Shown: one piece after another, positions 1-55,068 of the stretch
Position numbering within the stretch: the first letter of the stretch is position 1
Layout of the letters: every line of letters starts with the position of its first letter
Source: Octopus bimaculoides
Taxonomy: Eukaryota
Assembly: GCF_001194135.2 (NCBI RefSeq)
Contig: NC_068982.1
Coordinates: 103,844,976-103,900,043, forward strand
Reading direction: 5' to 3'
DNA: 55,068 nt
Program-made: the position numbers and the translations under genes
The notes under the pieces: model-generated
The model's input: only the letters and a program-made list of their open reading frames with translations
The model's database searches: none
Told to the model about the DNA's origin: nothing

Positions 1-32
1 TATATATATATATATATATATATATTTGTATA

Positions 33-326
33 TCTATACATATGTGGAAAATCGGTGTGTGTTTGTTTGTGGCGTTGTTAACTAACTCCTACATCGTTTT
101 ATTGATTTTGATGAAACTTGACACGTGAGTAGAACTCATGTCTGGAAACCTCGTGATATACTTATGAGCGAAGGTAAAGAATTCGCACTCACGGTGTTCA
201 GGGTTAGGGTTACACCGAAAAAAAAATCGATAATACGGCCCCTGGAAATTGCTTTCTTATATCTGAGTAATAAGGCATTTCAATAGAACATCTTTACCCC
301 CGGGAATTACCGGGTACACCAGCTAG
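33..326 (+). mobile_element. Non-autonomous Helitron-like element, apparently full length
   Basis: 5' TC (TCTATAC) follows A32. 3' hairpin CCCGG-gaatta-CCGGG (299-314), then 8 nt, then CTAG (323-326) followed by T327. Inserted in an AT target within (TA)n. Confidence 0.75.
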
Positions 327-1109
327 TATATATATAATATATGTGCATGTATATATATATGCATTTTTTTTGTTTAATTTTTCTTAAAGTAACACTCAAT
401 GCCTCCTCCTCCACCTCGTCCACCCATCACCTACCTGCTTTCAATCTTTCTCTTTTAGCTGATGTCTCCCCGCATGTGTAGAATTCTACTGAAAAAGTAG
501 ACTTAAAAATACCAGACCACCACCAGAAAACCCGACATGCTAGAAACAACTGGTAAATGATATTATTTCTGAAGAAACTTCCCTGCTTTTCAAAAAGCAA
601 AAAAGTGAAACATTAGGAGTGTGTTGCAGTTTGAAAGTTATGAGGTGATGAGTAAATTTCTTGAAGATTCATACTCTCTGTTTTTTCTCCATGTATTACC
701 AAGAATAAAAATTTGAAAAAATAAAAAAATGAATATGGTGTGGAGAGAGAGAAAATTAAAATATTGCGAACGTATTTTGTGGGTGAAATCGTAATCTCCT
801 GTATCGCAAACATAGGAATCGGAAGAAATTTAGGAAACAAAATAAGTTGGGAGGGGGGATGGAAATGTCACCTCGGACATGCTAGAAAGAAAAGATAAAG
901 GACAGGATTTCTGGGAAAACTTCCTATTAAGTTTATATCGAAGATCAGATTTTTAAATATACTCATCATAAACACAAATTACACAATAGAAAACGATCAT
1001 TTCAATTGGATTTGAGCTGTAAATTTGCAGGTGCACACTGCAAGAAATAACATAATTCGCACAGAAGTTTTACCTAGAGTGTGTGTATGTGTGTCAAAGG
1101 AAGTTATTT

Positions 1110-1325
1110 TATGGCATTCTTTCGTTTGAAGAAGCAAAGTTGTCAACTCGACATATATGTGAAGCTCGCCAGAGCAGAGTGATCTGGAGCCTAACAGTAC
1201 ACTGTAGTTTGTTCGGAAAATTTTAATCCACACTGTTTTGAAGTGCAATATTCGCTTATGAAGGAGTTCGGAATGAATAGGAAGAAACGTTTATGCCCGG
1301 GATCCGTACCGTCTCTTTATCCCAA
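1110..1325 (+). pseudogene. Decayed THAP-domain coding remnant (P-element/THAP-type)
   Basis: The frame starting at 1141 reads CQLDIYVKLARAE*SGA*QYTVVCSENFNPHCFEVQYSLMKEFGMNRKKRLCPGSVPSLYP. This matches the THAP pattern W..P....CSxHF....F...L...AVPTLF, with stops. Confidence 0.55.
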
Positions 1326-1458
1326 AGGGAAACCAAACGATCTCAACGAGGTATTCTTGTTGTCTCCGTTCCGCACCTGTTATGAACGCCCACCTGTTAT
1401 GAATAAAGAAAGAAATAGGTCATGTACTGTTTAAGATTTCATTGTTTTCTTCAGACTG

Positions 1459-1570
1459 AAATTTTCACGGTAAGCTAATTGAATATATGTGTGTATGTAT
1501 GTATGTGTGTATGTATGTATGTATGTATGTATGTATGTATGTATGTTCAATTAGCTTACTGTGAAAATTT
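1459..1570. repeat. 25-bp inverted repeat flanking a (TGTA)n microsatellite
   Basis: aaattttcacggtaagctaattgaa (1459-1483) vs ttcaattagcttactgtgaaaattt (1546-1570), 1 mismatch. Confidence 0.85.
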
Positions 1571-1770
1571 AAGGGTATCGCGAAAGACCGAGTTCTTTTG
1601 CAGGGCTTAGAAATACTGAAGGACCGCTGCAATAATTGTGTGAATCTGTGAGGGCGATGTGATCTATAAACTCATAATTAACTGATCCTCCTGTATTTTC
1701 TTTTATCCAAACCCAGGGACCTTTTAGCACATCCTCGTGTGTATGTGTGTGTGTGCGTGCGTGCGTGCGC

Positions 1771-1824
<54 letters not shown>

Positions 1825-1878
1825 TCATACGTACATACATTCATACAAACACGAATTTTAAGTTAGTTAACATATGAT

Positions 1879-2153
1879 TGCGATATATTTTAACTTCAAG
1901 AGGTAACTTCACTGCAGTTACTGTGGAGAAAGAATTCTTTCTCATGGTTAAAAGGTATAAAAACGCCATATCTGCCTAGAGTTTTCTCTCTTTGGTATTC
2001 CCCATTGAGGAAGGCTAAAGTGTCAGAAACGATTGGTGAGAAGCGCTGGGAAGATACAGTGTTTTTTTTTTTACACCTTATATCATAAGAGAGGATTTTT
2101 TTTCTCCGTAGTAACTGCAGTGAATTTGCCATGAGAAGTTAAAATATGTCACA
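1879..2153. mobile_element. MITE/foldback-like element with about 65-bp imperfect TIRs
   Basis: 1879-1943 is the reverse complement of 2089-2153 (shared core ttcactgcagttac). A related partial copy of the right half lies at about 2220-2390. Confidence 0.6.
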
Positions 2154-3747
2154 AACGAACCTAAAAATCAGTCACTGATGTTGACTGTTTTTAGTTAAAG
2201 CCACGGCTTTGAATCTGTCCAGGGTCATCTCTCTTAGGTATTTCCAATTAAGAAAGGCTAAAAAGCTAGAAACAGCCGTCTGGGAATATGATAAGGGGTG
2301 GTGATGAGGGAAGCATCGGGGAAATATAAGAGAGAATTTTTTTTCTCCACGCTAACTGCAAGTGAATTTATCATGACAAGTTAAAATGGCTCGAGTATAT
2401 TTTAACTAACCTAAAGTTCGTTTATTTCTAATCACTACTTGGCGCTGATGTTACTCTGTGTGTGTGTGTGTGTGTGCGCGTGCGTGCGTGTGTGTGTGTG
2501 TGTGTGTCTGTGTATGTGTTGGAGGTGTTTGCGCGCATGTGGGTGTATTTAAATTACATACATATATATACAATGTATTTATACATACATAAATACCTAT
2601 ATATATATATATATATGCATACACACACACACACACACGCACACACACATATACGTGTGTATGCTTGTGCTTGAGCGTACTTACACTGTACTAATTATGT
2701 AATCAATCATTCTGTCACTTTTTGTCTGACGGCCAGCAACAGTATATTATTCGTTGTATAATGGACTTCACGCTGAGACTATGTAAATGGACCGTACTAT
2801 TATCATAGATAACTAAATACTCTATAAACACAAATTGTGAACACATCTGAGTAAATTTTATACCTGTTTGAAACCAAATAAACCTACTGAAAACGCATAA
2901 TTGTAGCACAACCTAATTCTTTTTCATAATAAATTTGTTGTCTTACGTTCGAGTAATAAATCTAATATCAATAAATGTTTCTGTGTGAAATAAAAATAAC
3001 GCATACTTTATTTTTGTTCATGAAACCAAACAGTTTCCATAATACTAATCGGTCACTAATTTTGTTATCTTGGTAAATATAATGGTTAGATTTGGACTCG
3101 ACTCTGAAACTTATTCGATCAGTACTCGTATCATATACTTAATTCGGACGCTAAGCGGCTGTTCCTCTCATTTGAGATTAGACATGTTTTATACAGCTTG
3201 GCAGGAAGAAATTTTAAGTCTTGCATAGAGTGAATGCTGTAAGAATAGAAAACCTAGGCTGTGATCTCGTTTTGATTACTTATTCTAGCTTTTTCATCCC
3301 ATTTACCTTTCCCATTCGCATCAGCATCCAATTTTCTGCAAATATTCGTTTCCTTGAGACAGAGTAGTAAAATCTTAATGAGTTACAGTCATTTTTTAGC
3401 TTAGAAAAATTTAAAACTGTACTGCCTGTCATTAATTTCTCTCTCGTCACCTTTTCCCTGAAGAAGGACACTATCCGAAATGTCGAATTTTTCACTCTAC
3501 ATGGCAAGTTCACTGTATTCTTGTTATCAATGTTATTAAATAACGCAAGTCTTGTTGCTGCAGACCTACATCCAGTCTCTTTGGAGTCTGGTCATATAAA
3601 AGCTGTATACGTAATGTTGACTAGATGCAAAGTATATATATACTTAAATTTGAGTTGGTAGAAAGTCTGCTATATATCAAACTATTTTAAATCATTTATT
3701 ATTGGTATTGATGGCGAAATTTTCTTAATTCTTAAATAAAAACTTAC

Positions 3748-3835
3748 CTTTGTTCACTATATGAAACATTATATTCCCAGTTTATCATTGGTTATCATGT
3801 TCCAGATTGAGTCCTCAGATATTTAATGTAGCAAA
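3748..3835 (-). other. Candidate exon of a minus-strand spliced transcript
   Basis: Acceptor ttattattttttcag, donor AAG|gtaagt. No frame is open throughout; ATG at 3788 gives MINWEYNVSYSEQ. Confidence 0.4.
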
Positions 3836-4199
3836 CTGAAAAAATAATAAATAAGTGTAAGGGAATTAATCACTGTTGTGATCGATTGAAAAGATATTAC
3901 TTTATTGATTAATTTTGAGCAGAACGGGCTGGGAAGACAACTTTGGAACTTATATTAGTTAAAAACAATCACAAAATGAACAAGGTCATGTAACGAGGCG
4001 CAAATCTGATGTTTGGCAAGTTCAGTGACAACTCCGAACATATTTTGAGTTTATTAGATCTCAGCACGGTATAGTTTTAGCAATACTAATCAGATCAAAG
4101 ATGGCTGAGCGATTTACATAAATATTTTGAGTGAATAATGCCTTGTGAGTGAATTTGATAAACAGAAACTGTGAGAAAATATGTGTGCGCGCACGTGTG

Positions 4200-4405
4200 C
4201 GTGTCTCCTACCACCGCCTGACGACTGGTGTTGGTTTATTTACGTCCCCATGACATAGCGGTTTAGCAAAATGAGACGGATAGAATAATTGTTAGACTTA
4301 AAAAATAAGTACAAAGGTCGACTTATTTGACTTATTCGACTAATCTCTTCAAGGCAGTGTCCCAGTATGGCCACAGTTCAGTGACTGAAATAAATAAAAG
4401 ATAAG
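4200..4405 (+). mobile_element. Degenerate 3' half of SINE family A
   Basis: Similar to the 3' part of the intact copy at 36001-36410. Confidence 0.6.
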
Positions 4406-6499
4406 ATGTCGAACAATAGCTGAAATAAAAAAAAAGATAAAATGTCGAACAATAGCTGATAAAAACAAAATGTTAAACAGGATGACAGAAGAAAACTGTC
4501 ATAACACTGATCTTACTGTCATAACATTTAAGGCCCACGTCATTAAGATGACAAGGGCGCTGACTTATTTTTATGCTAAACCGGAGCATATTCAGTCAGG
4601 AACCAACAAAGACCATACACATACTGCGGAACGTGAGTAGAACTTTCAAACTTTTTTTTAATGGAACTTTGATGATTGGTTATTATATTCATTAGTGAAT
4701 GCATTCTAGTCTTTAGAATTGGCAGGTTAATGGCGTTATTGTATTATTTTTAATAATAAAACAGTGTGCCAAATTAGTTTGGTACCTTGTGATTTCGGGT
4801 CGAAATTACTCCGGAATTAATTTATCTTTCATCCAGATATTTTCTTTTGCTTAGTCAGCAGAAAGGACGGTTGCTATGAACTTTCACAGAATCTCGGGGG
4901 CTGGTGGGTAGGAAGGAGGGGAAATATCCTCAAACCGGAGACCTAGTCCAACTGTTTGCAACAGAGAGGACTCCGATAAAGGCATCAAGGACCTGATAGT
5001 GGTGTTAAACTGGGTGACGGATTAAATCTGCCACGTATGTAGTCTACTGTTCCATACAAGTATTTTATTTATCAGCCCTCGAAAAAAGGCAAAGTTAACC
5101 TCGGTTTAATTTGAACTCAGAACACCAGAAGTCAGAATAAATGCGCTCTAACAACTCTTACTGTTCGATTAAATAACATGATGGATTAAAAATAGTGGTT
5201 TCAGCTTTGGCACAAAGCCAGCACTTTTAGTACTTTATTTTATCGACCCTAGAAGGATGAAAGGCAAAGTTGATCGCGACGGAAATTGAACTCAGAACGT
5301 AAAGAACCAGAACAAATTTAAATTACTAATTTCTTGTTTAGCTTTCATTTATCTAACACAATTGTGGTAAATTGAATCAAATATAAAACAGACTCTTCAC
5401 CTTCGTAAATCTTCTGCTTTTTCTCACAATTTCAGTCACTCTTGACATGTTGATTATATGACTTCTTCAACAAAATCTAGTACTGGACTTGATGCCTTCC
5501 CTCAAGATTTCACTCTACATTTTGCTTCCTTCCCCAACTGTTTTTCTCACCCTACCAAACTGCAATAATTAAATTTAAATATAAATCACATTATTCTAAT
5601 CAAATTCTTTCTGGAACTTCGTTTTTGCTCTACATAAGCACAAACATTCTAGAACATCCCCAACATCGACTAACTGGCAAGGATTTATTCAGCAACACTC
5701 TACAGTTACTAATTTACAGTTCCCGTCTTTTCTACTGCTACGACAGTGGCTTCTGCTTCTTTGGCTCATGAAAATACATACCCTGCCACCGGTTATCAAT
5801 GGACCCTCCTCTTAGTAATCATTCCGTGCCCCACTCTACAAATTCTGAATTATGATTTACTTAGTCCATCTTCTATGAACTCCAACACTCGAAACCTTAC
5901 TCGTTGCCTTTGTCTTCCACACTGGCGTCAACCTACAGTAATTCAAACTATATCAACTACATCTACATAATCAATCTGGAAGATCCTTTTATGTAAATTT
6001 TACCACATTTCACTTCATTTTAACCTCCTGCATACTTATGGGGTGGGGGTGGGGGGTAAACTCAAGGGCTGACCCAGGCAGCACACGTTCTAGCTACGTC
6101 ACTGCTCTCTCAACCTTAAGACATTATATGAGATGAAAACTGTTTCACAAAGTGAATTTATTCAAATGAAAAAACAAACTATATCTTATTATTTCGAAAA
6201 TGATAAATACCACATGTTTGTTTTTTTTATGAACTATGTTTTATTAAAAGACACCGTATCAAGCAGGGCCTCAGATTATTTTCACGGAGGCCTGCTGTTC
6301 CTCGGAATCCACTTAAAGAACTGGTTTAGGTATATCGACCCAGTATTCAGCTGGTTCTTTAGGCAAAGTTAGCCACAAATGGATTCAAAAGCAGAACGCT
6401 AAAAAGCGCAACTATATACCGTAAGACACCTAGTTCGATAGTATCTCTTATACCAAATCACCACCTTTAATAATATAGTAATTAATCGTTTCCTCGACA

Positions 6500-7400
6500 C
6501 AGAAGAAATTCAAAACACTTAATCTGTCACACTTATGTAAAAAGATGACATCTTGACGAACCGTTGTTTGAACGATGTCACACTCTATAAAGTAATGACT
6601 TCTATATGTTGAAAGTCACAATCTAAAGGAGCGCACTGTATCTATTGTCATTTTATTCACATAGACGATACATTATAGGAATATATATTAATCTCAGTAC
6701 TTTACTGAAACTATATTTTATAAACATCAAAATAGTTAAAATGCAATTTTCACATCGATGGGATGCGAGCTTAGAACGTAAAGGGAGATAACTTATTACA
6801 GTCCATAATTTTCTCCAACGTTGTAACAATTCAACCACGAACTCCGTATATTCCTTTAGGCTTATTTTAGGGATTTTGAAAAGACGAAAAATTAAGACGA
6901 CTCGGTAGAGTATTAATACATAGCATACAGGGACGTGGCTAATTACAGCGAGACGTTTTATCAAGTTATTAGTTTTTCGACTTAATACAACAATCAAGCA
7001 GTATTTCAGGGGAGATAACTCGGACACAACATTATGTTCAGATGGAAATGACGACCAAATAGCTCGGTACTACTGACTAAAAGCAGGGAACATCGGTTCG
7101 ATGAAGCCCATTGATCGTAGGCACAGACACTAAGGTTAGGTTACGTTAGGAGTGGCTAATATCAACAATTGCATTACGAAAGACAGAGTAATAAATACAG
7201 TACTGTACTTTTAATCAAGCATGCTATCCAATCTGACAGTGTAAAATACCTGTACACTGTAAATATACGCTATAATACAGTAAATTCAAAGTCTGCCTTA
7301 CCATGGATGGTTAAGAAGTGTTGTTGATGTGCCGTGATTTTGTCCGCTGCTTCCGAAATCAGTTAAAGAAAGGTCCATAGTACCAAGGTATGAGTGCACA
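6500..7400. promoter_or_regulatory. CpG-retaining putative bidirectional promoter / first-exon region
   Basis: Visibly more CpG than the flanks. Minus-strand donor ATG|gtaagg at 7302/7301 and plus-strand donor CAAG|gtatga at 7387/7388 lie 85 bp apart. ETS-like CGGAAG motif on the minus strand near 7350. Confidence 0.5.
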
Positions 7401-7614
7401 TACATAGATATACATATACAGGTCATACACTAACGACTAAAACAAGTCCTCCCTCCCTAGAATGTATTCCTTCTAAAATTGTCTCCCTGCTCCTATGTTT
7501 ACAGCAGTCACTGACTTGCAACATTTTAAAGGAAAGATTAGCTGTCTCAAAACGAATAATCTTAGAGTGCCTGCAAAAGCTATAGGTTCTGCCCCTACCT
7601 CAGATCTAGCAAAA

Positions 7615-7649
<35 letters not shown>

Positions 7650-7699
7650 AATCAACATACATTTATATTATTTGTTTCAGGTAAAAATCAATATACACA

Positions 7700-9001
7700 A
7701 TGCAGTCTATATATTTTATGCTGCTTCTTCTTATCACATTTTCAGGTAAGTATATTTCTATGAATTAATGAATCATATTAATAAGCTAATTGCTAAAGAG
7801 GTGCTGACAAAGTTAAAGTAAGCAGAGTGAAGCCAATTGGCACAGATTGACTTTGAACTCTGTTGCACATGGACACTAAGTTATAACATTCTCGCTCACT
7901 TCTGTTGTTTTATGATAGTGCTTGGAAGCAAAGTGTGAAGAGTGTAGTCACTTCAAAAAGAAGATCGGGTTTCAGATGAGCAGGGTCTCCTTGATTATGT
8001 TAATAAGGGTCATAAGAGGTGACAAATTGTAGGTCTATGGCTAATACTCGAAAGGAACAAGATTTCAAGATGCTGAGGAAATCCAAGAAAATGTTACAAG
8101 GCAGCTGCTTGCTATCCCAAAAACGGAGTTCTGGGAATGCTTCCATCAATGGAAACAACGCTGGTATGGCTTCAGAAGGGAACTACTAAATGCCAAGTTG
8201 ATGTGTGGTATAGTTTTTTTTTTTATGTAGTACCTGTCCTAATGGAGGCGCAATGGCCCAGTGGTTAGGGCAGCGCACTCGCGGTTTCGATTCCCAGACC
8301 GGGCCTTGTGAGTGTTTATTGAGCGAAAACACCTAAAGCTCCACGAGGCTCAGGCAGGGGATGGTGGCGAACTCTGCTGTACTCTTTCGCCACAACTTTC
8401 TCTCACTCTTACTTCCTGTTTCTGTTGTGCCTGTAATTCAAAGGGTCAGCCTTGTCACACTGTGTCACGCTGAATCTCCCCGAGACCTACGTTAAGGGTA
8501 CACGAGCAGGCTGTTCCATTGATCGGATCAACTGGAACCCTCGACGTCGTAAGCGACGGAGTGCCAACAACCTGTCCTAATACTTTCTGATCAGACCTCG
8601 TATATATATATGTGTGCGTGCGCGCGTGTTTGTCTATGTGTGTGTATGTGTGTGTGTGTGTTTTGAGTGTAAGTCAGTAAAACCATTATATTGGTAAATA
8701 TACAGACTTGTGAAATTTAAACAAAAGTGAAGAATATGCATTAATTTCTTGTTTTGAGAAAAAATCTTTTGTTTTTACAGTATTTTGCAATGGTTTGAAA
8801 AAGGAGACGACCAAGAAAAAAGGGAAACAACTCAATGACGACCCACTTAAATTAATTTTGGCTCAAAATAACTGGAAGGAATTAGCTTCAAAATTTATTT
8901 CGGACGTTGCCTCTAACATAGATATGAACAAAGTAATGAAGATGGTAAAAAGTTTCAATGTATCATCCTTTCTGAAGGACTTTCAGAAAAAAGAGTTATA
9001 A
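7700..9001 (+). CDS. Small secretory-pathway protein, 88 aa, spliced (7700-7745 + 8781-9001)
   Basis: Acceptor tttgtttcag (7680), ATG 7700, donor TCAG|gtaagt (7746), acceptor ttttgtttttacag (8780). The phase-1 join gives MQSIYFMLLLLITFSVFCNG-LKKETTKKKGKQLNDDPLKLILAQNNWKELASKFISDVASNIDMNKVMKMVKSFNVSSFLKDFQKKEL*. AATAAA at 9073 and 9096; non-coding upstream exon ends at 7387. Confidence 0.8.
7794..8602 (+). mobile_element. Internally deleted mariner derivative in intron, interrupted by a SINE
   Basis: Right TIR ...tactttctgatcagacctcgTA. Transposase scraps (IRGDKL; EFWECFHQWKQRW). Left TIR is degenerate. Confidence 0.55.
8244..8569 (+). mobile_element. tRNA-derived SINE family B with 12-bp TSD
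   Basis: A-box TGGCCCAGTGG, B-box GGTTTCGATTCC, (CAA) tail. TSD acctgtcctaat at 8232-8243 and 8570-8581. Confidence 0.9.
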
Positions 9002-11349
9002 TTTTAAATGACGCAATGATAAAATGATATTCTTATGGTTGTAGGTCTAACTAAAGAACTGTTGTAAGAATGAATAAATTTTGAAGTATTTTTGTAATAA
9101 ACGCAACATGTATATGATAATATGATATGTCATTAACATATTTCAACATTATTCCTATATGTCACACTTTGGACACTGTTTATAATTTAATCTGTATACT
9201 AGTCTATGGTTAATAAACAGGCAGGTCTGTGTGGTTAAGAAGTTTCCTTCCAAACCATATAGTTTTGGGTACTACGTGGAACCTTGTTAGTGTCTTCTAG
9301 TATAGCTCTGGATTAACCAAATAACAGTGAAATCTATGTCAAATTACAACCCACTGTTTAGAATACAGTGGATAATATAATTCCAGATAAGTAAAAAAAT
9401 GTAAAGACCCTCTTTGTTCATGAATGACCAAGGGATTGCACCTAGAAAGTTACCCTCCAAGACGCAAGTCTGGGCAAGGTTTATGGATGACTAGCAGTTG
9501 CCCATGCATACCAGCCTCCCCCTCTCCATACCACTGGTATTAACCAAGTGAAAGACAAAGGCTGATACAGCTTGGCACCAGTGATGTCGCAACTCATTTC
9601 TGCAGCCGAATGAACTGGAGCAATGTGAAAGAAAGTGTTTTGCTGAAGAACACAACACATAGCACAGTATGGCTTCAAATTTTGGTACCGGGCCAGTAAT
9701 TTTTGAGGAGAAGGTAAGTCTATTACATCAACCCCAGTGTTCAACTGGTACTTATTTTATCAACCCTGAAGATGAAAGTTAACCTCAGTGGAATTCAGAC
9801 TCAGAATGTAAAGATAAACAAAATACCACCAAGCATTTCGTCCAGCATGCTAATAGTTCTGTTAACTCACTGCCTTAATGAGGATCTTATTGTATACAGT
9901 GCTCGCGTGCATTTATGCAAACATTACATTGATATAAACAGTGTTTTTTTTCAATATTGCTCTAATAAAATCAGGCTGTCTATAGGTTGGAAATACAAGA
10001 AGTATGTTGAAGCCTATGCTTCTCTGAGAATGATTAATAAAACTTAAATAAGCCTGGAGTTGTCTCCCATACTTACTGAAATAATCAAAATATTAACCAT
10101 TGCATTGATGTTGTCTTTTCCTAACTCCATTAAGTATTTTTAATTTCTGTCCAACCCATGCCAGTTTGGAAAATAAATGTTAAATGATGATGATGATGAT
10201 GAGATGGTGGTGGTGGTGGTGGTGGTGGTGGTGGTGGCATATTTGGTGTTCACTGGATTAAATATTAACTATTGCTTTTCATGTTGATGGCATCTCTAAC
10301 CTCAATGCATATTTTCAAGAATGTGAGAGCTCACATGGCTGCAGTCAACAGAAGAAATCTAGTTTTTAATATCAGTGAGGATTGTCGTCATAATTTTCAT
10401 TAGACTGCTGTCTACACAAGATCTCACTGAAACATTTATGTACTCATTGGTTGTAATGACTATTTGCCCATATGGTTCCTCTACAAGGGTCCATTTTAAT
10501 CAAGCAACTTCAAAACCATGGTTATAGTTAGTGAAAGAAAAATGCCAGATCAAATAATTACATTTACAGGCTATTGGAGGCACTGTCAAAGATACGCAGA
10601 AGATACAAGACGTTTAGTATGTGATATTATCCACTTATGCAATTACATACATGCTTGCATCTTGTATGTGTGTGCATGTTTGCATGTATATGTGTATACA
10701 TGTATACATGTGAGCATGTATGTATTTGCACATTAATACATGTGTGCAAGCAAGCAAGCATGCATACATACATACATACATAAGTGCATGCACACGCAGA
10801 CACACATGCACACGTGCATACATACATACATACATACATACAAACATACATACATACATAGAATGCATTAGATCAGTCTTCCAATAAATCTTTGCAATTT
10901 GTTGTCTACTAAGTGTATGATTACATAAAACGTTGCACAAAATTCTAGTATACCATAATAAAATAAAGCAAAAAAGAAATTTTCCTGAATTTTGTTATGA
11001 AAAATATTTAATAATTTTTATCTATTATATTTGAAACATATTTAGACAACATATGTAATTTATATATATTTTATAAAACAATATCTGGCATTTACACTGT
11101 CTCCAGTGTGTCCACTAAGTACCATCCAAAATATATAATTGATAAGTCATGAAGAACACAAGGTTGATTGATGTATCATTGTTATATCTGGCCGAGGTGA
11201 GTGGCAATGTATGAATTTTCACATAATGTTTGAGTAGATTCTTAATTCACATCAGTTGTTCTTCAGTGGAGACAGTCAGAGCTGCAATAAAAGAAAATTA
11301 TTGCTATTGTAAATATTTTACTGTAATAAAAATAAATAACTAAATCATA

Positions 11350-11506
11350 GGTGTGGGCATGGCTGTGTGGTGCGAAGCTTGCTTCTCAACCACATGATTC
11401 TAGGTTCAGTCCCACTGTGCGGCACTATTCTGCTATAGCTTCGAGCTGACCAAAGCCTTTTAAGTAGATTTGGTAGACAGAAACTGAAAGAAGCATGCTG
11501 TATGTA
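11350..11506 (+). mobile_element. SINE family A, 5' half
   Basis: Head ggctgtgtgg...gttcagtcccac matches 36001 onward. Ends at an N gap. Confidence 0.75.
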
Positions 11507-11653
11507 NNNNNNNNNNNNNNNNNNNNNNNNNNNNNNNNNNNNNNNNNNNNNNNNNNNNNNNNNNNNNNNNNNNNNNNNNNNNNNNNNNNNNNNNNNNNNN
11601 NNNNNNGATCTTATAGATGTTTAATGTTTGTAAATATTTGTCTAGTGCAGGGG

Positions 11654-12046
11654 TTACTCTTTTACTTGTTTCAGTCATTTGACTGCGGCCATGCTGGAGC
11701 ACCTCATTTAGTCGAGAAAATCGACCCCAGGACTTATTCTTTGTAAGCCTAGTACTTTATTGTATTGGTCTCTTTTTGACAAACCGCTAGGTTACGGGGA
11801 CGTAAACACACCAGCATCGGTTGTCAAGCGATGGTGGGGGGATAAACACAGACACACAAACACACATACATATATATATACATATATACGACGGGCTTCT
11901 TTCAGTTTCCATCTACCAAATCCACTCACAAGGCTTTGGTCGGCCCGAGGCTATAGTAGAAGACACTTGTCCAAGGTGCCATGCAGTGGGACTGAACCCG
12001 GAATCATGTGGTTGGTAAGCAAGCTACTTACCACACAGCCACTCCT
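11654..12046 (-). mobile_element. SINE family A, complete
   Basis: Near-identical to copies at 22363, 23004, 36001 and 53038. Internal (TA/CA) microsatellite. Confidence 0.9.
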
Positions 12047-12053
12047 ATATACA

Positions 12054-13498
12054 CTAGCAAACGTCCCCTGTCCACTAGACGGTTTGTATAAGTGAAGAGG
12101 GTTAACTTGGACGGTGTTAAGTTGTGGAGATGTTTGGTAATTGTATGGGGTTGTTACTTTTGGTTTGGACATTAAAGATTCCTGAGACGTTAAAACTCTT
12201 GACTGTTTCTTCTAAAGAAGGAAAATTGATTGATAGTGTATCTTAACACAGTGAACCTTTCCAAAATTGTCATGAGGCCAATAAAATGAAGGAAAGGTGT
12301 TCAGCCCACAATATATACAACTTCCAGTGGAATTGGACATCATAATTAACCTTAAACTTTTTGCTCTCAAACACTTTCACATGAGGATAAGCACAATGTA
12401 CTCTTCCATATTACATACCTCATATTGATACCTATACGTCAGACTGAACGCTATTTTATCTCCAAAGTGAATATTGCAAGTGATATTTAAGCAATAAACT
12501 GTTCTTTGGTTTTTGAATTTGACGACTGTTACTTTACATATTTTATTTCGCTTTTCCCTGGCGTAGTGGTAAGAACTATGGGATAAGTAACATTGGTTTC
12601 AAATGAAAATATAAATGTAAGTTTTAATCACCCGATGGACAGGCAAACAGAAACTGCTACTCAACAAAGATGCAAAAATGCTTAGGGAAGTCTCTCTTCT
12701 CTCAAAAACTTACACAAAAAGAGTTGAAATTCAGGAGTGAAATAACACAATGTGAAATAAAATAACATAAGGCATGTTCTTTGCAAATCAATTTTATCTC
12801 AAAATTGAACAACACTGCTTATTTTTTTAAGTTGGATGAGAAACGTTAGGTAAAGTTTTAGATGTAAACCCCCAAATTTTTCACATTTTATAAGCAATCA
12901 ATTCGTCTTTTCTACTTTCAATTGAATTTTGTTGAGAATATCTTCAGAAAATTAAGTAATCACCAGTTATATATTTGCTTTATTTTCACTTTTTTGCTTA
13001 CTTAAAGTAACTGCCTTTTCCTAGTAGTTTTTCATGTCAGCTAGTTTATTGCACAGAAAACAGCCGTAAGAACACATATAACTGCGAATGCTTGTGGTTG
13101 ATTACAGTTAATTAAAGTCAGAGTGATATCAATTTTTTTAGTTGCTAACAAACGTGTGAAAACACAGAAATGAATATAGTTGTTTGTGGTCAAATATTTA
13201 AAACAAAATGAGACTGTATTTACAAACAGCAAGCTTTATTTACATATATCTGTCATTAAAATGTGAAAACGTAGAAATGAATTGTTTAGAACATCGGTTA
13301 ATGAAAAAGATGACAGAAGAAACAGGACAAAAAGATTACAAAAATAGCGATTCTCACTTTGAAACTGACAATTTTGAAAATCTTTTTAGATTACGGAATA
13401 CCTTGCTTTCTCATGTATCCATGTTTAAAATTTCAGCGTGATTGGATGAACAATACTCAAGAGTTATAAGTGCACAAAAAACAGACAGACAGAATGGG

Positions 13499-13529
<31 letters not shown>

Positions 13530-13532
13530 AGA
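12054..13532 (-). mobile_element. Non-autonomous Helitron-like element, about 1.48 kb
   Basis: Minus strand begins A|TCTTATATATA...aaatcccattctgtctgtctg and ends with an imperfect hairpin (12068-12082), then CTAG (12057-12054), then T. No coding capacity seen. Confidence 0.65.
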
Positions 13533-13533
13533 T

Positions 13534-13750
13534 ACATATATATATGTATATATTTATGTGTGTGTCTTTGTGTCTGTGCTTGTCTCCCCACCACCACCAT
13601 CGCTTGTCAACTGATGTTAGTGTGTTTACGTCACCATAACTTAGCACTTCACGAAAGAGACCAATAGAATAAGTACTAGACTTACAAAGAATAAGTCCTC
13701 AGGTTGATTTCTTTGGCTAAAATCCCCTTAAGGTGATGCTCCAGCATGTA
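13534..13750 (+). mobile_element. SINE family A, 3' half
   Basis: Starts at the family's internal microsatellite and continues as in 36200-36375. Confidence 0.75.
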
Positions 13751-14222
13751 AAACATGTATCACACAAGTAAGGATATTTTCTTCTATGATTCTAGGTCTT
13801 TTTTCTTTTTTTTTTTTTTGTTGCAAGTTAGGGGTGTAGGGTCAGCTCCTTGACATTTGTCTTTTATCTTTTACTTGCTTCAGTCATTGGACTGCAGCCA
13901 TACTGGAGCACTGCCTTGATGGATTTTAGTCAAACAAATCGACTTCAATATTTATTTTTAAGCCTGGTTCTTATTCTATCAGTCTCTTTTACCATACTGC
14001 TAAGTAAGTAAACAAACACCTGTTGCCAAGTAGTGGTGGGCACCCCCACCCCCACACACATGATAGGCTTCCATACAATTTTTATCTAAACAATAGTTTA
14101 GAGTAACCCATCAGATTACTATAAAATTTTTTTAATTATAATTGAACATAAAAGCAAACATTAAAAAAGAACTATATATATATATATAAGTGCATATATA
14201 TATATATGTGTGTGTGTGTGCA

Positions 14223-14275
<53 letters not shown>

Positions 14276-14440
14276 NNNNNNNNNNAGAGAGAGAGAGAGA
14301 GTGACTGACAGGCAGACAGACAGATAGATAGATAGATAGATAGATAGATAAGAAGTAACATGGATATTTAACAGAATGTTAACTTGATAAATAAGATAAA
14401 TAGATTGATGAAAAGGTCTAACTTTGTATTCGTTTCAATA

Positions 14441-14551
14441 TCATGCATCAGCAGCAGCTATTTCTGCAAAACTTGGGCAAGGAACATGTGGTACTTCATA
14501 ATGGATATTTGGTATTATATTGCCATCCTTATCACTTGTAATGTCTGTCGA
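14441..14551 (-). CDS. Terminal coding exon [36 protein letters not shown]
   Basis: Acceptor ttattatttacag, phase 0; only this frame is long. Confidence 0.6.
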   Translation of the reverse strand, partial: STDITSDKDGNIIPNIHYEVPHVPCPSFAEIAAADA

Positions 14552-17500
14552 CTGTAAATAATAATAGTACATATCATTTATAATAAAGTTAAACAGAACA
14601 AATTTATCGAAGTTATGTTTGCTGCTAAATCATATTTCCAATTTTTCTTAAACTACTTTGGCATATTATTTGCATATCCATGAAGATGTAATTTGGAGGA
14701 ATGGTGTATGTTGGGAAAAAACTGTGCTACAAGTTGATAGTAGAGAGTATATGAAGTAGTGTCAAGCTAATGAAGAATCTGGTGCAGTGAAGTGGCTCAA
14801 CTAGAACTTCATAAATAAGGAAATCCACAGTAAAGGTCTATCTAAAAGGAGCATGGAAATCAGACATTAAATTGATAGGGAGAGGTGGAGCAATGATGAT
14901 GATGATGGTGTTGTAGCAAACTCATTAGAGGCGGAGAGAGAATGTAAGTTCGTTTGCCCGAACGTGAGAAATTATTGATTTCTCATTGGTTAAAAATTAC
15001 TGCCCATATACAAATTCTGAACTTCATTGAAGAAGTCTTTCACGGGGTTACGGTTCTATGATTCGTGTATGAGTAGTTATAAAAACCCTGATTTTCAGAA
15101 AACTCTCCAGTGATCGTTGGATTGCCACTCGAATCCACAACACTCACTCAAGTGATCGTTGGACCGCCACTCAAATCCACGACACTCACCCTCTTGAGTA
15201 TTGGCTAATATTTATGCCATGTTCAATAGTGTTAATGATGATGATGATGATGATAATGAAGACAATGATGATGACAGTGGTATGGACAAGCATACATTTT
15301 TGATTTTTAACTGTTTATTGGACTCTGTAAATTCAGTAAAACACGTTTAGTAATGTGCTAGTACTAACGTTGACAATAATAATTCTTTATTCTACAGACA
15401 CAAGGCTTGAAATTTATGGAGAGGGGTCAAGTTGTTTACATTGATCCAGTGGTCAACTGTTATTTATGTTATTAATGCCGAAAGGATGAAAAGCAAAGTC
15501 AACCTTGGAGGAATTTAAACTCAGAATGTTAAGCTGGAAAAAATGTTGTTAAGCATTTTGTCCAGCATGCTAATGATTCTGCCAGTTCACCACCTTCATA
15601 ATGATGATAATGATAAAAACAATAACATAACAATTAATAATGATTACTATTGGTGGAGTGGAGGTGCAATGGCCTAGTGGTTAGGGCAGTGGACTCGCGG
15701 CTATAGGATCGTGGTTTCGATTCCCAGACCGGGCATTGTGAGTGTTTATTGAGCAAAAGACACCTAAAGCTCCACGAGGCTCTGGCAGGGGATGGTGGCG
15801 AACCCTGCTGTAATCTTCCACCACAACTTTCTCTCACTCTTACTTCCTGTTTCTATTGTGCCTGTAATTCAAAGGGTCAGCCTTGTCACACTGTGTCACG
15901 CTGAATATCCCTGAGAACTACGTTAAGGGTACACGTGTCTGTGGAGTGCTCAGCCACTTGCACGTTAATTTCACAAGCAGGCTGTTCCGTTGATCGGATC
16001 AACTGGAACCCTCAACATCGTAACCGACAACAACAACAACAACAACTATTGGTGGAAGGTAGAATCGACAGAGTAATCAACTAAATGGTTTGTCGTATTT
16101 AGTTACATCCCTTACAGTTCTAAGTTTGTCTCCTACTGAAGGTGACTTTTCCTTTCATCCTTTTTACTCAATGAAATATGAACCAGTTAAGTAATAAGTT
16201 CAAGTGAATGAAAGGATCCTTCCTCTGAAAATTTGTGGTCTTGTGCAAAGAGTGTGGGCAAAAATGCTTTGCAGTATTTATTCTGGCTATTTATGTTCTA
16301 AGTTCAAATCCCACTGAGGTTAACTTACCTTTTCATACTTTCACCATTATCACCATCATCATCATTCAATGTCTTGTCTGTTGTGGCATTGTTTCTATGG
16401 CTAGATGCCCCTCTGGGTGCTTTTTATGTGTCACCATCACGGTGACAGCACTGACATGGGTACGTTAATGTAGCACTAGCACATGTGCTTTTTAAGTGGC
16501 ACTGGCATCTGATGGGACAAGCCTGACTGTGTGGAAGACAGCGATTTTACTTAGCTTGATATGTCTTATCAAATCACCACATCTCCTGGTCCCTTAAAAT
16601 TTCCTCAGTGAGGCCCAGCATCCAAAGATCCTTTCTCACCATTTTATCTCATGTCTTCCTGGGCTGTTGTTGTTGGCACTCCGTCGCTTATGACGCCGAG
16701 GGTTCCAGTTGATCTGATCAACAGAACAGCCTGCTCATGAAATTAACGTGCAAGTAGCTGAGCACTCCACAGACACATGTACCCTTAACGTAGTTCTCGG
16801 GGATATTCAGCGTGACACAGTGTGACAAGGCTGACCCTTTGAATTACAGGCACAACAGAAACAGGAAGTAAGAGTGAGAGAAAGTTGTGGTGGAAGAGTA
16901 CAGCAGGGTTCGCCACCATCCCCTGCTGGAGTCTTGTGGAGCTTTAGGTATTTTTGCTCAATAAACACTCACAACACCCGGTCTGGGAATCGAAACCGCG
17001 ATCTTATGACCGCGAGTCCGCTGCCCTAACCACTGGGCCATTGCGCCTCCACCTTCCTGGGTACCCTCCACAATTAAAGCTCAGCACTTCTTTACATAGC
17101 TGTCCTCCTGCATACACAATGCAACTGTCCTCATAAAATACCAGTCAAAAATAGAATCAATTCAATTGACTAACCTTTCCCTAAAATTTCTGGTCTTGTG
17201 TCAAAATAAGAGGCAATTAAGGTAGTGGATCGCAAAATCAATATAATGGTGGATTAAATACATGTATTTAATTTTTAGTTCAATTCTTACTTAGTCATCT
17301 TTCTGGGACCATTAAAATAGGTACTACTCTAGTACTGAACTCAATTAAATAGACTATAAATGAAGGTAAGCTGAAAAGTTCATAAGCTGACTATGAAGGA
17401 GTGATGTTAGAGTTGTGAAACTTGGCATTTACTAATCTTAACTTTTCTTATTAATAACTGCATTGTTTCTTTCCATGTAAAGAACACTTCAAAAGTAATT

Positions 17501-20500
17501 CGTAGTAACTTCTCTTGAAAATGGACAAATTTTGGCATCATAGTGTTATCAAGTACTTGGACATTCATGCTGACATGGTTGCTATATTAGGGGAGGATGC
17601 TCCAGTTTTGTCAACAGTGGAAAAGTGAGCAGCTGAATTAAGAGAAACATCAGTCTTGAAGATGACTCAAGGTATGGACGTCCTACAACTGCCACCACCA
17701 AGGAAAACATTGACTGTGTTCACCACAAGGTGATGATGGATAACAGCATTTGACTATAAATCAAATAGTCAATATTATTAGCATATCTCATGAGAGAGTT
17801 GAGAATATTCTGCTTGGTGGGTGCCATGTTTTCTGATACCTGATCAAAAGCACATCAGGTTGATTACATCACAGGTGAAAATCTGACATTGTTTGAGGCA
17901 ACTCCAGCTGGTTTCCTTGAGTTATTCCTAACTCAGAATGAGGGTTGGCTTCATCACTTTGAGTCAGAGACAAAGAGACAATCCATGCAATAGAAATAAA
18001 CCTCCTCACCAACTCCAAAGAAGGCTAAAGTCATGGAAGGTGTTGGCCTCAGTTTTTTGGGGATGCAAAAGGCATTGTGTTTATTGATTATCTTCAAAAG
18101 GGCCACACTATCAATGGAGAGTACTATGGCAATTTTCTGAGGCAGTTACAATGGGCTATCAAGACCAAATGCCTAGGAGAGCTGATGAAAGGGTTTTGTT
18201 TCGTGAGGACAATGCTCCAGCACAAAAATCCTTGCTTTCAATGGCTGTTGTGCATGACTGTGGCTTTGAACTGGCTAACCACCTTCCCTATTTGGCCCCA
18301 TCTGACTATCATCTGTTCCCCAATATGAAAAAACACTTGGCCAAGAAGCAGTATCACAGTGATGATGTCATGTCTGTTATTGATGTCTTTTTTTATCAAC
18401 AAGATGAAAACTTCTTCACTAATGGGATCCAAATACTTCAACGCCAATGGAAGAAATGTGTGGACCACAAGAAAGACTATGTTGAAAAATAAACCTCATT
18501 TGGTCACATCCTATGAGAGTATTTTAGTCAGCCTGTGAACTTTCCAGCTGACCCTTGTACATTGCCCAAAATTCTGGAGATGTTTAACTGTGTTATAAAG
18601 TATTAAGTATGTATTGATACAATTTTTCAAGTAATTGGTAAATGAAATATTGAGACTTAACTGTTCCTTAAATATATAGATTCATTCTTAATTCATTTTG
18701 TGAAGAGAAGCATCACTATATATTAAACTGAAATTTCAAAACTACTTACACATAATTTGACTTGCATAGGCTGCTCTTTGGCAGGAAGATGGTTTGTTAT
18801 CTGGAATTTAAATAAAAAGAAAGAAGAAATCAATAAAGTGTGGCATTTTGTTTCGATAAATTGATTAATTTAATGCTTCCATAACTCAGTAAGAAATTCT
18901 TTGGACATTCTTTGTATATCATAAAAGAAGTAGTACCTCCCTTTTAACACATATGTCATTGGAGGATTTAAGTTCATAATGACAGGTTAAAATACACCTG
19001 AACACCACAGTACTTAATACTAGACACTAGAAATATAAAAAGTAAATGTCCTCAAAATCCATAAAAAAAGAAGTTGTTCATAAGACAAGAAATTAACTCT
19101 GACCACTTCAAAGTGGGTGAAAGATAAATATCTTCTTGGCTAGGACATTAGTTTATGACAGTATACTTTTTGAATATCCTTGGCAAAGATCACCTTGTTG
19201 CAAGAATCTGGACCATCACCCCAGTTACCACTTTCTGTCCTTGGTTTTTCCTACATACATAAACTTGCAGAGATGTTTAGCTTAGGTGGGCATCAACCAC
19301 TTCAATCTCACCTGCCTGAGAGCTTGTAATGGTCCAGGGCTCTGTTCCTAATCTTTTGACTAATGTATTAAGAATAATTAACATTTATAGAATAATAAGC
19401 TCAGGAAATGAAGCATATGAAGTAAAGTGTTCTTTCCTGATATGTCCTGAGATGTGAACTTATGATTTTTCTGTTTTCTTCTACCTTTCTTGTAATATAT
19501 CAAAAGAAAAAAAGAATTGTCGTTTCCCTAAATGCAAATGGATAACTAGATCTTTATAAGTATAAGTCAATCAATACTGCTGAATCTTAACACTTTATAG
19601 GCCAAAGGGAAGCACTAATAACATCAACATTTTGTTCTAAGTGTTTAGAAACTAAATACAGTGGAGAAGTTTCTAGATATTTTACCAGATTCGCAGAAGG
19701 ATTTAAGATCTGAACTCACTATAATAAGATAATGAAATATTTGTCAAATTTGCAATCCTTCTGGACTCAATAGCAATGAAGTGTACCTTAACAACATTCC
19801 TATTAGAGATAGATACATTGAACTGTTGAGAGTTACTTGCTTTTACCATGAACACAATAAGCATTGTGCAATTGATAATGGTATAAGCCATCAACTTGGT
19901 AAATACATTACTGTCCTGTTAAAGGAGCCAGTTACAACAATTAATGAAGAGAGTCAAAGGCTCTTACAAAATACAGAATCTGATATATTCAACACACAAA
20001 TTAACTACCACAGTTTACAATGTTACGGATGAAATAAAGAGAAAAACTTACTTTATATGTTATTCCTGCATGGTGCATCATGCATGACTGTCTTTGTAGA
20101 GTCTGGCGTGTGTACATTTCATTCCTAAGGGCATTGTAGCTATACATCAGAAGAAGAAAGAGAAGTTAGTTGAATTTATTTAACATCAACATATCAACCA
20201 ATACAAATTTAAAATAATATACCAATACATATTTTAAAATAAACAACTCCACCCAATGATCATTATATACAATGCCCTATAAATTCTAGATTCACAGCAT
20301 ACCTAGTGGTATCTATCTCCTCTCTAGCCATTGTTTACTTTTGGCTTCTCTGCAAGCTCTTCTGCCCTTTGACAGATTCTATTTTAAATTCTATTTGGCA
20401 CCCATATACCCTCCTCATGTAATAAATTGGGTAGAGGGTACCAATTTTGTCACCAACCACTTAGCTGTGAATCAGATTGTACTGGGTTACATGCCACAAA

Positions 20501-22527
20501 ATAATCTTTGGTTGGTGTATTGGTCATATATGGGTGGTGAATTCTCTGTCAATTTTAGCAATCAGCACTCATTTTCTCAACCAACTATATTTTTACTTGT
20601 GAAATTAATGTGTTAACAACTGAGTATTCCACAGCTATCTGTACCCTTAACACAATTCTTAGACTGATGCACTCAGCATGACATGATGTTGCAAGGTTCG
20701 ACCTCTGAAATACAGGCACAATTCAGAAAGAGAGAGAGAGAGAAAAGAATCAAATTCAGTTCTGGACTGACACTTTATCTAGTGACTACCAGAGAAGGAA
20801 AGACAAGGTTGATCTCAGTGGGATTTAAACTCAGAGTGAAGGAAGCTGAAGCCAGTATCTTAAGGCAGAGGCTGCTATATGCTACTTAAATTCATTTGGT
20901 GACAATCTTGGATTCTAGAAAGTAGTATATAGAATTCATATCTTTCTAAAGTATATTAGTAATTGTTAGTAAAGTTATTTCAACTAAGAATCAAAACTTG
21001 AGTGCATATTTCACACACCAAGGAATATATTGTAATCCCAAGATACCAATAACAGATAAGTACCAATTCATAATGGTCATACTGGAAATATAATTAAACT
21101 GAAACTTTTGAGCTTAAGAAAATAGTCTCAAGTATACCTATGTTGGAGAATTTGGATCTTTTTCTCATAGAAATTTGTTTTGCTATACCCCATATCCGGT
21201 ACATCAGTGAGTGTACTGAAAAAGAGTATTCAAAAAAGAAATTTTTTGTTATGAATTGTTTAAAATTTCATTACTTTATATTCAATAAAAAATATACTTA
21301 TTATCATTTTATATGAATTTTAACTTGAAACTTTGGTGGAAGAACATGTCCCACAAGACACACACCACAGTTTCAGATGCAATAGAACCTAATCTATCTG
21401 AAGAAACCAGATTGTTTTACTTTGCCATTGTGAACTACTTCTCCATATTGATAGTCTTCAGAAATTGTAAAAGGATGTTGGAATCTTTGTACTGAGACTT
21501 TTATAGAGATGAATAAAGTTGATTGTAAATAAGAATAAATGCAGTAATACCTCAAAAATGCAAACTCTCAGGTGTCATATGTATGTATGTATGTATGTAT
21601 GTATGTGTGGAGGCGCAATGGCCCAGTGGTTAGGGCAGCGGACTCGTGGTCATAGGATCGCAGTTTCGATTCCCAGACCGGGTGTTGTGAGTGTTTATTG
21701 AGCGAAAAACACCTAAAGCTCCACCATCCGGCAGGGGATGGTGGCTGACCCTGCTGTACTCTTTCACCACAACTTTCTCTCACTCATACTTCCTGTTTCT
21801 GTTGTACCTGTAATTCAAAGGGTCAGCCTTGTCACACTCTGTGTCACACTGAATATCCCTGAGAACTACGTTAAGGGTACATGTGTCTGTGGAGTGCTCA
21901 GCCACTTGCACGTTAATTTCATGAGCAGGCTGTTCCGTTGATCGGATCAACTGGAACCCTCGACGTCATAAGCGACGGAGTGCCAACAACAACAAATGTA
22001 TGTATGTATGTATGTATGTATGCATGTATGCATGCATGCACTGAAAGAACAGTTGGAAGTTGATCCAGATCTTTTTTCGAAGGTCATCACTGGTGACAAA
22101 AAGCTGGTGCTACGGAATTTGTAGATGTGAAAGAGGAGGAGAAAAAAAAACAATGGAGGCGTTAAAAGGCATCACCTTGCAAGAGTTCCAGGACTGCTTT
22201 CAAAAGTGGAAAATGCATCTGAATAGTGGAAAATTGCTTCAAATGGAGAAAACTTTGAAGGTGATAAAAGTGTGTAAACATGTAAAACTAAGTGAATAAA
22301 ATAATATTGCAAAATTGTGGTTTCTGTTGGGTACCCCCTTGTATGTATCGATGTATGTATATCTCTTTTACTTGTTTCAGTCATTTGACTGCGGCCATGC
22401 TGGAGCACCACCTTTAGTTGAGCAAATCGACCCCAGGACTTATTCTTTGTCAGCCTAGTACTTATTCTATTGGTCTCTTTTGTCGAACTGCTATCGGTTG
22501 TCAAGCAATGCTAGGGGACAAACACAG

Positions 22528-22566
<39 letters not shown>

Positions 22567-25500
22567 CATATATACGACGGGCTTCTTTCAGTTTCCGTCT
22601 ACCAAATCCACTCACAAGGCTTTGGTCGGCTCGAAGCTATAGCAGAAGACACTTGCCCAAGATGCCACGCAGTGGGACTGAACCCGGAACCATGTGGTTG
22701 GTAAGCAAGCTACTTACCACACAGCCATTATATATAAAAGTAGAATTTTATGCCATCCTGTTGATGAATCCATCTCTTTAAATCTTGCACTTCTAATAAT
22801 CCTTTACTACCCATTACATATAAACTCTTCATTATAAGGTCTGAGTGATTACAGAACTTTCTGTCCATGATTGTATCTTCAATGATACACTAACTGCTAA
22901 TTATTATATTAACCATACCAATGATCACAAACAACCACTCATATTCTCCTAAATTGACAGAACTTCACAATTAACAGTAATGTGAAAAATAAAGAAAACA
23001 ACTCTACTCTTTTATTTGTTTCAGTCATTTGACTGCGGCCATGCTGGAGCACTGCCTTTAGTCGAGTAAATCAACCCCAGGACTTATTCTAGTAAACCTA
23101 GTACTTATTCTATCGGTTTCTTTTGCCGAACCACTAAGTTACGGGGACCTTAACACACCAGCATCGGTTGTCAAGCGATGCTGGGGGGACAAACACAGAC
23201 ATACAAACATATATATATATATACATATATACGATGGGTTTCTTTTAGTTTCCGTCTACCAAATTCACTCACAAGGCTTTGGTTAGCTCGAGGCTATAGT
23301 AGAAGACACTTGCCCAAGGTGCCATGCAGTGGGACTGAACCCAGGACCATGTCATTGGTGAGCAAGCTACTTACCACACAGCTACTCCAAGAAAATTTAA
23401 ATAATTTTTCATGCTAATGAAGTTAAAGAATGAAACGTACCACTCCTTTATAATTTTATATTTTTTTCTTGGTTCAATCATGCGACTTTGTTCCAGGACT
23501 CTAATTTTCCGAAAAAGATCCTTGTTTTGTTCAATAAGCTAAAAATAAAATAAAGTTATTTACTTCGTAAAAATTACTTTTTAATTGCTGGGTCTGAGGG
23601 AAGAAGTGCTTATAGCTTTTGAAATGCCTTCAAGGGATTGGCACAGTTGACATCATTAACATTTTACATAAACTATCACAAGACAACACTTGCATGGAAA
23701 TATAGGGAGAAAGTTAGAGAGTGTCAATGTTCTGAGGATGAAGAATTGGGTTTTATGCATGGTGCAGGGATGTTAAACAAAATATGGTAGATTAGGGGAA
23801 GACGAGAAAAGTGAGCTAAGAGTGACTGAGACTAGCCTAGCCAGCTTGCAGGGAGCAGTGACCATTTATTGTTGTTTGTTGGCACTCTGTCGCTTACGAC
23901 TACGAGGCTTCCAGTTGATCCGATCAACGGAACAGCCTGCTCGTGAGATTAACATGCAAGTGGCTGAGCAGTCCACAGACACGTGTACCCTTAACGTAGT
24001 TCTCAGGGATATTCAGCGTGATACAGAGTGTGACAAGGCTGACCCTTTGAATTACAGGCACAACAGAAACAGGAAGTAAAAGTGAGAGAAAGTTGTGGTG
24101 GAAGAGTACAGCAGGGTTCGCCACCATCCCCTGCCGGAGCCTCATGGAGCTTTAGGTGTTTTCGCTCAATAAACACTCACAACGCCTGGTTTGGGAATCG
24201 AAACCGCGATCTTATGACCGCGAGTCCGCTGCCCTAACCACTGGGCCATTGCGCCTCCATGACCATTTATAGTAGCAGTAGAAAAGACAGAGAAAGGTGA
24301 CAACATGTATGTAGGCCAGTGGCTGGAGCATATCTTAGATGTGGATAGAATTATATTGAAAAGGAGATAAAACAGAAAGTTATTCAATGGGTTATTAACT
24401 TCATTTGGGTATGTTTTGTTTGAATTTATAGCAAAACACTATTTTGATTGGTTAAAATTCTCTGGCTAACTTCAATTTCTATCTCTTGTTACATATTAGT
24501 GAAATAGTGAAGAAATATCAAGAGAAGGAGAATAAAGAAATGGATAAATTGGGAACACAAAGGGATAAACACTGTTTATTAAAAGTATGCACAGAATGGT
24601 CTAAGGATTGAAAAGGGAGGTAGGGAGGGAGAGGGGGGAGAAGAGAGAGGCAAGGAGGAGAAGGGGAGAGAAAGAGAGAGTAGAGAGAGCGAGAGAGGGG
24701 AGAGAGAGAGAAAGAGAGGGAGATAGAGAAAGAGAGGGAGAGAGAGAGGGAGAGAGAGAAAGAGAAAGAGAGGGAGAGAGAGAAAGAGAAAGAGAGGGAG
24801 AGAGAAAGAGTGCAAGAAAGAAAGAGTGAGAGAGAGAAAGAAAGGGGATGTAGGAGGGGGAGGGAGAGGTATGTGGGAGGAGAGGGAGGGAGAGGTATGT
24901 GGGAGGAGAGGGAGGGAGATATGGGAAGAGGAGGTTACTTAGCCCGTCTGTAATGCTTTCATGTGATTAGTTGAAGGGAAAGGTGAAGAGCGAAAAAAAG
25001 GTGAGAGAAAAAGAGGGTAAGGCAAAGAGTGAGAGGGAAAGCGGGAGAGTGTTGTGTATTAGGTCTATAAAATTGTGCATAAAGTATATAAAGTGTATAT
25101 ATATATATAAAGTGCATTATGTAGTCATCATATTCCAATTTCCTTCACTTTTCAATGATTAGCAGATGAGTGACTATCTTTTGATACAGACAGAACACAG
25201 GCTATGCTATCAGGTTTTTTGGATTAAGTTTTCAGAAATAATCTTATATTTCGTATGTGTATTTGGTGTGCAAGATTCTTGATGTGGATACGTGTATTGA
25301 AAGAAATACAATTAAACCTTGGGAGAGGCATTATGCCGGTAATAAACACACGCACTGGTTCAGTCCTTTATTAATTTATAAACAGTATATAGTTTTTTGT
25401 TAAATCATTTCATTGCACTCTTGCAATCTATCAGCATAATGCCTCTCCCAAGGTTTAATTGAATAATCTTATAAGTTTACCATTAATTTTGTGAAATATT

Positions 25501-28500
25501 CATGGGTCGGTCCCACTAGTTATTATAAATATACTTATTTTTGGTATGTAAAAATGTGTAAACATCATAGAATGGTAGAAAACTCCCATTTTCATTTCTC
25601 AGTAGAAGCATTGCATTTATTTCCCTAACTTCCAAATCAGACAAGAACATATCTATTACAGGTACCAGGCCTGAAATTTTGGGGAAAGGAATAATCAATT
25701 GTATTGGTACCAATACTTGACCAGTACTCTGTTTTATTATCATTAAGAATTTGAAAGGCACAATTGACCTTAATGAGATTCAAACCTGAAACAAACAGCC
25801 AGAAGAAATACTGTAAGGCATTTTCTCCAACATTCTAAGAATTTTGTCATTCCATCTCTTGGCAAATTAAATAAACAATGATCTCAAATTTTGGCACAAA
25901 CTAGCAATTTTAGAGAGAGGGGTTTAGTCAATTACATAGACCCCTGTGCTGAACTGATACCTATTTTATCAACCCTGAAAGGACAAAAGGCAAAGACTAC
26001 CTTGGTGGAATTCAAAGTCAAAACGTAAAGAGCTAAAAGAAATGTTATTAACATTGTTGTTGGAAATTTCTGAATGAAATGCTACTAATATTTCTGATGT
26101 GTTAACATTTCTGACAGCTTGCTGCTCTGAATTAAATGAATAGTGATTTCATTATACACAAACCTAAATCCAAAGGCTTGGATGAATATCCCCTCAGTTC
26201 TGGAGCTGGCAGGATTATCCAAAAGTGATGGGAAGAGACCAGATGGGAAGAGACCAGATGGAAAGAAACCAGATTATCCCTGGATAATAGGGAGGTGCTT
26301 CATCTGGGACACCAAGGTCTGTGACTCTTTTGTTCCTTCCCTTATCCTGGATACTGTGGTAAATGGGAGGGTCACTGCTTCCATAGCCAAATGAAACAAA
26401 ACTCTGTAGTATTGGGACCTGGCAGTGAACTATCTCTTCGAGCCTGAGGCGTTTGAGAAATTCAGAAGGACTGGGCCATTAATGGTGAAGTTCTTGTCAT
26501 CGTTGGCAACTCCCCTCACTAAGGTGTCAGATGATGCCTGTGAGGGTGCTTAGCTTTTCCAATGCCTTAGCCTCACCATTGCTCATGGTAATGCTGTGAA
26601 CATGCTGGCTTGCTTCAGTAGGCTCCGTCAAACCTTGTGGTGTGTGACCATCTGAAACTCCTGGTGCTGCATTGATGTTTTTTCTTTCTTTTCTTTCGCC
26701 CCATTTTTTTGTCTTTCTTTTGTATCATATATGTATCATATACATGTGTGTTATATATGTAATAATACTTACATTATTACTTATTGTCAAACAGACATTA
26801 CAAACTAAAAAAAAAATTATAAAATAATATAATTATGTATAATATAATTGATACGGAATCCCCATCATGTTTATGAAAATATAATTGATACTGAATCCCC
26901 ACCAAGTTTAACCCTACATCTTCATTGAAATACCTTATCCATGTCATTTTGAAGTTTTAGGTTCTGCATTTGTAAAGCCATTTTTTCCTTGTTAAATTTC
27001 TCCATAAATTCAATTTTCTTTTGAAATGCCTGTAAACGAAATTTACTCTTTTATATTTCACTCTGAAAAATCATTTTTAAACATACTTCTTCAATTGGTT
27101 GTACATACTGATATGGGCTAAACGGTATACAAAATCAGAACTTTACTATCATTGTAACACATTATATAATACTACCTATGCCTGATACCTGATTTGTTTC
27201 CCACATTCCAAATCTTTTACTTTTTTTACATTCTCTACACTGTGTGTCTTCTAGTGTCAACTTATTGCTTTTTTCTATTGCAGCAGGTGTCATCCAACTA
27301 TAATACAGTTGAATAATTTCATTTGAAAACACTAGCTTAGCAACTTTACAGGGTTGGATCTTTTCAAATGTTGAATAGTAGTTATTTTGAAGAAAGAAAG
27401 GGATATATTCTGTTAATGTATCATATGCTTACAATGTGATCCCATACTAAATATATATCTTAATAAAACATATATATATCATCATCATCATCATCATCAT
27501 CATCGTTTAACGTCCGCTTTCCATGCTAGCATGGGCTGGACGATTTGACTGAGAACTGGTGAAACCGGATGGCAACACCAGGCTCCAATCTAATTTGGCA
27601 GAGTTTCTACAGCTGGATGCCCTTCCTAACGCCAACCACTCAGAGAGNNNNNNNNNNAATTTGGCAGAGTTTCTACAGCTGGATGCCCTTCCTAACGCCA
27701 ACCACTCAGAGAGTGTAGTGGGTGCTTTTACGTGACACCTGCACGAAGGCCAGTCAGGTGGTACTGGCAACGGCCACGCTCAAAATGGTGTCTTTTATGT
27801 GCCACCCGCACAAAAGCCAGTCCAAGGGCACTGGCAATGATCTCGCTTGAAAATCCTATGAAGGCCAGTCAGGTGGTACTAGCAACGGTCACGCTCAAAA
27901 TGGTGCATCTTATGTGCCACCTGCACAAGAGCCAGTCCAGGGGCACTGGCAACGATCTCACTTGGCTTGCCGGGTCTTCTCACGCACAGCACATTTCCAA
28001 AGGTCTCGGAAAAGTAGTCATCTCCTCGGTGAGGCCCAATGTTCGAAGGCCTTGCCTCACCACCTCAGCCCAGGTCTTCCTACCTCTTCTATGGGTTCCC
28101 TCAACTGTTAGGGTGTGGCACTTTTTCACGCAGCTATCCTCATCCATTCTCACCACATGTCCATACCAGCACAATCGTCTCTCTTGCACACTACAACTGA
28201 TGCTTCTTATGTTCAGCTTTTCTCTCAAGATACTTACACTCTGACGGGTATGCACACTGACATTACACANNNNNNNNNNNNNNNNNNNNNNNNNNNNNNN
28301 NNNNNNNNNNNNNNNNNNNNNNNNNNNNNNNNNNNNNNNNNNNNNNNNNNNNNNNNNNNNNNNNNNNNNNNNNNNNNNNNNNNNNNNNNNNNNNNNNNNN
28401 NNNNNNNNNNNNNNNNNNNNNNNNNNNNNNNNNNNNNNNNNNNNNNNNNNNNNNNNNNNNNNNNNNNNNNNNNNNNNNNNNNNNNNNNNNNNNNNNNNNN

Positions 28501-28862
28501 NNNNNNNNNNNNNNNNNNNNNNNNNNNNNNNNNNNNNNNNNNNNNNNNNNNNNNNNNNNNNNNNNNNNNNNNNNNNNNNNNNNNNNNNNNNNNNNNNNNN
28601 NNNNNNNNNNNNNNNNNNNNNNNNNNNNNNNNNNNNNNNNNNNNNNNNNNNNNNNNNNNNNNNNNNNNNNNNNNNNNNNNNNNNNNNNNNNNNNNNNNNN
28701 NNNNNNNNNNNNNNNNNNNNNNNNNNNNNNNNNNNNNNNNNNNNNNNNNNNNNNNNNNNNNNNNNNNNNNNNNNNNNNNNNNNNNNNNNNNNNNNNNNNN
28801 NNNNNNNNNNNNNNNNNNNNNNNNNNNNNNNNNNNNNNNNNNNNNNNNNNNNNNNNNNNNNN

Positions 28863-28893
<31 letters not shown>

Positions 28894-31800
28894 TCCATGT
28901 GCATATTACCAAGATGGCAACACTGCAGGTGAGTGGCTGGATGGATTTTGAGGATATTCAGAACCAGGAAGAGGGAGGCCCTGCTACTCCTACGGATGAC
29001 TTCTGTTCTCAGTCGCTTGGACTACTAATCCCAATTATGGTCTCCCTACTGGGAAAGGCTGAATGAGCTGAGTCTCTATTCCCTGGAAAGAAGGTGAAAG
29101 AGATATGTGGTGATATATATATTTGGAAGATCTTAGAGGGTTTAGCTCCCAGTTTTGGAACTGATAGCTATACTAATCCTCAAATTGGACGGCACTGCAT
29201 CATACCAAAGATCCTGTCTTTCCCATCTAAAATAAGGACAGAGTACTGCAATAGTACTGGGTTTCAAGGGCCCACAATTGTTCAACATCCTGTCAGGCAA
29301 CCTGGTGTTGATGTGGAAGTTTTCAAGAAACGTCTGGACAGGTTTCTATCTGAGATACCAGATGAATCCACATCGCAGCAGGAGACACAAAGGAGAGCAG
29401 CTCTGTCCAACTCGCTACTTCAGCAAAAACAATACTGGAAACAACACCAAGTGACTACACCAGCATGACCACAGTCCTGGGCTGAAACCAGTAAAAGATA
29501 AAAGATATATATATATTTGAAAAGATTAACTTGACTTATATATATATATATCAGAGGCGACTCCAGGTCATCAGCATCACTTGGGTTCATAACAGATTTT
29601 GTCACTTGGGCTCATCACAGATTTTGTCATTTGGGCTCATCACAGATTTTGCAAAAGACACTTGAAGAATTTCATGTTTTTCTGTTTTATTTCTAGCCCC
29701 AAATGGCTTATTTTTTTATATCTAGCACTATGTCTTTCCCTAAACTTAAATGGCTCCAAAGCCATGAAACCAGGTCATGGGTTCAATGCACAAGTAACTT
29801 GAGATTAAGGAAAATTTAACATAGAGATATATATGATCTCAAAACAAATCAGAGTGTATTTTAATCAAACATTAGTGTAAATGAAAGCACAAAGAAGGTC
29901 TAAATTTCTATCATTCTATGGTGTTACAATATCATCATCACCATCATTTAGCATCCATGTTCCATGCTGACATGAGTTGGATGGTTTTACAGGAGCTGGT
30001 AAGCCTGGGGACTGCACCAAATTCCATTTCCTGCTTAGGCATGGTTTTTATAGCTTGATACCCTTTCTAGCACCAACCACTTTACAGAGTAGACGGGGTG
30101 CTTTTTACATGGCACCAGCACTGGTGTCACATAAAAAGCACCCATGTAAAAAGCATTCTTCTCAGAAGTGGTATTGAAGGAGGTGGCTTTGTGCCAAGTG
30201 ATGAGAGGTTAATTTATAGAGGGACAAAAACAGGTGTCTTGCTGTTGAAGAGATAAATGGCTACTACAGTCAGAGGGAGAGAAAGAAATGGAGAGAGAGG
30301 GAGAATGAGAGAAAGTGACAGTAACAGGGAGCAAGAGTAAGAGAGTGTGAGAGAAAGAGAGAGATAGTTGTGATGATGCACCAGGGCATATGTACTCATA
30401 TAGTCGGACCTTATTTCCATCCTCACTCTCAAAATATGTTATCCTGTTTCTCCATTTTCTAACATCTTTATTATTCATCTAATTTTCTTCTCTGCCTCTA
30501 ATTTCTACTCTCACCTTGTTTTACAATTTCAGAAATCTCATTGATTATCTCCCCTCTTTAACCTCAGTCCAATGTGTTACCTTGCACCTTATTCAATAAA
30601 CTAAAGAGTAAAATTAAAAACTAAACTCATCAGCATTACCAAAGTCAAACAAAAGAATGAGTGCCTATGTTCAGCAAAAAAGTGAGACATAATCTTTAGT
30701 GATTGATATCAAGTTCAGCCAAGCACTGATCCCACCACTTCAGATACTCTTCTGTCTCAGCAATATCCTGGATAATCCCCAACTTAGATGTGATAATTGA
30801 CTCATAAGAAATGAATGGATTGCAACAGTGCCCATACCTGTTTTACTTGAGCTCCTTTTTGACTATCCATACTTTTACACTGAAGTAAAAGTGATGAAGT
30901 TACCTACAAAGAATGGATTCAAGTTTACTCAGATGTAAAGGATAGAATTAAACAATACGATCAAAATTATAAACATGAATTATAATATATAACTTTAAGC
31001 CTTATGTACACGTATACACACACTTTCATGAACATACACATGACAATAAGTACATCTGTACACACACACACACATCTTTTGACCACCAGTAGTTCAACTC
31101 ACTCATCAAACTACTTTATCTGCCATCATTTGATTGACTATTTTGATAAGCCAAGTGATGCTAGAGGAATGAAACCCATATGCACCTTTCCAAGAGAAGC
31201 CAAAAGCTTTACTGATTGATGTTGAAGGCAACAACATTACTTTTGTGGAAGTCCTCAAGACTAAGAGATGACTGTAACTGAGATACTAAAATGTATGTAT
31301 ATATTCACAAATTTTCTTGCTATGAAAATACAATTTCCACTATACTAATAACATAATGGTATGTTTAACATAAAGATAAAGTAAGAAAGAGGGATTTCTG
31401 TGACTATTGTAGTTTTAGTTTAGTTAGAAAAACTATAAGGTGTAAAACTTGGACACTGACTTCAGAGATAATTTGGCAGATTTAAACTTTGGAAGAAAAT
31501 AGCTAACAAACAATACTTATTTCTTTGAACAATGTAATAAAATAAGAAAAGATAAATACTTTAGCTGTTGATGTTTTAGAAGGTTTGTCCTGAAAAAATA
31601 AAAAGAAAAAAATTGAAATTTAGTTTATGTAATACAATTTAACCAAGTCATGTTTTTCAAATGGATTCTGCTTTTCACAGACAACTACTATAAGGATTCT
31701 CTAAATTATTTGGTCACAGTCTTTTGGTCTTAATAAATCTTGATTTCATTTATTAAATTCGTGATAATTATATTATCATAAGTAGTATATTTGTATATGT

Positions 31801-34800
31801 ACATATTTTCCTTTTACCTTGTAATAGCAATGCATTAGGATTTGTGAGTTTAATATTACTCCAAAGGTAAAATGTAAATCTGTTTCAATAGAAGTCATGC
31901 TGGTCATCACAGAGAAGGGAAAGAAACTTAACATGATAAAGGAAGTGATTATTATTTATAGTTGCTTTCCATCACAATTGAGATATTTGTAGTGAGGGTA
32001 TTGGGTCAGTTGACTGGGTCAGAGAAGTCATTTTTGTGAAGAGGATTACATTGCTGTGTGCTTCCATAAGTTGACATGGATCTTCACAGAGAACTAGATG
32101 AGGAGGGTAATGGAAGATTCCTTTGTTGGGCTGAAATGATTGATGGAGTTTCAAACTTATATGTTATCAACATAAACTGTAATGTACCACAGGTTTATAA
32201 AATACAAAATAATAATTACCATAGTCTTAAGAATTTAGTGGTTTTATCAGAATGCTGAAAAGATGATGTTTACATTGCATAATGGATGATATAACTCATT
32301 ACTGTAAGAAACTGGAACATTCTATAATTAACCAGAATTTTGTTGGTTTGCAGTGTTCAGTTCAACTCACTTGTTGAAAGGAGTAAGTGACACCAGATTG
32401 ATTTATCTTAGAACACATATTTTTGAGTTTCTTTAAGATATATTGTTTATTTCAGAAACTTCTGCATATTCCATAGGCATGTCAAAGAGTTCATTTGCAT
32501 GCTTCATGATAGAGAAAAAGTCACTGAAAAATAAGAACCACTTATTTCCCAAATTTTAAGATTTTCATAACATGTTTAAAAAGGGATGACTAAAAATCTA
32601 TTACGTCAAATCAGATAACTCTACACCAGTATTGTTTTATATATTGTTAAACTACATGATTATAGTGCAGTTGCAATCCATGGTTTTCCTAATTTTTTTA
32701 AAGTTTATAAACTCAGATTGTCTGCTAGCTATGCACATAGTTCATTCTAGGGAAGATGAGAATTACTAATTTGCAGTTAGGGTTGGATGGGTAGTTGTTT
32801 TTATGATTCTTTAATGTGATGTATTGTTTACATGGAGTGAGGTGGCTTTGTATAGCTAATTAAAACACCAGTGTTTTTGCTTCATTATTTACTATGCTAT
32901 AAATGTTGACATTTGTTTTCTTTTAATAGAAAGGTTGAGTGAAATGGCATCTGCTCTTAACTACATACAAAAAGCATAACTTAGTAATCACCGATATTCT
33001 GATCTGATAGGCAAACAGATATAAATGTTCCTGACAGCATCTGCCATTAAACCACTTGTATATGATTGGCTACGCCATTGTATAGGCCCACACCTAGAGT
33101 ATATCATAAAGGGAGATGATGATTGTCAGATGGACCATCAACTAATACACTCTAACATGGCAATTCAATTCAGAAACGATATCTATTGCAGAAGTCATGC
33201 TAGTGAAAAGTCAATACTATGTTTCTGTATAATCTGCAGTGCCTAATTGATGAAATATCATCCATAAACCTGAGATATTGTTATAATGTCGAAAACACAT
33301 AGTTTACTCTAAATGCAAGCATCTATGCAGTTTGTCAGTACTCCTTGGACTTTACAGTGAGAATACTCTTAAAACTGGTTTACCAAGAACAACTCCTAGA
33401 TCAAGCAACTGATCAACAGAAATAAAGCAACTTTCCAAGCTTCCTAAAACTAGTAGAATAATGAGCACAAAAAGAAAGTTTGTCAAAATCAGAGGCTGCA
33501 GTTTAGAAACAAACATGTACAATGAAAAAAATTGTTAATAGGATTAAAGCCAAAATCTGGCTGACAGGCTTGACATAAGTTTTTTCAGTACAACTAAAAT
33601 AATCTATGGTCATCTATCACAGATATTGTTAAGGAGATTCAGTTATTGTGATGACATGAACTGACAAAAAAAAAAAAAGAAAAAACTTATGATGTATAAA
33701 GCAGGAGTTGTACCTACATTCCAATATAGCTCTGAAATCTGTTGAAGATATTGATAGCATCTTCAAAAACTGAAAATATTGTTAGATGAGAATACCTGGA
33801 GTTTCTCAAGGGCTTTGAGTTTTGTATGTAACACTTTTCCAACAAGGAACTATTTGGAAAGTGTGACACACAAACTGAAAACAGAAGAAAGAATGCACAA
33901 TACAAGTAGTAGGGATTATTTATTAATTTGAAGCTGATGATTCATTCTATCACTATTCCAAGTTTAGTATGGATGTAATGAGTATCCTATTAGTAATTAA
34001 AAAAGTCTTTTAATGAGTATTTGTTCATATGTTTATATATGGACAGAATTTTCAGTTTAAAGTATGTACAGCTGAGAAACATTATTCAATAAGAATAAGG
34101 TAAAAGTTAAATACACTTCCTTGCAAAACACAACAGCTGAAATATCACTCTATAACTAAATATATAGAGATCGCAACAGTTACTAGAATGCAACTGTAAC
34201 AACATCAGGACATGTCACATTATTAGCAAATACCTTTCAAGGACTCTACAGCACAGAATTAAAATAGCTTTCACAAATTGTACCAAAATGAAATGTACAG
34301 AACTGTTGGAAAAAAATATTTAAGAGTATGAATACATAGCATACTCAATCTGTCAAATCCAAATAAAATTACCCCCCCCCCCCTATCTCAATCCTTCTTG
34401 AAACAAAGTGTGGTGTGTTGTTGGGGCGTTTTATAGTAGGCAAAACAAGGGGTCATGGGAATGATGTTGTAACTGATAAGACTGTCATCACTTAACATTG
34501 TTTAACAGTTAACTTCTGGTTACTTTCAAAATCTACTTCACATGTGCTACATCTTTGTGTTGATCTTTGGGTTGTATGCTATTAATATGAATGAATGAAT
34601 GAATGAATGAATGTATGTTTGTATGTATGTATGCATGTATGCATGCATGTATGTATGTATAGTATGTATGTATGTATGTATGTATGTATGTATGTATGTA
34701 TAGTATGTATGTATGTAGGTATGTATGCATGTATGTATGTATGTATGTATGCATGTATGTATGTATGTATGTATTATGTATGCATGCATGTATGTATGCA

Positions 34801-36197
34801 TGCATGCATGTATGTATGTATAGCATGCATGCATGTATGTATGTATAGCATGCATGCATATGTGTGACTGTTCCCTTTGCTATCTATTGAAACCAAAGAG
34901 AATATATCCACAATAAAAATTACCATTTCTGTGTCTGAGAGGAACTCTTTGAATGGCGTGCCACTTCGGCTTTTCTATAAAATAAACAGAAACAAAAAAA
35001 TTTTAGATTGAAACAACATAGTAAGTCTTACTTTTACTGATCATAGCAAAATACTTTAAAATTTTAATTGCAATAACAATATTTCTATGACAATAAAAGC
35101 TAATGTAAATTAGATTGAAGGATGGAAGTAACAAAGAAATGAATGCAAGTAGGCTGGAAAAAGGAGAGAAGGTATTTGCAATGAATGAGAAAAAGAGAGA
35201 GAGAGAGAGAGCGTTGTAGGTTTTTATCAATGTATATATACGTCATGGGTTCTAGTTTGTTTAACCCATTACCTACCAGTGATCTCATATGAGATCACTT
35301 AAAAATAACAAATTTCGTAATTATCTGTCAATATTTACACATATCTAACCTTTTTGCTATATCTACTAGGTATATTTCTCTGATATTCAAATGAGGTTTG
35401 CTAATTTTTCACCCAATATCTCGCTTATTTCTATTTAAAATGTTATTTCGAAATGTTATTTTGAAATGTTATTTTGATCCTTCCAGCGTGTTTCTAAGGC
35501 TGTCTTATGCTAGAAATCAAAGTTTCATAAAAAAATTCCAGTTAATAGAATTATGGGAGGTAATGGGTTAATCTGATTAGAGGGTTACCTGGGTGGAGAT
35601 AGGGTTCTGGAGGTGGATATTGGTGTCATAATAGAGAACATCCCAGAGGATACCACCAAACACAATAATTATCATACCATACAACTCAACAACACCACCC
35701 TCAACTCCTTATCAAATGATAATCTTAGCACCAACTATAATAACAAACCGAACACCGATTCCTCACTAAATAACAATACCGTCATGAGCTCATCTGGAAT
35801 GCCCCTTACAAATCTATGTAGCTTCAGACATTCAACCTCCTGTCCTTTAGATAACCACTGTCTCACTAAAAACATAGTTTATAAGTGCACAGTATCAACT
35901 AACAACTGTAACTACATTTACATCGGCTCATGTAGCACCACCTTCAAAGTTAGGGTGAGCAATCACTACTCTAGCTTCAAATCCCAAATACAATCTAACA
36001 GGCGCAGGAGTGGTTGTGTGGTAAGTAGCTTGCTTACCAATTACATGGTTCCAGGTTCATTCCCACTGCATGGCAACTTAGGCAGGTGTCTTCTACTATA
36101 GCCTCAGACCAACCAAAGCCTTGTGAGTGGCTTTGCTAGATGAAACTGAAAGAAGCCTGTATATATATATATGTATATATATATGTATATATATATG

Positions 36198-36230
<33 letters not shown>

Positions 36231-39200
36231 ATGTTTGTGTGTTTGTGTTTGTCCCCACAACATCGCTTGACAACTGATGGTGGTGTGTTTACATCCTGTA
36301 ACTTAGCAGTTCGGCAAAAGAGACCGATAGAGTAAGTACTAGGCTTCCAAAGAATAAAGGCGGTGCTCCAGCATGGCCGCAGTCAAATGACTGAAACAAG
36401 TAAAAGAGTATATTGTTATCTCAATTTATCAGTAAACTAACGCTTGATTCAACCCCTTACCCTCTCAAATGGTCCATAGTCAACCACACCAAACCTTACA
36501 ATGGATATAACAACAAATGTGACTTCATGGCTATTTTGCAATCCATAGACTGTCTCAATGAACACAGAAGTATATTTACCTGCAAGCATCGGGCACTAAA
36601 TCTATTCTCAAAATACAAGTAATTACAACCCCACCCTGCTCTTGTCTCCCCTTAACTCTCATATATATATATATTTTTTTTCCACTCATCCACCCTCACT
36701 ACCACTTTGTATTAAACCAACAATATCTTTCTCCCCTTTTAATTCTTGGATCATCAATTACAAAATTCTCTCCATATTTTTACTTATTTTCCAAAATATT
36801 TTTCTTTCCTTTTATTTCAGCTCCCCCTCCTACACCTTCCATCCATAAGCTTACAGATACATATACCTACATACACTTCCATCACTTCATACATTTTTAA
36901 AAATTGGTTTTCTATCATTCCCCTGCTAGTTTCTGCCTTTGATTACCAACAACCTGCTAGTCCGGCTTAAGTTCCTCACCCTACCTTGCTTTATTCATAC
37001 ACACTTTCTTTCTCCTGCCAAAATATTTTCTCACCCTCTCCCTTCCAATTTATCTTTCCTTCAAGTACCAATCCCACTACTAAATTCTATGATTCAGCCA
37101 AAACTGCTATATTATCTACTACTAGTCAACTGACCTAGCCCAATTTCTCCTTCCTCTCATCATCGTCATTTAACGTCCGCTTTCCATGCTAGCATGGGTT
37201 GGACGATTGACTGAGGACTGGTGGACCAGAAGGCGACACCAGGCTCCAGTCTGATTTGGCAGAGTTTCTACAGCTGGATGCCCTTCCTAACGCCAACCAC
37301 TCCGAGAGTGTAGTGGGTGCTTTTATGTGCCACCGGCACGAGGGCCAGTCAGGCAGGTACTGATGACGGCCACGCTCGAAATGGTGTGTCACCTCTCACT
37401 CCCTTATATTTTTTCGTCTTTCTTCCCTTCTTCTAATACTTATTTCTCCCTACATTTATATACCCCTCTCATACTGTACCCTTCACACATTCTGATAGAA
37501 TCTTCTTTGCATCAACATGTACCTCATTGTGACAATGTAACCTTTAATCTAATCAAGATATCCTTGGCCTGAAGAGTAGCTAGCGGAATATACCCCGCTT
37601 GGATTTTACCACTTCTGAGGTTCCACTTGCCATGAAGCATATGTAGCCCAGATTTTTTCTACTCCATTCCATAAATCTTATATTCTTTTTTGCACACTCA
37701 ACAACCCTCGTTGCCTACTGTGGAATATAAAATAACTTTTACTGCTCATTGTTCTTCGATAACGAAAAATAATCTGCAACTTTCCCTCTCAATAAAACAC
37801 TATTGTTCCTAAATGTTGTTTCTTTATATTTACTATGGATTGCTTGAAGCTAACTTTCTTCCTACGCCTTGATCCCTGGATCTTGCATTTATATTTTTGA
37901 GCAGCATCGATTTTTATCTATTTTTCCGTCAAGGGCTTATATGCCCCATTATTAGACTATTTTCTTTAGTCATTGTGCGGTGATCACTTATAAGATTTAA
38001 GCTTATAAAATACTATTTTTATTATTTACAGAATTGTAAAAATCAACGCTGCTTTAAAAAACCTTCACAGTAAAAGCACATGAAAGTTTGTTTACAAATA
38101 CAACACTATGAACTAATCATAGTTCTTAAATCTGACGGAGTGAAGCAGGTTGGTATGCTAGTGTAATGGTAGCATTCTTGTCACGAAAACAAAGTGGTGC
38201 GGGTTTGTGTCCCGCACATATAAGAAAACCTATTTTTATCCATCGAGGGCTTATACACCCCATTATTATACTATTTTCTTTAGTCATTGTGTGGTGATTA
38301 CTTATAAGCTTTAAGCTTATAAAATACTATTATTATTATTTACATACATGCATATATATATATATAAAGAAGAGGAAGTTTTTTTTCTCTGAGTATATTC
38401 AATGATTTAAAATTATGCATAGCTTAAATCACTTTTAAACATTTATATGAAATGATAAATGATTTGAATATCATAAAATAACTGTCTGTGTGTATTTATG
38501 TGTATCTATATATTTGTGTGTGTGTGTATGTGAGAGAGAGAGAGTATGTGTATGTGTGTGTGTGTGTGTGCATGCATGCAGGTGTGTGTGTGTGTGTGTA
38601 TTTGTGTGTGTTTGTGTGTGTATGTGTGTGTGTGAGCGTATGTGTGTGTGTGTGTGAGTATTGGTGTATTCATTGAAACAACCAGGTCATTAGACTGCAA
38701 TAATTACCATGTCAGTGTCTGAGAGGAACTCCCAGGAATCTTTGCTGCCTTGGTGATATGGTTGCTATGAAACAAATTAAAAGCAAAAAATATCTGATTA
38801 TTTTAAAATAGCAAATATATTTTATGATTTCAAATTGCACAGAATTTCAATTACTTTAAAAATTTACTTGAAATAGTTTGAATTCAATAAAATGTGTGTG
38901 TGTTTTATGTGTGCATATGTGAATATGTTTGTGTAATGTGCATGTGTGTGTGTGTGTGTGTGTGTATGTGTGTGTGTGTGTACATGCATGTGAGGTGGTG
39001 CTGAAAAGTTCCTGGCTTTAAGTAACAGTAAATACAAGAGGATCAATTACGATTTTATTCAACATATTCCCCTCTCAGATTCACACTCTTATTACAGCGG
39101 TCCTTCAGTTTTTCTAAGCCCTGTAAAAGAACTCAGATTGCTGGATCTCCAGCCAGGCCTTTCATGATATTCTTAAAGCCAGTAACTTTTCAGTACCTTG

Positions 39201-42200
39201 TCATACATACACACACACATGCACATATATAAAGATGTATGCATGTGTGTGTGTAAGTATGGAAGTATGTGTGTTTATGTGTGTGTCTATATGTTTGTAT
39301 GTGGAGGCGCAATGGATTTTACCACTTCTGAGGTTCCACTTGCCATGAAGCATATGTAGCCCAGATTTTTTCTACTCCATTCCATAAATCTTATATTCTT
39401 TTTTGCACACTCAACAACCCTCGTTGCCTACTGTGGNNNNNNNNNNNNNNNNNNNNNNNNNNNNNNNNNNNNNNNNNNNNNNNNNNNNNNNNNNNNNNNN
39501 NNNNNNNNNNNNNNNNNNNNNNNNNNNNNNNNNNNNNNNNNNNNNNNNNNNNNNNNNNNNNAATAAAACACTATTTGTATCCAGTGGTTAGGGCAGCGGA
39601 CTCGCAGTCATAGGATCGCGGTTTCGATTTCCAGACCGGGCCTTGTGAGTGTTTATTGAGCGAAAACACCTAAAGCTCCATGAGGCTCCGGCAGGGGATG
39701 GTGGCGAACCCTGCTGTACTCTTTCACCACAACTTTCTCTCACTCTTTCTTCCTGTTTCTGTTGTACCTGTAATTCAAAGGGTCAGCCTTGTCACACTGT
39801 GTCACGCTGAATATCCCTGAGAACTACGTTAAGGGTACACGTGTCTGTGGAGTGCTCAGCCACTTGCTCGTTAATTTCACGAGCAGGCTGTTCCGTTGAT
39901 CGGATCAACTGGAACCCTTGACGTCGTAAGCGACAGAGTGCCAACTATATGTTTGTGTGTATAATGAATGAAAATTGCATCCAAATGTGTTCATTAGCAG
40001 ATATACTCATCCCTGCACCACTTAAAGTTTAATAGGAATAAGAGCAAGTAATAAAGGAATAAATAATGTCTGGTCATTGAGCGACCAATGGTTCAGATCC
40101 ATGAAGACCACAGCTTCATGGACGACTCCTCAGACTCTTGTCTGGAGACAAATTTTACTCTTCATCTCTTGGAGGTGGAAAGTTATGATTATTGGTAAAA
40201 TGGTAATCAGAGAATAAAAGGTCTGGCGATATTCTCTGATGACCATTTGACCAATGACTGTAACAACTTTCCACCTCCAAGAGGTGAAGAGTAAAATTTG
40301 TGTTTGGACTAGAATCATCCACGAGGCTGCAGCCTTCATGAATGCGAAACCATTGATCACTCTATGATCAGACTTTAACTTCATTGCTTTAATACTTAAC
40401 TGCTCTATACTTTAGAGTGTGTTTCTTATTCAGTTATATGATACATTGACAAAATATATATATATATACATACGAACAGCCATGCTACATGGCAATGAAA
40501 TATGGGCTGTGACTGCTGCGGACATGTGTAACCTTGCAAGGAATGAAGCCAGTATGCTCCAATGGATGAGTAATGTCAGTGTGCATACTCGACAGAGTGT
40601 AAGTACCTTGAGAGAAAAGTTGAACCTAAGAAGCATCAGTTGTGGTGTGCAAGAGAGACAATTGCGCTGGTATGGTCACATGGCAAGAATGGATGAGGAT
40701 AGCTGTGTGAAAAAGTGCCACACCCTAGCGGTTGAGGGAACCTGTGGAAGGGGCAGACCCAGGAAGACCTGGGATGAGGTAGTGAAGCCTGACCTCCGAA
40801 CATTAGGCCTCACCAAAGCAATGACTTCTGACCGAGACCTTCGGAAATATGCTGTGCGTGAGAAGACCCGGCAAGCCAAGTGAGACCAAAATCCAAGGCC
40901 TCTGCCAGGGATGTAGCCAACCCACTTATTCTATATGTGATGGTGTATTAATGTATGGTCAGAGGGTGGTCATACCACAGACATTACAGAAGAGAATGCA
41001 TGCTAAGAGTCCCATGTGGTACACCCAGGCATCTCTAGAATGAAAGCGTTGATGTGAAGTTTTGTATACTAGTCAAGTATGGACAGGGAAGTTGAAAACC
41101 TGGTAAAAGGCTGCAGAATATGCATGCTGGTAGCGAAACTACCAACTACAAAATATGAGCCTTGGCTGGAAGTGGAAATACCATGGTCTCGATTGCATAT
41201 TGATTTTGCAGGCTGAATAAATGGATATTATTACTTTATAGTAGTGGACAGCTATGCAAAATGACCTGAGGTTGTGAGGTGTAAACGACCAACCTCATAT
41301 ACGGTAGTAAACTCTTTACATAAGCTGTTTGCAAGATTTGGTGCACCGGATATAATTGCCTCTGATAACAGAACACAGTTTGTATCCTGTGAGTTTAAAA
41401 GATTTTGCAAGATGTTAATGTTAGAACATAAAATTATAGCACTGTATCACCCAAGATTGAATGGAAAAGCTGATCGATTTATGGACACTTTTAAGAGAGC
41501 TTTGGATGAGGTCATAATCCAACAGTTCTTAAGGGTATACAGGGTAACTCCAAACCCAAATGCACCAGAAGGAAGTTCACCAGCAGAATTAATGTTTGCC
41601 AGAACGGTGAAGTTAGTATTTGATAAGCTTTTACCAGTGAAGAAAATAACATGTGCAAGTAAAGACATGCCAAAATTCTTTAGAATCGGAGTTAAGATAT
41701 ATGTAAAAATGTACAAAAATGGCAAGCAATACTGGGAAAAAGGAAAAATTGTAACATATGTAGGAAGAATGATGTATGGTGTAAGAAGAAGAACTGGAAT
41801 GGAAAAGAGACATAGAAATCAGCTTAAGGAAAGAGTCATACAAAAGGAACCAACAAGAGTAGAAATACTGATGGACTGGCTATATGACACTTTTCAGGTT
41901 CCGACACTGTTACAGGAAGTTGAAACCACACATACAAGGAAAAGGAAGAATAGTAAATTCCTAAAAGTAGACTTTAAAAAGAAAAGATATTGAGTATATA
42001 TAAAAAAAAGGAGGAGGGTGAATAAAGGAAATTGATTGTTAAATAAAATAATTAAAAGGTGAGACGTTGTATAGTGAAACTGTATACCCCTTCCCAATAA
42101 AAAGTGGTAGGAGTCACCCATTATAAATAGACCAGTAGCTGGTTTTCAAGAGAGGATCAAGAGTTGAAAGTCAACAGTTCTAGTCAGTGTCTTGTGGAGT

Positions 42201-45200
42201 TATCAGTGATAGTAAGACAGAAGAAGTTAGTGTATTACTATTCCGGTATAAAGAGATACAACAGTATCCGATGACTAGTAACTATTGTGGCTACTAGTAT
42301 AAAACAGCAACTACAATACAACGACAGTCACACATCTCACCTGTGGGAGGAACCCACTTTACAACAGTTTTTAAAAAATTTATTTGTATTAAATCTTAAC
42401 TACAAACTATGATACAAATAAATTAGCTATACATCCTCAACTATCCATTTTCTTACCTTATATATATATATATATGCACACATACACACATTCACAGACA
42501 CACTCATGCATACATGCACACACACACACGCATGCACACATGCACACACAATGCTTTCCAGTTAAGATAATTACCTCTTCGGCAGAAGTAGTGTGCTCTC
42601 TGGAACTTCTAGAACTTTTTTTCTATATAATAGAAAAAAATTCTGTTTGTATTAACATAAAAAGTATATATCATGAAAACAAATTATGCAACATAAAAGT
42701 TACTTAAAATCATTTACTTATGATGTCTTGACTTTGTTTAAATAAGGATGAGTGATATACATACAAATACAAACAGACACACACATATATACATCTACAA
42801 ATTTCAATGGGTTTTTGTACTGAAGTTGTGTGTTTACACAAATAATAAACCGGAGTATTCTTCTCAATGGGTAATTATTACTGTTCACAGCGGTGAACAT
42901 AGGAACAATGAATATAACTACACCAATATGAATAATGCCATGTTAGACAAGGTTGCTGAAAAAAAGCATTTCAATATAAATATACCATGATAACCAAAGG
43001 TACAGAATCAGGAGCAATTCAAATTACCAGAATGCAATTTCAGTTATTCAGGATAACCCATACAGGAATACAACCATTCAAGTCATGTTTCCTTAATGAA
43101 TGTTTTCTAAAAACATACGTGTACAGAGCTAAAATAACTTCCACATATGGTATCGAAAAGAATTACATAGGAATTATGGAGTACAAGTTTAAAACCAGGA
43201 GTACACAACATATTCACACTTTCACATTCCGATTTAAAAATGATTCCACTTTTTTCCTTTAATGCAACCTAAAACTGGATATTGTATATTGTTGAGATTA
43301 CAACTTAAGTCTGACCAAGAAATTAAACTGATGGAACCTCTCAAGCACTAGCTGTAGCTGCCTAAATAATATAGCCTCCACAACTCTCTCAATAATAAGT
43401 CTTAGAAATATCCCACTATCCCAATAAGCTGAATGCAGTTGTAGAAATGTAATAAACTGATATCTCAATGGAAAATGTCTACCAATGGTCTTAATATATG
43501 AATGATATCAAAATAGTAGATAGCATAGGAATGACATACACTGGACTAGCAATTAACCCTTTTAGAATCAGGTAAGCATGGCACACATATTCTTTTAAAT
43601 ACAGAGAGAGAATCGAGTCAACATCAATGTTACAATATATCTGGAAGGTCAAATTTGAAGACCACCAAATTAATAAAATATATTATTGTTAAAAAACTTA
43701 GGTTATGCTCAAATAGAAGTAAGAAAGCAACATTTTGTATGGTATAAAAACATTGTACATTAATAACTATAGATAACACATTAGCAAGAAAAGATATGAC
43801 ATTTTTACTATATATACTGATAATGACAATATCTTAAAAAAGAATTTGAAATAGAGCGTGAATAAGAGGGGTTATTTCCATCAAATTTTTTATGTAAATC
43901 TGAAACTTAAAACCCAAGATCCTGACATCAACTGTAAACTGCTACAGAAAGAGTGATATTGGTTGGCTCAGCTTGAGAAGGGAGGAAGGAGAAAAAGGCT
44001 TGAGATCAATGCAAGCAGCCTTTAAATGTCATATAGTATTTCTCACTTAGCACCAGCTAAACAACAGTAGCAAAAATAAATACATAAACTTAGTGCTAAA
44101 AAGTGAAGAGAGAAAAATCCTACATATCAGCAGTGAGCTCCTCTGAAAGTAATCTCTTTCTTATTTCTTTATTGCCCACAAGGGACTAAACATAGAGGGG
44201 ACAAACAAGGACAGACAAAGGGATCAAGTCGATTGCATCGACCCCAGTGCATTACTGGTACTTAATTTATCGACCCCGAAAGGATGAAAGGCAAAGTCAA
44301 CCTCAGTGGAATTTGAACTCAGAACGTAATGACAGATGAAATACTGCTAAGCATTTCGCCCGGAGTGCTAACGTTTCTGCCAGCTCGCCGCCTCTGAAAG
44401 TAATCTCTTTCTGATGGATACAAACCCAGAATAGCAAGGCTATCATACCTCAAAGAAGACCTGGATGTGAAATTCTCAACATACCAATAAAAGACTATGT
44501 TTTCCAAAGTATGTTTTCCAAAAAGAGTATGTTTTCCAAAAAGAGTATGTTTTCCAAAAAGAGTATGTTTTCCAAAGACTTGAAGAGCACATTAATATCG
44601 ACATGAAGTGTAGCCTCTCTTGGATTCATGACACTCCAAAGGCTATGCATTTGCAATCTAAGAATAGGAGTTTAATACAAAATACTTAGCAGACAAAAGA
44701 GACAGTGAAGCCCTTGAAACCCTAAAATGCGATTGAAAATGTAAATTATGTCATATTTCTGTGGAAGACATCACACAGAGGAGGCAGCAGCTCAAACATG
44801 TCTTCAACTTACTATCTCTATATGCAACATGACATCACTAAAACAATTTACAATGTCATTTGCAAAAAAGAGACTGACCTGAAATAAATATAGAGAATCA
44901 TCCTGTTATTGAATACATACACAAACATAAATATATGGAATAATGTTGGAACATTCATTGCTATTGAAAATCTGCCAAATGTAAACATAACCAGCCAGAT
45001 ATTGTTGTTTGGGAAAGAAAAGAAAAATGCATGTGATGTCATGAAAGTCAGATGCCCTACTGATGTAAACCTTCAAAAATCAAAAAGAAAGAGAATAACT
45101 TCAGACAACTAATTTGAAACCTCTAGCTTCTATATCCTGATTTTAAATTCACATTTACACCAATAATAATTGGTACACTTGCTTTTGTGAGTAAATGCAC

Positions 45201-48200
45201 ATGATACTCTGGATAAGTTATGGTTTTCAGATAAAGAAATCAACCAGTTAATTCACTCATTACAAATATAGTTGTGAGTGGAACAGTAAAAGTAGGCAAG
45301 AATTTCCTGGAGTTAAAAACGTAACATTGTTTTTGTTATCTACATTCCTACAATGAGGCTTTGTATCTTTGTTAGAAACCTGTTCCTTTCTCAGATGAAG
45401 ATTTCATATACTTAAAAACAGAACATACATACATTCATACATATATACATAAATACACACATATATGCATGCATATACACACATATACACATACATAAAC
45501 ACACAAAAATAGATGTACATACATTCATACATAGATACATGTATGTATGTATATAAAATCTCTCCTCCAAACAGGTGATTGTGTTTAATATAGTTACCAA
45601 GAAAGAAGTGACTGTGAGGTATTGGGAACGTTCTCGCTTTGGTCTCTATAAGAAAAAAAGAAACAAAATCCATCTCTGATTGTGTTAACATAATTAATAC
45701 ATTTCACAATTTCAAATGATACAGCATAAAAAGATTAATATAAAACTTCTAAAAACGTTTTGAGTTTGTTGAAATCAATCTTGATTGAATGCATGTTATC
45801 ATTTAGTGGTAAAATGCAAAACACTGTTTTATAACAAGGATTACTCTTAGCATTGCAATAAATATATTTTCACTCTACGTTTACAATGAGTACTTTTTCT
45901 TGTTACTAATTCATATATACATCGATTCCTATCGATTGTTTTTTTTATTTTATTATGCAGAGTTTGTGCGCATTTCGAGTCTGAAATGTTTTAATAAGCA
46001 TAAATAATTACAAATGAATATTTTAGGGGTAAGTTATTTTCTTCAAGTAGCTTCTCAGTTTTAACTACGCAACGGAACTAACTGAACCCTATTAATATTT
46101 ACATATTGTGATTTATATGCTTTATAACTTCTACAGCAAATAGTGCAATATGGTGAAGCTTCACAATAATAAAACTATACTCTAGGAACAAGATGAGTTT
46201 GTCATCTGATGACAGTTTGCCTCAAGGTGAGCATCAAAATTAGAGTTATGATGAGTTATCAATTACTGACTGGTGAGTACAGATATGAAAGGAAAAAAAC
46301 CAAGGAAAGTGATCCAAATGGAAGGAAGCTATGGAAAAGGTCTAATAACAAAAATGTGAAAAGGAATGGAGAAGGCAGATCTGAAGACACTGAATCATAC
46401 AAAGATAAACAACAGCCATGACAAATGAAAGTGGAAGTGCATTGCTTAGTGGTTAGGGTACTGGACTCATGATTGTATGATTGTGGCTTCGATTCCTGGA
46501 CTGGGATGCATTGTATTCTTAAGCAAAACACTTCATTTCCTTTTTCTCCAGTCCACTCAGCTGGCTAAAATGAGTAATCCTGTCACAGATGGGTGTAACA
46601 TCCAGGGAGGAATATATGCACCGGAGGGAGTGTGAAACTGGGCCTATACCCCTTTCACAATAATGTAAACTAACTGTGACAAACGGAAAGGTGAATACTG
46701 GAAAAAGTATATCCAATGCACATACACATAGAAAAAACTGATGCGAAAATGATGATAGTGATGATGATGATGATGATAATGATGATGACAGTCATGATGA
46801 TGATGATGTTGAAAATGATGATGATGTTTGGAAGTACTGAAGGTAGAAAAGGTAGCCAATATAGTGTTTATCTATTATTTTGATGCTAAAGACGGAAAAT
46901 GTCAACTGAACTGAAGCTTTAAACATTAAATAGAGCTACAGTAAAACAGTAGTTGATATTGTTAAGGCATATATAATGTTTACAGAGAACAGATTTAGAT
47001 TATGCAGATTCTGGATCACAATCAAATCAACTTCACTGTCACAGTACTTCTGGTGGCTCAACAGTTGGTAGAAATAAATGAGTAGAAATACTGAGGGATT
47101 GGCTATATGACACTTTTCAGGTTCCGACACTGTTACAAGAAGTTGAAACCACACATACAAGGAAAAGGAAGAATAGTAAATTCCTAAAAGTAGACTTTAA
47201 GAAGAAAAGATGTTGAGTATATAAAAAAAAAAAGGAGGAGGGTGAATAAAGGAAATTGATTGTTAAATAAAATAATTAAAAGGTGAGATGTTGTATAGTG
47301 AAATTGTATACCCCTTCCCAATAAAAAGTGGTAGGAGTCACCCATTATAAATAGACCAGTAGCTGGTTTTCAAGAGAGGATCAAGAGCTGAAGAGTTGAA
47401 AGTCGACAGTTCTAGTCAGTGTCTTGTAGAGTTATCAGTGATAGTAAGACAGAAGTTAGTATATTACTATTCCGGTATAAAGAGATACAACAGTATCCGA
47501 TGACTAGTAACTATTGTGGCTACTAGTATAAAACAGCAACTATAATACAACGACAGTCACACATCTCACCAGTGGGAGGAACACACTTTACAACAGTTTA
47601 AAAAAAATTTATTTGTATTTAAATCTTAACTACAAACTATGATACAAATAAATTAGCTATACATCCTCAACTCTCCATCTTATTACCTTATATATATANN
47701 NNNNNNNNNNNNNNNNNNNNNNNNNNNNNNNNNNNNNNNNNNNNNNNNNNNNNNNNNNNNNNNNNNNNNNNNNNNNNNNNNNNNNNNNNNNNNNNNNNNN
47801 NNNNNNNNNNNNNNNNNNNNNNNNNNNNNNNNNNNNNNNNNNNNNNNNNNNNNNNNNNNNNNNNNNNNNNNNNNNNNNNNNNNNNNNNNNNNNNNNNNNN
47901 NNNNNNNNNNTGTATTAACATAAAAAGTATATATCATGAAAACAAATTATGCAACATAAAAGTTACTTAAAAACATTTACTTATGATGTCTTGACTTTGT
48001 TTAAATAAGGATTAGTGATATACATACAAATACAAACAGACACACACATATATACATCTACAAATTTCAATGGGTTTTTGTACTGAAGTTGTGTGTTTAC
48101 ACAAATAATAAACCGGAGTATTCTTCTCAATAGGTAATTATTACTGTTCACAGTGGTGAACATAGCAACAATGAATATAAATCCACCAATATGAATAATG

Positions 48201-48948
48201 CCATGTTAGACAAGGTTGCTGAAAAAAAGCATTTCAATATAAATATACTACGATAACCAAAGGTACGGTACCAGGAGCAATTCAAATTACCAGAATGCAA
48301 TTCCAGTTATTCAGAAAAAATAGAAACAAAATCCATAATGTAAACTAACTGTGACAAATGACAATCAAATCAACTTCACTGTCACAGTACTTCTGGTGGC
48401 TCAACAGTTGGTAAATAAACATACAATAGAATATTGCTAGTAAAGATAGACCACAGGATTCAAATAGTAACATTTATATCAGAGAAAAATCCCCACAAAA
48501 TAATAACATAGAACAGAACTGAACTTGTTATGACAGCCACAGAAAAAAAGAGTTCCTCTTCAATGAATATGAAATATAATGTGATTTCAAGGTTATGGTG
48601 ATAAGTCTTTCCCTTGTAAAAATTTTGATATATTTTTATGAGAAATATGATAACCTTGTTAATATGTTAGATTTAGCAGTTTTATATCTATCACAATACA
48701 TGCATACATATAATACATATATACAAATATATATATGCATGTGTATTTGTGTGGATATTTGCTTCTTAAACCTAGATCAACATGTCCAAGGTAATTACCT
48801 TTACAAATTCTGTTGGCTCATCTTTGCGAGATTTAGGAGTTGGGCTCCTCTGCTGTAAAATTAAATATATAAAAACAGAAACATTATTGCATTAAATTAA
48901 TAAATTGCAGTACAAATCACTTCTAATTTGTTAAAAGAACTCATAAAT

Positions 48949-48998
<50 letters not shown>

Positions 48999-51427
48999 TA
49001 TAATGCAAAAGTCATAGTAGCAACAATGTTTAGTCTCAATATTAGTAAATATAAAACTATACTCTAGGAACAAGATGAGTGTATCATCTGATGAGAGTTT
49101 GCCTCAGGGTGAGCATCAAAATTAGAGTTAAGATGAGTTATCAATTACTGACCGGTGAGTACAGATATGATAGGAGAATAAAAACCAAGACAAGAGATCC
49201 AAATGGAAGGAAGCTATGGAAGAGGTCCCTTGTCAAAAATGTGAACAGAAATGGAGAAGGCAGATCTGAAGACACTGAATCATACAAAGATAAACAACAG
49301 CCATGACAAATGAAAGTGGAAGTGCATTGCTTAGTGGTTAGGATACTGGACTCATGATTGTATGATTGTGGCTTCGATTCCTGGACTGGGATACATTGTA
49401 TTCTTAAGCAAAACACTTCATTTCCTTTTGCTCCAGTCCATTCAGCTGGTTAAAATAAGTAATCCTGTCACAGATGGGTGTAACATCCAGGGAGGAATAT
49501 ATGCACCAGAGAGACTGTGAAACTGGGCCTATGCCCCTTCCACAGTAATGTAAACTAATCGTGACAAATGGAAAGGTGAATACTGGAAAAAGTATATCCA
49601 ATGTACATACACATAGAAAAAACTGATGCGAAAATGATGATAGTGATGATGATGATGATGATAATGACAACGAAAATGATGATGATGTTTGGAAATACTG
49701 GAGGTAGAAAGGGTAGTCAATATAGTGTTTATCTATTATTTTGATGCTAAAGATTCACTCTATCACTACTTTGAACTTTCTACATGTAGTGGTGTGTCTG
49801 CATTGTTTCTCATTGGAATCATCTTTTAATATATATTTATTCATATGTATTTACACCGATAGATTTTTGTATTTATAATACTTGTTGCAGATAAACATTT
49901 TCCTACTAGCCATAGATATTATAAGATATTAAAATGGAATAAATTAATAGTTAAGTGTAGTTTCTTCAAAGGCCTACAGCTAAGAACACTTCAAAGCAAT
50001 CACTTTAGTGCACCAGCAAAAGAACATCATATTCAATGTCTGTATAAACGGTGTACAGAAAAAAAAAAAAGAAAAAAAATTAATGCTTATGTTACAAAAA
50101 TATGTTTAAGGCTCACTAGGTGCACATTAAAAAGAAAGAATACCATCATACATTAATTTCTAGGAATTGGGGGTTATTCAATGTGGTCCATTGAATAATG
50201 CCATGACTAGTTCTGTTTTCTGATATTAAATGACTTGATTATGGAATTATGGTGTATGTATGTTTATGATTTCATGGTCTGCCAAGTCCAAGAATTTATG
50301 GAGTGTAGAGTAAACTGACAAATAATATCCAGTTTTTTTTTGAAGACGTATATCAGTTTGCACTTGCGTTAGATGATGGTTTTGTGTTTCTTTAATGTAA
50401 CATACAGTTTGCATAGAGTGAAGTATTTTACATAGTTTTCAGCATTTAATTGTGATGCTAGTATTTTCACTTTGTTGTTTATTATAATTGATTCTGTTTT
50501 TAAGTGTGCAAGCTCTCTAATTCATCGAAGCTTTTTTTTTTTCTGAAGCCAAATTTATTGTCCATGAGTATGTTTGTACACTTTATACAAAAGATGTCAA
50601 TAACTTTATTCCTTTTATTAAATATTTAGTTTTCTCTAGCAGAGACTTTATAGAAAGCTTTTATTATGTAATTGTTTATTATTCAGGGAGTAATTGAGAG
50701 AATATTACCCCCACATAGTACAAAACAATGTAAAGGTTAGCTATATGTGCCTAGATAGTATAGCCTAAAAAATCCTCCACTAAAACCAGTGCCTCACAAA
50801 GACCACTAACTTCTTCAGTCTGGACACTACTGCAAAAATACAACAAAACGGCCTTTTAATGGAAAATGCCAATTGAACTGTAGCTTTAAACATTATATAG
50901 AGCTACAGTAAAACAGTAGCTGATATTGTTATGGCATATATAATGTTTACAGAGAACAGATTTAAATTCTGCAGATTTGGGGTCACAATCAAATCAACTT
51001 CACTGTCACAGTACTTCTGGCAGCACAACAGTAAATCAATTAACATACAATGGGATATTGTTAGTAAAGATAGACCACAGGATTCAGATAGTAACAGTTA
51101 TACCAGAGAAAAATCCCCATAAAATAATAACATATAAAGTACATCAAAAAGAACTGAACTTGTTATGAAATCCGCAGAAAAAAAAAAAAAAAAGAGTTCC
51201 TCTTCAGCAAATACGAAATATAATGTGTTTTCAATGTTATAATGATAAGTCTTTCATTGTAAAAATTTTGATATACTTTTACAAGGAATATGATGGCCCT
51301 GTTAATATGTTAAATTTAGCAGTTTTATCTATCATGATACATACATACACATACACACACACATACATACATACATACATACATACATACATGCATACAT
51401 AAATACATACATACACACATACATACA

Positions 51428-51461
<34 letters not shown>

Positions 51462-51615
51462 CATACATATATTACACTTATACAAATATATATACATGTG
51501 TACTTGAGAAGATGTTTGCTTCCTAATCCCAGGTCAACATGTCCAAAGTAATTACCATTTCAAATTCTGTTGGTTCATCTTTGCTAGGTCTAGGAGTTGG
51601 AGTTGGGCTCCTTTG
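14441..51615 (-). CDS. Unidentified multi-exon gene, about 430 aa in window: low-complexity repeat N-terminus, CxxC motifs, coiled-coil C-terminal half; 5' end probably beyond window
   Basis: Twenty GT-AG exons join in phase without stops: 51615-51556, 48852-48799, 45645-45598, 42622-42575, 38764-38708, 34974-34924, 34578-34524, 33769-33718, 32523-32460 (or to 32371 with a frameshift), 32254-32220, 31899-31818, 31285-31241, 30879-30838, 27446-27433, 27297-27189, 27029-26934, 21491-21439, 21215-21138, 20139-20052, 18800-18750. Terminal exon 14551-14441 (TGA). Manual model; no homolog recognised. Confidence 0.65.
15658..16044 (+). mobile_element. SINE family B with 12-bp TSD
   Basis: TSD actattggtgga at 15646-15657 and 16045-16056; (CAA)n tail. 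Confidence 0.9.
16664..17052 (-). mobile_element. SINE family B with 9-bp TSD
   Basis: TSD cttcctggg at 16655-16663 and 17053-17061. Confidence 0.9.
17359..18559 (+). mobile_element. Decayed full-length mariner (DD34D) transposon
   Basis: TIRs (g)gt(a/c)agctg(a/g)aaagttca(t/c)a(a/g)gctgacta; terminal TA. Broken transposase with [22 protein letters not shown] and [16 protein letters not shown]...[14 protein letters not shown]. Confidence 0.9.
18750..18800 (-). CDS. Exon [17 protein letters not shown] (phase 0-0)
   Basis: Long pyrimidine tract ending ttccag; donor gtaagt. Confidence 0.65.
20052..20139 (-). CDS. Exon (S)[29 protein letters not shown] (phase 2-0)
   Basis: Branch-like ctaac, pyrimidine tract, tag acceptor; donor gtaagt; single open frame. 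Confidence 0.75.
21138..21215 (-). CDS. Exon (N)[25 protein letters not shown] (phase 2-2)
   Basis: Acceptor ctctttttcag; donor AG|gtatac. Confidence 0.75.
21439..21491 (-). CDS. Exon [17 protein letters not shown] (phase 0-2)
   Basis: Acceptor gtctcag; donor gtagtt; bridges the phases of its neighbours exactly. Confidence 0.65.
21609..21994 (+). mobile_element. SINE family B
   Basis: Full head, body and tail; inserted in (TATG)n. Confidence 0.9.
22040..22343 (+). mobile_element. Internally deleted mariner remnant
   Basis: [25 protein letters not shown] followed directly by the C-terminal [18 protein letters not shown]; right TIR ...gggtacccccttgTA. Confidence 0.7.
22363..22727 (-). mobile_element. 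SINE family A
   Basis: High similarity to other family-A copies; small internal deletion. Confidence 0.9.
23004..23388 (-). mobile_element. SINE family A
   Basis: High similarity to other family-A copies. Confidence 0.9.
23870..24259 (-). mobile_element. SINE family B with 11-bp TSD
   Basis: TSD tgaccatttat at 23859-23869 and 24260-24270. Confidence 0.9.
24610..24935. repeat. Polypurine (GA/GGGA)-rich low-complexity tract
   Basis: About 320 bp almost exclusively G/A. Confidence 0.9.
26165..26615 (+). mobile_element. 3' remnant of a CRE-like non-LTR retrotransposon (restriction-like endonuclease domain)
   Basis: [20 protein letters not shown]...[18 protein letters not shown] ... YLFEPEAFE ... 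[10 protein letters not shown], with stops. Confidence 0.7.
26934..27029 (-). CDS. Exon [32 protein letters not shown] (phase 0-0, coiled-coil-like)
   Basis: Acceptor tttcgtttacag; donor AAG|gtattt; only one frame is open. Confidence 0.75.
27189..27297 (-). CDS. Exon (F)[36 protein letters not shown] (phase 2-0)
   Basis: Acceptor tattatag; donor CAG|gtatca. Confidence 0.6.
27433..27446 (-). CDS. 14-nt microexon YGIT(F) (phase 0-2)
   Basis: Acceptor tatatttag; donor gtaagc; needed to keep the frame. Confidence 0.5.
27479..28269 (-). mobile_element. RTE-clade LINE 3' end (RT C-terminus, 3' UTR, (GAT)n tail)
   Basis: [37 protein letters not shown], followed by a UTR homologous to 53700-54260. 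Confidence 0.85.
28900..29470 (+). mobile_element. CR1/L2-like LINE 3' remnant
   Basis: [12 protein letters not shown]...GRHC...[10 protein letters not shown]...[16 protein letters not shown]...RAALSNSL. Confidence 0.75.
29581..29652. repeat. 25-bp tandem repeat, about 2.8 copies
   Basis: Unit acagattttgtca(c/t)ttgggctcatc. Confidence 0.85.
30838..30879 (-). CDS. Exon [14 protein letters not shown] (phase 0-0)
   Basis: Acceptor cttttacttcag; donor CAG|gtatgg. Confidence 0.65.
31241..31285 (-). CDS. Exon [15 protein letters not shown] (phase 0-0)
   Basis: Acceptor cattttag; donor gtaatg. Confidence 0.55.
31818..31899 (-). CDS. Exon (C)[27 protein letters not shown] (phase 2-0)
   Basis: Strong tract tttctttcccttctctgtgatgaccag; donor AAG|gtaaaa. 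Confidence 0.65.
32220..32254 (-). CDS. Exon [11 protein letters not shown](C) (phase 0-2)
   Basis: Acceptor catcttttcag; donor gtaatt; single open frame. Confidence 0.6.
32371..32523 (-). CDS. Exon (I)[21 protein letters not shown]..., 3' boundary ambiguous
   Basis: Acceptor ttcttatttttcag. In-frame weak donor gtttct after 32460, or strong gtgagt after 32371 that needs a +1-nt correction. Confidence 0.55.
33718..33769 (-). CDS. Exon (I)[16 protein letters not shown](I) (phase 1-2)
   Basis: Acceptor ctaacaatattttcag; donor gtaggt. An alternative in-frame acceptor gives a first base at 33874. Confidence 0.6.
34524..34578 (-). CDS. Exon [18 protein letters not shown] (phase 0-1)
   Basis: Acceptor tattaatag; donor gtaacc; single open frame. 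Confidence 0.6.
34595..34862. repeat. Compound (TGAA)/(TATG)/(CATG) microsatellite filling an intron
   Basis: Direct inspection. Confidence 0.95.
34924..34974 (-). CDS. Repeat exon [17 protein letters not shown] (phase 0-0)
   Basis: Acceptor tttattttatag; donor ATG|gtaatt; paralogous to 38708-38764. Confidence 0.75.
36001..36410 (+). mobile_element. SINE family A inserted in the PLE endonuclease
   Basis: Complete copy; the PLE frame resumes after it. Confidence 0.9.
37158..37390 (-). mobile_element. RTE 3' UTR fragment with (GAT) tail
   Basis: Homologous to 27479-27790 and 54020-54260. Confidence 0.85.
37563..37651 (+). ncRNA. Degenerate type I hammerhead ribozyme motif in the PLE 3' region
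   Basis: Stem I cttggc/gcccag (5 of 6 pairs), CTGAAGA (37569-75), long stem II, GAAG (37634-37; consensus GAAA), palindromic CATATG, TA cleavage site (37644-45). Confidence 0.5.
38152..38222 (+). pseudogene. Degenerate tRNA-like sequence / SINE head
   Basis: A-box-like TAGTGTAATGG, D stem, perfect T stem gcggg/cccgc with a 7-nt loop; anticodon loop and acceptor stem decayed. Confidence 0.4.
38708..38764 (-). CDS. Repeat exon [19 protein letters not shown] (phase 0-0)
   Basis: Acceptor tttgtttcatag; donor ATG|gtaatt; shares gagttcctctcagacac with 34924-34974. Confidence 0.75.
38989..39205. mobile_element. Mariner-type MITE, about 215 bp
   Basis: TIRs gtgctgaaaagttcctggctttaag / cttaaagccagtaacttttcagtac; ends in TA. 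Confidence 0.7.
39303..39944 (+). mobile_element. SINE family B interrupted in its A-box by a PLE-derived segment and an N gap
   Basis: ggaggcgcaatgg at 39303-39315; resumes ccagtggttagg at 39581. Confidence 0.8.
40066..40375. mobile_element. Foldback/MITE: about 310-bp near-complete palindrome flanked by TA
   Basis: Arms pair over nearly the whole length (37-bp block with 1 mismatch, 26-bp block with 2 mismatches); 13-nt central loop. Confidence 0.75.
40465..40925 (+). mobile_element. RTE-clade LINE 3' fragment
   Basis: AMLHGNEIW...[10 protein letters not shown]...[14 protein letters not shown]...DRDL. Confidence 0.85.
40927..42366 (+). mobile_element. Gypsy LTR retrotransposon 3' part: decayed integrase, PPT and 3' LTR
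   Basis: HPGISRMK...CRIC (HHCC), [29 protein letters not shown], with stops. PPT aaaaggtgaga; LTR 42065-42366 bounded by (T/C)GTTGTA...TACAACA. Confidence 0.9.
42575..42622 (-). CDS. Repeat-type exon [16 protein letters not shown] (phase 0-0)
   Basis: Acceptor tttttttctattatatag; donor GAG|gtaatt. Confidence 0.65.
43080..43700 (+). mobile_element. Two tandem decayed Penelope-like GIY-YIG fragments
   Basis: [33 protein letters not shown] (43080-43260) and LNGKCL...TYTGLA..FRIR*AWH..SFK...[12 protein letters not shown] (43440-43700). Confidence 0.65.
44162..44394 (-). mobile_element. tRNA-derived SINE family D with long TSD
   Basis: TSD tgaaagtaatctctttct (18 bp; up to 22 bp counting cctc) at 44140-44161 and 44391-44412. 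Degraded relatives near 5060, 5230, 9700, 15420, 16080, 25660 and 25900. Confidence 0.85.
44496..44577. repeat. 18-bp minisatellite, about 5 units
   Basis: Unit tatgttttccaaaaagag. Confidence 0.9.
45598..45645 (-). CDS. Repeat-type exon [16 protein letters not shown] (phase 0-0)
   Basis: Acceptor tttcttttttcttatag; donor TTG|gtaact. All frames are open; frame chosen by chain phase. Confidence 0.55.
46169..46891 (+). repeat. Local duplication B, copy 1 (copy 2 at 49051-49753)
   Basis: Collinear, highly similar blocks. Confidence 0.9.
47102..48313 (+). repeat. Local duplication A, copy of 41877-43053 (Gypsy tail, LTR 47289-47595, exon position hidden in N gap)
   Basis: Shared sequence extends on both sides of the LTR, so this is a segmental copy rather than a second insertion. 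Confidence 0.9.
48799..48852 (-). CDS. Repeat exon [18 protein letters not shown] (phase 0-0)
   Basis: Acceptor tttaattttacag; donor AAG|gtaatt; paralog of 51556-51615. Confidence 0.75.
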
Positions 51616-51723
51616 CTGTAAAATTATATAAAATCAGAAATAATAAATTTTTAAAACAAGTTATTTCTAGTTTGTTAAAAGAACTCATGAATGTATACAG
51701 ATACACACACATAAATATATACA

Positions 51724-51771
<48 letters not shown>

Positions 51772-51835
51772 CATGATAAAGGTTAAAATACAAAAGTTAT
51801 AATAGCAACAATGTCTAGTCTCAACATTACAATAA
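50575..51835 (+). repeat. Local duplications C/D (similar to 48355-49045 and 54375-55068), carrying a PLE GIY-YIG remnant
   Basis: PFNGKC...IYRATVK...[11 protein letters not shown]...[10 protein letters not shown]...IQWDIV; collinear with the other copies. Confidence 0.85.
51556..51615 (-). CDS. Repeat exon [20 protein letters not shown] (phase 0-0)
   Basis: Acceptor ataattttacag; donor ATG|gtaatt. Confidence 0.75.
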
Positions 51836-53037
51836 ATACACTGCACATTTACTGTGAGCACATCTCCTCTTGTATGGAAACTAAAGCTTACATATAAACA
51901 TATGCACACAGAGTACATACAGACACACCCACACACATACATTCACATACACATGCATGTGTGCACACACACACATTCACACCCACCCACACACACACAC
52001 TTTGCATAAGAGTCTAAAATGGTCTTCATATAATAATTAATAATTTCATCCACATTTCAGCAACATCATAATCTTATCTTCAATATTAGGTGTTGTTAGT
52101 ACTACTTTTATAGTAAGAAAGGGTAATTTCAATTTTGACTGTTAAATTCGTCATCAATTAGAAGTTTACAAAGCTAACAGTCAAATATTCAAATTTTGGC
52201 AATAACATTTACAAAATTTTACTCTAAAGTGGTAGCAACATATTTCAACGTCTCTTCACTCTGAAGATGAGGCCATGAAGCTCTAGAAAGGAACTGAAAG
52301 GAAATTCTATGAAAATATAAAAAAGAACTTGATAAAAACATGTGCCTCATAAAAAGCACCCATGCTAGTGCCACATAGCACACAAATATTCTGCTGCCAC
52401 GTGAGCTTAAGCAATGATGGAGTCACATAAAAATGTACCTGCACTGGCGCCTTGTAAAAAGCAATCAGTACACTCTATAAAGTGACTGACATTAAGAAGG
52501 GCATCCAGCTATAGAAATCATGCTAAAACAAACAACTGAAGTCTGGTGCAGTTCTTCAGATTGCTAGTTCAAGCCATTCAACACATACCAGCATGGAAAA
52601 TGGATTTTAAATGACTTGTTGAGTTTATTTCTTCAGATTTTCTACAGAAATTATAGTCAGCCGTGATTTTGTTCCAACATTTCTTATCTGAGATGCCTTA
52701 TGTAAACAACAACATTGAGACCAAAGATGAAAATGGGTAATGGGCATATATGAAATATTTCAGTAATTTTTCCTCCTTCATCAGCACCCATCCAACCCAT
52801 AAATCATCCATGAACAAATTGATTAAACAGCCACTAAATATAGCAGTGTAACTTTCACAATATACCAATTTCACAGATTATACAGTCTTACATATTCGTG
52901 GAAGCTGGTGCGTAAATATGAATGACGTATTATTAATGTCATAACAAAATTATTGGTGGCTATATTTTCCATAGGAAATCTGTAGAGATAACTTTAACAA
53001 GTGATGCAAGAGCACTGTTAACACAGCAGAACATAGA

Positions 53038-53262
53038 CTTACTCTTTTACTCTTTTATTTGTTTCAGTCATTTGACTGCGGCCATGTTGGAGCACCGCCT
53101 TTAGTCGAGCAAATCAACCCCGGGACTTATTCTTTGTAAGCCTAGTACTTATTCGATCGGTCTCTTTTGCCGAACCGCTAAGTGACGGAGACATAAACAC
53201 ACCAGCATCGGTTGTCAAGCAATGCTAGGGGAACAAACACACACACACACAAACACACACAC

Positions 53263-53301
<39 letters not shown>

Positions 53302-53460
53302 TACGACGGGCTTCTTTCAGTTTCTGCCTACCAAATCTACTCACAAGGCTTTGGTCGGCCCGAGGCTATAGTAGAAGACACTTGCCCAAGGTTTCACGGA
53401 GTGGGACTGAACCCGGAACCATGTGATTGATAAGCAAGCTACTTACCACACAGCCACTCA
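53038..53460 (-). mobile_element. SINE family A, complete
   Basis: Close to family consensus. Confidence 0.9.
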
Positions 53461-53544
53461 ATTTGTAGTACATCATAGTTGCATAACGAAATATAGTGTC
53501 TCTACATGTCATTAATATGTATGTAAGTATATATATGTATAAGA

Positions 53545-54260
53545 CCTGGGATGAGGTGGTGAAACATGACCTTCAAACATTAGGCTTCATCGAGGCAATG
53601 ACAAGTGACCGGGACCTTTGGAAATATGCAGTGCATGAGAAGACCCCGACAAGCCAAGTGAGACCATAATCCGTGGCCTCTGCCAAAAGTGTAGCTAGCT
53701 CACTTATTCATATCTTTACTTCATTGGACACTAAACTCTGCTGGCGAAGACCTGTTGGGGCAAGTAAAATCGAAATCGAAATCGTAATTGAACCATATTC
53801 AATGACTGGCACCTGTTCCAGTGGAGCACTAACAACACCGTCCGAGCATGATCATTGCCAGAGCAGCTGTCTAGCTTCTGTGCCAGTGGCACGTAAATAG
53901 CACCATTTGAGCGTGATAATTACCAGCGTCGCCTTACTGACAATTGTGCCAGTGGTACATTAGAAAACATTCGAGCGAGGTCATTGCCAGTGCCACTAGA
54001 CTGGCTCCTGTGCAGGTGGCATGTAAAATACACCATTTTGAGCATGGCCATTGCCAGTAGCGCCTTACTGGCCTTCGTGCCGGTGGCACGTAAGAACACC
54101 CACTACATTCTCGGAGTGGTTGGTGTTAGGAAGGCTATCCAGCTGAAGAAACTCTGCCAGATCAGACTGGAGCCTGGTGCAGCCATCCGGTTCACTAGTC
54201 CTCAGTCAAATTGTCCAACCCATGCTAGCATGGAAAGCGGACGTTAAACGATGATGATGA
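53545..54260 (+). mobile_element. RTE-clade LINE 3' end with modular 3' UTR and (GAT)n tail
   Basis: [16 protein letters not shown]...DRDLWKYAV, then the UTR, then gatgatgatgat. Confidence 0.85.
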
Positions 54261-54290
54261 TATATATATATATATATATANNNNNNNNNN

Positions 54291-54340
<50 letters not shown>

Positions 54341-55068
54341 GTCAGGATTTGGATAAGAAATTTTTATTTAGCTCTTTTGTCCTTTATACAAAAGAAGTCA
54401 TCAACTTTATTCCTTTTATTAAATATTTAGCTTTATCCTGCAGACACTTTATATGAAGCTTTCATTATGTAATTGTGTATTATTCAGGGAGTAATTGAGA
54501 GAATACCATCCCCATATAGTACAATACAATGTAAAGGTTAGCTACATGTGCCTAGATAGTACAGCCTCAAAAAAAATCTTCCACTAAAACCAGAGCCTCA
54601 CAAAGATCACTAACTTCTTCAGTCTGGACTCTACTGTAAAAATAAAACAAACTGACCTTTTGATGGAAAATGCCAATTGAACTGTAACTTTAAACATTAT
54701 ATAGAGCTACAATAAAACAGTAGCTGATATTGTTATGGCATATATAATGTTTATAGATAACAGATTTGGATTATGCAGATTCTGGGTCACAATCAAATCA
54801 ACTTCACTGTCACAGTACTTCTGGCAACACAACAGTAAATAAATAAACATACAATGGGATATTGTTGGTAAAGATAGACCACAGGATTCAGATAGTGACA
54901 TTTATACCAGAGAAAAATCACACAAAATATCATATAATACACGAAAAAGAACTGAACTTGTTATGAAATCCGCAGAATAAAAAAGAGTTCCTCTTCAGTG
55001 AATATGAAATATAATGTGTTTTCAATGTTATGATGATAAGTCTTTCCCTTGTAAAAATTTTGATATAA

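Follow-up and report, generated by a model that had tools for sequence, protein, structure and literature searches.

The question raised by this locus of Octopus bimaculoides is whether the stretch of genomic DNA analysed here (the window, 55,068 nt) holds a genuine small spliced gene, and, if it does, where in the cell a product that begins like a signal peptide and ends in KKEL would reside.

Structure of the predicted gene

The model on the plus strand comprises the following features, given in positions of the window.

7330..7387, plus strand: putative exon 1, 5' UTR, non-coding, placed by consensus splice sites alone as proposed in the initial annotation
7681..7745, plus strand: exon with a 19-nt leader and 46 coding nt; ATG at 7700; residues 1-15 and base 1 of codon 16
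7746..8780, plus strand: phase-1 intron of 1035 nt between the two coding exons
8243-8571, inside the intron 7746-8780: SINE-like repeat, ~80% identical to 5 further copies elsewhere in the window
~8606-8665, inside the intron 7746-8780: (GT)n-rich stretch
8781..9001, plus strand: last coding exon segment, residues 16-88 and the TAA stop (8999-9001)
8781-8794, plus strand: c-region and candidate cleavage site, in the last coding exon
8795-8830, plus strand: basic linker, residues 21-32, in the last coding exon
8957-8965, plus strand: NVS sequon, residues 75-77, in the last coding exon
8987-8998, plus strand: KKEL C-terminus, in the last coding exon
9002..9110, plus strand: 3' UTR, containing AATAAA twice (at 9073-9078 and at 9096-9101), read from the sequence

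The 46 coding nucleotides of the first coding exon (15 codons and one base) are joined in phase, via consensus splice sites, to 8781-8998, and the resulting product, MQSIYFMLLLLITFSVFCNGLKKETT...FQKKEL, is 88 residues long. Both the coordinates and the splice consensus of this join, which had been put forward in the initial annotation, check out: exon 7681-7745 is preceded by the acceptor TTTCAG/G and followed by the donor CAG/GTAAGT, which scores 6/6, and the acceptor at the 3' end of the intron, before 8781, is TTTTTACAG/T. Position -3 relative to the ATG at 7700 is an A, and a TAA in the same frame lies upstream, at 7682-7684. Two details of the earlier description need adjustment. The signal peptide had been assigned an exon of its own; exon 7681-7745 does encode the n- and h-regions of the signal-peptide-like segment, but it is the last exon that carries residues 16-20 together with the two candidate cleavage sites. 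Similarly, what had been reported as a headless ORF fragment at 8795-9001 is part of an open stretch that really covers 8714-8998 (95 codons). Upstream of the two coding exons there is probably one non-coding leader exon, and a 5'-UTR intron appears plausible because a strong acceptor is situated 19-25 nt 5' of the ATG both here and in the octopod Argonauta hians. The position given for exon 1 is a guess: its donor, AAG/GTATGA after 7387, scores 4/6, and a comparison of 7330-7387 with the Argonauta upstream region revealed neither similarity nor a counterpart. Rfam and tRNA scans of the window returned nothing.

Conservation in Argonauta and purifying selection

Open stretches of at least 70 codons number 124 within the window, and length alone is thus common here. 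A chance scan, in which the donor and acceptor thresholds were this model's own scores (which it passes by construction) combined with a fixed hydrophobicity cutoff, found an in-phase hydrophobic ATG mini-exon in 0 of the 123 other open stretches. The same two coding exons are, furthermore, present in an independent genome, that of Argonauta hians. An exhaustive phmmer search with the predicted protein recovered a full-length homologue, the Argonauta hypothetical protein Ahia01_000768700 (GAB1604872.1; 87 aa, 59% identity, E=2.6e-22), which by its sequence is a clear orthologue from another octopod superfamily. A comparison of the window with the Argonauta locus showed that: 1) the first coding exon of Argonauta is likewise 46 nt long and is followed by a phase-1 intron at the same codon, of 365 nt as against 1035 nt in the window. 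2) The two coding exons are the only non-repeat parts that align, the region of exon 7681-7745 at 79% identity to positions 9997-10087 of the Argonauta locus and the last coding exon at 70% identity to positions 10395-10632. 3) The sole indel between the two proteins is one in-frame codon, and the coding frame alone is open, the other two being full of stops in both species. 4) Differences at codon positions 1, 2 and 3 number 26, 14 and 36, respectively, with a dN/dS of 0.31 (0.26 for the mature part alone) and a Fisher p=1.3e-4 for synonymous versus non-synonymous changes. As judged from these substitutions, the gene is under purifying selection. No conservation with Argonauta was detected in the 3' UTR; downstream of its stop codon Argonauta has AATAAA signals of its own. 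Paralogues were found neither in the window nor in the Argonauta locus, and the Argonauta neighbours have no counterpart in the window, all other segments shared between the two being repeats. On the upstream side the neighbour in question is a proteasome AAA-ATPase gene, at a distance of more than 10 kb, and on the downstream side it is a call of 181 aa.

These comparisons bear directly on the possibility that there is no functional gene at all, i.e. that a chance ORF has been combined with chance splice sites and that ab initio prediction produced the Argonauta model as an artefact. The many long open stretches in the window would favor this, as would the fact that the model is known from sequence alone, the inclusion of ab initio calls in the A. 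hians annotation pipeline (PMC12682272), and the absence of the protein from the annotated protein collections searched, Argonauta excepted. Against it, the frame, start, stop, intron position and phase, and an indel that stays in frame have been kept across a dS of ~0.9-1.2, while the flanks are unalignable, and the dN/dS is well below 1 with the significance given above. We regard such an artefact as very improbable. The expectation of a complete spliced small gene whose frame is kept in a related species is borne out by the Argonauta homologue with its identical exon structure, and the 88-aa gene with its two coding exons looks real, protein-coding and previously unannotated. A conserved small gene is missing from the protein collections searched for the O. 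bimaculoides genome, and its sole annotated relative found in these collections is the Argonauta "hypothetical protein"; short two-exon secretory genes evidently still escape cephalopod annotation.

Searches for further relatives

A word-indexed protein search with the 88-aa query returned nothing, and the same search started from the Argonauta protein or from a two-sequence profile recovered the Argonauta protein only. The exhaustive phmmer search yielded, besides the Argonauta protein, a single match to a 2491-aa repeat protein, which we rejected as spurious, as only a short stretch matched the hydrophobic-plus-Lys segment. Pfam searches returned XisH alone, in one of the two members, at E=0.05 and 14.2 bits against a cutoff of 25; PDB sequence searches (E up to 10) gave nothing below E=0.3, the matches being non-significant ones to opsins; and Foldseek against the PDB gave 0 matches for both AlphaFold models. 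Literature searches for KKEL produced nothing informative. The initial statement that no family is recognisable holds, there being no usable Pfam, PDB sequence or Foldseek match. The accompanying label of an orphan-like protein is better restated: because there is a clear orthologue in another octopod superfamily, the protein is lineage-restricted rather than species-specific, and in the collections searched it appears so far in octopods only.

Architecture of the predicted protein

In both species the protein starts with M-x-S followed by an uncharged stretch of 15-16 residues, whose hydrophobic core MLLLLITFS is identical at 9 of 9 positions. Both show the n/h/c layout of a signal peptide and agree with the -3/-1 rule, these two positions being occupied by small residues in VFC/NG (window) and ALS/NG (Argonauta) or, alternatively, in CNG/L and SNG/L; the candidate cleavage falls after C18 or G20, and a typical membrane span would be longer than the hydrophobic run. 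A charge of +5 after the segment nevertheless points the other way, as discussed below. The part that follows G20 has 68 residues, with 15 Lys, 8 acidic residues, a net charge of +7 and no Cys, a composition that a recount of the earlier figures confirmed. In both species +5 of this charge lies within the first 12 mature residues (21-32), which are predicted to be disordered, and the ~50-residue helical part is near neutral (+2 in the window, -1 in Argonauta). The AlphaFold models, which are of low to moderate confidence, place helices at residues 37-42, 44-61, 64-73 and 76-86, with a pLDDT of 73-86 in the mature-only run. The C-terminal half had been described as amphipathic-looking; its amphipathicity is modest, the hydrophobic moment being at most 0.45.

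Argonauta Ahia01_000768700, itself uncharacterised, shares with the window protein the exon structure, the signal-peptide-like start, the +5 basic stretch after it, an N-x-S/T sequon and the terminal KKEL; it differs in its length of 87 as against 88 residues, in its net mature charge of +4 as against +7 and in its shorter intron. Identity is 70% over the N-terminal 20 residues as opposed to 54% in the mature part, of which the last 11 residues are the best-conserved stretch (9/11). The NVS sequon noted earlier is indeed present at residues 75-77 and reads NLT in Argonauta; because it has been kept through two changed positions, it supports a lumenal domain. The conservation of KKEL and the sequon is, however, statistically weak, because it comes from two sequences only.

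The KKEL terminus and a predicted residence in the ER

As had been pointed out initially, KKEL lies outside the strict PROSITE pattern PS00014 ([KRHQSA]-[DENQ]-E-L): positions -4, -2 and -1 fit, and the Lys at -3 falls outside [DENQ]. In the reporter assays that Raykhel et al. 2007 (PMC2140024) describe, in which every X variant of AKXEL was examined in HeLa cells, position -3 accepts all residues but Pro; the same assays, which used human receptors, point to a continuum of efficiencies among the variants. The C-terminal KKEL of both species conforms to the K-x-E-L form of that study, as a match at the sequence level, and the expected conservation of the xxEL end is seen in Argonauta, where KKEL is identical. 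The same tail conforms in both species to the dilysine pattern (one Lys at -3 and a second at either -4 or -5) through K85 and K86.

We would give about even chances to the interpretation that the protein is a small glycoprotein of the ER lumen, brought back by the KDEL receptor and seen so far in octopods only. Under this interpretation, for which we infer signal-peptide cleavage, glycosylation and ER residence, an N-terminal signal peptide of 18-20 residues would mediate entry into the ER and be cut after C18 or G20. The mature protein of 68-70 residues would begin with a disordered basic stretch, carrying +5 over 12 residues, and continue into a near-neutral domain of ~50 residues with 3-4 helices, in which Asn75 is probably N-glycosylated. 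The KDEL receptor would then bind K-K-E-L in the cis-Golgi and return the protein in COPI vesicles to the ER lumen. Speculatively, it might serve the early secretory pathway as a small factor that binds a partner or acts as an escort, with a retention that is possibly leaky. Were ER residence true, the protein would be among the smallest KDEL-type residents, would offer a natural example of Lys at -3 and would be a component of the octopod secretory pathway restricted to this lineage. The result is tidy but modest: a gene of an orphan family that appears to be real and whose product has a plausible localisation.

Among the proteins in Table I of the above study (PMC2140024), ERp27 (KVEL), AGR2 (KTEL) and MSRB3 (KAEL) combine K-x-E-L with a residue at -3 outside [DENQ] and a signal peptide, as predicted here. 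The expected common mechanism is KDEL-receptor retrieval from the Golgi. The octopod protein, known here from its sequence alone, has no sequence or fold relationship to these three and is distinguished by its far smaller size (68-70 aa mature), the lack of a thioredoxin or other known domain and the Lys at -3. MANF and CDNF are small helical ER-lumenal proteins with conserved disulfides and weak KDEL-like tails (RTDL/KTEL), which are released upon ER stress. The octopod protein would resemble them as a small, helical, soluble protein of the secretory pathway that has a non-canonical retrieval tail and may be retained leakily, but is not a member of their family, as it lacks Cys, is about half their size and gave no significant PDB sequence match.

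Alternative explanations

Between the candidates offered in the initial annotation, a small ER-resident protein fits best, given that KKEL is kept and that position -3 is tolerant (PMC2140024), whereas the layout of the charge speaks against an antimicrobial or salivary peptide. A secreted small basic protein of salivary, mucus, antimicrobial or similar function, in which KKEL is ineffective in octopods or trimmed, would agree with the signal-peptide-like N-terminus, the small size, the lack of Cys, the Lys-rich mature part, the departure from PROSITE and the range of efficiencies among the tail variants in the assays of Raykhel et al. (PMC2140024). It is nonetheless unlikely: the charge does not extend beyond the N-terminal stretch of 12 residues, and the helical part differs from amphipathic cationic peptides in both charge and moment; within the mature part, conservation is highest in the last 11 residues, KKEL among them; a dN/dS of 0.26-0.31 does not point to the rapid evolution that immune and venom peptides usually show; and tandem paralogues are absent from both loci. 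A cationic amphipathic antimicrobial peptide in particular was rejected on this charge layout and on the drop in net charge from +7 to +4 in Argonauta. The signal peptide together with several dibasic or tribasic sites, and the LKKR after the signal in Argonauta, could also suggest a precursor of the neuropeptide or prohormone type, with cleavage at KK/KKR sites, and the KK pairs had been proposed as processing sites. Of these pairs, Argonauta retains no more than K22K23 and the terminal KK, with KKE facing KKR and KKK27-29 facing KSS; on these non-conserved sites we rejected the prohormone, which we consider extremely improbable. Further, the protein lacks a Gly-dibasic amidation site (G-[KR][KR]) and repeated peptide copies, and the conserved part is instead a folded-looking helical domain.

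A different topology is suggested by the charges flanking the hydrophobic segment. Under the charge-difference rule, reportedly from Hartmann in 1989, the opposite orientation is favored because +5 directly follows the segment and 0 to +1 precedes it in both species. The protein would then be a type III (N out, C cytosolic) single-pass ER membrane protein with an uncleaved reverse signal-anchor, its C-terminal side held in the cytosol by the basic stretch; it would still be ER-resident, with its helical domain facing the cytosol and KKEL acting as a COPI-bound K-K-x-x dilysine signal. The conserved Lys at -4 and -3 fit exactly the KKXX rule, which is said to go back to Jackson, Nilsson and Peterson in 1990, and for a cleaved signal it is unusual to find an invariant core, here MLLLLITFS, in an N-terminus that is conserved more strongly than the mature part. 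However, the COPI-retrieved dilysine (KKXX) proteins of the ER are membrane proteins with a cytosolic C-terminus, whereas the only hydrophobic segment of the octopod protein is N-terminal, signal-peptide-like and 15-16 residues long, and ends in a classic small-residue c-region. A simple-sum insertion energy over 19 residues is +0.2 kcal/mol for the window protein and +1.4 kcal/mol for that of Argonauta; a conserved N-x-S/T sequon would make no sense on the cytosolic side, and KKXX does not need the conserved E and L. We judge this topology unlikely. Quite improbable, finally, is an octopod-restricted, possibly cephalopod-born family of ~70 residues in which KKEL could be read by both systems, the KDEL receptor (K-x-E-L, lumenal) or COPI (K-K-x-x, cytosolic), and in which the conserved basic tail and helical domain would have a lineage-specific role in the early secretory pathway. 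Examples of such a role would be the escort of cephalopod-specific cargo or that of a stress-released factor.

Gene structure

The coordinates that the initial annotation gave for the small gene at 7330-9110 were borne out by direct reading of the sequence, which shows the following features (a slash marks the splice junction):

7681 (+), acceptor TTTCAG/G opening the exon
7682-7684 (+), in-frame TAA
7700 (+), ATG start with A at -3
7745 (+), donor CAG/GTAAGT closing the exon after 46 coding bases
8781 (+), acceptor TTTTTACAG/T opening the last exon
8999-9001 (+), stop TAA ending the reading frame
9073-9078 and 9096-9101 (+), two AATAAA signals

The in-frame TAA makes the ATG at 7700 the first usable start, and the spliced gene encodes 88 residues, MQSIYFMLLLLITFSVFCNGLKKETTKKKGKQLNDDPLKLILAQNNWKELASKFISDVASNIDMNKVMKMVKSFNVSSFLKDFQKKEL. 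Two details are revised: the open stretch spans 8714-8998 rather than 8795-9001, and the predicted signal peptide is not confined to an exon of its own, its c-region and cleavage site being encoded by the last exon. A putative non-coding exon 1 at 7330-7387 is a guess. The window is AT-rich (~36% G+C), with abundant interspersed repeats and assembly gaps, gave no matches in tRNA and Rfam scans of its whole length, and reads as animal nuclear DNA. None of its seven N runs touches the gene:

11507-11606, 14276-14285, 27648-27657, 28270-28862, 39437-39561, 47699-47910 and 54281-54290, N runs

As open stretches of 70 codons or more occur 124 times in the window, the length of the ORF is by itself not significant. 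Each of the 124 was scanned for a mini-exon lying upstream within 3 kb that begins with ATG, encodes a hydrophobic core and joins in compatible phase, with donor and acceptor each scoring at least as high as the real sites of this gene. Its own model passes by construction, since the thresholds are its own scores; among the remaining 123 stretches none passed. When the donor thresholds were loosened 3, and then 8, stretches qualified, the gene's own included.

Conservation in Argonauta hians

Word-indexed protein searches with the 88-aa protein found nothing, and an exhaustive search with phmmer, covering 1.84 billion representatives, recovered one full-length relative, the 87-aa Argonauta hians hypothetical protein Ahia01_000768700 (GAB1604872.1; 59% identity, E=2.6e-22); the second match, to a repeat protein, is spurious. 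The octopus protein is missing from the collection searched and therefore appears to be unannotated there. The A. hians gene models derive from a pipeline that combines ab initio calls with evidence from RNA-seq and homology (PMC12682272), so that this model alone is no proof of transcription.

A comparison of the window with the A. hians locus (L001) showed that: 1) the first coding segment of L001 is likewise 46 nt long and ends in TTTTCAG/GTAAG, and a phase-1 intron interrupts the same codon in both loci (365 nt in L001 versus 1035 nt in the window). In L001 the ATG is closely preceded by an in-frame stop and, at ~25 nt, by a strong acceptor. 2) Shared repeats aside, alignment is limited to the two coding exons (79% and 70% identity), with none between the introns, UTRs or proposed exon 1. 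3) The coding sequences differ in length by one in-frame codon, with 26 differences at first, 14 at second and 36 at third codon positions. The dN/dS ratio is 0.31 for the whole coding sequence and 0.26 for the mature part (dS ~0.9-1.2), and the excess of synonymous changes between these two sequences is significant (Fisher p=1.3e-4). 4) In both species the two remaining frames are broken by 4-10 stops. The proposed frame is thus kept in a related species, and the matching architecture, exon-only alignment, dN/dS and closed alternative frames together indicate, at the level of sequence, that the gene is real and under purifying selection.

On small numbers, dS is ~0.43 in the first coding exon versus ~1.2 in the last, and nucleotide conservation (window 7696-7784 versus L001 9997-10087) reaches ~40 nt into the intron; this first-exon conservation may reflect splicing constraints on the 65-nt exon.

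Protein features and predicted localisation

The conservation figures below compare two sequences only. Over the first 20 residues identity is 70%, with the MLLLLITFS core unchanged, and in both species two candidate cleavage sites have small residues at -3 and -1. The short n-region, ~15-residue uncharged run and small-residue c-region are arranged as in a cleaved eukaryotic signal peptide, and the uncharged run is shorter than a typical membrane span. The composition had been described correctly: the part after G20 contains 15 K and 8 D/E and lacks Cys. In both species a charge of +5 falls within the first 12 mature residues, in unlike sequences (LKKETTKKKGKQ vs LKKRTPKSSKQA), and total net charge differs (+7 versus +4 in A. 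hians). Identity is 42% over residues 37-62 and 69% over residues 63-88; the KKEL end noted initially recurs unchanged within a terminal stretch of 11 residues, 9 of them identical. The sequon is maintained across two substitutions (NVS vs NLT).

KKEL departs from PROSITE PS00014 at position -3 only, and in the reporter study of Raykhel et al. 2007 all AKXEL variants were built on a soluble reporter, the authors reporting that any residue but Pro is tolerated at -3 (PMC2140024). Taken with the signal-like N-terminus and the conserved sequon, this makes a small ER-lumenal glycoprotein the most coherent reading: the signal peptide would direct ER entry, and KKEL would allow retrieval by the KDEL receptor. 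From the initial suggestion of a small ER-resident, chaperone-like protein, ER residence is the part favoured; that the protein binds a partner or acts as an escort early in the secretory pathway is a guess.

The chief alternative is that the hydrophobic segment acts as a reverse signal-anchor and leaves the C-terminal domain in the cytosol. The charge-difference rule would favour this orientation, since the segment is flanked by 0 or +1 on its N-terminal side and directly by +5 on its C-terminal side, and KKEL would then be a canonical KKXX dilysine COPI signal; the shortness of the segment and the conserved sequon speak against such an anchor. Because both topologies predict ER residence, residence is firmer than topology, and we regard it as fairly probable. 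Free secretion of a basic protein is possible and fares worse, as it leaves the best conservation, at the C-terminus, unexplained. Two further readings are not supported: an antimicrobial peptide, given the charge layout (+5 in the 12-residue stretch, +2 or -1 elsewhere), and a prohormone, given that the KK pairs initially proposed as processing sites are not conserved.

AlphaFold, run on the two-sequence alignment, predicted helices at residues 37-42, 44-61, 64-73 and 76-86, with the basic stretch disordered (mean pLDDT 60.8 full-length; 72.4 mature-only, 73-86 across the helices). Neither model had a match in Foldseek against the PDB, and Pfam and PDB sequence searches returned nothing significant, in line with the initial remark that no family was recognised. 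The gene represents a small protein family that is new and restricted to its lineage and that would employ an already known localisation principle; it is for now of modest interest.

Repeats and duplicated segments

The window also contains the following elements:

8243-8571 (intron 2), 15659-16028, 16669-17051, 21608-21990, 23876-24260 and 39581-39945, six copies of a SINE-like repeat
11654-12051, 22363-22736, 23005-23388, 53047-53459 and ~36052-36157 (L001 3568-3691), second short interspersed repeat family
40419-40883 (+), 27956-28269 (-) and ~53499-53654 (L001 1684-2084, 11337-11480 and 19833-20238), fragments of one type of retroelement ORF tail
41857-43051 vs 47080-48314, 46165-46892 vs 49048-49753 and 50573-51275 vs 54376-55067, duplicated pairs

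The SINE-like repeat (~330-385 nt) has a tRNA-like head (ggcgcaatggcccagtggttagggc...ggtttcgattccc), and neither ARAGORN nor Rfam called the repeat; identity to the intron copy is ~80% for the other five, which match one another at 91-94%. The second family is shared with A. hians at 81-85% identity over ~90 nt, and is therefore old in octopods. A decayed retrotransposon integrase at 41013-41993 (+) (Pfam rve, E=7e-7, below cutoff), broken by stop codons before 41274, is matched in the Argonauta locus by L001 18597-19442 (54% identity), and the downstream 181-aa Argonauta 'gene' call overlaps transposon-like sequence. The retroelement ORF tail, repeated in both loci, had no match in a Pfam scan. 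A 113-aa ORF at 18151-18492 (+), which by eye resembles the C-terminal end of mariner-type transposases, had no Pfam match at E <=0.01. The duplicated pairs fall within the final 14 kb of the window, share 90-97% identity and are interrupted by the N gap at 47699-47910; they may stem from local duplication in the recent past or from an error of assembly.

Follow-up and report, generated by a model that had tools for sequence, protein, structure and literature searches.

The recorded gene and its exons in the window

The analysed DNA (55,068 nt of Octopus bimaculoides, hereafter the window) carries on the minus strand of 14441-51615 coding exons 8-20 of the 20 that make up the gene of XP_052834497.1. 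The gene lies on chromosome CM046602.1 (GCA_001194135.2), with a CDS spanning approximately 103,859,416-103,929,049, and the window agrees with this locus record at 50,628 of 50,628 overlapping bases. XP_052834497.1 is identical to the UniProt entry A0A0L8IHZ1 (O. bimaculoides, 405 aa), and the same 405-aa product is found in two annotation efforts. Residues 2-405 were placed exactly on 19 exons, the ATG being the final 3 nt of exon 1; residues 111-405 (295 consecutive residues, in order) map exactly to the 13 exons within the window, which total 888 nt and show AG/GT at all boundaries. In addition, when the terminal exon served as query in an exhaustive HMMER search, it matched the final 36 residues of the same protein with 100% identity. 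Coding exons 1-7 lie past the right end of the window, and the gene start is approximately 29 kb beyond it. The exons within the window are as follows.

51556-51615, minus strand: exon 8, 60 nt, phase 0-0, 20 aa; residues 111-130 of XP_052834497.1, exact match
48799-48852, minus strand: exon 9, 54 nt, phase 0-0, 18 aa; fifth, degenerate repeat copy
42575-42622, minus strand: exon 10, 48 nt, 16 aa; exact protein mapping
38708-38764, minus strand: exon 11, 57 nt, 19 aa; exact protein mapping
34924-34974, minus strand: exon 12, 51 nt, 17 aa; flanks homologous to those of other mini-exons
31560-31589, minus strand: exon 13, 30 nt, 10 aa; strongest acceptor of the locus
30838-30903, minus strand: exon 14, 66 nt, 22 aa; exact protein mapping
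26934-27029, minus strand: exon 15, 96 nt, 32 aa; predicted start of the coiled coil, within AF2 helix 225-268 (pLDDT 80-89)
23441-23538, minus strand: exon 16, 98 nt, 32 aa plus 2 nt; predicted coiled coil continued; missing from the first-pass chain
21138-21215, minus strand: exon 17, 78 nt, junction-split C plus 25 aa plus 2 nt
20052-20139, minus strand: exon 18, 88 nt, junction-split S plus 29 aa
18750-18800, minus strand: exon 19, 51 nt, 17 aa; exact protein mapping
14441-14551, minus strand: exon 20, 108 nt (36 aa) plus the TGA stop at 14443-14441

In the annotated models, these exons are joined at 51556>48852, 48799>42622, 42575>38764, 38708>34974, 34924>31589, 31560>30903, 30838>27029, 26934>23538, 23441>21215, 21138>20139, 20052>18800 and 18750>14551. 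Among AG sites, the acceptors of all 19 annotated exons rank in the top 10%, with the median at the top 3.8%; among GT sites, 15 of the 19 donors rank in the top 7.3%. For exon 16, the acceptor is in the top 1.1% and the donor in the top 1.4%. The GC content of the exons (38%) is near the background value. Since the gene has only small exons (10-37 codons in the window), it is invisible to a list of open reading frames, as the first-pass annotation, made from the letters and such a list, had noted. The minus-strand multi-exon gene that it proposed at 14441-51615 is confirmed by the exact mapping of the deposited protein, and both ends were exact: 51615 is the acceptor of annotated exon 8, and 14441 is the last base of the stop codon. 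Its count of approximately 20 (21) exons agrees with the 20 coding exons of the whole gene, but only 13 of these are in the interval. The length of 1293 nt does not hold, as the recorded coding length there is 888 nt and at least 405 nt of the proposed chain are in no recorded model.

Nor has the gene escaped annotation. In RefSeq there are three isoforms (X1, X2 and X3) besides the older model XP_014790746.1; X2 and X3 are each shorter by one 60-nt unit, and the protein length ranges from 385 to 405 aa. XP_052834497.1 is named "serine/arginine repetitive matrix protein 1 isoform X1", and A0A0L8IHZ1 is named "Uncharacterized protein". RNA-seq support behind the NCBI isoforms is presumed from the workings of NCBI's pipeline. 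A literature search for the accessions of the gene gave no match. The gene in the window is an already annotated O. bimaculoides gene for an uncharacterised protein; its model became public with the 2015 genome (UniProt) and also stands in the current RefSeq. As a discovery, it carries little weight.

The mini-exon array and the assembly gaps

The N-terminal half of XP_052834497.1 is a chain of 14-22-residue modules, each encoded by one symmetrical phase-0 mini-exon (30-66 nt). Five modules are near-identical copies of one 20-aa sequence, and the repeat exons E5-E9 are 90-100% identical. All 13 mini-exons from E2 to E14 are multiples of 3 nt in phase 0 (the length of exon 15 is also a multiple of 3), and therefore a unit may be gained, lost or skipped with the frame intact. 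The mini-exons are alike in their T-rich acceptors and in the GTAATTAYTTTGGACATRTTGA-type intron that follows, and (TA)n and (ATGT)n microsatellites flank all five repeat-exon units; these shared features indicate an origin by serial tandem duplication, in which each exon was copied together with its flank. The flanking sequence can be aligned across E2-E12, and the exon units are homologous with their flanks included, which is the arrangement of a tandem exon-duplication repeat protein, with one repeat per symmetrical phase-0 exon. On the other hand, exons 15-20, which encode the C-terminal half (residues 233-405), lie in unique DNA. Exon 9 is a paralogue of exon 8 from which 6 nt have been deleted in frame. 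Exon 8 itself is the fourth copy of the 20-aa repeat, has the acceptor ttttacag and the donor gtaatt, and lies inside a repeated DNA unit. The gene is a tidy example of protein growth by phase-0 mini-exon duplication.

The interval contains four assembly gaps, which are all intronic, neither touching nor adjoining an annotated exon; the reading frame is therefore independent of their length.

47699-47910: gap of 212 N in the intron between exons 9 and 10, where the duplicated exon-10 unit would carry its exon
39437-39561: gap of 125 N in the intron between exons 10 and 11, flanked by a SINE-like repeat
28270-28862: gap of 593 N in the intron between exons 14 and 15, flanked by an RT-like repeat and (TA)n
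27648-27657: gap of 10 N in the intron between exons 14 and 15, with 56 identical bases on either side

The last of these is an unmerged contig overlap. The first lies within the second copy of the 1.2-kb unit of exon 10 (41857-43051), which is duplicated at 47080-48314 with 95-97% identity: 41857-42468 aligns with 47080-47698, and 42648-43051 with 47911-48314. The part lost in the gap therefore corresponds to 42469-42647, the stretch that holds exon 10, and to judge from this alignment the gap probably hides another repeat exon, a paralogue of exon 10. The N content of the whole locus is 16.8 kb. The repeat array is incompletely assembled, so that the length of the deposited protein is probably a minimum.

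The predicted protein and its comparison with known systems

In the AF2 model of XP_052834497.1, which is a single-sequence prediction of low overall confidence (pTM 0.23), residues 1-207 are disordered, and helices are predicted at 225-268 and 270-282 (pLDDT 80-89); the helical stretch 225-282, with pLDDT above 80, runs unbroken over the junction of exons 15 and 16. For the C-terminal half (exons 15-20), the prediction is a helix of approximately 60 residues, then a second helix and, as the tail, a short beta-hairpin. Judged by eye, the residues L/M/L/N/L/I/L occupy a/d positions across the exon 15/16 junction; this long amphipathic helix with a heptad pattern suggests a coiled coil. The product may be a putative dimerising coiled-coil scaffold bearing a long disordered arm, and because that arm is rich in SP/TP it is predicted to be phosphorylated, probably. 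The S/T/P/K/R-rich repeat N-terminus, the coiled-coil region and the C-terminal peptide described from the bare sequence are all present in the recorded protein.

The view that no family can be assigned was likewise borne out: neither Pfam nor PDB gave a family for XP_052834497.1, and the Pfam scan (E<=1) returned only AIPR_N, below threshold at 12.8 bits against a cut-off of 28. Homologues outside O. bimaculoides were not seen with the terminal exon and with partial or concatenated sequences as queries. The names given by NCBI to the isoforms (SRRM1, HDGFRP2, UNC-89 and cell surface glycoprotein 1) have in common with the protein a low-complexity S/T/P/K/R/E-rich composition. The defining domains of these proteins are PWI in SRRM1, PWWP in HDGFRP2, Ig/Fn3/DH-PH/kinase in UNC-89 and SLH in cell surface glycoprotein 1, and the Pfam scan found none of them in XP_052834497.1. 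SRRM1 was rejected on the missing N-terminal PWI domain (E<=1) and on the lack of long RS/SR tracts, the sequence being rich in SP/TP/K/E with few RS dipeptides (QRSPTP, SRSS). Similarly, HDGF-related protein 2 was rejected with no Pfam match to a PWWP or integrase-binding domain, and UNC-89/obscurin with no match to Ig/Fn3 arrays, DH-PH or kinase in a protein of only 385-405 aa. Since the four names contradict one another, they are no evidence of orthology.

The PEVK region of titin is an exon-per-repeat disordered protein. The gene described here resembles it in its short P/K/E/T/S-rich modules, in the one symmetrical phase-0 exon for each, in tandem duplication and in in-frame skipping; however, it has no sequence similarity to titin, no Ig/Fn3 context and no known role in muscle, and it is far smaller (405 aa). 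The resemblance is one of gene architecture only.

Exons outside the recorded models and alternative readings

Based on the results presented above, 14441-51615 on the minus strand would best be explained as the 3' part (exons 8-20) of an annotated gene of mini-exon repeats and a coiled coil, to which we give a probability of about 0.75. The gene is taken as real because an outside protein record of 405 aa maps exactly, not because of the chain of exons. When chains were built alike in all sequences, with GT-AG junctions kept in phase, no stop and exons of 30-150 nt, the longest had 245 exons on the real minus strand, 244 on the plus strand, 251 in the reversed sequence and 254-258 in Markov shuffles, and the controls were still comparable under splice-score thresholds. 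A stop-free GT-AG chain, to which the first-pass annotation had appealed, is in itself no evidence for a gene, even though the gene is real through its deposited protein. A crude dynamic-programming chain search on splice and codon scores, purine and T-content contrasts between exons and flanks, and off-frame stop counts did not separate the gene from chance, and a composition-based coding score did not single out the annotated exons. Exact look-up of 10 window ORFs gave no match, and scans for Rfam families and tRNAs found nothing in the window. Homologue searches with a 141-aa core and with minus-strand open stretches concatenated to 4989 aa also gave no match; a control search showed these to be false negatives, as the queries held long stretches identical to XP_052834497.1 and the index included the O. 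bimaculoides and O. sinensis proteomes.

The least improbable alternative, which we nevertheless regard as unlikely, is that the locus is transcribed or predicted but not genuinely coding: a repeat array with fortuitously open exons, for example a lncRNA given an ORF. Conservation of the repeat exons does not exceed that of their own intron flanks, and the pairwise differences between these exons are mostly non-synonymous (0-5, versus 0-1 synonymous), so that there is no sign of purifying selection in them. The lack of a homologue, domain or structure match points the same way, as do the ease with which chance yields stop-free chains of this size and the contradictory isoform names (SRRM1, HDGFRP2, unc-89, cell surface glycoprotein), which are typical of low-complexity matches. 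On the other hand, an identical 405-aa product stands in two annotation efforts with three isoforms on record, all 19 acceptors are strong, a predicted helix of high confidence spans an exon junction in unique DNA, and frame-preserving lengths are kept throughout E2-E14 and exon 15.

It is also rather doubtful, and slightly more so, that the array is octopod-restricted and still expanding, with more 20-aa modules than annotated, some hidden in gaps (the exon-10 paralogue at 47699-47910 and probably others in the 16.8 kb of N), and a number that perhaps varies between individuals, or that some of the exons proposed only from the bare sequence are real alternatives. Approximately one-third of the first-pass exons, both CxxC motifs included, are outside the four recorded protein models.

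27189-27297, minus strand: CREC exon, in 0 of 4 recorded models; acceptor only in the top 20% of AG sites
21439-21491, minus strand: YKDSN exon, in no recorded model; takes the place of exon 16 in the first-pass chain
32460-32523, minus strand: exon with the 32460 donor (GTTTCT), in no recorded model
34540-34551, minus strand: CSTC motif adjoining a (CATT)n microsatellite, in no recorded model

It is very unlikely that the proposed 21-exon, 431-aa model is a true or alternative transcript encoding a CxxC-bearing isoform. Its extra exons lie open between AG and GT, and the YKDSN exon is phase-compatible with its neighbours; however, the extra exons are in none of the four recorded models, and they have the weakest splice sites in the set (acceptors in the top 20% and top 40%, versus the top 10% or better for annotated exons, and the donor GTTTCT). 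For the YKDSN exon, the acceptor is in the top 40% and the donor in the top 22%, and there is a further AG 7 nt upstream of the acceptor. Exons of this kind will always turn up by chance, and an independent chain search placed equally "good" pieces of SINE and RT repeats. Compared with the model, the XP_052834497.1 record lacks the extra exons, has exon 16 and begins 29 kb upstream of the window. The two CxxC motifs (CSTC and CREC) fall in exons with weaker splice sites that no recorded model uses. A zinc-binding CxxC...CxxC protein was rejected, as the recorded protein has no CxxC and the motifs are only in unrecorded exons.

The quoted peptides are all on the minus strand: LQNDMDK at 26954-26934, the YKDSN-type 17-aa peptide at 21491-21441, DVPDMGYSK...ILQH at 21205-21140, SYNALRNEM at 20141-20115, CREC at 27239-27228, CSTC at 34551-34540, and the C-terminal 21-aa peptide at 14506-14444, followed by TGA at 14443-14441. 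AG/GT is present at each quoted junction, but the joins DMDK-YKDSN...ME-NTLTD are absent from all recorded models, which instead read DMDK-LIEQNKDLF...IIKE-CTLTD via the exon 23538-23441. A six-exon core assembled from these peptides (27297-27189, 27029-26934, 21491-21439, 21215-21138, 20139-20052 and 14551-14441) has four annotated exons, and the CREC and YKDSN exons were dropped. As a calibration case, a reading of the sequence alone got right the span, the strand and the overall layout of a gene whose exons are all of 10-37 codons; it also lengthened the chain with chance exons, on which it built the most specific of its claims, that of two CxxC motifs.

The extreme reading, that there is no gene at all and that the chain is a chance product of AT-rich sequence with an unrelated database entry, would fit the equally long chains of the controls and the coding score that does not pick out exons, but it is scarcely credible and is refuted as far as annotation goes: the locus record equals the window base for base, and 295 consecutive deposited residues map exactly and in order, ending at the very coordinates proposed from the sequence.

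The minus-strand gene and its recorded models

The gene proposed at 14441-51615 on the minus strand is real and already annotated. The window (G+C 36%; seven runs of N over its whole length) belongs to assembly GCA_001194135.2, where it occupies about 103,844,976-103,900,043 of chromosome CM046602.1, with 50,628 of 50,628 overlapping bases identical. An exhaustive protein search with the terminal exon alone (14444-14551 of the window, minus strand) as query returned one match, to a protein of 405 aa (P0027), with 100% identity across its last 36 residues. This protein is XP_052834497.1, named 'serine/arginine repetitive matrix protein 1 isoform X1', and UniProt A0A0L8IHZ1 ('Uncharacterized protein') is identical to it. 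Isoforms X2 and X3, of 385 aa each, and the older XP_014790746.1, of 571 aa, are also on record. Residues 111-405 of XP_052834497.1 map to 13 minus-strand exons of the window, in order (888 nt with the stop codon).

Exons of the gene in the window (exact residue mapping)
51615-51556, minus, exon 8
48852-48799, minus, exon 9
42622-42575, minus, exon 10
38764-38708, minus, exon 11
34974-34924, minus, exon 12
31589-31560, minus, exon 13
30903-30838, minus, exon 14
27029-26934, minus, exon 15
23538-23441, minus, exon 16
21215-21138, minus, exon 17
20139-20052, minus, exon 18
18800-18750, minus, exon 19
14551-14441, minus, exon 20

Residues 1-110 are encoded by seven additional exons, up to 29 kb past the window's right end, and exon 1 ends with the ATG. 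This brings the gene to a total of 20 coding exons, spread over 69.6 kb, and no other called gene lies within 10 kb of it. All 19 acceptors rank in the top 10% of minus-strand AG sites (median top 3.8%), and 15 of the 19 donors are within the top 7.3% of GT sites. These uniformly strong splice sites, the identical product in two annotation sources, the three isoforms on record, and a predicted helix that continues over an exon junction in unique DNA argue for a genuine coding gene. Given how NCBI's pipeline works, the isoforms are presumably backed by RNA-seq.

Word-indexed protein searches gave no match either for 141 residues of joined exons, 86 of which are identical to XP_052834497.1, or for 4989 residues of minus-strand open stretches, which contained most of the 295 mapped residues identical to that protein. 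In a control search, the O. bimaculoides and O. sinensis proteomes, including other proteins of the same chromosome, were present in the word index. Since the terminal exon matches P0027, the earlier nulls were false negatives and not evidence of absence. The unannotated gene that they had suggested is ruled out by the same match, and the novelty claimed in the first-pass annotation is lost with it.

Exons outside the recorded models

The first-pass annotation had the strand and general architecture of the gene right, and its extent runs from the first base of exon 8 (51615) to the last base of the stop codon (14441). A sequence check located its quoted peptides on the minus strand, and the quoted junctions carry AG and GT at their boundaries.

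Quoted peptides and motifs
26954-26934, minus, LQNDMDK
21491-21441, minus, 17-residue peptide of the YKDSN exon
21205-21140, minus, DVPDMGYSK...ILQH
20141-20115, minus, SYNALRNEM
27239-27228, minus, CREC motif
34551-34540, minus, CSTC motif
14506-14444, minus, C-terminal 21-residue peptide, with a TGA stop directly after it

The stop-free, in-phase GT-AG chain offered as evidence does not discriminate. When the same 37 kb was searched under the same rules (GT-AG, in phase, no stop), the longest chains had 245 exons on the minus strand, 244 on the plus strand, 251 in the reversed sequence and 254-258 in Markov shuffles, and real and control chains were still comparable once splice-score thresholds were imposed. 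The crude chain finder took in SINE and reverse-transcriptase fragments, and neither a composition-based coding score nor purine content nor off-frame stop counts singled out the exons. The claimed 21 exons and 1293 nt compare with 13 exons and 888 nt annotated in the interval; therefore, at least 405 nt of the chain is unsupported. Furthermore, the junction given as LQNDMDK, the YKDSN-exon peptide and NTLTDVP reads LQNDMDK, a 32-residue stretch and CTLTDVP in the models.

Pieces present in none of the four recorded models
21491-21439, minus, YKDSN exon
27297-27189, minus, CREC exon
ending at 32460, minus, exon with the donor GTTTCT
beside a microsatellite, minus, CSTC piece

The exons outside the models have the weakest splice sites of the set: among AG sites, their acceptors reach only the top 20% and top 40%, and an AG is located 7 nt upstream of the YKDSN exon acceptor. 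The two CxxC motifs, the most specific structural claim, both fall wholly within such exons. These could be rare alternative exons, but nothing favours this reading; about one-third of the proposed exon chain was added by chance, both CxxC motifs included.

The repeat array and the assembly gaps

Coding exons 2-14 (E2-E14) are all phase 0 and 30-66 nt long, every length being a multiple of 3 nt. The single module encoded by each of them has two halves, one basic and S/T/P-rich, the other acidic with a T-[DE]-[FM]-like motif at its end. E5-E9 are copies of one 20-residue module (DNA identity 90-100% among E5-E8). Each repeat copy lies within a unit of approximately 300 aligned bases that has (TA)n on its upstream side and (ATGT)n on its downstream side, and the older mini-exons E2-E4 and E12 still have in common both the T-rich acceptor and, downstream, an intron of the GTAATTAYTTTGGAYATRTTGA type. 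The likeness of the units, flanks included, indicates that the array arose through serial tandem duplication of an exon together with its flanks. Since every unit preserves the frame, skipping of units is possible; isoform X3 is without E5, and isoform X2 is without E6. The repeat exons are not better conserved than their own intron flanks, and most of the changes between them are non-synonymous (0-5 per pair vs 0-1 synonymous); the repeat part shows no sign of purifying selection. This pattern is expected of a young disordered array under gene conversion, and a non-coding repeat would look alike.

Assembly gaps in the interval
27648-27657, 10 N
28270-28862, run of N
39437-39561, run of N
47699-47910, 212 N

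All four gaps are intronic, with 600 nt or more to the closest annotated exon, so the reading frame depends on splicing and not on the estimated gap length. The 10-N gap has an exact 56-nt duplicate on both flanks (27592-27713), inside a SINE-like repeat; it is therefore an unmerged contig overlap, and about 66 nt there are an assembly artefact. The 1.2-kb exon-10 unit at 41857-43051 has a duplicate at 47080-48314 (95-97% identical), and the piece absent from that duplicate (the equivalent of 42469-42647, with exon 10) coincides exactly with the gap at 47699-47910; thus, a second copy of the 48-nt, phase-0 exon 10 may be hidden there. A partial repeat unit at 54382-55067 runs up to the window edge. 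In total, N runs make up 16.8 kb of the locus, a large part of them between E7 and E8, where a 12.8-kb intron contains three large gaps of 805, 3228 and 1560 N (30539-39006 of the locus record L002, upstream of the window's right end). Accordingly, further 60-nt repeat exons are probably unassembled, and the true repeat number probably exceeds that annotated.

Predicted protein and neighbouring elements

A Pfam scan of the protein gave nothing above threshold, and PDB sequences gave no match. The NCBI names for the four models (SRRM1, HDGF-related protein 2, unc-89 and cell surface glycoprotein 1) contradict one another, and none of the defining domains of these families is present; the names mirror low-complexity composition and are no sign of orthology. 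In a single-sequence AlphaFold2 model (pTM 0.23), residues 1-207 are predicted to be disordered, and a predicted helix at 225-282 (pLDDT 80-89) is unbroken over the exon 15/16 junction. The model also places a weaker helix at 309-353 and gives the terminal exon a short beta-hairpin. Our best guess is that the protein would form a coiled-coil dimer with a long, phosphorylatable disordered arm and act as a scaffold or adaptor.

The exon 10-11 intron carries, on the strand opposite the gene, a 242-codon open stretch (41265-41990, plus) that matches the C-terminal part of the integrase core (rve) at 30.2 bits, just below the Pfam cut-off of 32.6, and is 56-74% identical to many O. bimaculoides 'K02A2.6-like' proteins; it is a retroelement remnant. 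A further ORF (35577-36098, plus), rich in Cys and located in the exon 11-12 intron, which had no Pfam match and which we take to resemble the GIY-YIG region of Penelope-like elements, shares 34% identity (pairwise E = 4e-9) with residues 17-75 of XP_014790746.1, its N-terminal extension. The older 571-aa model apparently incorporated part of a mobile element, which the current model has since dropped. Open stretches at 18088-18489, 8045-8227 and 22045-22296 (plus) resemble mariner/Tc1 transposase remnants; Pfam at E<=0.01 gave no match for the first and third. Two SINE-like families, with no Rfam or tRNA matches, are also present, the first in six copies that are 80-94% identical.

SINE-like copies
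8243-8571, 15658-16045, 16665-17052, 21607-21995, 23869-24260, 39581-39945, both orientations, first family (~390 bp)
11654-12051, 22359-22736, 22983-23388, 36006-36431, 53047-53459, second family (~400 bp)

Finally, a 95-codon open stretch at 8714-8998 (plus), with no match in Pfam or a composite protein search, is located in unique DNA 5.4 kb past the stop codon of the gene, contains KKGKQLNDDPLKLILAQNNWKELASKFISDVASNIDMNKVMKMVKSFNVSSFLKDFQKKEL and reads like protein.

Follow-up and report, generated by a model that had tools for sequence, protein, structure and literature searches.

An array of short duplicated exons on Octopus bimaculoides chromosome CM046602.1 is very probably the repeat-encoding part of a single protein-coding gene, the front half of which has grown by repeated mini-exon duplication. 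We analyzed a 55,068-nucleotide stretch of this chromosome (the window), together with an 89.6-kb locus (L001) that matches it with 100% identity. When six candidate exons from the window were concatenated and used in an exhaustive HMMER search of 1.8 billion representatives, we obtained one match (E = 3.6e-55, 96% identity). The matched protein, XP_052834497.1, is 405 amino acids long, equals UniProt A0A0L8IHZ1 exactly, and is the product of an uncharacterized gene on the minus strand of the window. Five of the six candidates are annotated coding exons of this gene, joined in frame. Mapping the protein exactly onto the locus yielded 11 consecutive phase-0 mini-exons of 42–60 nt, each made of whole codons; the annotated protein is their direct concatenation, as all are multiples of 3 nt.

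The initial annotation had described six short phase-0 exons with a gtaa(t/c)t donor, and this description was accurate. All six are minus-strand open reading frames in phase 0-0, bounded by AG and GTAATT (GTAACT for the exon at 45598), and encode the peptides quoted there. Two are of the QRSPTP type, Q4 (51556–51615, 60 nt, residues 111–130 of XP_052834497.1) and Q5 (48799–48852, 54 nt, residues 131–148), which aligns to Q4. The others are an exon-like sequence with good AG and GTAACT signals (45598–45645, 48 nt); E10, the exon at 42575 (42575–42622, 48 nt, residues 149–164); E11 (38708–38764, 57 nt, residues 165–183); and E12 (34924–34974, 51 nt, residues 184–200). Three further QRSPTP-type exons lie to the right of the window, at positions 29556, 27187, and 21514 of the locus (window equivalents 64460, 66829, and 72502), and tBLASTn with the exon peptides detected no additional paralogous exons within the window. 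Another AG-ORF-GTAATT candidate on the minus strand (48291–48344) was rejected, as it is AT-rich, straddles a junction of the duplicated segment D' described below, and would yield an 18-residue product. The remaining coding exons, which specify the C-terminal helical half of the protein, are on the minus strand between 14441 and 31589, at about 31557–31589, 30838–30903, 26934–27032, 23443–23538, 21140–21214, 20052–20141, 18750–18800, and 14441–14551 (including the stop codon); these boundaries are approximate because they were taken from exact-match seeds. Each mini-exon encodes a basic, Ser/Thr-Pro-rich stretch and then an acidic end, DEPTEFE(T/M), EFLSDT(D/E)M, or EDIYYTDM. The initial annotation had suggested that exon number could tune phosphorylation or charge; the charges within a 60-nt Q unit are about +3 and −4, and such a unit would contribute alternating charge blocks rather than net charge.

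Among the 1.8 billion representatives searched exhaustively with HMMER, the repeat region had no homologue besides its own gene, and the six exons, again concatenated, drew no match in a word-indexed search of proteins. An orthologue search with the full 405-residue protein across 5.8 billion clusters returned the protein itself alone; a Pfam scan of a 571-residue model that contains the entire protein found no family at E ≤ 1; and a literature search with three accession numbers found no paper. The gene is an orphan, with no detectable homologue or Pfam domain. We rejected the names SRRM1, unc-89/obscurin, and HDGFRP2 given to its isoforms in RefSeq, since Pfam detected none of the domains that characterize these proteins: the PWI domain of SRRM1, the Ig, Fn3, DH-PH, and kinase domains of unc-89, and the PWWP domain of HDGFRP2. 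Three different names on isoforms of one gene point to low-complexity naming artefacts. RefSeq and UniProt give the same model, although possibly not independently of each other. In the AlphaFold2 model (mean pLDDT 50.9), residues 1–207 have no secondary structure (pLDDT about 40) and helices occupy residues 208–353, with pLDDT in the C-terminal half reaching 89; the N-terminal ~200 residues are predicted to be disordered. The high charge of the N terminus itself, MRKDSKRIKKDVLDT (beginning MRKDSKRIKKD), speaks against the presence of a signal peptide.

The five assembled Q exons (Q1–Q5) are 82–100% identical to one another. As first proposed, the Q pair in the window and the E11/E12 pair are each paralogous; the exons at 42575 and 45598, which had been listed as more distant, also form a paralogous pair, with 61.6% identity across 411 nt. 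Over the exon end and donor, E11 agrees with E12 at 35 of 38 nt, compared with an identity of about 63% in the flanking sequence. The initial annotation had also taken frame-keeping insertions as a hint of selection. The 6-nt differences (60 versus 54 nt for Q4 and Q5; 57 versus 51 nt for E11 and E12) are real, but they are weak evidence, as the first is slippage of a CCAACT hexamer. Judged by the yardstick of the initial annotation itself, exon versus flank divergence, selection on the young copies was not borne out. Variable columns among the five Q-type copies are as frequent in the exon (11/60) as in the flanks (18/103 and 12/62; Fisher p > 0.2 in all pairwise comparisons). Most of the changed codons are nonsynonymous (for the in-window Q pair, five versus two synonymous). 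The young copies carry no sign of selection: their exons diverge as much as their flanks, nonsynonymous changes are no fewer than synonymous ones, and non-coding sequence would be expected to diverge in this way as well. In old copies, nothing is preserved except the acidic end of the exon, the donor, and, at +9, the intronic motif TTTGGAYATRTT. This motif (≤1 mismatch) occurs 13 times in the 89.6 kb, and nine of these occurrences are at +9 (+12 for E12) past the donors of E2, E3, E4, Q1–Q5, and E12. Together, the intronic motif and the E11/E12 exon-end match suggest that old and young units share a common origin.

The seemingly neutral divergence of the young copies would also fit an annotation artefact, in which a spurious or non-coding model has been laid over repetitive intronic DNA and no protein is encoded, as would the lack of a homologue or Pfam domain and the three unrelated low-complexity names. 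We consider this very unlikely. The 11 consecutive exons of 42–60 nt are all phase 0, have AG/GT boundaries and pyrimidine tracts, and exceed their flanks in GC content by 15–25 points (the six candidates have 42–49% GC, versus 17–41% in the 200-nt flanks). Scanning for AG-ORF(42–63 nt)-GTAAYT with a pyrimidine tract gave seven distinct sites on the minus strand and three on the plus strand, versus 2.1 ± 1.5 expected for the same signals in simulated sequence. Moreover, the exon-end motif and the donor have survived in old paralogs with decayed flanks, and the reading frame of the mini-exons continues into the C-terminal half, which is predicted to be helical with pLDDT of up to 89. Since ab initio prediction rarely places such short exons, transcript alignments probably underlie the models. 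Five of the six duplicated exons lie in the RefSeq and UniProt coding sequences; going by this annotation, the units are presumably spliced into mRNA. They may have a function.

Around the exons, we found duplicated blocks of 0.2–1.3 kb with 76–97% identity. The Q5 unit (48361–49002), which consists of the exon core and a downstream intron block, E, is paralogous to 50985–51747 (48361–48735 with 50985–51377, 82%; 48696–49002 with 51455–51747, 76%) and to 54789–55067 (48361–48632, 87.5%). The Q4 unit (50581–51747) comprises blocks F, B, and E and the exon core, and its portion 50581–51275 is 90% identical to a third unit (54382–55067; blocks F'', B'', and E''), which is ended by the window end and a gap. 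Intron blocks A (46169–46892) and A' (49051–49753) are 91% identical. The Q exons themselves sit in unique cores between microsatellites. Overlapping kilobase-scale duplications had been reported initially, with coordinates within about 20–90 nt of ours, and the accompanying proposal of a repeat domain built by exon duplication stands: the annotated protein joins the exons of one gene in frame, and the position of paralogous exons inside duplicated intron-plus-exon units shows that the repeat region was enlarged at the DNA level, through tandem or segmental duplication.

There are 18 assembly gaps in the 89.6-kb locus, 10 of them in the upstream half of the array. None of the exons is interrupted by a gap, and the gaps pose no frame problem, since the exons are individually phase 0-0. 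At the intronic gap 39437–39561, an exact 124-nt copy of 37600–37723 stops at the left edge, suggesting an assembly artefact; the gap 54281–54290 is also intronic and lies at the edge of a repeat copy. Because of the 10 upstream gaps and the exact repeats of 56–124 nt at gap edges, unit order and number are uncertain. The gaps and exact repeats, as well as the near-identity of Q1 and Q3 (whose exons differ at 0/60 positions and whose flanks differ at 4/161), could mean that the duplications as a whole are short-read assembly artefacts, arising from uncollapsed haplotypes or mis-scaffolded contigs. We find this highly improbable, as the in-window copies differ by 3–24%, by indels and microsatellites, by an insertion of 1.2 kb, and by about 1.1 kb that one unit has in addition, beyond what would be expected of alleles. 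The peptides they encode differ as well.

One duplication includes part of a mobile element. Segment D (41857–43056) contains the tail of a gypsy-type integrase ORF, a purine tract, exon 42575 together with 430 nt of the intron upstream of it, and a microsatellite; about 450 nt within the segment may be an LTR. Its copy, D' (47080–48319), is 95–97% identical (41857–42468 with 47080–47698, 95%; 42648–43056 with 47911–48319, 96–97%) and is inserted into the Q5 unit. D' is flanked by a 64-nt direct repeat (left copy, 47015–47078; right copy, 48358–48419, 95% identical to the left), and in two sister units this sequence is single and uninterrupted. The integrase-core ORF (41274–41993, plus strand) belongs to a decayed LTR retrotransposon that is intronic and antisense to the gene. 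Its similarity to Pfam rve (E = 7e-7; 29.8 bits, under the 32.6-bit cut-off) was the sole Pfam match when the protein and several window ORFs were scanned, and its final 137 nt are included in the duplication. The D' junctions are intact, and D' carries the truncated ORF tail joined to unique intron. Since the retrotransposon tail is contiguous with non-transposon intron and the exon in both D and D', the pair represents one segmental copy made after the element inserted, not two insertions. We rejected the idea that exon 42575 is an exonized transposable element, as it is about 580 nt past the integrase stop codon, beyond the purine tract, the ~450 nt, and the microsatellite; for the Q exons, the same idea is disfavored by their location in unique cores. 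That the units as a whole are a mobile element carrying an exon-like fragment, spread by transposition rather than local tandem duplication, is very hard to credit, for although D' was inserted, is bordered by a direct repeat, and includes part of a retrotransposon, and SINE-like, LINE, and mariner fragments abound in the window, all units are collinear and in one orientation within one gene, their blocks do not recur outside the array in the 89.6-kb locus, D' has no element ends of its own, and target-site duplications are usually far shorter than 64 nt.

Collinearity also indicates where further exons may be hidden. The gap 47699–47910 (212 N), inside D', stands for 179 nt of the source segment (42469–42647) that hold the microsatellite, exon 42575, and its acceptor tract. 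As both edges of the gap are collinear with D, a second copy of exon 42575 is plausible here. Similarly, a Q exon plausibly lies at about 55348–55407, 280–340 nt past the window end and inside a 1560-N gap that begins there. In all, we infer that assembly gaps contain at least two further QRSPTP-type exons, of which the one past the window end falls exactly where the initial annotation had predicted it. The copy of exon 42575 in the 212-N gap had likewise been predicted there.

We favor a model in which the array grew through repeated DNA-level duplication of 2–4 kb units, each containing one exon and its intron. The old duplicates now share just the exon 3' end, the GTAATT donor, and the short intronic motif, while the young duplicates are the five assembled QRSPTP-type units, plus at least two that would be hidden in gaps. 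The step from D to D' would be very recent, with a 1.2-kb piece carrying exon 42575 and the retrotransposon tail inserted 5 kb away. With whole-codon units in an unstructured region, the frame is preserved whatever the number of copies, and the array can thus expand, lose units, and be alternatively spliced. The duplications presumably occurred by unequal exchange or template switching in the microsatellite-rich introns. More tentatively, and with considerable doubt on our part, the array may be expanding now and probably be variable in copy number, in a gene restricted to an octopus lineage, with its short exons dependent for recognition on a dedicated intronic element, UUUGGAYAURUU at +9, which every old and young paralog would have kept beside a UG/UAUG microsatellite. 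If so, new units would be competent for splicing from the outset, and gene copy number and regulated skipping would jointly determine how long the protein is.

The titin PEVK and 54-bp fibrillar collagen exons are long runs of short, in-frame duplicated exons that encode an extended, non-globular segment. The octopus array shares with them short in-frame duplicated exons for a segment predicted to be extended and non-globular, annotated skipping, and probably variable copy number, but its units encode 14–20 residues with neither PPAK/PEVK composition nor Gly-X-Y, and we detected no homology. Symmetric exons that encode disordered regions and have been duplicated internally in tandem are described for human genes whose functions are known (Schad, Kalmar and Tompa, 2013; PMC3632108). 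Like the genes described there, the octopus gene has phase-symmetric exons, a region predicted to be disordered, tandem repeats, and alternative inclusion in its annotation; unlike them, it is an orphan cephalopod gene with unusually short units of 42–60 nt and very young copies in kilobase-scale duplicated introns. The same study covers SCPP and enamel-matrix genes such as ameloblastin, with class 0,0 exons and tandem exon repeats (PMC3632108). Relative to that description, the phase 0,0 exons, the disordered, phosphorylatable protein, and the many repeats of one exon type are similar, but we find no sequence relationship, evident signal peptide, or SxE-rich secreted architecture, and the octopus protein has a coiled-coil-like C-terminal half. 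The array is a clear but ordinary case of a known route of gene growth, and leaves knowledge of exon duplication unchanged.

The initial annotation had supposed that the duplicated exons are spliced in, as the annotated coding sequence indicates for five of the six, but 45598–45645 is missing from all four protein models (P0001–P0004). This sequence is a pseudo-exon in decay or else a cassette exon missed by the annotation; under our model, it would be an apparent casualty, a unit lost from the array. In each of two annotated isoforms, P0002 and P0003 (X2 and X3), a single Q exon of 20 residues is absent. As Q1 and Q3 are identical and Q1–Q3 have their last 27 nt in common, short reads could not confirm these skipping isoforms. 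As the annotated models carry four or five Q exons together, we rejected mutually exclusive splicing. Tandemly duplicated mutually exclusive exons, including unannotated duplicates, have been described (Ivanov and Pervouchine, 2022; PMC9013439). The octopus exons resemble these in being adjacent homologs produced by tandem duplication, and 45598 or the copy in the gap would be a comparable unannotated duplicate, but the octopus duplicates are included together, lengthening a repeat instead of substituting for one another.

The locus offers a natural snapshot of the lengthening of a disordered segment, in which duplicates of several ages, from ~97% identical kilobase-scale copies to motif-only relics, are adjacent to one likely dead unit and one insertion-type copy with intact junctions. 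It also carries practical warnings: the RefSeq names of the gene are artefacts, its exon number is uncertain because the array coincides with assembly gaps, and its near-identical exons will cause multi-mapping in expression or proteomic analyses. A tRNA scan of the window found none. GCATG (RBFOX-like) elements are enriched downstream of E12 (eight copies) and E10 (four copies) only, in both cases as part of a microsatellite.

The six intervals that the initial annotation had put forward as short phase-0 exons are exon-like: all lie on the minus strand as open reading frames between AG and GT, with a pyrimidine-rich tract upstream of each, and their donors, gtaa(t/c)t, read as a(a/g)ttac on the plus strand. 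They map to 51556-51615 (Q4; 60 nt, 20-residue peptide), 48799-48852 (Q5; 54 nt, 18 residues), 45598-45645 (48 nt, 16 residues), 42575-42622 (E10; 48 nt, 16 residues), 38708-38764 (E11; 57 nt, 19 residues) and 34924-34974 (E12; 51 nt, 17 residues). GC content is 42-49% in these exons, compared to mostly 17-33% in their flanks. A mechanical scan of the window for mini-exons yielded seven separate minus-strand sites and three plus-strand ones, against a simulated-sequence baseline of 2.1 +/- 1.5 sites; among the seven, the ORF at 48291-48344 is due to chance.

Joined end to end, the six peptides had no match in a word-indexed protein search. An exhaustive HMMER search with the same peptides returned one protein (E = 3.6e-55, 96% identity), XP_052834497.1 of Octopus bimaculoides (405 aa; the same sequence as UniProt A0A0L8IHZ1). 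The gene has three other models, two isoforms of 385 aa and an older one of 571 aa; the RefSeq model and the UniProt one are not necessarily independent. Five of the six candidates are annotated coding exons of this gene, and the exon at 45598 is missing from all four protein models. We mapped the protein exactly to the 89.6-kb locus L001 (GCA_001194135.2, CM046602.1:103849416-103939049, reversed), which is 100% identical to the window and in which a position equals 94075 minus the window position. This placed 11 mini-exons in a row, all of whole codon numbers: E2 (42 nt), E3 (48 nt), E4 (57 nt, KSKSSFVKSVTEDIYYTDM), the QRSPTP-type exons Q1-Q4 (each 60 nt) and Q5 (54 nt), E10 (48 nt), E11 (57 nt) and E12 (51 nt). 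Eight more exons (window 31589-14441) encode the C-terminal half.

Pfam domains were not found in the protein, nor was a homologue among 5.8 billion clusters. Since the RefSeq names (SRRM1, unc-89, HDGFRP2 and "cell surface glycoprotein 1-like") vary between isoforms of one gene, they are low-complexity artefacts. In a single-sequence AlphaFold2 model, residues 1-207, which include all mini-exons, are without secondary structure (pLDDT ~40), and residues 208-353 form helices (pLDDT up to 89).

This orphan octopus gene shows real, well-preserved tandem and segmental duplication of exons. Self-comparison bore out every duplication listed in the initial annotation, with ends within ~20-90 nt of those given. 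In minus-strand order, a Q unit runs from a (TA/TG)n microsatellite through a conserved core of 100-125 nt to the exon, and on through a second conserved core (~60-100 nt) and a (TATG)n microsatellite to intron blocks E, B, and F; block F is missing from the Q5 unit, and block A is present in some units. Q1 and Q3 are nearly identical, the Q4 unit is 90% identical to the third unit (54382-55067), Q2 and Q4 units are 87% identical across 1.3 kb, and Q4 and Q5 units are 76-82% identical.

The segment D' (47080-48319) is a copy of D (41857-43056) at 95-97% identity. D begins within a decayed integrase ORF of gypsy type, 137 nt short of its stop codon (Pfam rve, a sub-threshold match at E = 7e-7), and runs through the integrase tail, a purine tract, ~450 nt, a microsatellite, exon 42575, and the upstream intron. 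Because in each copy the transposable-element tail is contiguous with the unique intron, D' was made by a segmental duplication that postdates the element's insertion. Within the Q5 unit, D' breaks up blocks B/E, and direct repeats of 64 nt border it on both sides (47015-47078 and 48358-48419, 95% identity); in the two sister units this sequence is single.

No assembly gap interrupts an exon, and as all exons are phase 0-0, the gaps pose no question of reading frame. The gap at 47699-47910, which is also present in the chromosome-level assembly, lies inside D', and both of its sides are collinear with D. The D sequence absent there is 179 nt (42469-42647) that contain a microsatellite, exon 42575, and the acceptor tract. 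The second copy of this exon that had been predicted would fall wholly in the gap and, because collinear sequence brackets it, is plausible but hidden. The end of the window coincides exactly with the start of a 1560-N gap (L001 37447-39006); judged from the collinear Q4 unit, the third unit would plausibly have its exon inside this gap, at about window 55348-55407. Three Q-type exons are assembled to the right of the window (L001 29556, 27187, and 21514). We infer one more in the gap at L001 32975-36202, where an upstream block stops; the downstream E block restarts at 37054, past a LINE insertion. Since gaps hide units, the Q-unit count, five assembled and at least two inferred, is a minimum. 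Exact (100%) repeats of 56-124 nt abut assembly gaps at three places (window 27592-27647 and 27658-27713; window 37600-37723 and 39313-39436; L001 28994-29112 and 29379-29497). These probably mark contig ends that overlap, or small contigs put in the wrong place, in which case some gaps would be spurious, including the 266-N gap just upstream of Q3.

The initial annotation had proposed selection on the duplicated exons, to be given up if exons diverged as much as their neutral flanks. For the young copies this proposal fails. With the five Q copies compared, 11 of 60 columns vary in the exon, 18 of 103 upstream, and 12 of 62 downstream, and Fisher tests of exon against flank gave p > 0.2 for all Q pairs. 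Changed codons are mostly nonsynonymous (two synonymous and five nonsynonymous between Q4 and Q5), and the 6-nt indel between copies reflects slippage of a CCAACT hexamer. Thus, purifying selection on the young Q copies was not detectable from exon and flank divergence of the five copies.

Older copies differ in pattern. Over the exon end (EFLSDT[D/E]M) and the donor, E11 and E12 agree at 35 of 38 nt; their flanks are ~63% identical. With one mismatch allowed, TTTGGAYATRTT occurs 13 times in 89.6 kb, and nine occurrences follow mini-exon donors, at +9 for E2, E3, E4, and Q1-Q5 and at +12 for E12 (L001 13021, 13569, 15016, 21582, 27255, 29624, 42528 [window 51536-51547], 45285 [window 48779-48790], and 59163 [window 34901-34912]). 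This intronic sequence, retained in old paralogs whose other intron sequence has decayed, may be a splicing element. Together, the E11/E12 match and the recurrence of TTTGGAYATRTT after nine donors support descent of most of the array from one ancestral exon-plus-intron unit and suggest constraint on the exon end, donor, and proximal intronic element.

All mini-exons in the window are followed, 25-110 nt past the donor, by a microsatellite of TG, TATG, or CATG type (34586-34846, 38515-38656, 42493-42550, 45425-45505, and 51337-51469). GCATG occurs eight times in the microsatellite after E12 and four times after E10, the background frequency being 0.4 per 300 nt. The Q5 donor lies within a perfect 14-nt palindrome, AAGGTAATTACCTT (window 48785-48798 plus the exon end), and the donors of the remaining Q exons hold the 8-nt palindrome GTAATTAC. 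G at +5 is absent from all donors of Q, E4, and E10-E12.

Whole-codon units that encode an unstructured segment could be gained or lost without breaking frame or fold, and microsatellite- and repeat-rich introns would provide substrates for unequal exchange or template switching. Under this mechanism, the Q units and D' would be births within the array, 45598 a probable death, and the annotated isoforms X2 and X3 alternative inclusion. As exons Q1 and Q3 are the same and all of Q1-Q3 end in the same 27 nt, these isoforms need long reads for confirmation. Each 60-nt Q unit encodes three S/T-P sites, one T-x-x-E site, and charges of about +3 and -4; read from sequence, the units would add alternating charge blocks and potential phosphosites, not net charge.

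The array resembles titin PEVK and 54-bp collagen exons; neither composition nor homology of either kind was found for the octopus protein. Schad et al. (PMC3632108) describe disordered-protein genes built of symmetric exons, often from internal tandem duplication, with SCPP genes and their class 0,0 exons as an example of this assembly. The octopus array, with duplicated symmetric exons and a product predicted to be disordered, fits that pattern. Its copies are included together in the gene models, unlike the mutually exclusive duplicated exons reviewed by Ivanov and Pervouchine (PMC9013439).

The window also contains an interspersed, SINE-like repeat family of ~390 bp in both orientations at 80-94% identity (8243-8571, 15658-16044, 16665-17052, 21607-21995, 23869-24259, and 39581-39945) and a second family of ~400 bp (11655-12045, 22363-22727, 23005-23388, 36008-36410, and 53047-53459). 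ARAGORN called no tRNA genes across the window. By motif reading, we assigned one fragment to a mariner-like transposase and several to the C-terminal part of LINE reverse transcriptase (RLRWYGHV.RMDED), at window 18151-18492 (+), 40419-40883 (+), and 27980-28269 (-) and L001 36203-37054; Pfam gave no match to these fragments. In a Q unit with a gap-hidden exon, one LINE is inserted directly behind the microsatellite. A C..C..P.SCPLD..C ... Y.G.C...FK.R..NH..SF pattern, which we take to resemble the module of Penelope-like elements that combines a zinc finger with GIY-YIG, is present at window 35613-36101 (+) and in the first 166 residues of XP_014790746.1, the old model (L001 upstream of 10001). 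This N-terminal extension, which was dropped from the current RefSeq model, is probably derived from a transposable element.
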